A stretch of 64,000 nucleotides of DNA from Sphaerodactylus townsendi (lineage: Eukaryota). Positions 1-64,000 of this stretch are shown here, piece by piece (within the stretch, counting starts at the first letter, position 1; every line of letters starts with the position of its first letter). The notes beneath the pieces are model-generated. The model was not told the DNA's origin and did not search any database. It saw only the letters and a list, made by a program, of their open reading frames with translations. Location of the stretch: the NCBI RefSeq assembly GCF_021028975.2, contig NC_059429.1:24676001-24740000 (forward strand). The letters are read 5' to 3'. Both the position numbers and the translations under genes were made by a program.

Positions 1-1368
1 CATCTGGCTTCGTCATACATAACAGAATCTGATTCACAAGGCATGATGGAGACATCCAGCACCAGTTGCTAGTCCCTCAGTAGAATACTAACCTCTTAAA
101 ATATTGTGGACTAGGAATGGAGAGATCCAGGGTCAGATCTCTACACTGCCATAGAAGCTTACTGGGTGACTTTGGGCCTGTCATACACTCTCAATATAAT
201 CTACCTCACAGACAGGGGCATAGCTTACCAAAACAGCTGGGGGACTAAGCCTGAGCACTGTGTCCCTCCAGCTGTGCCCTGTGGGGTATAGCCAGCCACA
301 TGGAGCTTGAGTGTGGGGCCAGCCACCCTGATCTCCACATGGGCCCTTTCCCCACTCACTGTTTGCTGCGCGCTACTCTCGCCGAGTAGCGCGGGGTCCG
401 ACTGCACTCCCCGCTACAGGGGCGGCTACAACGCAGCCGCCCCAACTCTGCTGCTCTTGTGCCCCCTCAGCGCGGGTCATTCTGGCGCTGCTCAAAACTG
501 CGCCTTTTGATGACCCCGCGCCCTGCGTGGGGAAGCCCGGGGAACACGAGCCTCGCGCTAAAAAGCTCCTGGACCAGACGAACTGGACATCATTTTAAAA
601 GTGGGGAAACAGCCATGGAGTTTACAGTGACTCCGCCCGTTTGATGTTGGCCTTAGCTGGACCCAAGCCTCACTAAGGCCAGCAGCAAACTGAGCACTGG
701 GGACTGGTCGGCTCTAGCTTTATACCATTGCCAAGTCAACAGTGTAAAGCTAGAGCCGATCAGTCCCTGATGCTCTGTTTGTTGCTGGTCTCAGCAAGGC
801 TTGGGGTCATCTTTAAACTGTGGGCTTCCAGCCTGCAGTTTCAAGCTGGACCCAAGTGAGCTGAGGCCGGCAATAAACAGGCCACGCCACTCCGAACTCC
901 ATGTGGAGATTGGTGGAGCAAGTTGGCTGACACTGAACTTGAACTCCACATGAAGTTTGGAATAGGGCCAGCTTCATTGGCCGCTTAACGGCACCCTTGC
1001 CCTGAATGCCTTGGGGCCAGGTGTAGTTTCAAAGTGTTCATGCAGCAATTCGCCCCACGGGAAGTGGTGCCCAGGGCTCTAGCCCCCTCACCAAGCCAGA
1101 GCATAAATAAATGGGTATCAACTATCGTGTCAGTGAACCTGTATTCTATGAACTAATCTTATCCTTTCAAAAAAGTCAGCTACTATTTCATGACAGTAGG
1201 GTTTACGCAAGAGGCCACCCTGGTAGATCACACCTAAGGAAAAGCAGCCAACTCTTCTGGCAAGATGCGTTCTAAACCACCAGTCCCAAAGAAAGCAAGC
1301 TAAAGGAAATCAAAGTCTTGTTCCACTAGCCCTGGGCTAGTCTCTTAGGGCTAGTCTACAGGTGCATC

Positions 1369-1560
1369 CAGTGGTGGGATCCAAAAATTTTAATAACAGG
1401 TTCTGATGGTGGTGGAATTCAAACAGTGGCGCCGCCGCACACACGCACCTCCAGTCCCTATTGGGCAGGGAGGTTGCTTTAGTAACCCCTTCTCGGCACT
1501 CAGAAAAAATTAGTAACCACTTCGAGAGAAGTATTGAGAACTGTTTGGATCCCACCTCTG
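1369..1560. mobile_element. hAT-type non-autonomous element (MITE)
   Basis: TIRs cagtggtgggatccaaa / tttggatcccacctctg. 8-bp TSD ggtgcatc. Confidence 0.8.
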
Positions 1561-1595
1561 GGTGCATCAGAGTTACACTGTACAATGAGCTAGAC

Positions 1596-1769
1596 CAGGG
1601 GTCTGCAACCTGCGGCTCTCTAGATGTTCATGGACTACAAATCCCATCAGCCCCTGCCAGCAGGGCCAATTGGGCCAATTGGGCTCATTTGGCCAATTGG
1701 CCATGCTGACAGGGACTGATGGGAATTGTAGTTCATGAACATCTGGAGAGCCGCAGGTTGCAGACCCTG
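1596..1769. mobile_element. Palindromic hAT-type MITE
   Basis: Near-perfect fold-back around ggccaattggcc. 8-bp TSD agctagac. Confidence 0.85.
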
Positions 1770-2256
1770 AGCTAGACCACTTCAAACTATAGGTGGTGAC
1801 AGCCACATTTTTAAAGCTCCTCCAGGTAAAAACTTCCTGCAAATTCATAATTAGCACACCAGGGATAATGGTTCCAACTAGGGCTGCTGACCTTCAGGTG
1901 GGGCCTGGAGATCTGGAATCAAAGTTGATGTCACCTGGAGAAAATGGCTGTTTTGGAAGGTTGACTCCATGGCATCATACCCTGATGAAGCCCTTTCCTT
2001 CCCTAAACTCTGCCCTCCACAGACTCACTCACAAATCTCCAGGAATGTCCCAGCCCCACTGTTGGCAACTCTCGCTCCAGCCTAGCCCTTCACATGTTCT
2101 AGTTTTATGCATCCAGATATTGTGAAAAATGTGATTATTCCCCTGAAGTTTTAAGTAGTCCAGCATTTTACTATCTCAGCTTTTTGCTACCTTTTTGCTA
2201 CCAAGGAAATGTCTAAACCAGACCGGAGTTTCTGGGAGTGAGCCATAACTATAGAT

Positions 2257-2645
2257 CAGTGGTGGCGAACCTATGGAACGGGTGCCAGAGGAGGCACTCA
2301 GAGCCCTTTCTGTGGGCACGCGTGCACAGAGTCCGTCATGTGGAGGGGAGGAAAATCACCCCCCCACACACACACACATCTAGGCTGGTCTGGGTGCAAT
2401 CGTTTACCTGGGAGTAAGCTCGATTGCTGGCAATGGGACTTGCTTCCGAGTAAACCCTCTTAGGGTCGTGATTCACCCATTCGAAGTGTTGCACGGTTGC
2501 TTCACCAAGCTTACTCCCGAGTAACGCGTTTCTAAACTAAAACCTCAATATTCAGATTAAATTGCCGTATTGGCACTTTGCGATAAATATGTGGGTTTTG
2601 GGTTGCAATTTGGGCACTCGGTCTCGAAAAGGTTCGCCATCACTG
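2257..2645. mobile_element. hAT-type non-autonomous element
   Basis: TIRs cagtggtggcgaacct / aggttcgccatcactg. 8-bp TSD ctatagat. A related copy in the opposite orientation lies at 45824-46275. Confidence 0.85.
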
Positions 2646-3696
2646 CTATAGATGGAGGGCAGCAGGATTTTAATATTAAAACAGCCTGGAAGCAAGAGCA
2701 CTGTACTGTGCTGGAAGCACTGGAGGATCCACTTGCCTCAGACCTGAACCACAGCAGCAATTATTATGGGACAACCTCCCCAGGCCCCTCTCTTTTGATC
2801 TTCAGAGGCAATTGAAGACCATTTTATTTACATCTGCATTTCACTAATTTAGTTTTATTTACTGGCAATCCTGACTGAAAATGTTAAACGGTGGTCTTTT
2901 ATGTGTTTTTTAAAAATAATTGTTTTATTTATATTGTAAGCCTCCCCGAGTTCTGCAAGGTGGAAAGGCAGCTAATAAATGTAAACAAAGTTAGCATCCC
3001 AGTGGCTGTGGCTCAGCCTGCCAGAGATGCTACCTTCAAGGTGGGACCTGGGAATCTTCCAGAATTAGAACTAATCTCCAGAAATTTCCCAACCTGGAGC
3101 TAGTTTCCACTCCCTGCTGGTGACCAGGGGAGACCTTGCAACCACTAGCCCCACCCCCATCCTGTAACGTTCCCAGTAAGCTAAAGGGCCAGTCCATTTT
3201 TTTGAGGTGTTGCTTGAAAAACTGGGTTTCCTTTCTTAGTGTGTGCCCCCTGCTTAGCAACTGTGGTGCTGCTGGTTGGAATTTTTTTCAGGACCATTTG
3301 GCGCTTGTGAAAGGGCAGCCTGGTAAAGACAACGGAGCATTTTCTTCTTCTTGGCTCCTGGGAAGCATGGATGAGAATGAGGAGGAAGCTAGAGAGGGAG
3401 GGGAATCCAGATAACATTTACATAGCAGGATTAGCAGTGACAAAAAAACCCTCATGAGAGTGCAACTAGACGTGACAGCTTCCCTTGGTCTGACCAGGGG
3501 ACACGGCTGCCTTTTAAAAGTCTAACACGGCTCATTAAAAAATGCTGCAAGGGCCAGCTGCATGGCAGGACCAATGCTCTTGTGCCTTTTCAAATTCTGA
3601 AATTAGGGCGGGAGGAGCTAGGAGGAAGGGTTTGGCTAACGCAGGGTGAAACACAGCCAGAAGAGACACCAACAGGAAGTGACCGTAGCTTTCTAC

Positions 3697-6138
3697 CTGT
3701 ATCTGCAGCTTCTATACTGGAAGGAAGGCTGGATGAAGGATTTTCTGGGAAAAGGTGGGATGCCGGAACCTCTGTTAGTTCTGATTTCACCTCTTGGTAG
3801 TCCAGACTCTCTATATCCCACTTAGACACTGTGGCAAGGGCAGGAGAGGGGTGAGGAGAGAAATAAACATATGACAAGTTGGAAGCAATAGCAATCATTA
3901 AAATTATACAAGAGTTCCAAGCACTTTGCATACATTTTCTCAGTAATCCTTAAAGCAACCCTGCAATGTGTGTCAGTGTTATTATTCCCACAGTACCTGT
4001 CTTCACTCCCCCTCCGCATATGAAAGCAGCCCAGAATGGGTTACTTCCCCCTCCTTCCTCAGTGTTGCATCCCTGATCTATACTTCTACCCAAGTTTTTT
4101 TTTCATACACATCATAATATGTTACATTTGGCTCCAACAAAGGCCCCTTCCACACACGCAAAATAATGCATTTTCAAACCACTTTCACAACTGTTTGCAA
4201 ATGGATTTTGCCATTCTGCACAGCTTCAAAGAGCATTGAAAGCAGTTTGAAGGTGCATTATTCTGCATGTGTAGAATGAGCCAAAGAAGCAAGAAGATGG
4301 AAAATAAGCCAGTAGTTTTCTGGACCCTGGTTCCAAAGCCAAAACTTAGCCAAGTCAGTGTGTTGTCCCCCCTAGGCAACCAACTCATTTTCTTAAAACG
4401 TAAAATATGGTTCTGTCTGAGAATCTATTGGTTTGCAGAAGCAATTTGTGCTAATGAGAAGAGGTGTTTCTAAGCTAGAAGGTTATTTTCCAGCTTTGCA
4501 ACTGGTGCAACCTAAAAGTGATGATGCTCTCGTTCTGCTACCCAGGAATCCCATTCCAAAAATATTCCCCGCACAGACATGAGATCGCAGTGCTGGTATT
4601 CCATCACCCCCTATTTCTGCTGATGGGGTGAGGAAATTAACAGCTTTTTAAAAAGGCCTTCCTGGAGCCAGTTGGTCTGTGTGAAGCAAACTTGGAATAC
4701 TTCTCTATGAAACATTGAGCCCCCTTCGAAAAGGCAACTGTGTGCATTCTGAAGGCCAGGGGGCGGGGAGGGGTGGGTAATGCTGCTTCATGGGGCCAGT
4801 CTTTGCAGAAAAGCACAATTATTTAGCAGAGACCACAGGCTGACTTTTCTCTTCCACTGGACTGCCTCTGTTCCATTCATGAGGGGGAATCTTCAGTGAC
4901 ATTTATAGTATCTGGCAGGCTGAATGAATTAATAGCAGAAAGGGAGGGAAGCGGAGAGAAAAAGGGGTAGATGCCTGGGATAGCATGGAAAAGTTTTCTC
5001 CAATCTGTTTGATTTTTCTACAGTTGGTAAATGTCATCTGCCCACCATGACGATTGATTGAATCCAGGACCAGCCCAGGAGGCTAAGCACCACAAAAGTG
5101 TAAGTGCAATTAAGAAATGAACTGAAAATACAACAAACAATTCATAACGCCATTAAGGAATTCAGAGAGGGGAACATGTGAAGGCTGCACAGTTTAGCGT
5201 TGTCCCATTTCAAAAAGCCTGTTCTGTAGCTATGAAAAAAGTTACAAAATGATTAAATTACAGGGGATTGAAACACCTTGGAAGAAGTGTGCTTGTTTTT
5301 TAAGATCTTTTCCAACTCATTGAGCTAGCACCTCTCTTCATAAGGAAGTTCTATCCATCTATTTCTAATTTAAAAAAAAAACTTCTTTAGAATCTTGCTT
5401 TTTGTTTACATAATCTTACACTCATGGGCCATAATCCTCTTGGCTGAGTTATGAAGGTATAGAATGCACTAACAGCTCCCAACCACAGAACCATTCTTGC
5501 CTCCAAACAGAATGCAGAACCCCTTCCAGGGTTTAGTCTAGATGATACCGGACACACAGCCTACCTTCTTGAGAACCTTGCAGGGAATCTCTGCTGGGTC
5601 CCTCTCTGGTCTCAGCACACTGCCTTGTTCTTAGCTGAGCCACTTCCTGGATGCTGTTCTCTAACCTCCTTACCAGCTCATTCTTCTCGTCCTCCAGTTG
5701 CCTTTTAGCCTCTTCTAAACCAGATTTGTCTTGGAGGAGGTTGCTGATTGTAGACTCCAGCTTGCTGACTTGGGTGTCCCTCTGGGCTTGTTCCCGCTTC
5801 AGGCTATCCACCTCTCTTCGAAGCAATCCCATCACAGAAAGAGAGGAGCCCCTGGCCACCTGGCTTCCATGCAGCTGGTCCACCCGATTCTCCAGAAGGC
5901 TGAGCCTTGCTCTGGCGGACTCCAGTTCCACTCGCTGGGCATTGCTCTCCCGCTGGAGAGCCTGGATGGCTGTCACTGTTTCATCCAGGCTAGGACAGCT
6001 GGCTTCATTTGCACTAGGGACTGAGAAGGAATAGATGCACCTGCCATCCTGGTTATTTGCCTTGTGGAGGTGGACGGTGCTGCCAAGTGCTTCCCACACC
6101 ACCCAGACTGAGAGCAAGCAAGTCAGCAGCGCTTCCAT
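3697..6138 (-). CDS. MYOC: Myocilin, partial: exon 1 CDS 6138-5565 and exon 2 3828-3697; exon 3 (olfactomedin domain) lies outside the window
   Basis: Exon 1 encodes a signal peptide (MEALLTCLLSVWVVWEALG), the motif ANNQDGRCIYSFSVPSANEASCP and a long coiled coil/leucine zipper. It ends GAA G|gtagg (574 nt, phase 1). Exon 2 (cag|..G|gtaga, 132 nt) encodes VSKWDIESLDYQEVKSELTEVPAS. The MYOC-VAMP4-METTL13 order matches known synteny. Confidence 0.95.
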
Positions 6139-9100
6139 GGCTTCAGCGCTACCTTTTGAAACCTGCTCAAAAGTAGAGGCTGGCCTCGGAAGCGCAGCAT
6201 GCAAGTGACACTCCTCACACAGCTCTCTGTGAAACTGAGCTCCCACAGAACTTGTTTTCATATGTCTGCGAGTTGAGGGAGGGGTTAGGAGGGGGTCGCT
6301 GTGCCAGCAACAGCAGCACAGAATAACAGGAATCTTTCTGACCTTTTAAAAGGGGATTATGTTTTGTCTGAAAAGATGAACAGCGGTGCCCATGTTCATT
6401 CCTGCAATCTTTTTCTTTTAACACATACCAAATACATAGAGCTATGTAGAGATAGCCACCTGGCTGCAGGATGATTTCCATGTATGCTAAAATGTGTGAA
6501 TAATTGTGCAATTTGGAACGTGAGTAAGTCAACGTGAGTAAGTCAACGTGAGTAATTCTGCCTAGGATCGCACTGTACATTGGAGGGTAGGGGTAGAATT
6601 CCGCTGGTCCGGCTTGCTTGCAGTTTCTTTGTCTAGAAATATATGTGTGATTCTGCATGCTGAATATGTAACCTCTGGAAGCTTCCAAAATATATATTAT
6701 TCTTACTCCAGAATAGCAGCAACATGGATCTATACAAAATCAGTGTACATGTATCTCAAAGCCACTTCCTTTATAATGTCAAAATTAATAAATGGAATAC
6801 CCTGTAATCTAATGGAAATTCAGTCAAGAAATAGCCAGGGGGAAATTCTAACCATTACTTACAAACAAAAAGATGCTGGCTAACACTGGAGTTCCAGTGT
6901 CCAAAATCTGGTTTCCAACCATGGCCAGGTACTTGTGTCAAGGACAGAATGCAAAGGTATCCTAAAAGTGTATTCTTAAATAACAGATTTCAATGGGTTT
7001 ATACTGGAGACTCTGCATAGGATTACACTGTTAAGTAAAGTTCCATTTATAGTTCCATCTTGTGCATTTGCCCGCCCTGTCTCCATTTCCCTTCCTCCCC
7101 CTCAGCACATAAATAACAGGAAGTGGAGAGAGACTAGCACTAGGCTTGAGATTTATTAACTGTCAGCCATTTTTGTTTGGTTTGAATTCATATATACCAT
7201 AGTTGTACTAGACAATTTATATTGTAGTTTTATTGTGACTCTTGGATATTGTATTAAATTTTAATTTACATTTGTAAGCTGCCCTGAGGAGACTTCAGCC
7301 TGGAATTGGGTGGGCTATAAGTATAACAACATAAATAAAGGTAAAAGTTGTCCCCCATGCAGGTACGGATCATTACTAACCATGTCACATCACAATGTTA
7401 ACTAGGCAGACTTTGTTAGACTCTGTTGATGTCACCTGTATCGAGAAACATTACATGACAGTGGTGATATTTTACCAGTTTAGATGCACAGAATACCACT
7501 CAGTTAACTGTGTTGTAATTGGTCCTTAGAAACATACAAAAAAGTGCCAACCAGCCTATTGGGGATTTGAGACTTGCTCAAATTCAGTTGAAAGAGGACT
7601 GTTTTTAACAGATTTTCTGCTTGGTCTCATGTAATTCCCACCATTATTGCAGTACTTGTCCGGAATGGCTTTTCTGAACTAAGATCCCATAATCCCCAGA
7701 ATAATCTTTTCTGTGGTCAAAAGGAATCCTCCTTGTTTTGTCCGTGGAAGATAGTATCCAGCCTATTACTACTGACCTACCTTACAGTGCTGAGGAAATA
7801 AATAAGTTATGGAACAAAATAAGTTATGTGAACCATACCCAACATACAGTTAACTTGTGGAACTCCCTGCTAAAGGATATAATGACCACCAGAGGGCTTT
7901 AAAAAGGGAATAGACAGATTACAGAAGAATAAACCCATTAGTGGTGGTTAGCAATGTTGGCTTAAATGTGACATCCATCTTAGTTAATGCCTGTTACTCC
8001 ACGGCACCACCAGGGAAGGCTTTAGAAATTCTGTGCCTTGCCTTGTTGGGGATTCTAAGCAGCCATTGTGGAAAACATGGTGCAGGATTAGATGAATTGT
8101 TAAATCAGACTCAGAATGGCTCTTCTTGGCCCCTTCCACACATGCAGAATAATGCACTTTCAATCCACTTTCACAGTTGTTTGCTAGTGGATTTTACTAT
8201 TTCGCACAGTAAAATTCAGCTGTAAAATACACTGAAAGTGGATTGAAAGTGGATTATTCTGCATGTGTGGAACGGGCCCTGGTGTTCTTACGCATTTCAA
8301 ACATTTGACAATGCTGATTGAATACTATATCACTCTAAGTATTGTTTCACTGTAGGTGAGGGGAAAGTGGACCAGGGAAATTAAGAGTTCAGTTTCCAGG
8401 ATAATCAGGACCCCAGGTCTGTATGTGTGCCTTGTAACTGAAATGACCACTGTAATAGCTAGAGGCTCACTTGTCCGGGTCCGTCCCCCTTGAGTGGCTT
8501 CTTCCAGTGACTGGGAGCTGATCTGGGACATGAAACACAAAGCCAGCAGGCTGCAGTGGTTAGTGTTGGACTAGGCTCTGAGAGACCCAGATTTGAATCT
8601 CCACTCTGCCACGGACGCTCAGTCACTCTCTCAAGCAAAACATACCTCGTAGGATGGTTGTTGTGAGGATCAAATGGAAGAGGGGAGAACAATGCTGTAA
8701 GGTCCCTGTTGGGGAGAACAGTGGGGAATAAATATCTAAATAAAGTATCTCTCTCTTCTAAGCATTTCTGTCTGCTGGGTATTTCACTGACAATCACAAT
8801 AGCTGAAGAGCAGGGAGGGTATGAATTTGCCTTGTAACCAAGGATGGTCAGGTTATCACCCTCTTTTATACTAAACAAGAATGTTCTGGTAGCTTCCCAA
8901 CCAAATGCATGTAATCATCTAGATAACACTCTCCATATGTAGTAGACGTGCATGACACTTCGAACAGGGGTTTTCAGAGAACTATCCACAGGAAATCCAA
9001 GTACTCATCAATCTATCGACAGACCAGCAAGGCCCCCCGGCCCGCATGAGCTGCTTCCAGAATTTGGTTGCCAAGAACAATGAAGCCGTGGGTGTTCACG

Positions 9101-11057
9101 TCTGCACCCCTCCCACACATTCTTGTGTGCCTGTCAGCCTTTGAACTGATGTCAGACTTTTTAACTGCCCATTTTTTTTATAACTGATGAAAATAAGTCT
9201 TCATAAATAAGAGTGTATGTAAAAATGACTGTCTATTTGTATAACTCTCTCTAGCTCCCCCAACCCACTCCCAAGAAGACAGGATGCTTTAGCTGCATCC
9301 ATATCAGTTCTTAACCCAGACAACATTTACTAAAGGGAAGTGAGGGGCAAGGCTAGGGGGGGAATTAAAGCCCAGTAGTAAAATTCATGCCTATTGAATG
9401 CTGCCAGTCCCAGGATAGGTAGCTTATTTCACCTATGAGGCGGCCCAGTTTAAAGGAAACATCATGGAAGGGAAAATGCAAGTGGTTGATTTTGTCCAAC
9501 TCAGCCGGCACCATGATTAATCAAGCTTCACATTGAGAGGTAAAAACTGGTAGAGTAGGAAGTGCTGACAATGGCAATGATCAAGATAGCAGAGCACTTT
9601 TATACTGAAAAAGGGTTTGAGGCTTTACAGAAAGGAAACGATGACCAAGAGCCGTTTATACTAGGTAATCGGTATTGCAAGCCGACTGATGGTCTTAAAA
9701 GGGAATCAAATAAATGCACAGAAGATGCCAAACTAGTTAAATTAGTTCAGATCATTAACAAGGGCACACACAACAGTGCTTAACAGAAAGTCCCTCAGCA
9801 ACTCTAATGTCCATCCCCCCCATCTGAATAGTGGGGGGGGGGGAAGTAGCACCATTTAGCCACTGGCTAACACAGGTGGCCGCCTCTGAAGTTTCCTCAA
9901 CTTGTCAAGATGAATGAAACTGAGCAATGCTGCTCTTAGCTGATCAAAGAGACATCTACTATGTTTTGGAGAAATAGTAACATTTTACTGTAGCGGTGAA
10001 GAACTGGCAGGACTTGCGCATGGATGCAGAGACGGAAGGAAGACTCTGAAATCACCACCCACGTACACACACCCCGGATAGAAAGACATCCAGCTGCTCA
10101 AAGATAGAACATTCTCTCCAGCAGAAACCAAAATACTTCCACATGTGAAAAGAGAAGGAAATGCTGAAAGAGAGACACGGGGTGGCAAAAGGCCAGGGAT
10201 GAAAAAATTGATGAAATCACCACCAGCCTTGAGGTAGCAGTAGGTAGCAAGGGCCAATATAAGACACAACATATAGAGACGGCCAACAGCAGAATGTTGA
10301 GGATCCAGGCCGTCAAGGAGCAAGAGAGACCCAAAGGAATCAGAGAAATTAGGAGAGTTAGAAGCTGAGAGAAATGTGGAAACAAATCAGGACAGACTGG
10401 GTGTTTGAAGGCATCCAAAACAAAAGACAGCAAAGTATGATGTACATGGAAAAGTTTGAGATAGCTGGGGAAAGTTTTCTAGAAATTCTGACAAGAACCA
10501 TTCCCCGAGAGATGTTTTTGAAAACGAGACGAAAAACCTGAAGTACACCCTTGTTTGAGGAGAAATGAAGGTGAGACTGAATGGCAGGCTGGAAGAAGAG
10601 TTAGGGCAGTGGTTTACTTTTAAGGGAGGGGGTATACTGCAGCATGCTTGAGAGATTAAATGGGGGAGGGAGGCAAATTGGTCTAAGTTTTTCAGCCTCA
10701 CATGTTTTGTCAACAAAAACAAATATGTTGTTCTTATTCTAGTTCAAAGTTATGAGGGAAAAGGAAAAATTGCAGAATGTAGTATTATGTCAGGACAGAC
10801 AGCGTTGCATAGTGGTTAAGAGCGGCAGGCTCAAACCTGGAGAATTGGATTCAATTCCTTATTTATCCATATAAAGTCTTCTGGGTGACCTTGGACCAGT
10901 CACAGTTCTCTAGGAACTCTCTCAGCCCCCAAGGAGGCAGACAATGGCAAACCATCTCCAAACCTCTCTTGCCTTGAAAACACTTTGAGGTCACCATACA
11001 TCAGATGTGACTTAACAGCATTTTCCCCCACCACATATTTCTAAATGGGAGGGAAGG

Positions 11058-11220
11058 CAGCATGGTATTAGATCTTGGAAGCGAAGCAGGGTCAGTATTT
11101 GGAAGGGATAACACCACGGAAGACTCTGCAGAGGAAGGCAATGGCAAACCACCTTACTTGCCTTGAAAGCCTCTTGCTGGGGTTCCCACTAGTTAACTGT
11201 GACATGACGGCATACACACA
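11058..11220 (+). mobile_element. 5S rRNA-derived SINE fragment with RTE/Sauria-like tail
   Basis: gatcttggaagcgaagcagggtc..agtatttggaaggga matches the 5S internal promoter region and is followed by gaggaaggcaatggcaaaccacc. Confidence 0.55.
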
Positions 11221-11908
11221 AAGAGTGTATTACTTCAAATAGTAGCAAGCTGACTGTTACCACACAGCCTTGGTAAGATTAAGGTATTATCCTGGTATCG
11301 TGTTTCCACCAACTCCAGCACGGTCCAGCAGTCATCTTGGTTCCACAAAATAAATATCGAAGACTTGCATAAACTCCCCAGTTGCTGGTGTAAGTGGATC
11401 TTTAGAGTTATACAAAGTTCTTCAGGTTCCAATTTCTGCCCTCTATAGTACAAACGACGCAATGTCCAGATAGTAGATATTTTCCATTGCTGCTCCATTA
11501 AACTCTCCCCTTCCAGAAAAGGCCACCGAAATATGAAGACCAATGTTAAGATACTCAGAACTGCCACTGCTTTTGCTAGCCAGAGCAAAAACAGATAGTA
11601 AGGTTTAAGTACTTTTGATGCTTCAATCTAATTTTTGGCTTACACCAACATGCAACTTTCTGGCTTTCTCCCTTCCACAGGAGCCTGAAATATCTCCCCA
11701 GATCCACCATATCCAGGAACAAGATGTTGGAGGGGGGAGAGAGCATTGTTCTTTATGAGAACAAACCCCTCCAACCCTCAGGGATTTAAATCTAAGGGAT
11801 TTAATATATGAACTTTAGGTATATTTTAACATATTGCTTTTTTTTAAAAAACCCACAAGAAACCAACACGCTGGCACTGTTTATGAGAAGCTTCAGAAGA
11901 CTCCTGTA

Positions 11909-12085
11909 GTTGGGAGTGTTATGGGGTTTCTCGGCTGTATGGCTGTGTTCCAGGAGCATTTTCTCCTGACGTTTCGCCTGCATCTGTGGCCGGCATCTTC
12001 AGAGGAGAAAATGCTACTGGAACACAGCCATACAGCCCGGAAACCCCACAACACCCCGGTGATTCTGGCCATGAAAGCCTTCGAC
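11909..12085. mobile_element. Penelope-like element terminal fragment arranged as an inverted repeat; hammerhead core on the minus strand
   Basis: Arms ~11915-11967 and 12003-12057 are inverted. Tail gtgattctggccatgaaagccttcgac. TSD actcctgta at 11900-11908 and 12086-12094. Confidence 0.8.
11964..12006 (-). ncRNA. Minimal type I hammerhead ribozyme motif
   Basis: The minus strand reads tcct-CTGAAGA-t-gccggccacagatgcaggc-GAAA-c-GTC-agga. The core is conserved, stem II is GCC/GGC, stem III is the palindromic ACGU, and stem I is tcct/agga, extended by the inverted repeat. Confidence 0.75.
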
Positions 12086-13287
12086 ACTCCTGTAATTCAC
12101 CCCAAGCCCTATCCCCCAAAAGATGGGAAATCAGTAGCAGCAAGCAGAACACGGAGTCCAAGGGGCATTAAGCAAGGCATCAGTGAGACTCATCAGATGT
12201 GGGTTTCGCAGCTGAGAAGTGGACCCCTTTCTACTGAATAAGAAATTCAGACTAATGACAGTGCAGTTAGTACAGTGATATGTGATTTTCTGACAATAAT
12301 TCCATCTCAGTGGGTTCCTCTGTCACTTAAGAGTTAAAGGTGTGTGTGTGGGGGGGAGGAGAGGTTAATTCTGGAAACGATGAAGACCATGAAACTAGTA
12401 GACTGAGCTGTTATTTTTAACAATGGGAGCCTTGTATACTCCACACGCCATATGTCCAGTGTAAACGTGTGCAGCCGGTGCACGTGCATTTAAAATCCAG
12501 CAGTGCATTGACTTTTTGCCTCTTCATGATCTGGCAGCAAAAAACTCCAATACCATTCCGGCTTCGCTGGCACAGGCCAAAAGCTGCCACTTCGTCAGCT
12601 AACAGCTGGCACATCTTGGACTGTCATCATTCAAACAAGAACTGCTCCAATCATGGATCAGGAATAATACACTTACAGTCAAAAATAGGTTTTTACTGGA
12701 ATGCTTTTCAGGTCACATTCATAAGCAGTAATACCAAGAACATGGATCTTTTGTACCCCGTATAAGTACAGAAAATCTGCTTGCAAAATCAAGTTGGTTT
12801 TAAAACATACATGTGAGAAAAATGTGACATCCTGGCAGTCATTCCACTGAACAGTTAGGTTTTCTTAGAACAGTGATACTGATATTATATTCTTCATCCC
12901 ACCCCCGACTTTTCCACCACTGAACTCTGCCAGCAGTGATAGGACATTGTTTTAAATTATAAATAACATCATTAGCAGGTAGCAATATATACAATGTAAA
13001 AAAAAGAGAGAGAAATACACCAGCAAATGTCTGGTTCCAAACAGGGTTTCCTTCAACAGGCGGATGGTGAGGTTTTAGATTCAAAGTTGACACGAACATG
13101 AACTTTTGGCTGGAAAAAAAGAGGTTGATTTGTCAGGTCCTCCGAATACCCTCCTCAGAGAGTGTCACCTGCCTTCAAGGAAAGAAACATTTCAAAGCTA
13201 TATACATGTTACGTTCCACTGAAAGCACGCAGCGGCTTGCTTGGCTGTCATTCCAAAGCCACGTCCACAGCAAACTCCATCAGCAAG

Positions 13288-16200
13288 TCAAGTGTGGTAT
13301 TTTAGGATGATGGGAACTGCACAAGACAGAGAAGGAAGCATCCTGAAATATACATGAGGTGTAAACTGACCAACTTCATCCTCTGTTATCAAGACTTCTC
13401 CTCCATCACTGCAGCATCCTCTCCAAGGTCAATTCAGAGCACGTTCTGAAGCATATCTGGGGTGCTGTGTGGTTTCCGGGCTGTATGGCCGTGTTCTAGC
13501 AGCATTCTAGCTAGAACACGGCCATACAGCCCGGAAACCACACAGCACCCCAGTGATTCCGGCCGTGAAAGCCTTCGACAATACATTGAACTTAAGCATA
13601 TCGTTTGTGCCCATGATTAAGCAGTAGAACAGCATATCCTATAGCTATTCTGGACCTTTTGAGGTTTGGCACACCTGAGCATTCTCTGAAATGCTTCTAC
13701 AGCCAAAACATTATCAGTGCAATTTTATGCAGAGCTATATTCTGCGTAAGTCTACTGAAGGCTACATTGTCCCTCTCACCAATGGAGCTGGCTACTGGTA
13801 TACCAACGAAGGGGAGATCTTCTCACATGATCGACCTACATCCCACAACACCCCCACCCGTGGCCAGTCTCTTGGGCTACCTAAAGTGAAGCTACAGAGA
13901 ACTTCTGAAAAATTACACGGTCTATTTACTGCACCTGACAGAATATCCAGCAGTCACATCTGAGCTGAGGGCTCATTCCACCCTGACACAGTAAACAGAC
14001 CTAGTTACGATCTCCAAAATAGATTTGCATTCTTAATAGAGAACTGAGAGAAAAGATCACAGATGAAGCTCATGAATACTTGAATTCTGGGAGATATTCA
14101 TTCTCTCCTCAGCAGTATTCACTGACATTCCTTTCTTACACACCTCCACTTTGGCCCTCATTTAGCCTTTCCATCTGCCATGTATAATATATAAATATAT
14201 ATCAGAGCGCTAAATAGAATGGAAGTTGACACCAAGTAAGAAACACCTCAAGTCAAAAGTCTCGGACACAGCTGAAATCTATTTCTAGATGTGTCCCTTC
14301 CCTGCATTTTAACACAAACCAGTCATGAACCAACAGAAGCCAAATTCTGTTCCAGATACCACTAAATTCTTCAACCTATATAAATTATGCAAATTAAGGT
14401 TGAAACTCACTATTGAGGAAGTACAACTCACTGGGCTCCACTTGAAGAAATCTACATAGGATTATTATGTAAGAAGAGCTGCAAATCTGGCCAGTTTTGC
14501 ATAGTTTGGCTACAGCTGGTCACAGAAGATGACAAGTGGAAGATCACAGTGACCCTGAAACTAGAAAATTTCTAAAAAATGGTCAGCCCATGTATGCATG
14601 AATTTAAAAGGATCTCCGAACCCAAAACCCACAGTCCTCTAAGAATACAAGGATACGGTGGGCTAAAGGGCATTCTTTGGCAAACTCTAAACTAGCAAAC
14701 CTGCAAAAGATGGTGGAAGGCACATGATGCAGTCTTTATTGAACATTAAGTAAGGTCTGGGTGGGAGATCTCTTGGTAAGCTGCCTGTTCTTGCATTGAG
14801 TAGTGGGCAGGGTGGGGTTAACTAGATTGCCTCTGATGTTCCCCCTGACTCTAGGGACTCCCAATTGCCCAGTGGTACAGCAACCAGTGGTGCCAAAGAG
14901 CAAAAGTGAAAAGACTATGCAGGTTTCTTGAAGGTAGCAAAATCAAGGGTATCAACTTGAGCAGCATGAAGCTATTTGAGATCTGGGCTCTTCAAAGAAG
15001 CTACCCAACTCCGCAGAGAGCATAGCACCTTCAGTGTGATTTACTCACCAATAATCACTAGGAGAACTGCAACAGCAACCAGTGCCACAATGGCCTTCAT
15101 CTGCAGAAAGAAGCACAAAGAAATAATAGGGAAGTCATTCCTAAAATGGTCTTAGAATTCACTGAGCTGAAGAATCGTTATAACAGCTCTGTAAGGAAAG
15201 CCAATGTTACTTCCCCTGTTACTGCAGACAGGCAATGAAATTTGAAATGATAACCTCCTAGGTAATTCTGTCTAGGCCGAAAAAGATGGCACATGCAACA
15301 CAACCAGCTTGCGCACACACATGACATCAGCAAACTAATGTACCAAAGCACACCAGACTCAACTTGCCTCATCAGCACAGCACAGGGGAAGGAAGGGCTT
15401 CAGCCTTCCCTCCTGTGCAGTTTACCAGTGTGGAAAGGACCATGTGGCTGCATGTGTCATCAACGCATAATGTAAAGCTCCATAGCAGAGCAAACCAGTC
15501 CCTTCCCTGAGCCAATGCTGCTTGGGAAAATAGCATAGGAAGGAATCCTAATGCCCTCCCTCCCCCCAATTAGACCCTGGCCCACCTGGGAAGCGTAGTT
15601 TACCAATGCCCTGTGTGTCTACAAATCAGATCAGGGCAGTGACCTGACTTGCATCACAAGTACCATCTATTTGAGTCCTTAATCACATTTCAAGACAAGT
15701 AGTCAGGCTACCATGTCCCAAATACAAGTAGAGATACAGTTGGAAAAATGGAAACTAACTCCCACTTCACGATTATAATGGTAAAAGCTAGCAGAACTGA
15801 CCGAATAACACCAAACAGCATGATAATGTGAAGTTACAAAATAAGAGAACATGGGTGTGCAGTACAATTGGATAAGTTCAGATCTTCAGTCAACTATGAT
15901 GCTTCAAAGATGTACCATCTAGGAAGGTGATGGAGCTTGTCTTTAAGACAGTGACCAAATGAGCAAGGAAAACAGACTGCTCAGATTCAACCACATTGCA
16001 AAGAGCTGAACCTGGTCTCCAGGGGGAAAAATTCAGCCCATTTTAACTGCAATGCATGCAGAGGGGCACAGCAGCGTAACTTCTGAATGAGCAATAATAT
16101 GCTCCAAGTTCACTTGTGATAACATTGCCATAAATGACAGAGAAGGAATTCCCCTTTTGGTGTCTCACCTTGCAGCCACGCCACCACATCTGTCTTCGGA

Positions 16201-19200
16201 GCTGTTTAGATCGGTTGCTGAAAGCTGTCGCGTTGTCTGATAAGCTCTCTGCATTAGAAAAAGTGCAAACCAAAGAGAGACAGACAGTTAACATTCTGCA
16301 AATCCAGAAGCTTTCTGCAACTCTGTTCTGAATTTTAAAAAACAAACAAAAGTGAATCATAACATTTAGTTGCAGAACTGTGGTGAATTTCAGATGATCT
16401 TGTTCTCTAAGCAGGAACACAGCCAGATGCTATGGTTACATAAATGATCAACAGGTGCCACCTCAAGACTGTCCTAGAGCAATTCAACTTCTAGTGCACT
16501 GCTACATCAGTGTAACTTTGGTACTGGCATAGAGTGGAAAGGGGGCCAGAACTGGATGGCACCAGGGGAATGTTGGAGATGAGCAGAACTTAGTTTTGAA
16601 ACTTTGATCTTCATGCTTCTTTTCCCTACATCTCCCTCTGTTTTATGAAACTAAGAACTGATGGGACACTTATGACAAATCACTGTCAACCTCTCACAAC
16701 AGTAGGCAGATTGGGTCCAATGCTACTAGAATACAAATGGAAGTGAAGTAGGAAGTAGCGGGTCTCAAAAGGTGTGCTAAGATCCACCTTCACATGTTAC
16801 ACATGTTTTATACCACTCTAGTAGTGGTAGGAATTAGATGTGGCAGTAGCCCCTACCGCAGGTCCAAATCCATCTGATTCGTCACCTCTTGGCAAACAGC
16901 TACATGATGTAGCCTGTTTAAAACCACATATTAGAAATAAAGAGGTACCATCAGAGTGGGTGTGTACTCTAAAAGGCAAGCCAAGATTCAGTGTTTGAAA
17001 TACAATTGAACAGATCATGTAAAAAAGTGATCCATTTTCTTATTTTGTGCAATCCATACCTTACCTAGGAAGCTTTTGACAAGGATACATTGCACCATCA
17101 GAGCTGGGGGGGAAATTAGAATTCCTGCACTCTAGTAGGAAATTTTAAGATCATCAAGTTAAAGCAATATCCCAATGCATATGTTGAGGGGGGGGGGAGG
17201 GAGGATGGCAGCCATGCACGGAGAAGAGAGCTGCGAGCACTATACTAAATACTCATGGGTTGTGAATACTCAAGCATCTTTCAGAAAGAGAGGAGGAGGC
17301 CAAGAAGCTAAAATCCCTACCTGACTTATCCTGCAAGTCGTCCAGCCGCTCTCCCCTTTCTATCACCTTGGTGATGTTTTCTTGCATGACATCAATGACT
17401 TCATCAACTTGGTTCTGAACACTGGATGAAACAAAAACCATCATAAGTTTCCTGTCCCAAAAACGAATCATCAATGGTAGCAAACACTACAAGCAATTAA
17501 TACCTGTTCAAAGCATTTCAGAAGCAGGGCGGGTCACAGCAGTTCTGCAGTGCAATGGCATTCAACCCAAGTGTTCTTCAATTGAGACCACAGAACCACA
17601 TCTTATGGGTTGCAAGCCCTGTAAAGCCCCCATTTTTGATATTTATCAGAAGGCCTTGCTTCTAGTGCACATGTGTAGAGAGCAAGGGTGTTATGCCTCC
17701 TCCCTCTCTTTGGATGCATGCCAAGAAGAGTGGCAGGACAGCACAATGAAGTCATTCTGTGGAGGAAAGGATTCATCCATGTCTCCAATCCTTGGCTCGT
17801 TCTTTACTATTTTACAGCTGTCGGTGCCCATTTTGTGTTTGTGTGTTTCCTGTCCCTGGATTTCTTGGTCTGCTGGTCACAACCTTGAAGCTAATGAGGT
17901 CCCCCTGGCCCTGTGAGGTGACAATTCTATCTTGCTCATTGCTCTCTTCCTGTCATGTGACTCTGATGTCTTTCTGGATAGGCTCAGTGGATCTCATGTC
18001 CAAAGGGTCTTGAAAGGTTGAAGACCTGGTTTTGATGAGACATTCCCATGATCTGCACACTAATAATACATGCAACTGGCAAACCCACCACTAGAATCTC
18101 TCAACACACATCCAACTCCAAGGAATAATCATTCTTTTGGGATGTTTGCAGACAGGGGAATGGCATTCTCCTGGTTTGATGTTGTAATACAAGAAAAGCT
18201 CCAAATATTACAGGTGATTTCTTTAACTTTAAATTGGGCCAGGAATTCCCATCGCAAAGTCACTGTGGAACTCGACTGCTAAGAGTGGACTTGAATATAT
18301 AGCTGTTGCTCGGCACATACTGCACTCGCATTACAAAAACAGTGCAATCCTATGCACAGCTACTCCAGCCTAAGCTCAGGTCCAAAGACGAGACTCAAAA
18401 CGGAGAAAATTATGCACACGATTGCATTGCAAGCCTACAAAATTTAGTCATCCACAGAGATGTACCAACAGGCCAAAAAACAGCCTGGCCAGCATAATGG
18501 TTTCTCCCTAGTTGCTTTTACTGAAAGCTTCTTAAGGCAGCCCCTGCACTGGCCAACAACTGAGCAAAGGAGAGTGCTATTCAGCAAGTACATATTCCAC
18601 ATGCCAAAAGTTACACACTGTGTTTGCATTTACATAGCAACAATCAATGTTATTCTTTTCAAAGGAGAATCTCTCACTCTTTCCATATCACACCTTTTTT
18701 TTTACAATGATCAGAGAGAATGCAAATTATACTTTTCTTACACAATCTTTCCCTAGGTTCAGGCTCCATATAATAATCAGTTCTCTTTCTTCCCATTAGA
18801 ATTTGCTCTTCTTCAATATTTGGCACAGAGGAGAACTTGAGAATGTGACACAGAAATGGCCATGGAAACACAAGGGAAGAAAATGGGGTTCCTTAGGACA
18901 GGTATTTTACCTTCTGATCTCTGGAAGTAGCTGGTCAGTCCCGCTCCGAGATTCTGACCATTTTAAAAAGATGCTTTCATATCCAGGGTTTTCACCGTAA
19001 TAAGGACAATTAGAAATATTAAATTTAAAAGGGCAAAACCCAACATCCCCAAGGTTAACATGTTCAGTTGGGAGGGGAAATGCCAAGGCCTTTGGTAAAA
19101 ATTGTATCCTGCTCTTCTAAGCTCAGGGCTGTCTTTGTTACCTGCCTTGGGCCTCGAGGATGGGAATCTATAGTAGGGGGCTATAATAATCATAACCTAT

Positions 19201-22200
19201 TTCACAGGGCTGATGAGTGGATTACTCAGATGGGACTGCTCAGAAAATGCTCTGAAGTCTCAAACACATATTATACTAAGGACTGTTATTGCTAGACGTT
19301 TTCTAACAAATGATGGCCTAGTTCCCACTATTGTGGTAAACCTGAATTTGGGCTGCACACTGCAGGTGGGGATGATACAACTAAAAACAACAAGAAAATG
19401 CAGGCACATTGGAAAGATTTTAGGCAAGTCTTCTCTGTGAGGCATGTTTGGGTGCAGGGAACCATTTTTTATAGACTTGGTACAGTGCATTCATAGATTT
19501 CCCCACCTCAGTGAGAGTTAGACTGAAACATGTCTACAAAGACCTCCACCTTCCATGAACCAGTTTTATTCTACCACTTTTGGTAAAACTGAGAGCAGAT
19601 AAGAGAGATGGCAACTTATTCCCAACTTGCACCGATACTTTAAAAGCTCTAAATATTCATTATTTTTATGACTGAAAAGGGTGGGTAAATCAACTTCCTC
19701 CCATTTTAAAAGTAACCCCAGTTACAATATTTAAATCAAGAGTCAAATCCGTGGTAAGAAGGTTTAACACAGGGTGGAGTCTAACAAAGAAAAGAGTGAC
19801 AGCACACCATACTGTTGTACCTGATGAGGTACAACAGTAGTCATCAGCCACACAATGAGGACTGAAATTAATTCTCGGTGTCCAAATGACAGGAAGCTCT
19901 TTTGGTATTTGGGGTGTCTTCTTCCTGTTATTGTTGTAATGTTCTCTCTCCTGACTGAGGACAATTTAGTTCAAAAAAGGGTGTGGAGAGGAGGGATAAA
20001 CAAATCAGAAAGGAAAGTTCTGGCCCTCAAAGCACAGCCACCCTCACACTCCCAGTAACTTTCCAGGAGCTTCATATGAACAAAAGGTAACAAGGTTGGG
20101 TCCATCCAATGTTCACTTACTTTGATTAAAATTGAGTTCAACAATGCAATTTTGACTGCATCCAAGCCCTCATATATAAGCCAGTAGAGATATGCACGAA
20201 AAACATAAATATTCACTCTTCTAGCGCAATTAAATTGAATGCAAAGGTAGCCAGCAATACCGCATTACCCATGCTTAACACTGTACTGAATCTTTTTCCC
20301 TCAAGTAATGCGCCAGCTGAAATAAACTTGTATTTGACAGCTGAAGTAATAGTTCAGAACACAGCGACAAGCCTTTGGGTAGGAACTGCTATATACAGAG
20401 CCATCAATGTCTGTGCAAATACCTAGCAAAATATTAAGGTACAACCACAGAGAAGAGCGTGTGAGTAAGTCCTCTCCCCCTTCAAATGTATGACAAATGA
20501 CTCCAACCTACTGCACATGGCGTCACTGTCTGCATCTCTACTTACTGCTTCAGCCTGAGAACACGTTCTCTCATTTACATTTTGTTTTCCAAAAGAAGTC
20601 TATTTACTGGGAGTTAGCAGAAGGCTGTTCTGATCTTTTATTTCTGGATCTCTCTGCTGTCAGATTTCCAGGACAATTCATTTCAGGCAGGAACGCGAGT
20701 AAAAACAATAAGAATCCAGGCAAGTATCTCTCACCTGCACACTCTGCTCTCCTCGGTGGAGGGATCCTCGTCTCTTCATTATTTGATAAGATTTGCCAAG
20801 CGAAACATTCGCCAATGAACTAATAGTGTGGTACCTAATCAGGTACACTGGGTGTTGTCATTTATTTGGGTGCTGTCATTTATTTGATTGAAACACAACC
20901 AAACAAATATAGTTCTATCAGGCTGAGCACGGCATTGCCAATTTAAAAAGGTGACTAAGCAGGCCAACTCTTGACCTATGCAAACAACATCCTCTTTGCT
21001 ACAATGTAAGGATATAATTCCTCATGGCCAATTTACTTCCATCTCCTTTCACAATCCACCTACATGAAGCCTTTAGAAACTTAGAACTCCAGAGACTGCA
21101 CCATCCCCCAGATGACTACCAGGGATCCTTTGATCACAGTACAGCAGAAAGGACATCTTTATAACCTGATATCTGCTGTAAACAAAAGTCACCATTCAGG
21201 TGGGGAAAGGCAAAGATGACCACCTAGTAGTAAGCAACTTCTCAACATTCATGTAAAAATATATTATGAAGATGCTCAACAGGGTAACAGAAACAAGTTA
21301 TACCACATAGTCCCGTAATTGCACTCACTAAGAGAAAGGTTGAAGACCATTAGTTAGAAGAATTTAGAACAGGATTTGACAGAAATTCATACAGGATGGT
21401 CCACATCAACAGTATTAGAGAGGCATTATATACACCCAAGCATTAGTGGTACTCTGCCATAGCTAGCTTCCAAAGGCATCTGTTTGGCTGAAAACAATCT
21501 ATACATTAAAAGCACACAGCAGAAGAATGACCATGCAGGATTGTATATTCCACTAGCAGGTATTATGTCCAACCTAATAGTTTCAGGGCACTGACATTTC
21601 AGGCTCCACAACAGATTCTCAGATGTCAGGAAGAATGAATTACTTATTTTGGAGATAGATGTAGAGACACAGAGGAAAGAAAAAGTACACGTGAGATGTG
21701 GGTGAAGATTATTAGCCCTTGACAGTAAGTTTACTGTGGGACAGGTACATCAGCTTCCTGGATTCTAATAGGATGGCAGGACGCACTCTTCGAGCTCATG
21801 AAGGCACTTGCCTCAAAAGGTCTAGTCCAAACAAAGGCTGCACATAAGAGAAGCACCACACAAGAAGGATGATTTATTTCTTCAGGACCTTTTGCCCTGT
21901 ATAGTGTGAGAGAGACACCAAACCACCGTTGGTTTCAAGCAACCAAGCTGAGCTGGCCTTTGAGCGTGGGAAGGAGGTATCTTTCCCTCCGTTTGAAGGA
22001 TCTCGTTGCTAAGGATTTTACCAATCACTCAACCTTAAGGTTGTTAGCAGCAATTATTGCTAGACTTGTTTTGACGTCTTCCCTATTGTTTGGTACAGCT
22101 GCTAATCACTAGCCACATTTTAATTGCTTCCAATTTGTCAGCTGCCTGGATTCTATTACAGCGATTCAAAAGGGTCTCGTAAATCTGGGTATGGTGAGTG

Positions 22201-25200
22201 AAAGGGGCATCTGGTACCCAATAGCCCTTTTGAATACTGGCAGGGCCCATACCAAGCCCACACAAGGATTGCTGAACTTTCTAGTTTTCACCTCTCTTTG
22301 TCACAGTCTTTCCTTGACCTCAAGAAAGTTTACTCCCAGGGTCAGTGGACCAAAAGGGATAATAGCCATATAGGTCAGGATTTTGCTGTGAGGAAGAGGG
22401 AAAATGGATTCCTCTTATTTTTTCCATCATGCAAGAGAAATGGTTGGTCCTAAGACCTGAAAAGGCTGATAGGGCAAGAGTATAGCCCTATCATACTCTT
22501 ATACTCAAGAGTATAGCCCTATCATATCTACAGACATCAGCAACTGTTAGAGCCTTCTATTGTCAGATCACAAGATCCAAGCCATTAAGAACATGCACTT
22601 GGCCGTTCCATGATACAGTGCTCACTTTGTTGAAAATAGTATCAGATCTCTCAAGCCTTGGAAATTGAGCATCCAATGCTGTGAAACTGGAACTCTGTGG
22701 TGATTTTATATCAACTGGAAATATGTCAAGTGACCCAGTTCAAAATGCCACAAGATACTTACTGCCTGATCTTATCATTCTTGGGTCCAAACCTTGGACC
22801 TGAGGGACCTCTCCTGCAAAGAGATGACACACGACATAGGACTCGTCATTAGATTAAACTGAGGTGCATTTCTTATCTGTTTTAGAGAACATTATCTTAT
22901 GATTCAGAGACAAGACATCTGGACTTTGAAAATTCTGTACAAAGTAAGAATAGAACAAAATGAGCCAGCAGGAACAGCATTTCTCCCATCAGTCCACTGC
23001 CTCAGACACCTTAATTTTGCATTGAAAGTTTCACAGTAAAAGTTGCTGGCAGTGAATTTTGCCCAAATTCCAATGAATGTTGGAGACAAGTGCTTGATGC
23101 TGATTAGTAGGCAAGGTGTAAGGCTCTGCTACTCCAGTCAATCATGGAGACTCTAGATGGGTTCAAGAGCTTTATTGAACTGTGTCAGGATCCTTGCTGC
23201 AGAAAGCCAGAGCTAAGGAGCCTGGCTTCTGCAGCTACATTTATCTCTAACTTTCCTGCTTTCTCGGATTCCCCCCTCCCACCTTTCCCCATAATAAACC
23301 GAATAGAAAAAGAAGGAGGTGTGATCAGTATTGTTATCTGTCCCAAGTTTCAATGAGGAGCGATAGACTCATTCCGGACCTTTGGGGGGGCGGGGGGGAG
23401 AGCCAGGAATGAGGGAGGCATACTTCACTATGTTGCAAAGTGTAGCGATTAAGACAGAAAGGCCCATTAAGCATACACAGATGACAGCAAGTGCAGGTGT
23501 GACCTTGGCCCCAGCCAACCGAGACGGAAGCCAGGCCTGACACAAGATCGATATAGGATCCACAAAAGTTTTGGCACCAGGGCCTGAAGGATCACTCTGT
23601 AAAGACCCACCCCACTAGTTTTTGCTGTAGTCTGAGAGACACTTACAAGAAAAAATCCTCCTCTTCATCTGAGTCTTCCTCCAAGAGGTTTCTCTGCAAA
23701 TACAAATGTTTCGTAAATCTCAAACAAATTAATGTCACCTCATTACAACATTTCCCTGACACTATTACTTGCATAAATCCCCCCCCCCCCCCCCCCCCCC
23801 CCCAAGACAAGCGGATGAAAATGTTTTGCCTGGTAGGACAGTCAACCACCCCTTGGTCACATTATATGAAAAAGAAGGCAATATGCTCCATGAGGAAGAA
23901 TGACAACTGGGAGAGGGAACACCATCTCTTCTCCCCCATGAAGAGATACAAGGATTATGCTGGAGGTAGAGTCAGAGAAAAGTTTAGAGGCACAGTTTTG
24001 TTGAAGATGATCCTCCTCCCACTTAGAAAACTACAGCCTTAGAACTGCACCACTAAAAATAGGGGGGGGGGAGGCAGCATAATTTTGGAATCTCCGTTTT
24101 CACTTAATACACACGTGAATCAAAAGCATGGAGACACATTCTAGGGCAGGTTTGTAATATATTTCTTCATATCCTTTCCTATTCCTTTCTCACCAGCCAC
24201 TTAGTCAAGAATTATCATTACTTGCTCAATCAGCTTTTATGGAGGATCCAAATTAGGTTGCGGGTAACACTTGCATTCCAGTATCTCCTCTACCTTCCTT
24301 CAGACCTGACATGTGGAGTACCAAGTGGTCCAGTATGGAGAACAAGACTGCTACTGAATTTCACAGAAATACTGCCCCTTTAAATTTTCTTCCTTGCATT
24401 CCAGCTTAATTAATTATTTCCTTTTTCTCTCTGTTGCATCCAGAGCTGGGAGAAGTTCCAGCTAGAGCAGGGGTAGGGAACCTGCGGCTCTCCAGATGTT
24501 CAGGAACTACAATTCCCATCAGCCCCTACCAGCATGGCCAATTGGCCATACTGACAGAGGCTGATGGGAATTGTAGTTCCTGAACATCTGGAGAGCCTCA
24601 GGTTCCCTACCCCTGAGCTAGAGCATGCATCTCGCCTCAGTACCACTATAGGATAACATATTCAGTTAAACCTATTTTGTTTTTTCTAGTTTGGAATAGC
24701 AGTGGCTAGTAAAGCAAGTGCTGGATTTGGGAGAAATATAATGGGTGGCCCTAACCAAGATGCTGGGTACCAAAGGCCGAGCGAGGGGGAACTGCACCCG
24801 GGGCATGTGCGTGCCCTGCGCCCCGCTGCAGTGCCGTCCGCCCCTGCCCATTACGCCCTCTCCGTGGCCCGGCCACACTCCCTCCGCCCGAGGCATCGAA
24901 CCCCACCTGACTCTGTTGGCACTACGCCACTGCTGGGCACCCAGTCCATGGAGGCTTCCCTAAAGCGTGGGGAGCCTTGAAATGTGAAAAAGCCTCCCTG
25001 CTGACAGGAAGCTCCTACTGGGCTTAATGGACTTATGTCACCTTTTTGGTGGCATAAATCCTAAGCCTGGACCACTGGTGCAGTGGCAGAAATGGCCAGG
25101 AGATGTCAAATCTCTTCCCCGGCAGTCTCTTCGAAGTTCTCAGTCCCCCTTTTAGTTTAACCCATTCCCCTTCTAGTTTAACCCATTCAAACGGGGAAAA

Positions 25201-26525
25201 AAGGTTTCCCTTTAACAGTCCAGCCATGCAATGCTAACAGCCCCTTCAGCATAGTTACTGGTATGCAGAACGTACTGTGAGAAAATTTCTGTGAGGTATA
25301 TTTGGTTTGGGTATTTTTGTCAACAAAGACCGCAAGTTGCCTTTGGATGATTTTGGATTTAAAGTACATGCATGGCTGTGTAATGATTTCTAGACAAACT
25401 TTGAGAGCAGCAGTGTACTCTGCCACTTGCCTGGGCCAAAAGTATGGCTGACTGACCAAAAGATACCACTCCTCCTTCTCTCTTAGCCCTTTCAGCACTC
25501 TTCCCTAGAGAAGAGAGCATGTTACGCAACTACTGCACCAGTTCCTCTGGCCAGGAGCAGGGAGTTCAGAGCCAGGGAATTTAGCCCTGGGAGTTCTGTG
25601 GCATTCCTTCTGACAAACGGATAATCATTATTGGTGTATTGCAACCATGTGCATTGCCCTTCCATCCCTCTTCCTGTAGCAGTCTCATACTTGTATACTG
25701 TCTAAAAGCAGGCCAAGCATGTATCTTGTTAAACCACCTTGCTTGGGAATAATCTTCATGTCATCTTTATAATATTGAATTCTAACCTGCCTTCCAAAGT
25801 GATTAGGAAACAACAAACAGGAAGTACTTTAAACACTTACAGAAAAAACACATGTTATTGAACAATACATTCCAGGACACACGAATGAACAAAAGCAGCA
25901 GAGAAGTTTAGATTTACCCAGGTAAATACAGAAGTTTAGATTTACCCAGGTAAATCCTTGCAGGCATTCCAAGCACACAGGAATCTGTCAATCAAGCTTC
26001 ATTTACATCCTGCTCATTCCCTGGGATGCTCAAAGCAACTTATTCAGGACTACCAGACAACTTCGCAAGACCTGAACAGCTTTATCAACATGCTGGCTTT
26101 GATCTTTAAAAACCCCTGTACAACCTGAAACCAACATATCTTAAAGTGGCATAAAAATGTTTTATTGCCAGACCTGATATTCAGTATGCATAGCAGTGAA
26201 TATGAGGCTACGCTAATGCCCACCCCCTCCCCTTGCCCCTCCAGCCCAAAGTGAAACTGCTGCTGGACATAACAGTCTCCAAGGTCCAAGGATGAGATAA
26301 GCACACATTCCCACAGGCAGAAGCAAAGGGGGGAAAACCAGTTAGCAGAGTGCTCGCCAAGCAAGGTGCCAACATTTTCCAGGAGACATGGCAAGACTGC
26401 AGGGCAGGCCTTGACAGCTAGCTCATTTAAACCAGGCAAAGCAAGCTTCCACCACTCACCCTCTCGCTTTTCACTGATCCGGTAACGTCGTCATCATTGA
26501 GGTGGCGCTTGAATTTTGGAGGCAT
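13288..26525 (-). CDS. VAMP4: Vesicle-associated membrane protein 4, complete, 141 aa. Coding exons: 26525-26460, 23693-23647, 22813-22763, 17421-17321, 16248-16169, 15100-15049, 13316-13288
   Basis: Spliced translation: MPPKFKRHLNDDDVTGSVKSER/RNLLEEDSDEEEDFFL/RGPSGPRFGPKNDKIRH/VQNQVDEVIDVMQENITKVIERGERLDDLQDKS/ESLSDNATAFSNRSKQLRRQMWWRGCK/MKAIVALVAVAVLLVII/VPIILKYHT*. Exon lengths 66+47+51+101+80+52+29 = 426 nt, all GT-AG. R-SNARE motif, dileucine plus acidic cluster, and C-terminal TM helix are present. Confidence 0.97.
13457..13593. mobile_element. Penelope-like terminal fragment forming a perfect 44-bp hairpin, without the ribozyme core; VAMP4 intron 7
   Basis: 13457-13500 and 13510-13553 are exact reverse complements. 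Family tail ccggccgtgaaagccttcgacaatacat. TSD aagcatatc at 13449-13457 and 13594-13602. Confidence 0.8.
24468..24615. mobile_element. Palindromic hAT-type MITE
   Basis: Fold-back element with 8-bp TSD agctagag. Confidence 0.85.
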
Positions 26526-26635
26526 ATTTTCACAAAGCTGCTGCTTTTGTTTGCCCAGTGAGAAGAGGAAAGGAGAAGTCAGTACCTAGGACGACAAAAG
26601 GGGAAGAGATGCTGCTAAATAAATAAATAAATACA

Positions 26636-26640
26636 TGTGC

Positions 26641-26680
<40 letters not shown>
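26636..26680. repeat. Compound (GC)n(AC)n microsatellite next to the VAMP4 exon 2 acceptor
   Basis: tgtgcgcgtgcgcgcgcgcacacacac..., an alternating purine-pyrimidine tract. Confidence 0.9.
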
Positions 26681-26684
<4 letters not shown>

Positions 26685-29122
26685 CGTTTAGATGGCTTTC
26701 AGCCACAGTGTAAAGACTTAATGCCCAAGACTGGTTGAACACTAGTATGGATGTCTTGGTCTCGTTGGCATATAGAAAATATAAAATACACGAGTCTCTT
26801 CAATGCTTTTAGACAGAAGCAATGTCTCTCCTTATGTTATTCTATATTCACAAATTGCACTCTCCTTATGTTATTCTATATTCACAAACTATATTCACAA
26901 ACTACATGTCACCAACTACACTCAAAATAAGATTCTGATTGCACTTTTAAAACATCTCCAGTGTTCTAGCCAGAGTATATGGATTTAAACAAAGAAAAAA
27001 ACTACTCCCCAGGTCTTCAAAAGCTCTCAGTACAGGCAGAAAATACTCTAAAAAGCCAAAATAATTTTTAAAAATTTCATTTTTGTTAACAGAAAGTATT
27101 ATAGGACTGGGGGGAACAATTTTAAGAGTGCACTCCAAAGTGGATGGGGGTGGGATGGAACCCTGAAAGTGGCATAGGGCTGCATTAATGCAGGGTGCCT
27201 AGACTAGCACAAGGGGCAAATATGCAGGTGAAGGGATTATTATGCTTGCAACGGGGCAGGGTACAATTGCCCACTACCCAACCAGGAAGCTGCTGCACAT
27301 ACCGGTACTCCTTCGGCATGGAAGGCCACACTGGTGTGAGTGAGGGCAGAGTCAACTTTAGTTGGCTTCCAAAGACCCCAGAATGCCTCCTACAACACTT
27401 GGGGACTTATGCCACATTTTAGTGTTGTATGGGGTGGCAATAGGGGTTTTCAGTTCAGCTAAGGAGTTTGTTTTTTCAAGCTTCCTGCATCACCTGAAAC
27501 CCCTTAGAAAGTGGTGCAGCTGAGCTGCTCACCATTCCTGACCCCCACAGATCTACCCACCCTTTTGGATTGACTGTATGTAACTTCTCTCCCACAAATT
27601 AAAGAGAAACTTTTTTTTATATTTAGATATATATGGCCACTTTTCTCCCCAATGGAGTCCCAAAATGTTTTAAAACATTGTTCTCCCCTCCTCAAAACAG
27701 TCTGGTTAGGCTGAAAGAAACAGTGATTGTTCCAAGATCATGCACTATATCCTTCCATAACACTATGGATTTAAACCTGGATCTCCAGGTCTTAGTCTAA
27801 CCCTTGATCCACAAAGTACCCTGATGCTCATTTCCAAAAGAATGGCAAGGGGAAATTTGAAATCTGTTTCTATGGCCTGAAAAATCAAGAACTGTTTCAG
27901 TGCAAATCAAATGCTGTGCAGAGGCGAGCACTTTAAACAAGAACTACACTTATTCTGATTGTGTTAATGACACTTCTGAGTCACTGATATTTCTGAAAAT
28001 AATTCCAGAAAGATTTATAGGTGGTTCCTTTTGCTGCACTACATGGATTAATTTTTGTTATTGTATTGACCTACGCTGGATTTGCACAGTGACCCAAGTT
28101 CTAATTCAGAGTTCAGTTTCTAGCATCATACTCAACCTCCCATCATCTGCTTGGCTTCCACTGCCAATAGAAGTAATGCAGTCTCACTGATTTAATGGGC
28201 ACTTCAGATTTTTTTTTAAACAACCCCAGCATTATCTCAGGCAGGAGAGCAAAAACACCACCATATTACAGAAGTAGATTAATCTTCTAGAGATCTCAAA
28301 TATTAGGAATATCTCTCTTCAAAGATCATAAGCCCCAGGTCAAAAACCCCATACAATTTCCAGGGCTATCAACCAACCCCATCCTCAGTATCTGAAGACT
28401 TTCCAAATGCAACTAAGAAACCAACTTCAGCCACATGAATCTCCTCGCCCCATATCACGACTCTCCTTTTCATCCCACAACTTCGCTTCCACAAAGCTTT
28501 ACCCCCCCTTCACAACATCTCCAATCTAACTCATCCTTAAGATATCTAGAACACATCCCCCCCCCAGTCCTCCCCACGGATCCAATTCCCTACTTCCCTT
28601 CCCACAAGCCTTACCCTACTTCCCTTTCTTCTCACCCCTTCTTCTTCCCCACGGCTCCTCGCCACGGCATTTCAAAACCTTCTTTCCTTACCCAATCCTT
28701 CTCACATCCTCGAAGAGACCACCCTGACCCCTCTATGGAGGACCCACCTCTACTTCCGTAGGCGATGCCCGACCTCCTGGTCATGCCTGTCTCGCATAAT
28801 GGAGTTGGACTGGGCCCAAAGGACCTTTCCATCTCCCACCCTGACCCCCATCCTTCCTCTGATCCAGGGGGACTTTTCAGCATTATCTCAACATGCTACG
28901 AGCTTTCACGGGGGGATCCGACAGCTGCCCCTTTCCCCAATCCCCCCCTTCCCCAAAGTACCCCCCCTTCCCGGCCTTCTCCCTACAGGACATCCTATCC
29001 TTCCCCACGTCCTTTCCATAGCCCTCCTTTCCTAATTTAGGGCCTCCTGCTTCTAAATACGGCGACTTTTCTGCCCGCTCCCCTCAGAAAGCCACACCCT
29101 CTCCCCAGAAAGCCCCCCTCAC

Positions 29123-29460
29123 CTAATTCCCGTTCAGACCCGGCACGGAAATGGCCGGTATACCGAGAATGAATCGCCGTCGTCGTCAGCTGCAACTCCA
29201 TCGATCGCTCGGCGCTCCTGACCAGGGAGAGAAGCCGAACACCCAACACATCGATGATGACCTCAAGCGCCGCCAGGGGAGACGTCCTATTGGACCCTTC
29301 CGAATTCTGTCACTATGCCCCGCCCCCTCGGCTAGTCGGTATACCGATAGTGGGCGGGGAGATGAACCGACGATAGACAGGGGAAAGGGCGGGGCTGACT
29401 TCAGCAGGCGACGCTAGGGAGACTGACTGATCAGAAGGCAAAACAAAAAGATGCGGGAGG
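29123..29460 (-). promoter_or_regulatory. VAMP4: VAMP4 non-coding exon 1 and CpG-island promoter
   Basis: CpG-rich island. Minus-strand donor AG|gtgagg at 29123/29122. CCAAT (attgg 29289-29293), GACGTC at 29281 and GC boxes at ~29318, 29352 and 29387. The exon 2 acceptor is at 26585. Confidence 0.75.
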
Positions 29461-29859
29461 CGTGTTCACGATTTCGAGCTCCCACAAGGGCAAAGGTGCT
29501 GTCCCTCCTGGCGCTGCAGGGTTTTAACGGGAGCGTTCAAAAGACCTCGAGATGTAAACTTGAGAGAGCTTCCCCGGCCTCCCTTTAACAAAAAAAGTTT
29601 TATGAGAGAACTGAAAAGCATGCACACTTATGTATTCATTTATTTTAACCATTTATATACTGCCTTTGCATCTGATCAGGGTCCCTAAGGTGACATACAT
29701 TAAACTATAAACAATTAAAAACAGTGTTTCAAATTAGAAAGTAATTCAATAGAAACACATGAACCAGCACTACCAGAACCAGGGAGGGCAGCCAATGACC
29801 AAACCCGGTTCCTCCAGATTAGATACTCGAGCTCTTAACCTCCTACGCCACTGCTGCTC

Positions 29860-30483
29860 ATAAAGCAGTGGTGCGACCACACTCTGGTCGCCACATCTCA
29901 AAAAGGATATCGAAGAGATAGAAAAAGTCCAGAGAAGGGCAACGAGGATGATTGAGGGATTGGAGCACCTTCTTTACGACAAGAGCTGCAGCGTTTGGGA
30001 CTCTTCAGTTTGGAGAGGAGACGTCTGAGAGGGGATATGATTGAAGTCTATAAAATTATGCATGGGATAGAAAAGTTTTCTCTCTTTCTCACAAAACTAT
30101 AACCAGGGGGCATACATTGTAAATGCTGGGGGGAAGAATTAGGACTAATAAAAGGAAACATTTCTTCATGCAACATGTGATTGGTGTTTGGAATATGTTG
30201 CCAGAGGAGGTGGTGATGTTCACTAACCTGGATAACTTTAAAAAGGACTTGGACAGATTTATGGAGGAGAGGTCGATCTATGACTACCAATGTTGATCCT
30301 CCTTGATCTGAGATTGCAAATGCCTTAGCAGACCAGGTGCTCAGGAGCAGCAGCAGCAAAAGGCCATTGCTTTCACATCGTGCATGTGAGCTCCCAAAGG
30401 CTGGTGAGTCACTGCGAGTAGCAGAGCGCTGGACTAGATGGACTCTGGTCTGATCCAGCAGGCTTGTTCTTATGTTCTTATGT
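29860..30483 (+). mobile_element. CR1 LINE 3' fragment, same subfamily as 34884-36500, with small deletions
   Basis: Collinear and near-identical to 35831-36490, with the same gttcttatg tail. Confidence 0.9.
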
Positions 30484-32297
30484 TGTTTGGTAAATATTTT
30501 GCTGGGGGTGATTTGTGAGAGATTTACATGCTTAATACCCACTTGCACTGGCTTGGAGCTGTTTTTCAGGCTAACAACCTACCTCATAGGGTTGGTGTGA
30601 GGACAAAATTAGGGAAGAGATGGTGGGGAGAGAGCCATGTGTGTTTTGCTGGGGATGGGAGGTGTTTTGTGAACTGGTGCATTGTTTGGTCATGGTGGGG
30701 GAGGGTGGCTGCCCATATGGGGGGGAGGGGGCACCAAACTCAAGGTTTTGTCCCCAGGCTCCAGTTTTCCTAGGTACGCCTCTGGTGACTATTTTTGTCA
30801 AATGAATCACAAACATCTTTGTCTGCTGATGAAATATTCTAATGGGGGGAGACAGACAAATCTTGGGGAGAAAATTCCAAAGTATTGGTGCCACAACCAA
30901 GAAGACCATTTCTCAGATTATCACTAGTCTAACCTCAAATACTGTGGATGACCAAAGCATATTACATAAGAGAAAGTTGCACTGTTTATGACCATTATTT
31001 GTCATGTACATAAAAGTGAAGGCCAAGTAGAAGTTTCTTTGTATCTGACAGACCAGTTGGGTTGAACGCAGGAAGGTAACAGCTTCCTATCAGTTAAACC
31101 CTTATCTCTTAGTTGTCTGTAACATTAAACACTGAATGGCCACAAATCCTGCTGAACTGCAATAACGTTTTCTGCCCCAGGTCTGTCAGCTAATGGGTGT
31201 TAATGAGCTCCTGCTGCTCTGGGTTGTTTCTTTAGTAACAAATAAAGGAAGAAAGAACAAACCAGGAGGGAACTGAATTCCTGATTGTTTTGCACTAACC
31301 CAGCAAATCTTGAGCTGCATCCCACAGAGCTAGTGATTTACTACTGAACCCTTGGGAAATTCCGGGAGATTTAGCAGCAGTGCACAGAAGGAATTCAACA
31401 AGAATGTGATGGCAAGGAGTACACGCCCCCTTGCTGCCATTTCCTCTGGGGAACTGATCTTTCAAGTCTGCAGGTCAGTTGCAGTTCTGAGAGAATGCAA
31501 AGCCCCACCTGGAAACCAGCAAGCCTATGTAGTGGCTACTCTCTATGATAAAATAATTATGCTCACATTATGACAAAAGAATGGATGAGGATTATAAAGC
31601 AAGTGGAATTGTGGAGAAATCAATTCTCCTCCTCGTCCTGTGGAATGAGCAAAGGGGGGGACAAGATCAGCTCCACATGCCTCCCTTTCCCAGGACCAGA
31701 ACTCCCCGGCCTCCGCCTCCCCCCCTCCAGCAGCTGCCCCCTCCTCCTGCCCCCCCTCCCAGCCGAGCGCTCCTCTACTGACAGCCCTTCCCTGTCCACC
31801 AGGGCCAGCGAGGGAGGGCGGCCAGAGTCCCCCCAGGCCCCCTGTGCCACATAGACCGGAAGTGTTTCACAGAATCACACCTCCCCCCCCTTCTGTACTC
31901 TTTCCCCCACCGCTCGTGCTGCCAACTGCCCCAGCCAAAGACCGGCAGTGAGACACAAAATCGTCCCCTCCTGCCCCCCCTTCTGTAGTTCCATTAGAAA
32001 TTTAAAATCAACAAAAGAACAGTCCAAACATTCCGCAAAATAATAAAATACAAGTATTAAAATGGCCTGGGTTAAACGTGGTTTTAAATGATACCCTCCC
32101 AACCACCACAAACCCTCACAGGAAAGAAACATGGGACTGGAAGGCTCTGAAATAAGACAGCAAAGCACCGGGTGCATGGTCAGGAGTTCCTGCTGCAGCA
32201 AAGGCCCCAACAAAGACCCCTTTCCCGCCCCCCCCACCACGCCCCCCTGAGCCTGCCATTGTTATACCAGCCATTGCCATCGTTACAACGATGTTGA

Positions 32298-32512
32298 AGC
32301 CGTGTAAGGTTTCCGGGTTGTATGGCCTTAAAGAAAGATTCTTTCGAATGTTTCGCCAGAGCCTGTGGCTGGCATCTTCAGATGATCCTCTGAAGATGCC
32401 AGCCACAGATGCAGGCGAAACGTCAGGAGAGAATGCTGCTAGAACACGGCCATACAGCCCGGAAACCACACAGCACCCAAGTGATTCCGGCCGTGAAAGC
32501 CTTCTACAATAC
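32298..32512. mobile_element. Penelope-like inverted terminal fragment: degenerate left arm, intact right arm
   Basis: The right arm is nearly identical to 58660-58790. The left arm is a divergent reverse complement of it. Confidence 0.8.
32386..32428 (+). ncRNA. Minimal type I hammerhead ribozyme motif
   Basis: tcct-CTGAAGA(32390-32396)-t-gccagccacagatgcaggc-GAAA(32417-32420)-cGTC-agga. Confidence 0.75.
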
Positions 32513-32592
32513 GTTATAACGATTGTTATACTGATCGTTATAACGATCGTTACAATGGCCATTAATTGCTGCCGTAACACTAAAGTGCCTAG

Positions 32593-32726
32593 CAGTGGTG
32601 GCGAACCTATGGCACTCCAGATGTTCATGAACTACAATTCCCATCAGCCCCTGCCAGCATGGCCAATTGGGGCTGATGGGAATTGTAACCCATGAACATC
32701 TGGAGTGCCATAGGTTCACCACCATG
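32593..32726. mobile_element. Palindromic hAT-type MITE
   Basis: Same internal sequence (actacaattcccatcagcccc..ggccaattgg) and TIRs as the other copies. TSD imperfect. Confidence 0.75.
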
Positions 32727-33304
32727 GGCCTAGGCTAAATAAATAAATGGGAGGGTTGTTCTTCTCCATCACAGATGACATCCTGCCACCATTATGTTTT
32801 CAGTGGTAGCATGTGGCTTGAATGCAACTGAAGAGACAAGAGGGGAAACCCCCGCAAAATAACAGGAGGAATGTAGGTGTGCGGAATCATTTCACATAAA
32901 GGTATGACCACTGGGAATATCTGTGGAAAGGCAGATTCTTAAAAACTCAACTCTATTAACCAATAGGATATGTTTTACATAATCAACACACACACATATA
33001 GCACGTACAATGAATTAAAATACCAACCAATGTGTGACAGGGAAGATACTGTTTCAGATCTTGGTTTCCAAAATACAAAACAGAGCAGTGGAGAGCAGGG
33101 GCTGCCATTAAGGGATGCCCGTGACCCACTTTCAGAGTCTTTGCAGCCCACTTTTGGGTCTTGACCCATCATTATATAGTCCATCTTCAATTCTAGTGGT
33201 GCCCCCTAGAATAAGTCTCTGTTGTTCATGTTTTATATGCCATTTTTGTATGTTGTTGTTCAGTAACAGCAAAGCCAGCCACATGTCATCTTTAAGGAAG
33301 CAGC

Positions 33305-33310
33305 TTTATT
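33305..33310 (-). terminator. ITPA: ITPA polyadenylation signal (AATAAA)
   Basis: tttatt on the plus strand, about 95 nt downstream of the ITPA stop codon. Confidence 0.7.
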
Positions 33311-33405
33311 AGACATTGATGTGCACAGACAGCCAAATGCCAACCTCATACTTAACACATAACTTTCAGTACCAAAAAAAACAAAGCCTGCCCACTCCAG
33401 GCAGG

Positions 33406-36400
33406 CTAACTGTGACCAGGCGTAGGCTCTTTGTGCTGCTGAATGAAATAAGCTGAAAGTTCATTCAGGGCTTTGTAACGGTGAGAGATGGAGTTCTTCA
33501 CAGACTTGGGTAGCTCAGCGTACCTGAGAAAAGCCAGAAAAGAGAACACCAACTGAAGCTCGAAGCAGCTGAAAGCTCAATTAGCTCAGTTACAATGTTA
33601 AATATGATAAATGATTTTACATGGCACAACGCAGCCTAAACCTATGTCTCCAAGGGAATTCGGTTATGAATCCTGTATTTCCCACCAGAAATTTCAGAAC
33701 AGAACACGTGGCATCTCTGTGCTGCCAACAATGCAATCTTTAATCCAGTTATAGCCTTTTAAACCCAATGAATTAAGTGGGCTTAACAGGGTACAATTCT
33801 GCTTAGGATTGCTTTGCGAGTGTTACCGTTATCGCAGACTCCTCCCAACTGCCATTCAGTTAAGGCAACAGGATCTTCATTACAAAATAAGCATATTTAC
33901 AAGGCAGACCTTGTGAAAGTATGGGGTAAAGCCCCTATAGCAGAGTAGCACAATATACTGGAACACAGTAGGAAGTCCTGCTGCAGCAAAGGCCCAATAT
34001 ACAGCACAATATACTGGAACACAGTAGGAAGACGCACAGAGCAGCTCAGCTTCACAGAAGCGGCCCTACTTTTATTTTTTCATAAGAGTAGCTCTAATAG
34101 ACAAAGTGTCTTCGCCAGGCAGTGCTAAGACAAACGTATGTCTGGCTTACACAATCACAATCCATTGCCAATTAATCCCAGAATGAGGCTGCCAGGTGTT
34201 ACCTGTCAGTTAGATTTTGATGATCAGACACATGTGACATCAGTGCTCGGACAGACACGGCATTCCCCTACAACATAAGCATTTTATTGTCATTGTGCCC
34301 ACACAACGAAATTTACAGCAGCATTCCTCGATGCACACAATTCCAGACTCATACCCCATCCTTCCTTTCCCCTTCTTCCACCCATCCCTACACAGCCCCA
34401 AATACATCAACACGAAGCCATGGAGTTCATCATAGCCACAGCTCTAGTGCAGAAGCTGTCTCGAAGCCTCTTTGTCCTAGTTTTTATAGACCTGTATCAT
34501 CTGCCAGATGGTAACAGTTCAAAAAGAGAGTGTGCTGAATGAGCGAATTCCTTGCAAGCAACTGTCATGGTTTAAAACTGCAAAACTAACAAGCAGTCAC
34601 TTACGTCTGGTTATATCCTTCTGGCTGGAAGCATGGATCCCATCCGAAGTCTCTGGGTCCTCTTGGATCAACTATCTGTCCCTGTAAATGGATGCACGAA
34701 GGGAAAGATCTTAAGAGCCAGGCTATGGTTTACAGTCATCACTTCCAAGAGGGATGTAAGCTAGTCTTGGATTGTTGAGAATTCTGAAGCCTCCACCAAC
34801 TCCCAGAAACCCTCTGAGAAAAAAGGCAGATACTGGGCAAATTTGTAAGGAGGCAGGAAACACTGGTCCCTGATCCATTCACTTGAAATTGCTGATCTTC
34901 TCACTTTAATATGCAACTTATCCTTGAAATCAGGCTCCATCCCTGAAGACTGGAAGATGGCCAATGTCACACCAATCTTTAAGAAAGGATCTAGGGGGGA
35001 CCCGGGAAATTACAGGCCAGTCAGTTTGACATCTGTTCCTGGTAAATTAGTAGAATCTGTCATTAAAGATAAAATTATAAAACATGTAGAAAAGCAAGAC
35101 CTGCTGAGAAAGAGTCAGCATGGCTTTTGCAGAGGCAAATCCTGTCTTACAAACTTACTAGAGTTCTTTGAGGATGTAAACAGGCATGTGGATAAGGGGG
35201 AACCAGTGGACATTGTCTACTTGGATTTCCAAAAGGCTTTTGACAAAGTTCCTCACCAGAGACTATTGAGAAAACTCAGCAATGAAGGAATAAGAGGGGA
35301 AGTCCTCCTATGGATTAAAAACTGGTTGAGAAACAGGAAGCAAAGAGTGGGTGTAAATGGGAAATTCTCACAATGGAGAGATGTAGGGAGTGGTGTCCCC
35401 CAAGGATCCGTATTGGGACCAGTGCTCTTTAACCTATTCATAAATGACCTGGAAGTAGGGGTGGGTAGCGTGGTGGCCAAGTTTGCAGATGATACCAAAT
35501 TATGTAGGGTGGTGAGAACCACAAAGGATTGCGAGGAGCTCAAAGCGGACCTTGATAAATTAGGTGAGTGGGCTAAGAAATGGCAAATGCAGTTCAATGT
35601 AGCAAAATGCAAAGTGATGCACATAGGGGCAAAAAATCCAAACTTCACATACATGCTACAGGGGTCAGTGCTATCAGTCACAGACCAGGAAAGGGATTTG
35701 GGCGTCTTAGTTGATAGTTCCATGGGAATGTCAACTCAATGTATGGCAGCTGTGAAAAAGGCAAACTCTATGCTGGGGATAATTAGGAAAGGAATTGAGA
35801 ATAAAACTGCAAAGATTGTCATGCCCTTATATAAAGCTGTGGTGCGACCGCACTTGGAGTACTGTGTTCAGTTCTGGTCGCCACATCTCAAAAAGGATAT
35901 TGAAGAGATAGAAAAAGTGCAGAGAAGGGCGACGAGGATGATTGAGGGGCTGGAGCACCTTCCTTATGAGGAAAGGCTGCAGCGTTTGGGACTCTTTAGT
36001 TTGGAGAGGAGACGTCTGAGGGGGGATATGATTGAAGTCTATAAAATTATGCATGGGGTAGAAAATGTTGACAGAGAGAAATTTTTCTCTCTTTCTCACA
36101 ATACTAGAACCAGGGGGCATTCATTGAAAATGCTGGGGGGAAGAATTAGAACTAATAAAAGGAAACACTTCTTCACGCAACGTGTGATTGGTGTTTGGAA
36201 TATGCTGCCACAGGAGGTGGTGATGGCCACTAACCTGGATAGCTTTAAAAGGGGCTTGGACAGATTTATGGAGGAGAAGTCGATTTATGGCTACCAATCT
36301 TGATCCTCTTTGATCTGAGATTGCAAATGCCTTAACAGTCCAGGTGCTCGGGAGCAACAGCCACAGAAGGCCATTGCTTTCACATCCTACATGTGAACTC

Positions 36401-39400
36401 CCAAAGGCACCTGGTAGGCCACTGCGAGTAGCAGAGAGCTGGACTAGATGGACTCTGGTCTGATCCAGCTGGCTTGTTCTTATGTTCTTATGTTCTTATG
36501 TCTCCTCTTCTGCTAGCAACTGTCCCTGCTCCTTTCCCCTTCATTCCCTAGTGAAAATCATCCACTGCAGAAAAAAACAGGTTTTCCTGTTGACTTCCTC
36601 CAGTTTATCATCTAGTCTTCCAGCCACAAATTGAAATGCTAAACAACAATAGCCTAGTTTACACGTGGTTACAGAAGCCCAGTTCTTAGGTGTAATAGTG
36701 AACAAAAACCTGGAGTCTAGCTTTGGATCCAAGGCAGACTTCTCCACTGCAGGTTAGCCTATGTAATACAGACAAACAAATTCTACAAGAAGGAAGAAGG
36801 TGCAGAGGGACAATAAGGTCACAAAACAGCAAGAGACGGAGGCCAAGCAACATGCTACAGAAAGGCCCTCCCCATCAGAAGCAATACAGATGGACCAGAC
36901 TAAGTTATGCTAGAGTTCACAGAAACCATTGGTTCTGGGAGATGTTTGGAAACGCAACCTTGAATGTATCTTCTGGGCCAACTGCATCTGCGTGTTAGAA
37001 TGCATAAGATGCCCTGGACCAAACTGGGCCTCCCTCCAGCCTTCTCTTCCCTCCCACTCTGTACTTCTTTGTACTGGAGCCACTTTGACCTCAAAGCATT
37101 CAGCTTAGGCCTTCATATTGGGAGAAGTATGGCTATAGATATCGAGCAGCTACACTAAACTCCACTCTCCCATCCTGGAAGGGGCCCCCCCCCCCCCCCC
37201 ATCCAGCTCCTGGCATAAAAAGTGCAGCTGCTTGCTAGGGGCAGCAGTTGCACAAGCTGAGCTGGGGATCAAAGTCTGGGAGAGTAGTTAAGAGACTGAA
37301 TCAGAAAGTCCTCGAGCGACATCTCACTTTTGCTATAAATTCATCAGGCGGTCTCTTAAATCTCAATTACCTCATCTGCAAAATGGGTATAATAATTCTG
37401 GTTTTCTTTTCAGGGTTGTTGAAAGTTAACTAAAGAACTGTAAAAACGCTAAGCACTGCTATTATATTGAGCATGAGTATGGTGGTGCAGCAACTTCCAA
37501 TCCAGTGTCTTCTACAGGACAAGCATTTGGAGATACAAGGCTGATTTTTCCCATTAGGTAAACCTGCCCTGTTCTTATGCAGTGCAGATGCACACAAGCC
37601 CTTTTTTCACACAAATATCCGGTACTCACATGAGTCTGACCTTTGAATAACTTCACTGGGTCCTCTGGATTCCCGGTGCTGAATGCAAAAGTGCAGAGGG
37701 CATAAGCAGACTTGTCTTCAAATCCTGCTAGCAGTTTGTACAGACCTAGGCCACAGGAAGAGGGGTATCAGAAGATTTCTTCTGGAGAAACAGATAGTTA
37801 CACTGGAATCAAGAGGAGTAGGCACATTTGGGTGCCTAGGTAGGTCTCCCACACTTCCCAAGGTAACACAAACTAAAGCACACTATGGCCCCTTCCGCAC
37901 ACGCAAAATAATGTGTTTTCAAACCACTTTCACAACTGTTTGCAAGTGGATTTTGCTATTCCGCACAGCTTCAAAGGGCACTGAAAGCAGTTTGAAAGTG
38001 CATTATTTTGCATGTGCGGAATGAGCCTATATGATTAGAGAGTCCTTCTGGGGGATCAGAGCAGCATATGATTAGACACTTCAGAAACAACCAAGCAGTT
38101 CTAGTGAGAGTCCTTATTGCAGCAGCAAGCAGTATATACATGTATAGGCTGAATTACCTTCAGGTTTCAGCTTCTCCAGGAACCATTTGCTGAAACAAAA
38201 AGATGCAGGTCACTTTCTTCATTCCCTCCAACATCATTCTGAAAGCAAGAAAGCCCAAACAATTCCCATCCATCTGTCAGGAAGGACTCTTAGGAAATAA
38301 CATTTGAACTCTCAATGCTCTTGTCCATTTCAGAGAGGCAGGTACAAAAGATCATCCTTGTCAGCTGTGCCACTGCAAAACCAAGAGGCCCACTGGAACA
38401 CCAACACAGCCAAAAAGGTCAGAGGCACTGTCCAAAGTTATTACCTGTTCTGCCTCCATACTAGCTCATTCTGCCCTTTTCCCCTATGACAGCGGTGGCG
38501 AACCTTTGGCACTCCAGATGTTATGGACTACAATTCCCATCAGCCCCTGCCAGCATGGCCAATTGGCCATGCTAGCAGGGGCTGACGGGAATTGTAGCCA
38601 TAACATCTGGAGTGCCAAAGGTTCGCCACCACGGCCCTATGATGGTGGAGTAAAACCAAAGCCAGATGGGCTACTGGGATTCTGGGATCCACAGCCTTCA
38701 ACCAGCAAACAAAGCTGAATTGAAATGGATTCCCAACAGTGAATTTGCATATCCTTCTCTCGTGCAACCAGAATCAATGGAATGTGTGATTTTTGTCTTA
38801 GCTGCTTTCCACTTTGCAAGGCATCGAGAAAATCTAAGGAGAAGTCAAGATGGAGATGTGCCTAATGGAGATTACATTTTCTTGGGATTCTTTCTCCAAA
38901 AAAAAAGACATGAACCCAAAGCCAAGTCTGAGCAGCCCCTTCCTGAAAACACCCTGTAGAGTAGGGGTTGCCAACCTATTATGCTCCCGATGTTCATGAA
39001 CTTCAATACCCATCAATTGGCCATGCTGGCGGGGCTGATGGGAATTGTAGTCCATGAACATCTGGAGCACCATAGGTTGGCCAACCCTGCTGTAGAGTGT
39101 CAAATATCAGCCCCACTCCCCCAACAGTTTAGAGTTATACAACCTAGAAGCAGGCCAATTGCCTCAGTGGAAATTAGCATTACCATCCATTGCTGAAGAG
39201 CTTCAATATTTTTTAAAGGAAGAAATATGTGTGAGGCAAACTAAGAATCAGGAACTTCAATTTAGACACTGCTGTTAGTCAGTAATACCCAACCATGGGT
39301 GCACTGAAGTTTCCCTGCATTCCTCTCTATTCCTGAAGTCCCTTCTGACCCTTATAAAGATTATTCTCCAGGTCACAGGATCCAGACAAACAATGGGGTG

Positions 39401-42014
39401 GGGTGATGGGAGCGAGGAGGGATGAGAGAATGAAACCAACCCCTTTCCTCAGCAGAACTGCAGGAACCCCAACATATATACTCATTCCTCCACAGGGATC
39501 CCACAGCCCTAGGAATGATTGTTTTCGTTGTTGAACAAGCTAAGAGGAATGCAGAGAATTCTGCATAGGGTGGTACGATATTGTTCTAGTTTTTAAAGGA
39601 CAGCTATACACTTGCAGTTTGCTTTCAGAATGACTGCTGCCAGCAGCAAATCCTGCCCCAAGTTATGAATGAAGTGACAAATGTTGGGAAGGTCATAGGA
39701 ACAGAATTCAGACAGTTCTGTAAGAGGCACCTTTTTTGTCAACTATACTCTAAGCGAGTATTTCAACTCCTACTTACATATATGGCCCTGGGAGTCCTCC
39801 AAGGGCATTGAAACACAAACAGGTGTCTTCTACTATAACTGGTCCCTGGACCTGTTAAGCAGAATACAGAGAAGAAAGTACCACAAGCATACTGATATTT
39901 AGAACTCCTAGACTCTCTAACAACCCCATAGGCTTTCTAACAATGCCTAGTAGGCTATGAAAGATGAGTTCAGAAAAAGCCACCTGCTTAGCTGCTTCTT
40001 GGCACTTCTGGACAGAAATATCATCAGGCTCCCCTTGATATTCAGGCACTGCAAAAGAAAAATAGCTGAGGTTGATACAGAACAGCAGCAGCCAGCCAAG
40101 AACAGACTATGAAGGCAGGCACTCACAATCTATTTTCTTTGCAACCAGTCTGCATGGAAAGGAGTCCCCTAGGATCTGAATGACCTGCAAGAGGAGAGAA
40201 AGAGGCAGCCAAGCTCCAGGACTGAGAAGGAAATCTGCTAAGAAGCAGAACAGATTTGGGTTTTACCCAGATGGATCTTCCCTGCTATGAACAGCAGCAC
40301 CCATCACCATCGACTGGGCCTGCCAATCTAGACAAAGCTGCAGCATACATTTTTGGCTCAAACATATCACAGGAAATTAGATGGCGCCACAATTTCAAAT
40401 ACAAGCCAGAACAAGAAAGTCAATGTATTATTACACACCAAAAGAGGCAAATATTTTGTGACCCTGGATAAGAAAACATGGGTCTGAATTCCACCTCTTC
40501 TCTCAGGCCGTTTCCGCACGGGCAGAAAATGACGGCCTGGAGACAGTAAAACACCATCTCTAGGCCGCCATTCGCATGAGGGGCGCAGCTGCAGCGCAGC
40601 CGCGCCGCCCTCGCGCCGCCAGCCGACCTGGGCAGTTTCCCCAGGCGCTTCCTAAGCGTCTTTTTTGAAGCGCCGCCCAGTGGCTTCCTTTGCTGAAGCG
40701 AAGCGGCGAAAGCGGCTTCACTTCCCCGGCACTCACCTTGTCCCTGGGCCTCCGGCGTCATTGAGCCTGGGGACCACGCCCCTACCCTCTTGCCGCTCGA
40801 ACGAAGCAGCGCGAGGCCAGAGGCGTGTTCTGAGCGCCGCCAGTATAAGACTTGGCTCGAGCGCCCGGTGCTCCAGCGGCGGCTGCCGCCTCTTCGGAAC
40901 TGTCCGTGCGGTCCCAGCATCTTCAGGTGGTAGCGGCATGCGACAGCAGATTCCGCCGCACGTCTGGAAAGCGGCCTCAGATTTGGGTACATCTGTGGTA
41001 TAGACTGTCAGTGACATTTTGTTTTCTGTTCCTGATTTATTGTTAACCCTTATGGTCAGTGGTGGGATTCAAATAATTTAACAACTGGTGGTTTACAAGC
41101 ACCATTTTAACAGCCGGTTCTGCCAAAGTGGTGCAAACCTGCTGAATCCCACCACTGCTTATGGTACCTGAGATTGCTCTTTCTTTCACAATACCTGAGC
41201 ACAATACCTGAGCAAAAAGAGCAAAAGTACAACAAAAAACAGAGAAGCTGGGGCTCTGTAAGAAATTAGTGATAGTGGTATTTAAGTTCTATATTTACTG
41301 ACAAAGTTCACTTTTTCAATCAACATAAGTAATGCTTGTCCCATCTGGGTTGATCTGATATTAGATGCTACAAAAGGGCAATTTAACATTTTACTTTATT
41401 TAGTTCGTTTATATATGGCCTTCCTCCCCAGCAGGGATCTAAGGCAACTTGCATCATTCTCCTCTCCTCCGTTTTATCCTCACAATGACCCTGTGAGGTA
41501 GGTTAAGCTGAGGGCATGTGACTGGCCCAAAATCAGGCAGCAAGCTTTCATGGCAAGAGTGGCAATGCGAATCTGAAGTGGATTCCATATTGCATATTTA
41601 TAACGCAATCGTTACAAATGAACTGGTTTTCTATTGGGAAACGATTGCAACTCGTTATAAATATGCTGTGCGGAACCACTGCAGATAACTACTTCAACTC
41701 TTAACCACTACATCACCACTTTACATTGCAATTATAAGTTCTGGTTCTAAATGAATATATATACAGCCCTACATTGCAATATAAGTTATTTTATAAAACA
41801 ATATGAACATAATTATAAATTTACAATTACAAATTTACAATTACAAATTGGTTCATAGATTAATGCAAATATCATTATTTGGTCCTGGCCGCATCCCTTC
41901 CACTTAAAGCGCTACGGAGCCCCAGAGGAGCCAATCCTACCACGATTTCCCCACCTCCTCCAGTTTCTTCGCATTGCCGGTGACAAACACCACGCTTCGC
42001 CCTGCAGCCGACAT
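33406..42014 (-). CDS. ITPA: Inosine triphosphate pyrophosphatase, complete, 199 aa. Exons: 42014-41955, 40184-40127, 40048-39984, 39851-39778, 38189-38158, 37745-37630, 34681-34605, 33523-33406
   Basis: Spliced translation: [199 protein letters not shown]. Exon lengths 60+58+65+74+32+116+77+118 = 600 nt, all GT-AG. HAM1-family motifs (TGNxxK, ED, GLPGPY, FGWD, SHR) are intact. The ORF track misses most of this gene. Confidence 0.97.
34274..34545 (-). mobile_element. Rex1/Babar LINE 3' fragment; ITPA intron 7
   Basis: The minus strand translates [34 protein letters not shown], a Rex1-type C-terminus. The 3' UTR ends with AATAAA. Confidence 0.7.
34884..36500 (+). mobile_element. CR1 LINE, 5'-truncated, with open RT-containing ORF2 remnant (34924-36303) and (TTCTTATG)n tail; lies in ITPA intron 6, antisense to ITPA
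   Basis: Motifs [51 protein letters not shown] and [13 protein letters not shown]. The 3' UTR ends in an octamer repeat typical of CR1. Confidence 0.95.
37888..38027. mobile_element. ~140-bp Harbinger-like MITE; relatives at 4142-4282 and 8188-8278
   Basis: TIRs ggccccttccgcac / gtgcggaatgagcc, flanked by tat..tat. Three homologous copies in the window. Confidence 0.7.
38490..38634. mobile_element. Palindromic hAT-type MITE
   Basis: Fold-back element with 8-bp TSD ccctatga. Confidence 0.85.
38962..39089. mobile_element. Palindromic hAT-type MITE
   Basis: Fold-back element with 8-bp TSD ctgtagag. Confidence 0.8.
40506..40976. mobile_element. GC/CpG-rich MITE, PIF/Harbinger-like; ITPA intron 1
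   Basis: TIRs ggccgtttcc / ggaaagcggcc. 3-bp TSD tca. A related copy lies at 57731-58082. Confidence 0.7.
41057..41157. mobile_element. Short hAT-type MITE
   Basis: TIRs cagtggtgggattca / tgaatcccaccactg. 8-bp TSD cttatggt. Confidence 0.85.
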
Positions 42015-42331
42015 TCTCCCTATCGCGGATCTGCGCAACCGTAGATGCTCAACCAATCACAAAACAGCAGGTTCTCCTCCCGACTTTTGTTGACCAATGA
42101 CAGCACAACTTTTTTTCTTTGTTCTCATTGGCCTACGAGGCTGCCACTCACGGACTAACTCGAGTCCATTGGGCGTAGCCTTTGAAAGGCGGGAGGTAAA
42201 GTTAGCCAACGACCTTCGAGGATGGAGGGCGAGTGGCAAATAGAGACGCGGGAAAGTTGGGAGGGAAGATAGTAGTTCCGGCATATTTCTCTCTGGCGGA
42301 AGCTGTGCGTCTGGTCCTGGCGGCAGTCGCT
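42015..42331. promoter_or_regulatory. Bidirectional CpG-island promoter shared by ITPA and METTL13
   Basis: Only 317 bp separate the divergent ATGs. CCAAT at 42053 and 42094, ATTGG at 42127 and 42168. TTTGAA at 42181, GGCGGGA at 42188, GCGGGAAA at 42248 and ETS-like CGGAAG at ~42297. Confidence 0.85.
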
Positions 42332-45300
42332 ATGGAAGAGCTGCGGTTGCTGCCGAGACGAGCGCAGGACTTCAGTTCGGCCGGCTATTGGGAGCGCTTC
42401 TTCCGCGAGCGAGGCGCGCACGCTTTCGAGTGGTATGGCGAGTGGGAGGAGCTTCGCGAGCCGTTGGGGAGGTACCTGCGCGTGCGGGATTCGGTGAGAC
42501 ACGTTACGTGGGACAGAGTGGCGCCGGCGGGTACAACGCGCGCTGTAGGAAACAGTGAAATCGTTGAGAAATAGACCTGGCTCTTGCTGGTTACTGTGTT
42601 TTGATCAAAAGTAAACCTCATGTTCATCGGGGTTATTCTCAAGTAAAGTGGTGGAGGACTTTAAATAAAGTCTTCTGGTTGTAGGGGTAAAAATTAATTA
42701 ATTAATAATAAATAAAATAAGTAATAATAAATTAAATAATCAGGAGTCTAGTGGAATCTGTGAAGGTTTATGGTAGACTACAGATTGTTATCTAAGTCAC
42801 CACATAGAAGAGTTTGGTTTTATATCCCTCCTTTCTCTCCTGCAGGAGACTCAAAGGGGCTTACAATTTCCTTGCCCTTTCCCCCTCACAACAAACACCC
42901 TGTGAGGCGGGCGGGGCTGAGAGAGCTCCGAGAAGCTGTGACTACCCCAAGGTTGCCCAGCTGGCGTGTGTGGGAGTGTACAGGCTAATCTGAATTCCCC
43001 AGATAAGCCTCCACAGCTCAGGCGGCAGAGCTGGGAATCAAACCTGGTTCCTCCAGATTAGATACACGAGCTCTTAACCTCCTACGCCACTGCCATTTCT
43101 GTTTGTTGAGGTTTTGTGTATTGTCCAGGGTGTTTACAGCCAGAATCAACTGGCTGTTGTGGGATTTCCAGTCAGTGTGGGCGTGGTCTGGTAGTTTTTG
43201 CTCTTAATGTGTTGCTTGCATCTGTGACTGAGATCTTTAGAGGTATATCATGGTGCTATGACATGCTTCTGAAGGTGCCAGCCGTAGAGGCAGGGGAATT
43301 GTTAGTAACGAAAACTACCAGGCCACGTCCACGCAGCCTGGAAAACACACAATAGCCAGTTTTGTTAATTCCTTTCTGTGTTTCTGCTTGCACTGCTGCG
43401 GTGGAAGGGACTGTAGTGCTTCTGGCTACAGAATGAGGTTCCCCCACTTGTTCATTAATTCTCTACTTTTCTCCACAATGTGGACCCAAAGCACAGCATT
43501 GTTCTACCCTACTTTTTATTTTCATAACAGTTCTGTGAGATTGGTTAGGATGAGTGAGAAAGAAGTGTGCGTGACTCAGGGTCATCCAGAGAAAGGGGAG
43601 CCAGCCACAAGTGGGACCTGGAATTACAGCTCATTGGCAGACTACAGAGGTTAGTTTCCCTGGAGAAAATGGTTGCTTTGGAGGGCGGACTTTATGACAT
43701 TGTATCCCACTGAGGTCCTGTCCTTCCTGGGCTCTATCCCCAATTCTCCAGGAGTTTCACAGCCTGGCTCTGGCAGTCCAACCCCTGCCAATTCCCTGCC
43801 AGTGGCCACTGGGGACCTGGCAACCCTACTGAGAGATTTTCCATGGCAGAGAGAGGATTTGCATCTGAGTCTCCCAGAAGGGCCCTTTTAGGCCCTTTAC
43901 ACCTGGGCCGCTTGTCAACTACTGGGACTCGCTGCTCCTCCCTCTAGGGGAGAGGACTTTGAAAACTGAGTTGCTGGATGCCACTTATATTTATACTTGC
44001 ATTTAATATACTTAGTTTTATTGATTTTATCACTACTTTTAAAGGTTTTTAGTTGTTTTATTATTGTATTGCGTTTATATGTTGTACACCGCCTGGAGCC
44101 CCCTGGGGACAGGGCGGTATAAAAGTGTAAGGTATAAATAAAAATAAATAAATAAGGCAGACTGACACTATAACCCAGGGATTCCCTACCTGCAGACGCA
44201 ATTGAAATTCCAAAACAGCGTGGTAGGTGCAGCAACAAAACGGCTTCCATAGGAGGTGCAGCCAGTCACAAATGTATTCCCACAGCTTAATTTTAGTAAC
44301 AAAGTGAGATGTTCATATTCTTTGGGAACTGCTTAACCATAAGAACCGTTTTAACACAGCGATATGAGTTTTCTTTGATACCATTGCTCATGCTCCAGTA
44401 TCTCTTTGACCAGGTGCTGTAATGCTTCCCTTGCACTGTTCATGTTAAACATCTTGCTTGCTTACAGTCCATATGATTCAGTATCCTTCCTTTCCCCCCA
44501 CTAGATCCTTGTTGTTGGGTGTGGCAACTCAGAACTGAGTGAGCAGCTCTACGACGAGGGGTACCAGAATATCACCAATGTAGACATTAGCGAAATGGTC
44601 ATCAAGCAGATGGGAGAACGCAGTGTCCACCTACGGCCCAAGATGAGCTACCTGGTCATGAATGTGCTGCAGATGGATTTCCCTGACGGGCGCTTCCAGG
44701 TAGTGCTAGACAAGGGCACTCTGGATGCCCTCCTGACTGATGGAGAAGGGCCCACAGTGGCCAGGGCAGAGCAAATGTTTGCTGAAATTGCTCGTGTCCT
44801 CCAGTTTGGTGGGCGTTATCTGTGTGTTTCTTTAGCCCAAGCACACGTATTGAAGGCAGCCTTGGAATATTTCTCCAAGGAAGGCTGGATGATTCGAATA
44901 CACCAAGCCTCTGAGAAGGAAGCTGCTGCTTCTGAGGGTGAATTTGCCCTGCCTGTGTTTGTCTACGTTATGACAAAGATGAAGCAAGTTCCCAACTCAG
45001 CTTCTCTCATCTTGGAACTGTGTGTGGAAAAACATGACAAGCCCATCCGGTTTTCAGCTTTGGAGCATCTGATTGAGGCAGTAAAAGAGAGGCAGCAGTA
45101 TGCCCTGCTTCGCAGCCAGCTCAACAAGAGTCCTAGCATGGGGAATGTCTCCCTGGATCTCTGCAACAAGGAGACTGGCCAAGTTCGCTACACCTTCCAC
45201 GTGGTGCACTGCCTGACTGTGAAAGTGTCTCGGGACAACCAGTTTGCTATCTTCATCAGTGAGTTTATTTTCTCCTTGTTGGCAGCTTGGCAGTACAGGT

Positions 45301-48300
45301 TGGGGAGCTCAGCCAGTAATTTCTGGGAGGAGGGGGGGAGGGATTTTTGGTGTTGAATAAATGGAAACAGAGTACTATGTAAAACAGCAATAGCAAATGA
45401 TAGGAGGGGCCCAGAGGTTACCATCAGACCATTATTTTTCTTTCAGTCTGCTGGAAAGTTTGTAGATACCGGCTTGCAAGTTGTTTGTTTGTTCCAAAAC
45501 TACAACTTCTTTCTTCCAGCAATAGTTCCGTGTACCATGCTTGAAAGAGGAATGAGTTTTGACAATAACTGAATGCATGCTCATGAAGCTGCCTTGTGTG
45601 TAGTCAGTTTGCAGTTGTCTACAGTGACTCTGCTGGATTTCTAATAAAGGTCTTTCCTGTCACCTACTACCTGACTGTGAGAGCCACACCGGTCATAGTC
45701 CGGTAATAATATTTGGGAGACCCAAATCTGAATCCCCATTCTGCCATGGAAGCTTTCTGGGTCACCTTGGGCCTGTCACTCTCTCTCAGCCTAACTTACC
45801 CAATAATTGTTGCAAGGATAAAACAGTGATGGTGAACCTTTTTGAGACCCGAGTGCCCAAATTGCAACCCAAAACCCACTTATTTATCTCAAAGTGCCAA
45901 CCCAGCAATTTAACCTGAATGCTGAGGTTTTAGTTTAGAAAAAACTGGTTGGCTCCCTCTTCCTCCGCCCCACCCGCTCGATAAGGGGCCAGCCTGCTCT
46001 TGCCTCCAGCAAGTCCCGCGCTCGCCGCTCTGGGCCTCTCTAGCATCTCTGCCTCCTCTGCGCCCCCCCCCCTCAAGCAGCAGCCACCCAGAGCACAGGC
46101 ACCAGGCCTGTCGTGCTCAGTGGCCCAGGTCAGCCTCTTAGGATGTGTGGCGGGAGGCATGGATTTCCTCGCCTCTCCCTTGAAATGATCTTAACTCTGT
46201 GTGCTGTGGTGCCCACAGGAGAGGACTCGGAGGAGTGCCACCTCTGGCACCCTTGCCATAGGTTCACCATCACTGGTGTAAGCCATTTGGGTGCCTGTTG
46301 GGGAAAAAGGCAGGATTCTGTGAAGTAAATAATAAAGGAACAATACTTTTAGATTGGAGGTGCTGGAGATTGAGTCTGGGTCTTTCTGCATGGAGAGCAG
46401 ATACTCTTATCATTGAACCAAAGGCCCTCCCCAAATAAAAACTTTATGCTGTGACTTTGCTTCCAAGCTTCAATTTTTCCTGTTTTCAAAACTGCCACGG
46501 AGCAGTGCTGTCCAAGCATTGTGGTTTGCCGTTACAGATTATTCCAAATGCTGTCCACGTACTGAACTTGCTGGACTGAGATCTGTAGCTGGGAAGTGAT
46601 GGGTCAGTGGCTCGTTCCTTCAAAGCCAGTGAAAGGTCTTGCTGCGACGCATGGGCAAGGGTTTCCGCCAAGTCTGTGACTAGCTGGCTTGACTCTCCTT
46701 TCTGCCCAGTTCCACAGGGCAGAGAAACGGAATGGCTTTTTGGGACTGAGGAAGGACGCAAGCAACTGGCTGCCAGTGCCGGGTTCAGACGCCTGGTCAC
46801 TGTAGCCTTGCACCGGGATCAGCACTATGAAGGTATGGAAACCATCCAGGCAGAGCTGTCAGAAAAGGTGATGGAGCTGGCCCCTCCGGGTCTCCAAGCC
46901 CAGCAAAAGGTAAGCTGCTTGTGAGCTGCTGTTGAGAAATCTGTATAGAAAACATAAGTTAAATCCATTGCTCTCTGCCTTGCAGAGAAAAGGGGTTTTT
47001 GTACTTAGCTGCTTCAGTCCTAAACGTTTATGCGCTATTCAAGACAAGCAACTTTCTATGATTTGTTTAAGGCATAAGCAGGTTTGCCCCCATGGCATAG
47101 CGTTTAAAAGTGGCAGATTCTGATCTGGAGGACTGGGTTTATTTCCTTACTCATCCACACGAGCAGCAGACTCTAACAGAAGAAGACCGAGAGTTTGGAT
47201 TTATACCCCACCTTTCTCTCCTGTAATGAGTCTCAAGGTAGCTTACAAACTCCTTTCTCTTCCTCTCCCCACAACAGACACCTTGTGAGGTAGGTGGGGC
47301 TGAGAGAACTGTAAGTAGCCCAAGATCACCCAGCAGGTGGCATGTGCAGGAGCGGGGAAACAAATCCAGTTCACTGCTCATGTGGAGAATTGGGGAATCA
47401 ACCTCCGTTCTCCAGATTAGAGTCCACCTGCTCTTAAGTATCACACCATGCTGGCTTGTTTCCCCACTCCTACACATGAAACCTAATGGGTGACCTTGGG
47501 CCAGTCACAGTTCTCTCAGAACTCTGTCAGCCCCACTTGCCTCACAAGGCGTCTGTTTTGGGGAAGGCAATTGTAAGCCATTTTGAGACTCCTTGAAGGT
47601 AGGGAAAAAATGGGGTATAAGAACAAATTCTACTTCTCTTTGCAACCAACTTGTTTTTTGCATCAGATTATGAACTGCTTGAAAAAATAATATTAATTGC
47701 AGATAATCCCCCCCACCCCCACCCCCCAAAAATCTGGAAGCTGGTATTACTTTTGCATTCATTCCCTTGGTCTGTGAGCTAACCTGTGAGTCTTCCCCAA
47801 GAAGGAATGAGAGTTTTTGCCTGGGGCTTGCTTGTGATGGAGGCACTGCATGTGCTTTTGCAAGATCAGGTAGATTTAAATGTGTGTTGCCTTCTGTTTG
47901 TAGAATGGCCTCATTGCTCAGATAGATGTTTTTGCACAGGTGAGGTCCCAGGCTCAATTCAAGGATCCCAGCTAGCGGGTATTAGAAATTCTTGAGACCC
48001 TGGAGAACAGCTTTGGATCATACGCAATAGTTTCCGTGCATGTAATCTTGCTATTTCAGTGTGTTTTGCTAGATCGGAAAAGGAGCTTTTTCAGTTGTGG
48101 TAACTCACCTTTGGGAAGCCTGCCTTAGGTTTTGGCTTATTTTTTTTTCCCATGCTTTTAACTGAGGGGTTCCATCATGTTTAGCTATGCTGTTTCTGGC
48201 CTGTGAACTGTTCTATGAATATCACTTTCAGCTGCTCAGTTTGTTTGTTGTGCCCTAGCTTAATGTTTGTTTTCTTGGTTTAGCATAACCCCCCCTCCAA

Positions 48301-51300
48301 ACAGGTCTCTGGAGAGGCAGCACATTTTCTAAATGAAGTTGTCTGAGGCAACTTCCTGCCCTTTTCTCCTCTTCCAGGTTCCATTTCTCTCTGTGGGCGG
48401 AGACATCGGGATCCGCAGTATTCAGCATCGTGGTACGAGCTCCCTCAGTGGAGAGTACATCATCGAGGATGTGAAAGGAGATGATGCCCGCTATTTCCGC
48501 CGCCTCATCTTCCTCAGCAATAGGAACGTGGTTCAGTCAGAAGCCCGACTTTCATCCCGGGCACTTTGCAAAGGTGAAAAGCGGGGTGTGAGTTTTGTCA
48601 GCCTCGTAGTGAGAGAGCCCACCTTCCCAAAGCAAGTGCAGGCTGCCGTTCTATCGTATGAGGATTTGTAGGCAGGGCTGAATGACACAGAGAGGGTAAA
48701 GTGTAGAAAGTGTAGAGTACCGCTTGAAAGTGTGACAAAAGCCCTGAATAAGGTGGTCTTAATAGAAATAGTAAACCTTGGCTTTAATTAAAACATAGGT
48801 AGGTTAAACTAATCTTGGTGGTTCTGGAGAGAACTTATGTATGAGCCGCCTCAGTGTACTTCTGGTCTGGTGGTCCAGAACAGGCATACTTCCAGCTTAT
48901 GAAGCAGGAGCCAGACTGCAAGATTGACTTTCCTGAAATGCTGCTGCCTACTTTTGCTGTCTGAGGTGCTAAAAGACCCCTATAAACTTAGACCAAGTGG
49001 GGGTTCTTTGACTGGCTTGTGTTTGCTGGTACAATGCACAGAAATACCTTCCTCAAGTTTTGAAGCTGGTATGCAGGCTAGTTGAGAATAACTCTGTTGG
49101 GGGCAAAAGCTTACTGAGAAGCTTTGTGGGCAGCAGGGCATTGCTGCTGCCTTGGTGCTAAGCCTGACCCTAAACTGGCCAGTGGAAGATGCCCCAAGAG
49201 ACATTCCTGCCCCACTGCTTCTACCTGAGTGATCTGCTTTTCCCTCTCAATTTTTCCAAACCTTGCATTGGTCAGGAAATAAAAAACCCAGAAAGAAGAA
49301 GGCGGCCACTTCCAGTGATCCCATGAAGCCTGCTGTGGTGCTTGCCAGCCTGTCCATCGACAAGAGCTATCTGTGTTGTGCTCATCATAGAGCCATGGTT
49401 GCAGGATTGTCCCTGCTGAAGAATCCTGAATGTCTCCCAGGTAAGCTGTGTTTCATCCTGGCACCTAAGTAGGACTATGTTTGCTTGGGCTTGTTCAAAA
49501 TTCAGACCTAGCTGGGGGAGAGGCTGGGGTGACGAAATGCACCCCCATGTGACCTAGGTTTGTGATGTCTGAGTCACGAGACCCCTCCCACTCCTCCAAG
49601 ATCAGTCCCTGATGCTGGTGCAGTGTCCAGCAGTGTCCACACACCAGCAGATCATGCCTTCACCAGGGCAAGTGCTCCGGGGAGGGCAAATCTGCCAGTG
49701 TGGCGGCTTGCTGCTCCCAGGAGCAGATTTGCCCCCCCCGCCCCCTTTGGATGAGGATCATAGGCACCAAGTGTGCCTCAAGGGGAAGGGCATTCCACAA
49801 TCAATGTGCCACTACTGAAAAAGCCCTGCCTCCAGTTGCCACCCACCTCACCTCTGAAGGCAGACACGCTGCTTTGTGATGCAGATCTTAACTAGTGGAT
49901 TGGACCATGTAGGGTATTGGGTAGAAGGCAGATTCATATGCGCTCCTTTTTCGGGAGTTCTGCTCAGAGTTCAGGAGTTGTGTGCATTCTGGCCCATGCA
50001 GGCTTGCATTTTCCAGGAGACACCTGATCTTTGTCAGCATCCAATGTAGCCTTAAGGCCTCATTGCCAGCCTGGGTTCAAATCCTAGGCTTGACTTTAAA
50101 TATTACTAATGTGATCTGATATAGAAAGTTCACATCGTGTTCAATTAATTAATTAATTAAATTTTTAGACCGTCCTCCCCCGAAGGACTCAGGGCGGTGT
50201 ACATCACATATATAAAAGCACAATAAAATCAGTATAAAACAATGAATTAAAATTAGTAACACAACAGATTAAAACAACAACTGATGGAGACTTTCCTCCC
50301 CCAACCTGCCCATGGGAGGCCTAGATGGTACGAGGGTCCGATGGCTATCCCGGCTGGCCAAAAGCCTGGCGGAACAGGTCCATTTTACAGGCCCTGCGGA
50401 AACTGTAGATCCCGCCAGGCCCTGGTCACTTTAAGGAGCCTGTTTCACCAGGTGGGGGCCAGGGCCGTAAAGGCTCTTTTTTGGGCCAGGGATTTCCAGC
50501 AGGTGCTCCTCCAAGGAGGGGCAAGCAGCCTTGCCCTGGGGCATACCTCTTTCCACGGGGATTTTTCTTAGGGTCTAAAAGAGGATAGATACTAGCCCTG
50601 GGAAATAAGAGGTAAGTTAATAGATTGCAATATAGAGCCCCATGACATAGAGTGGTAAGCTTCAGTACTGTAGTCAAAGCTGTGTTCACAACCTGAGTTT
50701 GATCCCAATGGAGGTTGGTTTCAGGTAGCCAGCTCAAGGTTGACTCATCCTTCCATCCTTCTGAGGTTGGTAAAAGGAGTAGCTATCTTGCTGGGGGTAA
50801 TGTGCAGATGGCTGGAGATGTCAATGGCAAACCACCCCATGAACAGTCTGCCTAATAAACGTTGTGATGTGATGTCATCCCACGGGTCAGTAATGCCCCG
50901 GTGTTTGCCCAGGGGGCTATCTTTACCTTTTTAATTGATTGCAGCCCAGGTCACAGGATTCTTTCCTGCCCCCTTTGAAAGGAGTGTTTTTATGTGTAGT
51001 TGTGTTCACAATGAAGCAATGGCCAGTGGGCAAAGGGAACTTCCACTCTGTTGGTTCTCTTGCAGTAGCTCTCTAAAAGTCATTCCAGCAGCTAGTTCTC
51101 TTGGGGCTTTTATGCCGGTATAGCAAATCCCTGCGGGTGCTTGCGTTGCGCTAACTGTTCCTGCTGATTCCAGACTGCTCTGTGTGCTGATTGCAGAGGT
51201 CCCAATCCGTGTGCTGGTGATTGGCCTGGGTGGCGGCAGCTTGCCCCTCTTCATCCACGACTACTTCTCGCAGTGCACTGTCGATGTGGTGGAGATTGAC

Positions 51301-54076
51301 CCCGCCGTTTTGGAAGTGGCCATGCACTGGTTTGGCTTTTCTCTGGGAGACAGGCTGAAGGTTCACATTGCAGATGGCTTAGTCTATGTCTCCAGCCTAG
51401 CAGCCGAAGGTAACTGCATTGCACTGCACCCTCCTAGTGGCGGCCTGGTTGAAGGCATCTGGGTAGGGGTTTTGTACCCTGTTGCAAAAACTTTTATGGG
51501 GGGGAACCATGAAGACCAGTGACCACAGTTGGCTCTTTCTACCCAAGGGGCAAGCATTTCCACCTTCTCGTGTTAAACCCTGCTATTTTTCATGTGAGAG
51601 AAGAGAGTGTTAGGCACCGTTAACACTGTCACGTACCATTGCAACAAAAAAGCTTCTCTATAAGAAATATGACATGACTACTGCCTGCCAGTAGAGGGCA
51701 GGTTAGTTCTGTTGCTTCCATCAAGCTGTAAAGTGGAAATAATGTCCTTTACCTGGTAAGGAAAAAGAAATGCACTCTCCTCCATATACATACACGCAAA
51801 GAGCCACATTTTTAGAGCTGCAGTAACACGCTGGGCAGTCTCTTGTCAATTTCCTCCTGCAAAAGCAACTTCCCTTGTCAATTTCACTTGGTCTTTATCT
51901 CTGACAGTGTATCTTTGCCTTAAGGTTACATGGTTAATTCAACATGAAATTGACAGAGCTGATACAATTGACCTGGCTTGTGTTTGTGTGCCCTAACATT
52001 ACATTGCTACTGTGATAATAAAGAGAAAAAATATTTTAAAATTCCTTTTGAAAATGTAGGACGATGGGTAGGAGAAAATGGCTGAAGGGGAGGTTGGGTG
52101 CCCACGTAGGCATGTGGATAAGGGCCGGGTATAGGGTGGGGTGAAGAAATAAAGATGATTTATACATGATTGCACACTCAAGGAAAGCTGGCTCAGAAAT
52201 GGATCGAAGAAAAATTGCAGTAAAAGTTATTGGGAAAACAATGGAGGAAAAATGAAGGGAAAAGTTTCTGGAATCAAGTGGAGGAAAAAAGTGCAGAATT
52301 AAAAGAAAAATGTGGCATTTGGCAGAAAGGTTAGTTGTTCCCAAGAATGATAGCCTTCAAGGCTTCAGAAAAAGGGGCTGACATCTCAGCTGATTCCTTC
52401 CTCTGGCTTCAGATCACCACTTTGTCCTTGATGCTGTTCCCAAGGGCCTGCTGACACTCAGGAACAAAACTTGGGAGGACTTGGTGAACTGCAGAAGAAA
52501 GGGGCGAGTGTTGAAGCTCTACTCCCCAAAGTCCATGGATGTCTACATATACCCCAGAGTCATTTGTGAAACTTTCCTGGTAATGCCCCTAACAAGGAGG
52601 GAATAAGAATGGCTATGCATCTGTAAAGATGTGTTTCCTAGCAGCCTCCAGCTCTAGATCTGTCTAGCAGTAAATGGAGGAGAAAAGGGTACAGCCAGAG
52701 AAAATTCCACACCTTAGTGCAACCCTAGAAAATGAATGTGCTTAGACTAGAGTAACTCTCCTTAGGATTGCATAGTAAGTTCCTCTTGAGGCTGCCCCAG
52801 CACTTAAGGCCAACCCTCTTCAGCAAAATGGTGGATTATGACAGCAGATGAGATGCGTGATTCAGCCCTCTTTGATGGATGGTAATTCTTTTCATGTAGC
52901 CAACCGTGCCCATTTCAATGCAAGAGAAATAAAGGAGGTGGCGCTCTTGTTCGACCTCTGTAGGGAAAGCTGCAGAATGGGACCCCACCATCCTGTTCTG
53001 AGTCGATGTCAGGACACTTGCAGACCTTCCTGTTTGCACTACTGCACTCTGTTTTTCTAATTAGTTTCTCAGAAACCTGTTGTGTTTTCTCTCCCTCCCC
53101 TTAGCTCCCTCCTCTTACGATGCCATCATGTTTGATGTCGACAGCAAGGACTGTACCTTAGGAATGAGCTGCCCGCCCCCAGCCTTTGTGGAAAAGTCTT
53201 TTCTGCAAGAAGTGAGGGCCTTGCTGAAAATGGAAGGTGAGGAGGGGCCTTTGGCCGTCTGAAACTCTGAACTATCCTTAGCACAGATATCTCTTTTGAG
53301 GGCTTGATTTTAGCCTGGTTGGTAAAGCTGCAGGAATGCATGCAGCAGCTCTGCCATGCTGGTTTGCTAGACCCTCATGGTTGTACAAGCAAGTTTACAA
53401 AGGCGAGGGCATAGGAATGCCAACCTCCAGGTGGGACCTGGGGTTCCCCCAAAATTACAGCTCATCTCCAGATTACAGAGATTAATTTCTTTGGTGGAAA
53501 TGGATGTTTTGGACTCTATGCCATTGAACCCCATGAAGATCCTGTCCTCCCTAGACTGTACCCCAAATCTTCACGTGTTTCCCCACCTGGATTTGGCCAC
53601 CATACCCCCCCCCCTTTCTGGATTTGGCCACCCCACCCCCACCCCATCCGAAGCCAGTGGCTACCCTCTGAGGGCGTCATTATGGAAGACTCTTGAGACT
53701 GAAGCAGAGATTTTTGAGGGGCTTCCTGTGATTGGGAGAAATGATTTTTGGGTGGACTTGGCTACCAATTAAATAAATGCTCCTATTTTTACTTTCTATA
53801 GGCATCTTCATTCTCAACTTAGTGTGCCGAGATGTCAAGCTCAAAGAGACTATTTTAGCAGCTCTTAAAGAGGGGTTCCCTTCACTCTATGCCCGGCGGA
53901 TCGAGGGGGAAGTGAATGAGATTCTCTTCTGCCAGCAGCAGTCTGGACACAAAACGCCTCCTTTGGAACTTCAGAAGTCGGCCCAGGTTCTGGAACAAGC
54001 CCTGAGGCAACCTGGCTGTTCTTGGGACAGCACTTATGTCCTTGCGGACATGCTGGAGGCAGTGCAGCTGGTGTAA
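42332..54076 (+). CDS. METTL13: eEF1A lysine and N-terminal methyltransferase, complete, 698 aa. Exons: 42332-42493, 44505-45258, 46710-46909, 48378-48573, 49276-49440, 51197-51409, 53105-53236, 53802-54076
   Basis: YWERFF..AFEWYG is followed by SAM motif [12 protein letters not shown] and VLDKGTLDA (N-terminal MTase). [32 protein letters not shown] marks the C-terminal spermidine-synthase-like MTase. Exon lengths 162+754+200+196+165+213+132+275 = 2097 nt, GT-AG with matching phases. Confidence 0.97.
42807..43093 (-). mobile_element. tRNA-derived squamate SINE (Squam3/MIR-like); other copies at ~8551-8745(+), 41395-41720(-), 47090-47640 (nested +/-) and 57280-57500(-)
   Basis: The minus strand shows a Pol III A box (TGGCGTAGGAGG) and B box (GGTTTGATTCC), a conserved body (cacaacaaacaccctgtgagg on +) and a (TTC)-rich tail. 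Confidence 0.75.
43114..43360. mobile_element. Older, diverged Penelope-like inverted fragment with a decayed hammerhead core; METTL13 intron 1
   Basis: ctgaaggtgccagccgtagaggcaggggaattgtta parallels the ribozyme segment. An inverted partner arm and a reverse-complement tail (tgtattgtc...) are present. Confidence 0.6.
45824..46275. mobile_element. hAT-type non-autonomous element inserted into a SINE remnant
   Basis: TIRs cagtgatggtgaacct / aggttcaccatcactg. Ends are homologous to 2257-2645. Confidence 0.8.
50634..50932 (+). mobile_element. Sauria SINE (Squam1-like), full length
   Basis: tRNA-like head, central aggttgactcatccttccatcctt, RTE-like ggcaaaccacc segment and ACCTTT tail. Confidence 0.75.
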
Positions 54077-54405
54077 GGGAAGAAAGACCTCCCTTCCTGT
54101 ATGGCATCTGGTGTGCGGAGTGGAGCAGCAGTCCATGGTGGAGTAAGGATAGGTTGCTCCATCATGGTTCTTGTACTGCATTGTGATGAGAGGGATCAGA
54201 ATGCCCTTCCTTGGAGGTGACCCAGGAAGACTGTTAGTAAGAAGGAGGTTGCCCCTCAAAGAAACAATGAAGTGCTTCTTTTGCAATGCGCTTGCCTGGA
54301 AATTGCGGGGGGTACCTGTCAGGTCCCAGTCTCTGTGTGTGCTCCTTGGTGGGGGACTGGGAAAGGTAGTACCAGCTACTTGGAAACTGTCCCCCTTGCA
54401 TTTGA

Positions 54406-54411
54406 AATAAA
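54406..54411 (+). terminator. METTL13: Probable METTL13 polyadenylation signal (AATAAA)
   Basis: AATAAA 330 nt after the stop codon, followed by a T/GT-rich tract. Confidence 0.6.
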
Positions 54412-57099
54412 TTTTCTTTGATCTGTTGTGCAGTGGATGGTGGGGGTGATGCAGTGTGAACCAGTCATGTCAACTAATGTTTAATAGACTGTTGAATGTG
54501 GGAAAGAGGAACATGGTACTTTTTGGTGTATTGGAGCCACTGGACTGTGAGGTAGGGCAAGTACTGGCAAGTACTATGATCCAAAGACTCTCAATATTTT
54601 TTAAGAGTGTATAAGAGGTTGTGGGGTGGAGGCCTGAATTCATCTTCTGGATGTACCATCTTTCCCCACGTCACAAACTCTGATGTGTTCTTGGTTTGTG
54701 TTTTTTTCCAGAGGTCTCTTGGGCTGCTGTTAGGGCTTCTTCAGAAAACAGAGAACTCCAGAGTGCTGTGCTTTTTCATTCAGCCTTGCTCTGAATCATC
54801 CCAATCCAGACGCAAATGTTCCCTGGGCTGTTAGTAGGTCTCCAACCACATTACCTCTTGCGTAATGCCTGCAGCTAAGCCTGACTCATAAAAACATGCA
54901 GGGAGGAGGGAAAAGAAAGCCATGAAAGATGGCCAAAAAGAACATAACACAAAGTTCAGTGCCTTAGTTTGTGTTGCCCATTCATAAACTTAATCAGGGA
55001 CTTTTAAAAACATTGTGCTATCTACAAAATCAATGGCATGAATGTACATTAGACTGCTGCTGTATATGTGGAGTCAGACCAATATTATCTGCTGTGTCTG
55101 GCACAGGCACTTTTTAAAAGCCAAAGCTCACATCCTAGCCCTTCTACCAGGATCCTTGTTATAGTTTTAACAGCAAGGACAGACCCTTTTAATAATCAGG
55201 AGGCAAATTTGGATCCCACCCCCCTAGTTTTTTTAAATTGCAAAGTACTTGTGAGAATAACAGCCAGATAACCTCTGGGAAGATATATTCCCCTTGCTGT
55301 TTCTAATATGGTGACTGGTGTGATGGGAACATGTTTCACTTAAGAGCAAGACATACTGTCTTAGAAATAATTGACCCCTTCCATGTGAAAATCTATGTAG
55401 TCCACCTGCTGAGGAGCTAACATGCATAGAGTTAATGAATTGTCATCATTTCTCTAATCAGAATTACAGGCATCAGCCTATAGAATGACCAATTTATGTC
55501 GCTCCGGTTTTAATCCTCCTCTTAATACTTTCACCGTGTTATTTATAAGCATAGTTACCCCCTTCTAAGCCCATTAACTTCACTTTATTTAGAAGGATGT
55601 AACTCTGCTTAGGATAGAACTGCAGATATAAGAATGTGTATATAAGCAGAGATGCTGAAAAATGAAAGTATATCAGTAACAAGTAATCTAGGTTGTGTTA
55701 AAAATGCCTTTGATCAGCATCCTGCCAATTTAATTTCTGACCAACTGTGCAGTGTCATCTCCTCCCCCAACTCTGCCCCACCCAAGACTGGGTGTGATGT
55801 TGCTCCACCAGGAGCTGTGTCATCTCTGCTTGATGTCATTCTCGGGTGAAGCACAGTTCTCGGGTGAAGCACAGTGTAATGTGGCATATTGTGTATTTTT
55901 GTTTTTTTCAGTGTTGTAATCTTGGAGACGGGTGTGGATGTTCAGCGTTCATCTACACTTCGGAGGCAGCCTGGTGAAAGGAGAGCTGTGGCCAGGGCTT
56001 CTTTGGTCTTCTGTGCATGAGGAATCTGGTATTGGATGCAGAATTCTGCATTCCTGAGAAGAATTTCAGCTTTTATCTAAAGGGGAAAAAATGGCCATAG
56101 GTTGTGGTTGGAAAAATTGCAGCCCTTATTAATAAAATATCACCTAGCTCAGGGGTCAGAGCATCTGTTCTCTGGATGGATCCTTGTTACTCTCCTAATT
56201 TCTTTCAGGCATACTGGACCCCCTGTGTTTTGCCTCACATTTTCATGCCCTCGCAGTACCAAGGTGTTGCAGACATTCAAATCCTCAGGCCAGAGTAGGG
56301 CTTGGAAGTTCCAGAGCATTCCACGGACAGAAGGGTTTCCACCCACGGAGCACAACTTCATCACCTCCCTCTTCCGACTGCAGTACAGAATGTCCTGAAA
56401 TACTGCACTGGCGAGGGAGGGACACACACAATGAACCCTGTTTCTGAGAGGACAGGCATACGTGTTCAGCTGGAAAGCATGCCAACAAACTGCTTAATGG
56501 AACCAGCTTTACTTGATTGATGGACACACTCACCTGAGTACCATCTTAATGTATTGAGCAGGTACCATCTCTCTTGCAAGAATGCAAGACATGAGCAGCT
56601 GTGACTATGGGCGTCCTGTGTTACCTGCTAGTGAATGAGTTCATCTAAATGTCTTCTGGTTGTCATTGTGGGTCAGCATAGATAAGATTGCTGGGAAATC
56701 TGAGTCTGGACCTTCCCAGCATCTTAAAACCAATTAGAGCAATGCTGGTGAGAGGGTCAGTTAACTAATTACCCTGGCATAGCTTCACAGATGGAAAACT
56801 TCCCTCTGGTATTTAATTCTTTTTAAAAAGAGAGCAAGATGAATACCGTTTTGTGTGTGTGTAAAAAGGCTAATAACAGTTGTGGATGGAGGTCTCAATA
56901 AGTAAAAGACTGTTGAAGAGGCAGTGGTTAAACTCACTCCCCCAGGCCTATAGACTGATCTGGTTTGCACTGGAAACATATATGGTTGTATTTTGCTTTT
57001 AAATGACTGCTACCTGATGTTGTGGGCTTCTTTGGAAGAACTTGTCTAATATTTAAGCTACTGCAGGAAAAATGTGTGAAAGTCATTAAAGCATATCCT

Positions 57100-57278
57100 A
57101 GAATCCTATAGTTGGAATGGAGCATACAGACCATCTAATTCAACCCTCTGCTCAGTGTAGGAGTAGCCTAAAGCATCCTTGACAAGTGTTCATCCAAATA
57201 CTTAATGAAGACTGTCAGTGAGGAGAAGCTCACCATTTCCCTAAGCAGCCCATTCCACTGCTGAACTACTCTTACTCT
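57100..57278 (-). mobile_element. Old CR1 3'-end fragment; a second minus-strand CR1 piece lies at ~59285-59420
   Basis: CR1-like 3' UTR and ORF2 end. 59330-59390 reverse-translates to [16 protein letters not shown]. Confidence 0.6.
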
Positions 57279-57730
57279 AGAGAGAAGGCATTTGGATTTA
57301 TACCCCCCTTCTCTCCTGTAAAGAGACTCAAAGGGGCTTACAAACTCCTTTCCCTTCTTTTCCCCACAACAGACACCTTTTGAGTAGTTGGGGCTGAAAG
57401 AGTTTTGAGAGAACTGTAACTAGTCCAAGGCCACCCAGCAGGCTTCATGTGGAGGAGTGGGAAATCAAACCCAATTCACCAGATAAGACTCTGCCACTCC
57501 GGAAATGCAGCTTCCTCATCACCTAGTGAACCATCCTCCAGACTAATTTGGACACCCAAGCTGGTCTTAGCCACTCAAAACTTACTTAGTTCCCCTAGCT
57601 TAGCCACCCTTAAATGCTCTGCCCTCGCTGCAGATTCCCCCCAGGAGACAATTACTAGGTTTGAAGACCTTAAACAAATTGTGGATGGTGTTTTGATGTC
57701 CACTGTGGGGAAACCCAGCAAAAACAGAAA

Positions 57731-58082
57731 GGCCCTTTCCGCACGGGCCAAAAACGACGGCCTGGGGGCGGTAAAAACGCCGCCCCCAGGCTGCCGTTCG
57801 CACAGGCGGCGCTGCTGCATGCCGCGGCGGCACCGACCTGTTCACGCTCCCCCTCCCCCAGGGCGGCGTCAGGCCGCGCTAAACAACAACACCCAAAGGG
57901 TTGATTTATTTGAGGGGAAAGCGTCTTCCCGGCGGCGCGGTGCATGGGAAAGGGAAGGGGGGAAGAGGCGGCTCCATACGCTTTGGGTGGTCTGCCGGCC
58001 TCTGGGAGGCCGTCCGCATGCCTGCATCACGAGCGGCCTCCGCCTCCAACCGGCGGAATTCCTGCCGTCGATGGAAGCGCCC
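57731..58082. mobile_element. GC-rich MITE related to 40506-40976
   Basis: Shares the 5' end ggcc.tttccgcacgggc..aaa.gacggcctgg and has a terminal inverted similarity. Confidence 0.65.
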
Positions 58083-58649
58083 TTACTGCGACGTCGCAGG
58101 AAGCGGCCGAAGGGAGCGTCTTACGGTTTGACAGAGTGCCTGGAGCGCAGCAGTCAGATTAATGCTGCTTAAACTGGAACTTTGGGGCTTCCTGGAGGCG
58201 GGATCTCCTTATCTTCGCTAATAATTTGGCGGGAACAATTTTTTGCCAGTTAATTAGGAAGAACGAGGCCGGACATATCCCAACACTCAATGGGAACTCC
58301 ACTCTGCAGTAACTTCCAACAACTCCAAGCTACTCTGGGCTATCCTAAACAATTTTAATCAAAGCAAGCCTCCTACCCCTATCTGTATTACCCCTGATAC
58401 TTGGCATAACTATTTTATCAAACTTTTTAATTATGATATTTTAAGTAACAGATCTCCTTCACCTATCCCTTTAGATTTGCCTAGCTGGCCTCCTGTCTCA
58501 ACTCAAGAAGTAGTTGAGCTGTTAGAGGACCTCAAACGAAGGAAACCCCCTGGACCTGATTTTATACTCCCAGAGATTCTAAAATTTAATACTGATTAGT
58601 GGGCCTCTATCCTGGCAACTTTTTTACCCGAGTAAACAACTCAGGTATG

Positions 58650-58792
58650 GGTGCTGTGTGATCCTCTGAAGATGCCAGCCACAGATGCAGGCGAAACGTC
58701 AGGAGAGAATGCTGCTAGAACACAGCCATACAGCCCGGAAACCACACAGCACCCAAGTGATTCCGGCCGTGAAAGCCTTCGACAATACATCA
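58650..58792 (+). mobile_element. Penelope-like terminal fragment with hammerhead core, nested in the degraded LINE
   Basis: 12-bp TSD aactcaggtatg at 58638-58649 and 58793-58804. Short inverted 5' piece gggtgctgtgtg. Confidence 0.85.
58662..58704 (+). ncRNA. Minimal type I hammerhead ribozyme motif
   Basis: tcct-CTGAAGA(58666-58672)-t-gccagccacagatgcaggc-GAAA(58693-58696)-cGTC-agga, identical to 32386-32428. Confidence 0.75.
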
Positions 58793-60026
58793 AACTCAGG
58801 TATGCTCCCCAAGTCTTGGCTGTCTTCAACTGTTTCCCATTCATAAAAAGGGAAGTCATTTAGAGCCTGCCAATTTCCGCCCCATCAGCCTTATCTCAGT
58901 AATAGGGAAGATTTATGCTAAATTGTTACTGAAGAAACTTCAGTCATGGCTCTCCCATTCCGGTGCAGTGGGGGCTGAACAAATAGGCTTTTGTAAAGGG
59001 AAATCCCCTCTGGACCATTCCTTGGTGCTATTACACCTAGCCAGTAAACACTCAATTTATGCACATAACAAACTCTACTCTGCCTTTATTGATTTAAAGG
59101 CTGCTTTTGACTCTTTGCCGAGAGCCCTACTCTGGGCAAAACTGGCTGTCCTCACCATTGATGCCAGACTCCTTTTCTTGATTAGGCAACTGCGCACAAA
59201 TACCAGTTGCCGGATCAAGTGCTCCCATGAAGGCCTTTTGACAGACATATTTCCAGAGGGCTGCGTCCTGGCCCCCGCTCACTCACCTCTGCCTCTTCTC
59301 CATTTGGTCCACATTCTATTTGAAGTAAGGGCCCGAGACCTGCATGCAGTACTCCAGATGTGGTCTGACCAATGCGGTGTACAGTTGTAGTATGACATCT
59401 ACAATCTGGGAAACATGCAGTTTTACCATCTTTGTGGCCTGAGAAATGTCGCTGTTTGTTTTCTTGTCCTTGACAGAAGCCCAAGTGTCTGTACTTAGTT
59501 CACCTTGCTGGGCCTAGTACTACAGGCTCATTTTGAAATCTGCTTCATTGTGTTTCCCTGAGGACTCATAGAAAAAGATAGTGAACTTCATTTTTAGGAG
59601 TTTGAAGAAGGGACTTTCTGCTATTGGACTCTGCTACTTGACATTTTTTTATTTCATTTTTAAAAATTAATAATATTTCATTTTTTAAAATTAATAAAAA
59701 TTAATAACCCATTCCCTGACTGGAGTTGGGCTCAGGGTGGCTTACAAATTAAAATATTAGATAGTACAATAAAACTTTGCAATAAAACCAGTAACAATGC
59801 TAAAACCTAAACTTAAGAATCCACAGATGGCGAGCATCAAAGGAAACACTAGAATATAAGGGAATTTCCATGATGTCCTCTGTTAAAACTGAATTAATGA
59901 ATGATATTGATTGATTCTGGACTAAACATTTAGTGTGGAAGAAATTATTGTCTCTTAAATGAAAGTTTGGTGGCTACCATAGTTTATAAATCAGTGTGGT
60001 ATGTAAAACAGTGAACACATTTTAAA

Positions 60027-63000
60027 GCCCTGCAACCCAATTGCACAGGCCATCCTGATGACCCTGAACAGTAAATCACTATTACTAATAAACACCTATC
60101 TACCTCCAACAGATTCGGACATTGACCTTAATATGCAATGGAATCAGCTCACAGACTATATCAACACTATGGAGCTGAAAATTCCAAACAATCTTTTCCT
60201 TATAATGGGCGATCTAAATGCTAGAATAGGCCTTGATGCTGCCTCGCATTCAGCCCAGGAAGAGGAAAGTAACAACTTAATGTTGTACAACCAAGGAAAC
60301 ATCAGAGACACCAAGACTAATAAAGGAGGTAAGCTACTAATTGACTTTTGCCAATCTCAAAATAAAATAATTCTCAACGGGTCAAATAAATTCCCCAATT
60401 CAGGAGGCTATACGTACATCTCCACCAGGGGATGCAGCACCATTGATTTTGGCCTTTGCTCCCCTGAAACCATGGATCATATTCATACCTTTGACATAGA
60501 TAACCGAACAGAGAGTGATCACCTGCCACTAGTCATAGAATTCCAGAAGTTGAGACCAAATACTTTTTCCAACACTGAAACAACCAACAAAACAGATAGA
60601 GTGACTTATAAGAGGATCTACTGGACTACCAATACAGCTAATTCCCTGGCAATGCTTCTAAAATCAACGGCCTTCTCAGATATGAAAGAAGCAATAATTA
60701 ATAATGACAACTCCCTTGTGATGGATTATTTTACCAAAATTTCTACCGAACTATTCACCTTGGCCCGACCCGCTCTTGTAAAGACGGGAGCTGGTTGGTT
60801 CGACGATGAATGTATTCAATCCAAAAGGCGTCTTCGAAAAGACTTTAAGAATTTTCTTAACCCTAATCATCATCTTACCCTGGCTTCTTATAAGGAATCA
60901 AAACAACTTCACCAACAAATCATTAAGGAAAAGAAAAAACTTCATCAAACCAAACAATGGCATATACTTCATGAAGCCCTGAATTCCAACAACAGCAAGA
61001 AATTCTGGTCAATTGTAAATGGCACTAGTAATCAAAATCACACAACAACTATCACTGAACAGCAATGGATACAGCATTACTCAACCCTCTTAACCGAACC
61101 CAGCAATTTCATTGAAGTGCAAAGCGAACCACAATTAACGGATCTCCCAATGTGGACCCCACCAGAGACAAATGTACTATCGACTATTATAAAAAGTCTC
61201 AAGAAAAATAAGACGCCTGGATTGGACGGGATTCCCAGTGAAGTCCTGTCTGAACACACTGAATGGTGGACCCCAATTTTGGTTAAATTGTTCACTTACA
61301 TTGACCAATACGGTTCAATTCCGGAGACGTGGTTATCATCAATAATAATACCAATCCACAAAAAAGGACCTACCAACGATCCTGGAAACTTTCGACCAAT
61401 TAGCCTCCTGTCCATTATTGGGAAGGTTTATACTAAATACCTCGAAAGTAAGTTAAAAACATGGATGACTGAAAACAACATCACAGGCCCTGAACAAGCT
61501 GGGTTTAAATCTGGAAAATCTACCATGGATCATTGCCTAACCCTCTACACTCTGGCAAACAAATATCAATCCAAGGGTCAAGGGAAATTATATGCAGCCT
61601 TTTTAGATCTGAGTAGTGCATTTGATACAATTTCTAGAAGTATCCTATGGTCAAAATTAACTTATCTCCAAATGGAGCCACGATTACTTATGCTTATTCG
61701 TAAACTATATAGCAACACCACTTGTCAGGTCAAATTAGATCAAACTGGTACACTATCTGGAAAAATTCCAATCACCAGAGGGGTCAGACAGGGATGCGTA
61801 TTGGCACCTCATCTCTTTAACATCTACATAAACGATCTTCAAAACCACCTTAGCAAAGTCAATGGCCATCCTCCTAAAATTGGACAATGTCCCGTTCCAC
61901 TCCTTCTCTATGCTGACGATGCTGTTATTTTATCCCAAACATCCATTGGACTCAAAAGATATCTAAGAGCTTTTTTTGACTACTGTGATCTCAACAAACT
62001 AAAACTAAACAGTGAGAAGTCAAAAATAATCGTATTTTCCAAAAACTGGCGTCCTCTTTCCTGGAAAATCAACAATATTGAGATCAAGCAGGTACAATCC
62101 TTTAAATATTTAGGGATCACTTTTCAATACAATCTAAAATGGTCCCTTCATAGATCCTGCTTAATCTCATCAACCAGACGTACCATGTCTGGCATAATCC
62201 AATTTTACTACGGAAAAGGAAACCAATCAGTAAAAGCCGTATTAAAAATTTTCCAAGCAAAGTTGTTGCCTAAAATCCTCTACGGCATCCCAATTTGGAT
62301 AAGCGATTTCCAACGTGATGTTGAACAAATCCAAGCATATTTTCTGAGAAGGATTTTGGGAGTCCCGAATAGTGTCACCTATCCAACTTTATGTCTCGAA
62401 GTTGGCCTCTCATATGTGGAAACAGAAGCTTGGATTGCCACCATAAAGTATTGGCTCAAAATACATTTTAGATCACTTGCAGGTGATATAAACTCAAACC
62501 TTTTTAAAGACAATTTTCAATTCTACTGGTTCAAAGTCATTGAGAACAAAATCAGAACCATAGGATTTGATTTGGACAATGTTGGGACTGATAGTGAACT
62601 GCATATTTTCAATCAGATCCGCGAAAGACTGAGGGATCTGGAACATCATTGTTTCTATCCAACAAAGGCGGCTGTATGCTCTCCCCGCTCCCTCGGAATA
62701 CAACCAAGTTACAGAGCAAGAGCTAAATATCTCTCATCTCTGTTATCCATCAACCAACGTCGTGCATTCATGCTAGCACGCCTCAATATTTTCCCATCAG
62801 CGGAAACCTCAGGGAGATACCTCCAGATCCCTAAACATCAGAGACTATGCCGTTGCGGATGTGGATCTATAGAAACCATAACCCATATTCTTCTGGAATG
62901 CTGTCTTCACAGTAACCTGCGCATGATTTTAATTCACCCTCTGCTGCTTCCAAGACTTGAGCACTCCAAGTTCCAGGCCACTCGCTTTCTGCTAAGTGAC

Positions 63001-63167
63001 TGTAATCCATCGATCACCTTGGCAGTGGCTAAATTCTTGGAAAGCATTTTAAATACCCATATTTAAATGTTTTAAAAGTTTTCTCTTTTAAATGTTTTAA
63101 AAGTTTTCTCTTTTCTCTTTTAAATGGAAATAATTTGTATGCCATTAAAGGTTAAAATGAAATGAAA
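60027..63167 (+). mobile_element. Young 5'-truncated non-LTR retrotransposon (RTEX-like) with an uninterrupted 1002-aa ORF (60058-63066): partial APE endonuclease, RT and C-terminal CCHC
   Basis: EN motifs MGDLNA, TIDF and SDH. RT motifs FLDLSSAFD, QGCVLAP and YADD. C-terminal ETSGRY..RLCRCGC..ETITHILLEC. (AAATG)n tail and a 15-bp TSD tgaacacattttaaa at 60012-60026 and 63168-63182. The clade assignment is inferred from motifs only. Confidence 0.9.
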
Positions 63168-63399
63168 TGAACACATTTTAAATCATAGAGTGCTATATCA
63201 AATGAATGAAGAAAAAACAAACAAGTGCTTGTGGACTGGGTTGTAAGATGTGAGGACACAGATTAGTGTAAGGGTATGTGAGTAGTAGGTGTCGACTAAT
63301 TCAATTGTTGCCAGAATTGTGGTGGATGGGGGAGAATTGATGGAAATGTATGTATGCAGAAACTGTGACTTAAGCTGTTATACCAATTATTGCCTCTCC

Positions 63400-63930
63400 T
63401 GGTCAACTCCTTGCCACAGTTAGCCACACTCTTATCAAAGATAAAGTAACGCAAGTCACTGTATGCAAGGGCTGCCTTTGAAGACTGTTTTGGAAATATC
63501 AGCCAGTACAGAACACGACAGCCAGAATGTTTAGCCAGGACTTGTTGATCTGAGTGTATTTGTTGATATTAAGACCTTTACTGAAATCCAATCTATTTCT
63601 GTGTGCAATTCATAGTTCTTCTTTTGTTCTATAAAGTTTTTAAACAGCCAAACACCTTGGTACTTTGAGACTGCTTTCTACACTATAAACCCACCGGTTT
63701 ATATAAACTCATCCTTGGAAGCCCTAATTTGTATTCAGTGGTTAGGTGGATGGTAGCCTGTTTATGAGATGCCCTCTCCATAGAGACATTCACTCTCTTA
63801 CAGTTTTGACACTGCTTAAAATAATTCTTACAGGCTTTTGATGGTTTGTGCCGTTTATGCTGTTGTTTGGACTTTATATTGCTTTTATGGTATTCTGGAT
63901 TTCTTTTAAAATCAGTTATTTATTAGTAGT
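63400..63930 (+). mobile_element. Degraded L2 LINE 3' fragment; other L2 ends at ~43900-44155(+) and ~50145-50500(-)
   Basis: gggctgcctttgaagact...cagccagtacagaacacgacagccaga corresponds to the L2 GLP..LQ.VQN.AAR motif. Confidence 0.55.
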
Positions 63931-64000
63931 TGGAGGCCTATGAGCACAAAGAGCTCAGCAGAAGTAGCTCAGAAGTGGGATAACTGTTTGAGAGAGGGGT

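Follow-up and report, generated by a model that had tools for sequence, protein, structure and literature searches.

The insert downstream of VAMP4

The window, i.e. the whole stretch of 64,000 nucleotides (64 kb) from Sphaerodactylus townsendi that was analyzed, carries VAMP4 on its minus strand. The identity of this gene was established exon by exon with the Pfam family Synaptobrevin, and the best solved relative is VAMP4 itself (2nps_A, 6e-15). Downstream of its stop codon we found an insert of 173 bp (11912-12084) with a 12-nt TSD on both sides; the two copies, AATTACAGGAGT (12096-12085) and AACTACAGGAGT (11911-11900), differ by one mismatch. On the strand that is sense to VAMP4 the insert contains a hammerhead core, which starts 1,286 nt (approximately 1.29 kb) downstream of the stop. 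Past the insert follows an ATTAAA hexamer, the sole ATTAAA or AATAAA on the minus strand between the VAMP4 stop and position 10500. The coordinates of all features are collected in the table.

Table. Features at the VAMP4 locus and related inserts in the window (PLE, Penelope-like element)
Feature	Position	Strand	Description
ATTAAA hexamer	11800..11805	-	Motif scan; downstream of insert
TSD, downstream copy	11900..11911		Minus strand reads AACTACAGGAGT
Stub A, downstream part	11912..11967	-	PLE ORF copy +30 to ~+84; ends in AC-rich run, without tail
Minimal hammerhead core	11968..12002	-	C3-A9 (CUGAAGA), bulged U, stem II, G12A13A14, A15.1 C15.2 G16.2 U16.1, C17
Stub B	12003..12084	+	PLE ORF start copy, +30 (first base past hammerhead cut site) to ~+113
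TSD, upstream copy in VAMP4 sense	12085..12096		Minus strand reads AATTACAGGAGT; 11/12 positions match 11911-11900
VAMP4 stop codon TGA	13288..13290	-	Protein ends ...PIILKYHT
Sister insert, last VAMP4 intron	13457..13586		Head-to-head stubs: minus +35..+87, plus +43..+119
Sister insert	32340..32512		Plus stub -12 to +117, intact core 32390-32424; left edge approximate
Sister insert	58650..58792	+	Single stub -21 to +121, intact core 58666-58700, TSD AACTCAGGTATG

The insert consists of two stubs in a head-to-head layout with a “tail” of roughly 30 nt at a single end, which belongs to stub B. If stub B is compared by blastn to the natural copy at 58650-58792, 89% identity is found over 84 nt. 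The reverse complement of stub B represents the 5' strand of a long stem I in the minus-strand RNA, and the downstream part of stub A represents its 3' strand. The hammerhead strand of the insert comprises only positions +1 to approximately +84 of the PLE ORF. The inverted arms (11913-11967 and 12003-12057) span 55 nt, are 91% complementary and lie exactly 35 nt apart. They differ at five positions, of which two form G-U wobbles in the minus-strand RNA and the other three remain true mismatches; next to the core there are 13 perfect pairs, and pairing is perfect over at most 21 bp in a row. The head-to-head junction coincides with the native 4-bp stem I, TCCT/AGGA, a microhomology of 4 nt. Because the inverted stub abuts the core, helix I reaches 55 bp at 91% complementarity in the insert, compared to the native 4 bp TCCT/AGGA in the sister copies.

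These observations agree with the structural part of a previous reading of the same DNA (the sequence-only reading), which had proposed a TSD-flanked insert 1.3 kb past the VAMP4 stop, a duplex of about 50 bp continuing stem I with the inversion junction at this stem, and a minus-strand ATTAAA at 11800-11805. The letters it quoted for the hammerhead and the cut it predicted were likewise recovered.

The hammerhead core

Read on the minus strand, positions 12002-11968 form a complete minimal hammerhead core of 35 nt that extends from C3 of CUGAAGA to C17 of GUC. Both catalytic boxes (C3-U4-G5-A6-N7-G8-A9 and G12-A13-A14) are present and H17 is not G. The unpaired base between 9 and 10.1 and the G10.1-C11.1 pair closing helix II are also found (A9-U-GCC...GGC-G12). 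Stem II is GCC..GGC with an inner GC/GC; its 3 bp and 2 bp are separated by a mismatch. The position of helix III is occupied by a palindromic ACGU (15.1-16.1) with zero loop, directly before C17 (GAAA-CGU-C). The scissile bond is predicted between 11968 and 11967. The start codon of the PLE lies within the core, its ATG being composed of A9, the bulged U and G10.1. Within the 64-kb window three occurrences of the core pattern were found, compared to 0.00 expected by chance.

We further folded the minus strand of 11900-12094, which yielded -113.9 kcal/mol (z = -12.7 compared to shuffles). In the minimum-energy fold stems I and II are formed and both core strands are unpaired. The bulged U is paired with G12, which places this fold one pair off the active form.

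In a scan of 10000-14000 with E up to 10 no hammerhead model of Rfam matched, Hammerhead_1 included, which the sequence-only reading had suggested as a check. A scan of the whole window at gathering scores gave no match to Hammerhead_1, _3, _II, HH9 or HH10 either. Both results are expected, since the motif has no helix III, and the detection of minimal hammerheads (min-HHRs) also needed a special descriptor in the work of Cervera and de la Pena (PMC4209133). The permissive scan returned only sub-threshold look-alikes of microRNA precursors, which reflect the hairpin shape alone.

Min-HHRs were described in the pseudo-LTRs of metazoan PLEs by Cervera and de la Pena in 2014 (PMC4209133). The present core shares with them the catalytic boxes, the unpaired base A9/G10.1, the G10.1-C11.1 pair, the loopless palindromic ACGU and a native helix I of 4 bp, so the earlier assignment to the minimal type I hammerheads of Penelope-like elements with palindromic stem III stands. 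Their copies are mostly single truncated motifs or opposite-strand pairs, as is the case for the insert. It differs from the Schistosoma min-HHR families in helix II, where 3 bp and 2 bp next to a mismatch stand against their 7-8 bp, and from the pseudo-LTR motifs in general in that the inversion turns its helix I into a long, closed hairpin. By these sequence features the motif is a minimal type-I, dimer-type hammerhead of a PLE.

Related inserts in the window

The window contains four loci of this family, every one with an inverted part and each with a different junction position. In the sister insert of the last VAMP4 intron the arms are perfectly complementary over 44 nt, and a hammerhead core is absent. 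At 32340-32512 a degenerate inverted stub lies directly upstream, with the junction approximately 8 nt 5' of the core. At 58650-58792 the inverted part is an 11-nt piece at the 5' end. This last copy sits within a remnant of a LINE reverse transcriptase. The tailed outer ends are located at +113 (VAMP4-downstream insert) and at +117 to +121 (sisters), the tail-less ends at approximately +84, +87 and +73.

The variety of junction positions in the sisters, together with the 4-nt microhomology, is an argument that selection is not required to explain the junction at stem I.

A full-length PLE with RT plus GIY-YIG was not found in the window, where the long ORFs are LINE-type (AP endonuclease plus RVT_1). 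The 39-aa peptide of the stub had no match in Pfam. In a phmmer search against 1.84 billion representatives it gave nine weak matches to short or chimeric gene models, none of them with RT or GIY-YIG. The ATG of the stub is taken as a start codon by gene predictors. Summed over the core, contig word depth is approximately 5x10^4 times the single-copy depth, a value that is not a copy number and tells no more than that the family has very many members.

Relation to known Penelope-like elements

PAc is a Poseidon-type PLE of Anolis carolinensis with a hammerhead at the start of its ORF (Mob DNA 2024, PMC11167929). Its RT starts 111-118 nt into the ORF, and an optional tail of 30-40 bp lies between two RT start sites (PMC11167929). 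The same overlap with the ORF start is present here (CTGAAG-ATG-CC...): C3 and G8 stand before the start codon, with the ATG located at the start of stem II. Counted in the insert from ATG to GTC, the cut site follows 26 nt after the ORF ATG. With its tailed outer end at about +113 and a tail of about 30 nt, the insert agrees with PAc in every numeric feature given in PMC11167929. Unlike PAc, it is a double stub of 173 bp that has neither RT nor endonuclease and in which stem I measures 55 bp. Judged by architecture against the description in that paper, and not by alignment to PAc, the insert belongs to a Poseidon-type PLE.

For PLE insertions in general, strong 5' truncation, an adjacent inverted 5'-truncated copy that results in inverted repeats, and a one-sided tail of 30-40 bp have been reported (Craig et al. 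2021, PMC8557442). Three of the four loci in the window show this standard layout. The VAMP4-downstream insert shows the TSD, the strong 5' truncation and the adjacent inverted 5'-truncated stub. It departs from the standard in that both copies are stubs of approximately 90 nt, so that little is left beyond the hammerhead and its surroundings.

Such a short unit could also be regarded as a non-autonomous “retrozyme”-type derivative that spreads as a small circular RNA, instead of a truncated autonomous PLE. In favor of this view, the unit is short (approximately 130-140 nt) and extremely abundant, its RNA is highly represented, and a 2026 preprint derives animal retrozymes from PLE terminal regions. 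The head-to-tail tandem of hammerhead units that defines retrozymes is however found in none of the four loci (0/4), all of which are single or head-to-head. Judged by the description of PAc, the unit moreover coincides with the ORF start and the RT start sites of an autonomous PLE, and plain 5' truncation therefore explains its length. We consider a retrozyme origin very improbable.

A mechanistic hint arises from the in vitro work on PAc, where both target strands were cleaved and extended (PMC11167929). Cutting and extension of this type would explain the head-to-head stubs: by analogy to Anolis, the PLE endonuclease may have nicked both target strands, and the RT may have extended from each of them. 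The outer end of each stub matches an RT start site within the first ~120 nt of the ORF, with the tail on the side ending at ~+113 and no tail on the side ending at ~+84. The heavily 5'-truncated cDNA stubs are joined head to head where they meet in the element's own hammerhead, i.e. in the TCCT/AGGA microhomology that is also the native stem I. In this way the inverted stub lengthens the normal 4-bp stem to an imperfect duplex of 55 bp, which encloses the intact 35-nt core.

Transcript coverage

Two RNA-seq libraries (tissue unspecified, unstranded, 6% and 19% of the reads sampled) were used to follow VAMP4 transcripts downstream of the stop codon. The depth over the 3'UTR is approximately 10-20 per column, fades by ~12800 and leaves traces to ~12415. 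Close to the observed ends only weak variant hexamers are located, AATATA at 12891-12886 and AGTAAA at 12697-12692. In the unique flanks of the insert (12112-12313 and 11203-11909) the depth is zero in both libraries, and with zero depth across 11708-11909 no use of the ATTAAA at 11805-11800 was seen in the sampled RNA. The sequence-only reading had placed the hammerhead tentatively within the VAMP4 3'UTR and had proposed that it shortens or destabilizes long VAMP4 isoforms. Neither suggestion is supported by these libraries, in which VAMP4 RNA ends upstream of 12100 without read-through, the very outcome that had been named beforehand as refuting the proposal.

Reads do map onto the insert itself. 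Between 87 and 92% of them continue into unlike sequence, and they derive from other copies of the family. The total depth of family RNA over the core is approximately 300-430. A pile-up of read ends at 11968/11967, which the sequence-only reading had suggested looking for, was not seen, though several hundred family reads per run cover this site. PAc likewise shows no RNA-seq read ends at its cut site (PMC11167929).

Contigs of organism A contain the insert. In organism B, which is ~2% diverged, the contigs break at 11901 and 12084, i.e. at the edges of the insert; among the 15 of 206 joints listed, none belongs to a contig that bridges the site or represents the empty site.

The RNA data bear on the suggestion that a minor or tissue-specific long 3'UTR isoform of VAMP4 uses the ATTAAA at 11805-11800, and that the hairpin acts within it as a dsRNA element altering stability or localization. 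Here the effect would depend on ADAR editing or on a Staufen- or Dicer-type recognition of the 55-bp imperfect hairpin, and not on ribozyme chemistry. The position of this hexamer as the only canonical one after the stop, the weak variants at the observed ends and the high stability of the hairpin are in agreement with it, and according to a Xenopus preprint those few retrozyme copies that overlap exons tend to be located in 3'UTRs. Against this, the proximal UTR has a total depth of ~20-35 where both flanks have none, and a Poisson estimate from these depths limits a long isoform to roughly 2% of VAMP4 transcripts or less in those samples. The longest perfect duplex run is just 21 bp. RNA editing in the arms was ruled out: the A/G variants occur at similar frequency in DNA contigs and reflect family variation. 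A long isoform with a dsRNA function is thus unlikely.

Potential self-cleavage

Cleavage of VAMP4 transcripts at 11968/11967, either by the monomer or by a dimer formed with other family RNAs, would shorten or destabilize long isoforms. In favor of it, every core position required for catalysis is intact, the minimum-energy fold keeps the core open between stems I and II, and the abundant RNAs of the same family could serve as dimer partners in trans. Apart from transcript coverage that stops short of the element and cut-site read ends that are missing even family-wide, several properties of the motif speak against cleavage. An intramolecular stem III is impossible because the ACGU has no loop; building this stem would need a second copy of the motif. 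Within the window no partner was found on the same strand: the other two cores are located on the plus strand, 20 and 47 kb from that of the insert. Known relatives point in the same direction. For single min-HHR motifs no cleavage was detectable in vitro, and the activity of dimers was low (PMC4209133); that min-HHRs cleave as dimers is attributed to Lunse et al. 2016 in a review (PMC6765202). The PAc hammerhead is inactive without the PAc protein, and an active RNA has to include at least the first 172 nt of the ORF, the downstream part of which was suggested by the authors to hold the protein-binding motif (PMC11167929). The insert lacks this downstream part, which was required for the activity of the Anolis element in vitro. 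From general hammerhead chemistry one may further expect a 55-bp stem I to hold the products paired and to favor religation. Taken with the RNA data, this makes self-cleavage in VAMP4 transcripts extremely unlikely.

Martick et al. 2008 are said to have described a discontinuous hammerhead in rodent Clec2 3'UTRs that is complete, active as a monomer, present in mature mRNAs and conserved between species. The present motif resembles it as a sense motif downstream of a stop codon. Unlike the rodent hammerhead, it has no stem III and belongs to a transposon family as one of its copies; in the sampled RNA it falls outside the transcript. A sense hammerhead downstream of a stop codon is the model behind the functional idea of the sequence-only reading.

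In the available RNA data there is no sign of a regulation of VAMP4 by the element. We propose that the insert is very probably a dead-on-arrival, head-to-head double stub of a Poseidon-type PLE. As it has no partner motif on the same strand within the window, misses the downstream RNA and lies beyond the transcript ends, it is most likely inert, neutral DNA in the spacer between VAMP4 and the next gene. The chance is very small that in an unsampled tissue, e.g. brain, a long VAMP4 isoform includes the insert and is cut by the hammerhead with the help of a PLE protein or of family RNAs in trans. If this was the case, a transposon-derived, dimer-dependent ribozyme would regulate the long isoform of a SNARE gene.

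Implications

The insert adds a further copy to a very abundant reptile PLE, of which the hammerhead, the ends of the insertions, the tail and the inverted layout are all known already. Its value is modest and lies in an in vivo illustration of the in vitro PLE model: reverse transcription seems to have begun at internal start sites with both target strands as primers, and the stubs are joined at a microhomology that happens to be stem I of the ribozyme. A further aspect concerns annotation. At the density observed in the window, approximately 3-4% of genes would carry a sense copy within 1.5 kb (<=1.5 kb) of the stop codon. Intact-looking ribozyme cores near genes are therefore expected by chance in the S. 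townsendi genome, which calls for caution when such cores are annotated.

Structure of the insert

The 173-bp insert at 11912-12084 is flanked by the target-site duplication (TSD) AATTACAGGAGT / AACTACAGGAGT and carries a hammerhead core on the minus strand, where CUGAAGA, U, GCC..GGC, GAAA, CGU and C are read in succession from 12002 to 11968 (Table). The sequence-only reading had described this hammerhead as closed by a stem I of about 50 bp and had proposed that, if inside the VAMP4 3' UTR, it could act as a self-cleaving or dsRNA/ADAR element; its predicted scissile bond, 11968/11967, agrees with ours from the core numbering. A repeat search returned two inverted arms of 55 nt and 91% complementarity (11913-11967 and 12003-12057), the spacer between them being exactly the 35-nt core. 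In the minus-strand RNA the arms differ at five positions (three true mismatches and two G-U wobbles), pairing is perfect over the 13 bp next to the core, and nowhere is it uninterrupted for more than 21 bp. The predicted fold of a 195-nt stretch around the insert (-113.9 kcal/mol, z = -12.7 versus shuffles) forms stems I and II and leaves both core strands open. Sequence, arms and fold thus bear out every detail of the structural observation. The Rfam hammerhead models gave no match to the motif (10000-14000 at E up to 10, entire window at the gathering score), which is expected because helix III is missing from it; the window contains no N.

Features of the insert family and RNA depth in the VAMP4 3' region (stub positions are counted from the A of ATG in CTGAAG-ATG-CC)
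Feature	Position	Strand	Reading
C3 to A9	core of insert	minus	hammerhead numbering
One unpaired U after A9	core of insert	minus	
Helix II	core of insert	minus	closing pair G10.1-C11.1
G12 A13 A14	core of insert	minus	
A15.1 C15.2 G16.2 U16.1	core of insert	minus	loop absent
C17	11968 side of core	minus	last core position
This insert	11912-12084		minus stub -9 to about +84; plus stub +30 to +113; core intact
Sister insert	13457-13586		minus stub +35 to +87; plus stub +43 to +119; 44-nt perfect arms, without core
Sister insert	about 32340-32512		minus stub degenerate, -11 to about +73; plus stub -12 to +117; junction ~8 nt 5' of core
Sister insert	58650-58792		minus stub none; plus stub -21 to +121; 11-nt inverted piece at 5' end; TSD AACTCAGGTATG; within LINE RT remnant
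RNA, proximal 3' UTR	13021-13222		depth per column 7-21
RNA	12819-12919		depth per column 3-6
RNA	12718-12818		depth per column 1-2
RNA	down to about 12415		traces
RNA	12314-12414		essentially zero
RNA	12112-12313		zero in 4/4 columns
RNA, insert	11910-12010		150-240
RNA	11203-11909		zero in 4/4 columns

Related loci and family assignment

The 35-nt core occurs also at 32390-32424 and 58666-58700, both on the plus strand and with one base differing in a stem II mismatch, while the chance expectation for the core pattern in the window is 0.00. A blastn search of the window with the copy at 58650-58792 as reference yielded four insert loci. An inverted component is present in all four, with the junction at a different position in each. 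In the insert at 11912-12084 the inverted stub ends in TCCT, the complement of AGGA, and this tetranucleotide is also what natively stands before the core, so that the junction represents a 4-nt microhomology coinciding with the native stem I. The junction that made the "50-bp stem I" is thus one within a spread of positions and does not reflect a designed closure.

The last VAMP4 intron holds the sister insert at 13457-13586, in which two stubs, i.e. 5'-truncated copies of a Penelope-like element (PLE), are joined head to head and form a 44-nt perfectly complementary palindrome with the TSD AAGCATATC, approximately 110-140 nt upstream of the acceptor of the last VAMP4 exon. Its perfect arms suggest an origin far more recent than that of the 11912-12084 insert, or else formation by snap-back synthesis.

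Minimal hammerheads of metazoan PLEs were defined by Cervera and de la Pena (PMC4209133) by their catalytic boxes, the G10.1-C11.1 pair, a palindromic 15.2-16.2 without proper helix III and a helix I of 4-5 bp, occurring mostly as lone truncated motifs or as opposite-strand pairs; all of these features are found in the present motif. In PAc, the Poseidon element of Anolis carolinensis studied in vitro, C3 and G8 immediately precede the start codon, the cut site lies 26 nt past it, reverse transcription initiates within the ORF, 111-118 nt from its start, an optional tail of 30-40 bp is set by a second RT start site, and the protein cleaves and extends both target strands (PMC11167929). Likewise, in the window copies A9, the bulged U and G10.1 make up the ATG, the distance from ATG to GTC is exactly 26 nt, and the tail-bearing ends fall at +113 to +121 with the tail-less ends about 30 nt earlier. 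PLEs generally show heavy 5' truncation, a neighbouring inverted 5'-truncated copy and often a one-ended tail (Craig et al., PMC8557442), and the insert has the same layout, with both copies shrunk to stubs of about 90 nt. By this comparison, which for PAc is one of description only, we regard the insert as belonging to a known type: two stubs of a Poseidon-type PLE joined head to head, with a standard minimal hammerhead.

The three head-to-head inserts carry a tail of about 30 nt at one outer end (+113 to +119), whereas the other outer end, which lies within or beside an AC-rich run, falls short of this by about 30-40 nt (+73 to +87). In this sample of only three inserts, the one-sidedness fits the tail often reported at a single end (PMC8557442). 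Priming of the two target strands from two different RT start sites (PMC11167929) could also yield such unequal ends.

No PLE ORF with RT or GIY-YIG domain was found within the window, the long ORFs being LINE-type (58400-59390, 34924-36303 and 60058-63066). They comprise a 1002-aa ORF with AP-endonuclease and RVT_1 domains (60058-63066) and RT remnants, into one of which the stub at 58650-58792 is inserted. A phmmer search with the 39-aa stub peptide returned short or chimeric gene models only. The public models P0001, P0002 and P0004 begin with or include this peptide (MPATDAGETSGEN...); P0002 is a 378-aa tandem-repeat protein, and P0004 a 333-aa caspase-domain protein with its first 40 residues stub-derived. 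They probably represent either artefacts of annotation or exonised stubs using the PLE start codon inside the hammerhead.

Position relative to VAMP4 transcripts

VAMP4 is encoded on the minus strand. In searches of its exons one at a time, the SNARE-motif exons within 17256-17486 and within 16046-16429 both match Pfam Synaptobrevin, and for the former the solved VAMP4 chain 2nps_A is found at 6e-15, with VAMP2 far behind. The reading frame terminates ...PIILKYHT-TGA with the stop at 13290-13288. A methyltransferase-domain ORF (44595-45356, plus) lies upstream and a coiled-coil ORF (5533-6261, minus) about 6.5 kb beyond the 3' end (Pfam), which would presumably fit the METTL13-VAMP4-MYOC synteny of the human locus. 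The core starts 1,286 nt downstream of the stop, close to the 1.3 kb read before, and the ATTAAA at 11805-11800 is present as the sole AATAAA/ATTAAA on the minus strand from the stop to 10500.

Two unstranded RNA-seq runs of the same species label, sampled at 6% and 19% of their reads, were mapped on 10900-13900 together with two DNA contig sets. While one must keep in mind that the RNA tissue is unknown, the depth modest and the sequenced individuals different from the reference, in both runs VAMP4 coverage stops short of the insert, an outcome the sequence-only reading had itself named as refuting its proposal. The reads on the insert derive from other copies, since 87-92% of them continue into sequence that does not match the window; the consensus of their flanks is not that of the 11912-12084 locus. 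Judged from the proximal depth, a read-through isoform at 5% would leave about 8 reads on the 300 nt immediately upstream of the insert and none was seen, giving a rough upper bound of about 2% read-through in the sampled RNA. No pile-up of read ends occurs at or near 11968/11967 in the two runs. In the available RNA the insert lies in untranscribed spacer past the VAMP4 3' end, and with the insert beyond the transcript end in both runs we found no evidence of a regulatory role of the hammerhead for VAMP4.

By RNA-seq the VAMP4 3' UTR (12400-13290, minus) extends for only about 0.45-0.9 kb and contains neither AATAAA nor ATTAAA; the closest variants of the hexamer are AATATA (12891-12886) and AGTAAA (12697-12692). 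The RNA individuals show four fixed differences from the reference in this UTR (12828, 13004, 13036, 13157) and an AAA length polymorphism at 12997. In one of the runs (X6) 1,871 reads that exit the PLE family tail at 13583 share a single flank with 96% agreement, and hence a stub copy is part of one transcript that is very highly expressed from another place in the genome.

Cleavage if transcribed

The core is intact and open in the predicted fold. Single minimal hammerhead motifs showed undetectable cleavage and dimers cleaved poorly (PMC4209133), and a second motif on the minus strand is absent from the window. The PAc hammerhead did not cleave in the absence of PAc protein, no RNA-seq ends were found at its cut site in Anolis, and the minimum active RNA in the in vitro insertion assay required the first 172 nt of the ORF (PMC11167929), whereas the hammerhead strand of the insert spans only +1 to about +84. 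From general hammerhead chemistry, we infer that a 55-bp stem I would keep the products paired and favour religation. On these comparisons, real self-cleavage of the 11912-12084 motif appears very unlikely.

Age, distribution and chance expectation

Differences at 5/55 arm positions and 1/12 TSD positions indicate that the insert is not recent. It is contained in the DNA contigs of organism A, where records 4 and 6 extend 53 and 27 nt into it. The contigs of organism B (about 2% diverged, 61% of sampled 31-letter words present) terminate at the insert edges, 11901 and 12084, with no bridging contig among those listed. The contig word depth summed over the core, about 5x10^4 times the single-copy depth, is not a copy number but shows that the PLE family is extremely numerous. 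At a density of three cores in 64 kb, the chance of a sense core less than 1.5 kb from a given stop codon is a few percent, and hundreds of genes are therefore expected to have a sense-strand core nearby.

What the first reader, a model, noticed from the sequence alone, without database searches (positions are those of the whole stretch)
11909..58792. Dense family of tiny TSD-flanked Penelope-derived hairpin/ribozyme inserts (5 in 64 kb), possibly a non-autonomous retrozyme-like system
Seen: copies at 11909-12085, 13457-13593, 32298-32512, 43114-43360 and 58650-58792 share one ~130-nt unit (hammerhead plus tail ...ccggccgtgaaagccttcgacaatacat). All have an inverted partial copy beside a direct copy. 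In the young copies the inverted arm starts at nearly the same point (ggg(g)tgctgtgtgg), about 30 nt short of the tail. Three have 9-12 bp TSDs. No RT or GIY-YIG coding sequence is present, and the ribozymes at 32386 and 58662 are identical. Known: PLE insertions often show inverted pseudo-LTR ends and carry hammerheads. Inference: these are either stereotyped abortive PLE insertions or a ribozyme-processed small RNA mobilised in trans. The fixed inversion point suggests a defined self-priming or template-switch step.
Basis: partly seen in the sequence, partly recalled or inferred. Interest (0 to 1): 0.7.

Follow-up and report, generated by a model that had tools for sequence, protein, structure and literature searches.

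The report
Penelope run-off hairpin insertions
These 140-250 base hairpin repeats are short insertions of the front end of a Penelope-type jumping gene whose intact copy lies elsewhere in the genome; they are likely dead-end by-products of its copying rather than a self-spreading ribozyme family, and they likely mark where that copying starts, runs off the RNA and sometimes restarts.

Summary
The five inserts are real, but they are not a separate retrozyme family. The ~130-nt unit is 12 nt of leader plus the first 40 codons of an intact 819-aa Penelope/Poseidon-type ORF in the same genome. A full-length copy has the same two ends. Arms start at +83-87 or +118-120 of the ORF, matching the two published reverse-transcription start sites; 62 of 64 pairs have one of each. 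Their 5' ends are not smoothly spread: 57 of 86 arms that reach -10 stop at -10 to -15. In a sister subfamily this stop and a TATA-like box are both shifted ~32 nt upstream, so the stop is likely the mRNA start, not the ribozyme cut. Rare copies show a restart: -12 is joined to +150-500, sometimes repeatedly, giving short tandem hammerhead arrays; the one array junction counted genome-wide occurs at only two duplicated loci. A catalytic G decays at the ordinary CpG rate. The inverted arm, tail and TSD are published, and this scan has noted such hairpins in at least 41 genomes. The promoter-tracked stop and the restart were not found in nine literature searches.

The parts
11900..11908 (.). Left TSD of copy 1 (9 bp; right copy 12086-12094)
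   Evidence: exact match
11909..12006 (-). Copy 1 inverted (short) arm, about +85 to -10; carries a hammerhead on the minus strand (12006-11964)
   Evidence: blastn 11916-12006 = +81..-10, 88%; start extended by eye to the TSD
12003..12085 (+). Copy 1 direct arm, +30 to about +112; joined to the inverted arm through the 4-nt stem-I complementarity
13449..13457 (.). Left TSD of copy 2 (9 bp; right copy 13594-13602)
13458..13508 (-). Copy 2 inverted arm, +85 to +35, no hammerhead
   Evidence: 98%
13510..13593 (+). Copy 2 direct (tail) arm, +43 to about +124, no hammerhead
   Evidence: 99% to +120; the next letters follow the ORF
32298..32385 (-). Copy 3 inverted arm, degenerate, about +72 to -10/-12
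   Evidence: 79%
32384..32512 (+). Copy 3 direct arm, -12 to +117; hammerhead 32386-32428, predicted cut after 32424, ATG at 32396
43117..43250 (-). Copy 4 tail arm (old, subfamily B-like), +118 to -16
   Evidence: 75-80% to B references
43268..43361 (+). Copy 4 short arm, -7 to +87
   Evidence: 73-81%
58638..58649 (.). Left TSD of copy 5 (12 bp; right copy 58793-58804)
58650..58659 (-). Copy 5 inverted arm, only 10 nt (+82 to +73)
   Evidence: read from the sequence
58660..58790 (+). Copy 5 direct arm, -12 to +119: the complete run-off unit
   Evidence: 98%
58662..58704 (+). Minimal type I hammerhead (stem I 4 bp, CUGAAGA, stem II, GAAAC-GUC); predicted cut after 58700
   Evidence: motif read from the sequence and compared with PMC4209133 and PMC11167929; no Rfam hammerhead hit; folding z -0.9 (same stretch in L159)
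58672..58791 (+). First 40 codons of the PLE RT-endonuclease ORF

Best explanation
The inserts are short head-to-head insertions of the 5' end of an endonuclease-positive Penelope/Poseidon-type element with an intact copy in this genome, likely made when both strands of the cut target prime reverse transcription at two fixed internal sites and each cDNA runs off the start of the element's RNA. Shown by sequence: the unit is -12..+119 of the autonomous ORF; one arm starts at +118-120 and the other at +83-87; TSDs are mostly 12-14 bp; 5' ends pile up at -12 (subfamily A) or about -44 (subfamily B); lengths range up to full length. From the literature: a Poseidon protein cuts and extends both strands and starts at two internal sites that define the tail (PMC11167929). 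Inferred: the pile-up is the transcript start, about 30 nt below a TATA-like box; the enzyme often adds one untemplated A there; the two cDNA ends are joined, often through the self-complementary GATC at -12..-9; sometimes the enzyme jumps from -12 back to +150-500 and copies again, giving tandem units. The stubs lack the TATA box and the +119..+172 stretch that PAc needs in vitro, so they are likely unable to move again.
For: Intact 819-aa ORF beginning with the unit's 40 codons; RVT_1 E 1.4e-10 on a 489-aa piece; YVDD, CSCG and VYIG motifs. Full-length L167 has an inverted arm from +85-89, a 5' end near -14 and a tail at +119. In 145 young A arms, 3' ends are +80..+93 in 61, +113..+120 in 78 and elsewhere in 6. 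62 of 64 A pairs and 25 of 30 B pairs have one tail arm and one short arm; 49 of 57 young A pairs have a TSD of 8 bp or more. 57 of 86 A arms reaching -10 stop at -10..-15 (30 at -12): 16% per base against 0.4-0.5% inside the ORF. B arms show no stop there (2 events in 203 at-risk positions), but 12 of 15 reaching -41 stop at -41..-47. ATATA lies at -42 in A and -76 in B. Genome-wide, exact matches fall from 18,736 (to -12) to 9,947 (to -15) over 3 bases. At non-palindromic -12 ends the preceding base is T in 23 of 28 (3 of them short re-copies), C in 2 and G in 3. No shared upstream exon precedes -12. Of 52 loci that continue past the tail, 26 show a head-to-tail join, 14 of them at -10..-15, with 0-2 extra bases or 1-3 bases of overlap. 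Reads of three RNA runs of another species label show loose ends at -12, +83 and +118.
Against: No direct map of the RNA start: the laid RNA runs show no pile of read starts at -12 (fragmented libraries, other species label, mostly host transcripts carrying inserts). The two arms match at a 50/50 diagnostic site in 34 of 38 pairs and share 14 rare changes against 3.2 in shuffles; this fits one RNA read twice, but also two RNAs from one source, subfamilies active at different times, or fold-back. Pfam GIY-YIG did not hit the 489-aa piece, so the endonuclease call rests on motifs and recall. 7 arm ends fall at +29/+30 (3.0% per base), so some cleaved RNA may be used. D. virilis Penelope has a TATA-less internal promoter (PMC2377424), so 'cannot be transcribed' is not certain. 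69 of the A tail arms were selected by the tail motif, and all 90 anchored loci are from the start of one contig.
Confidence: 0.8

Rival explanations
1. A non-autonomous retrozyme: a ribozyme-cut, circular or linear small RNA that is mobilised in trans as its own family.
For: Tandem hammerhead arrays exist (L194, 181-bp unit; L195, 330-bp unit; L193/L196, 162-bp unit) and meet the operational definition in bioRxiv 10.64898/2026.07.22.740005. 12 of 42 short copies that pass the tail end at +151..+157, a possible short-RNA end. 7 arm ends at +29/+30; 5 of them are not explained by stem-I overlap. Non-CpG core changes are 14/1119 against 198/9282 elsewhere (p 0.056).
Against: Unit ends are not the GUC site. 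Tail-to--12 tandem joins: 2 genome-wide. The +152/-13 array junction occurs at 2 loci with the same flanks. G12 is changed in 10 of 108 arms against 90 of 978 for all CpG positions. There is a length continuum to full length. RNA reads over the unit come from both strands with no end pile at GUC.
Confidence: 0.05
2. Fold-back: a single cDNA is made, then primes on itself at its 3' end and is copied back to +85, so the inverted arm is a second strand and not a second start.
For: 1,219 perfect palindromic joins at -12. Arms share source variants. Self-priming was proposed for PLE palindromes (PMC3846280).
Against: The short arm is often longer at its 5' end than the tail arm (for example L008, L115, L118, L085), which a copy of that arm cannot be without later trimming. 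The arms often end at different places with fillers. Both start sites are seen in vitro on both strands (PMC11167929).
Confidence: 0.1
3. The -12 stop is a splice acceptor or an RNA-structure block at the 5' side of hammerhead stem I, not the transcript start.
For: -12 follows a pyrimidine run and CAG. In D. virilis the intron ends at the 5' side of helix I (PMC4209133).
Against: No common upstream exon in arms ending at -12. In subfamily B the stop lies about 35 nt upstream of stem I and moves with the TATA-like box. An extra T and restarts at -12 are what a free template end would give.
Confidence: 0.05

Closest known systems
PAc, Poseidon element of Anolis carolinensis (Frangieh et al. 2024, PMC11167929)
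   Same: ORF starts at hammerhead stem II; RT starts about 111-118 nt into the ORF and 30-40 nt upstream of that; both strands are cut and extended; the tail lies between the two starts.
   Different: Here the predicted cut is 29 nt from the ATG (26 in PAc). The parts of the paper read do not describe a 5' stop at the transcript start, tiny two-armed inserts or restarts. I could not align to PAc (its sequence file is unreadable here).
EN+ PLE insertions with inverted pLTR, tail and TSD (Arkhipova 2013 PMC3846280; Craig 2021 PMC8557442)
   Same: Inverted 5'-truncated copy, 30-40 bp tail at one end, TSD, TATA plus Inr in the pLTR, palindromes at the inverted junction.
   Different: Most copies here are reduced to the two inverted ends, and both arms stop at one base near the Inr-like site. 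TSDs are mostly 12-14 bp, against 8-10 bp in the Adineta examples.
Non-LTR retrozymes (Cervera and de la Pena 2020 PMC7229834; Li et al. bioRxiv 10.64898/2026.07.22.740005)
   Same: Type I hammerhead, PLE origin, unit of 130-330 nt; a few tandem arrays here fit the preprint's working definition.
   Different: The five inserts and nearly all relatives are head-to-head, not head-to-tail; the hammerhead is the minimal PLE type; no circular RNA is shown; the one array junction counted genome-wide is not dispersed.
L1 twin priming, retroviral strong-stop DNA and R2-type template jumping (recalled, not from a call)
   Same: Both target strands prime; cDNA runs off the RNA 5' end; untemplated A and a jump to a new position.
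   Different: Here both starts are fixed internal sites, the two arms cover the same sequence, and the run-off product itself is integrated.

Membership tests
EN+ Penelope-like element, Penelope/Poseidon clade | Single ORF with RT | tested here: met
   819-aa ORF; RVT_1 E 1.4e-10; YVDD at 506
EN+ Penelope-like element, Penelope/Poseidon clade | C-terminal GIY-YIG endonuclease | tested here: inconclusive
   CSCG at 706 and VYIG at 711 with downstream His residues, but Pfam PF01541 did not hit; assignment by recalled motif
EN+ Penelope-like element, Penelope/Poseidon clade | No extra Zn-finger in the RT-EN linker (present in Neptune/Nematis, PMC8557442) | tested here: met
   only one CxC and no CxxC in the ORF; the unrelated L033 element has such cysteines
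EN+ Penelope-like element, Penelope/Poseidon clade | pLTR with minimal hammerhead overlapping the ORF start | tested here: met
   motif at -10..+33 in window copies and L159/L167; cleavage activity not tested
EN+ Penelope-like element, Penelope/Poseidon clade | Inverted pLTR, 30-40 bp tail at one end, TSD | tested here: met
   62 of 64 A pairs; 49 of 57 with TSD of 8 bp or more
EN+ Penelope-like element, Penelope/Poseidon clade | Placement in the clade by RT phylogeny | not tested
   no reference PLE proteins were fetched
Non-LTR retrozyme | Head-to-tail tandem units each with a type I hammerhead | tested here: not met
   not met for the five inserts; 2 tail/-12 tandem joins against 1,219 head-to-head joins genome-wide; met only by the rare arrays L193-L196
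Non-LTR retrozyme | RNA unit defined by ribozyme cleavage | tested here: not met
   unit ends are -12 and +118/+85; only 7 of 145 arms end at +29/+30
Non-LTR retrozyme | Abundant small circular RNA | not testable with these tools
   only fragmented RNA-seq of another species label could be laid
Non-LTR retrozyme | Own lineage dispersed in trans | tested here: not met
   the +152/-13 junction occurs at 2 loci with shared flanks; other array junctions were not counted genome-wide

The most novel reading that the evidence does not exclude
Penelope RT makes a strong-stop-like cDNA from the 5' copy of its start region, adds an A and jumps. Jumps to non-matching sites at +150-500 create short tandem hammerhead arrays in a single insertion, a direct route for the birth of non-LTR retrozymes. 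Jumps to the matching 3' copy on the same mRNA would rebuild the promoter-bearing partial tandem (pLTR), the step that PMC2377424 calls unexplained.
Probability: 0.4. Interest if true: 0.65.

Novelty: new member of a known kind. Interest (0 to 1): 0.36.

Why it matters
As a family it is ordinary: the most common, shortest product of a known class of retroelement. Its value is as a large natural record of PLE copying. It places both published start sites in single insertions, points to the transcript start as the main stop (with a built-in control from two subfamilies), and shows restarts that could explain both pLTR renewal and tandem retrozymes. Each point can be tested with the existing in vitro Poseidon assay.

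Tried and rejected
DNA search of the genome with the 130-mer returned nothing because very common words are skipped; exact patterns were used instead. A Pfam accession recalled for PLEs is not in the library. PF01541 against the genome gave 3 hits; the one translated (L033) looks like a different, Neptune-like element, and none of the three aligned to this family's unit-bearing stretches. An 1,853-aa frame (L124) was a C-rich repeat, not an ORF. Rfam has no hammerhead hit in the window. The monomer fold is no better than shuffles. PDB gave only distant RTs. The look-up of sequencing runs: no RNA holder listed. The 22-mer count includes subfamily B and cannot be used for the -9 to -12 step. The +29/+30 excess was first read as ribozyme-cleaved template; 2 of 7 are stem-I overlap joins and 2 are one insertion, so it stays a weak hint. 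A read joint skipping 60 bases in the 3' UTR has letters in between and is a subfamily variant, not splicing. 29 older arms (A under 88%, B under 85%) were left out of the end counts; A ends near -64/-70 are partly alignment breaks at UTR variants. The PAc supplements held no usable sequence; bioRxiv supplements are closed and may list reptile retrozyme families that overlap this one. Sequence look-up in earlier findings was empty.
Full report
Observation. The five inserts are present as described, with exact TSDs of 9, 9 and 12 bp at three of them. Mapping to natural references gives arms of +81..-10 and +30..+113 (copy 1), +86..+35 and +43..+120 (copy 2, no hammerhead), about +72..-12 and -12..+117 (copy 3), +118..-16 and -7..+87 (copy 4, old, subfamily B-like), and a 10-nt inverted arm with -12..+119 (copy 5). 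+1 is the A of the ORF's ATG. The family is very common: 3,036 exact hits to a 28-mer in the tail, 18,736 to a 25-mer from -12, and 36,964 to a 22-mer shared by both subfamilies, with 0 for reversed controls. Two hits of that 22-mer in the window is about the genome average.

What the unit is. The stretch from the hammerhead's ATG to the tail is an open 40-codon frame. Longer relatives extend upstream through a 245-nt UTR into an endonuclease-like and an RT region. An intact 819-aa ORF that begins with these 40 codons lies on contig C3. A 489-aa piece hits RVT_1 at E 1.4e-10 but not Pfam GIY-YIG; CSCG and VYIG motifs are present and there is no linker Zn-finger. Locus L167 is a full-length insertion: inverted arm from +85-89, ORF starting near -14, UTR, second copy of the start region ending at +119. 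The tiny inserts therefore have the same ends as a full-length element.

Fixed starts. I examined the first 90 of the 3,036 tail hits (all on contig C1; 69 subfamily A, 21 B), their flanks, the window and 20 kb beside it. Of 145 young A arms, 61 start at +80..+93, 78 at +113..+120 (the reference ends at +120) and 6 elsewhere; 29 older arms were set aside. 62 of 64 A pairs and 25 of 30 B pairs combine one tail arm with one short arm, and 49 of 57 young A pairs have a TSD of 8 bp or more, 31 of them 12-14 bp. The tail motif was the selector, so tail arms are over-represented, but it does not force the partner to be short. Frangieh et al. (PMC11167929; main text and start of methods read) showed in vitro that a Poseidon protein cuts and extends both strands and starts at two internal sites, 111-118 nt into the ORF and a tail-length upstream. 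The inverted arm, tail, TSD and TATA/Inr are described in PMC3846280 and PMC8557442 (passages).

Fixed stop. 57 of 86 A arms that reach -10 stop at -10..-15, 30 of them at -12: 16% per base against 0.4-0.5% inside the ORF. Genome-wide, exact matches drop from 18,736 to 9,947 between -12 and -15. Subfamily B has no stop there (2 events in 203 at-risk positions), but 12 of 15 arms reaching -41 stop at -41..-47. An ATATA box lies at -42 in A and -76 in B, about 30-32 nt above each stop, and an Inr-like TCAGAT has its A at -13 in A. No shared exon precedes -12. At non-palindromic -12 ends the preceding base is T in 23 of 28 cases, as an untemplated A on the cDNA would give. 1,219 loci join the two arms exactly through the palindromic GATC at -12..-9. 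I infer that -12 is at or within a base of the RNA's 5' end; whether the terminal G is the first base or a copied cap cannot be told.

Restarts. 133 exact hits continue past the tail. I examined 52 loci, 4 of them picked because they showed clustered hits. 10 are long ORF copies, 16 begin directly at +131..+363, and 26 show a head-to-tail join; in 14 of these (two are duplicates) an arm ending at -10..-15 is joined to +151..+501 with 0-2 extra bases or 1-3 bases of overlap. L194, L195 and L193/L196 repeat such a join two to four times, giving hammerhead arrays of 181, 330 and 162 bp; L194, L195 and L196 are each flanked by one TSD and end at the usual two starts. Later local duplication could account for some repeats. 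12 of the 42 shorter copies end at +151..+157. Four long copies carry the UTR seamlessly upstream of the ORF, which a jump to the matching 3' copy or a read-through transcript would both give.

Retrozyme test. Non-LTR retrozymes are head-to-tail units with a type I hammerhead that yield circular RNA (PMC7229834, passages; bioRxiv 10.64898/2026.07.22.740005, introduction to discussion read, supplements closed). Tail-to--12 tandem joins number 2. The +152/-13 junction occurs at two loci with the same flanks. G12 of the core is changed in 10 of 108 arms against 90 of 978 for CpG positions; non-CpG core 14/1119 against 198/9282 (p 0.056). Seven arms end at +29/+30, about six times background, but two are stem-I overlap joins and two belong to one insertion. 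Three RNA runs of another species label show reads on both strands over the unit, a fall from over 2,000-fold depth to under 30 past the tail in two runs and to about 100 in the third, loose ends at -12, +83 and +118, and no pile of starts or ends at -12 or GUC. These libraries cannot show small or circular RNAs.

One RNA or two. Arms agree at the 50/50 site +84 in 34 of 38 pairs and share 14 rare changes against 3.2 in shuffles (0 of 1,000), with 153 private changes. Both arms come from one source element, but one RNA, two RNAs from one locus and subfamily waves are not separated. Short arms that reach further 5' than their tail arm (L008, L085, L115, L118) argue against simple fold-back.

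Novelty. The anatomy and the two starts are published. Nine searches found no paper describing a promoter-tracked 5' stop or restarts from it in PLEs; PMC2377424 (passages) states that pLTR renewal has no obvious mechanism, and PMC3846280 mentions template jumps in another context. PMC4209133 and PMC8969392 were seen as passages. The library lacks most subscription papers. Earlier notes of this scan report the same hairpins, double priming and a stop at a predicted RNA start in other genomes (474 findings, at least 41 genomes); I read them after the analysis and count them as leads only. Verdict: a new member of a known kind, interest 0.36; the restart reading would be worth more if shown in vitro.

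Noticed in passing
L194, L195, L193/L196 (G000 C4:158.576 Mb, C6:21.33 Mb, C3:148.009 Mb, C7:17.91 Mb): Short head-to-tail hammerhead arrays (181, 330, 162 bp units) inside single insertions, each join running from -10/-13 to +152..+321.
   Followed up: partly
L181-L232: 12 of 42 short copies that pass the tail end at +151..+157: a possible third start site or RNA 3' end.
   Followed up: no
L124:2694-7702 (G000 C2:112.687-112.692 Mb): A 5-kb C-rich repeat sits between two inverted arms; likely an assembly artefact at a long palindrome.
   Followed up: no
L159:3468-3699 and 6397-6629: The intact ORF copy ends in its 3' UTR without a tail and is flanked by a 232-bp direct duplication instead of a short TSD.
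   Followed up: no
L033:694-1641: A second, Neptune-like PLE fragment with linker cysteines and a Pfam GIY-YIG hit.
   Followed up: no
L168/L129 (G000 C8:10.035-10.042 Mb): An insertion with an ~836-bp internal ORF segment repeated in tandem several times.
   Followed up: no
window 1595-1774, 24463-24620, 32604-32716, 38501-38623, 38957-39091: A different family of short palindromic repeats (MITE-like; label recalled) that gives false microRNA hits in Rfam.
   Followed up: no
window 42811-43090, 47178-47454, 57291-57502: A common ~290-bp repeat, probably a reptile SINE (label recalled); copy 4 lies just downstream of one.
   Followed up: no
L077/L078, L224/L225: Pairs of loci with the same insert junction; L077/L078 also share flanks, so probably segmental duplicates.
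   Followed up: partly
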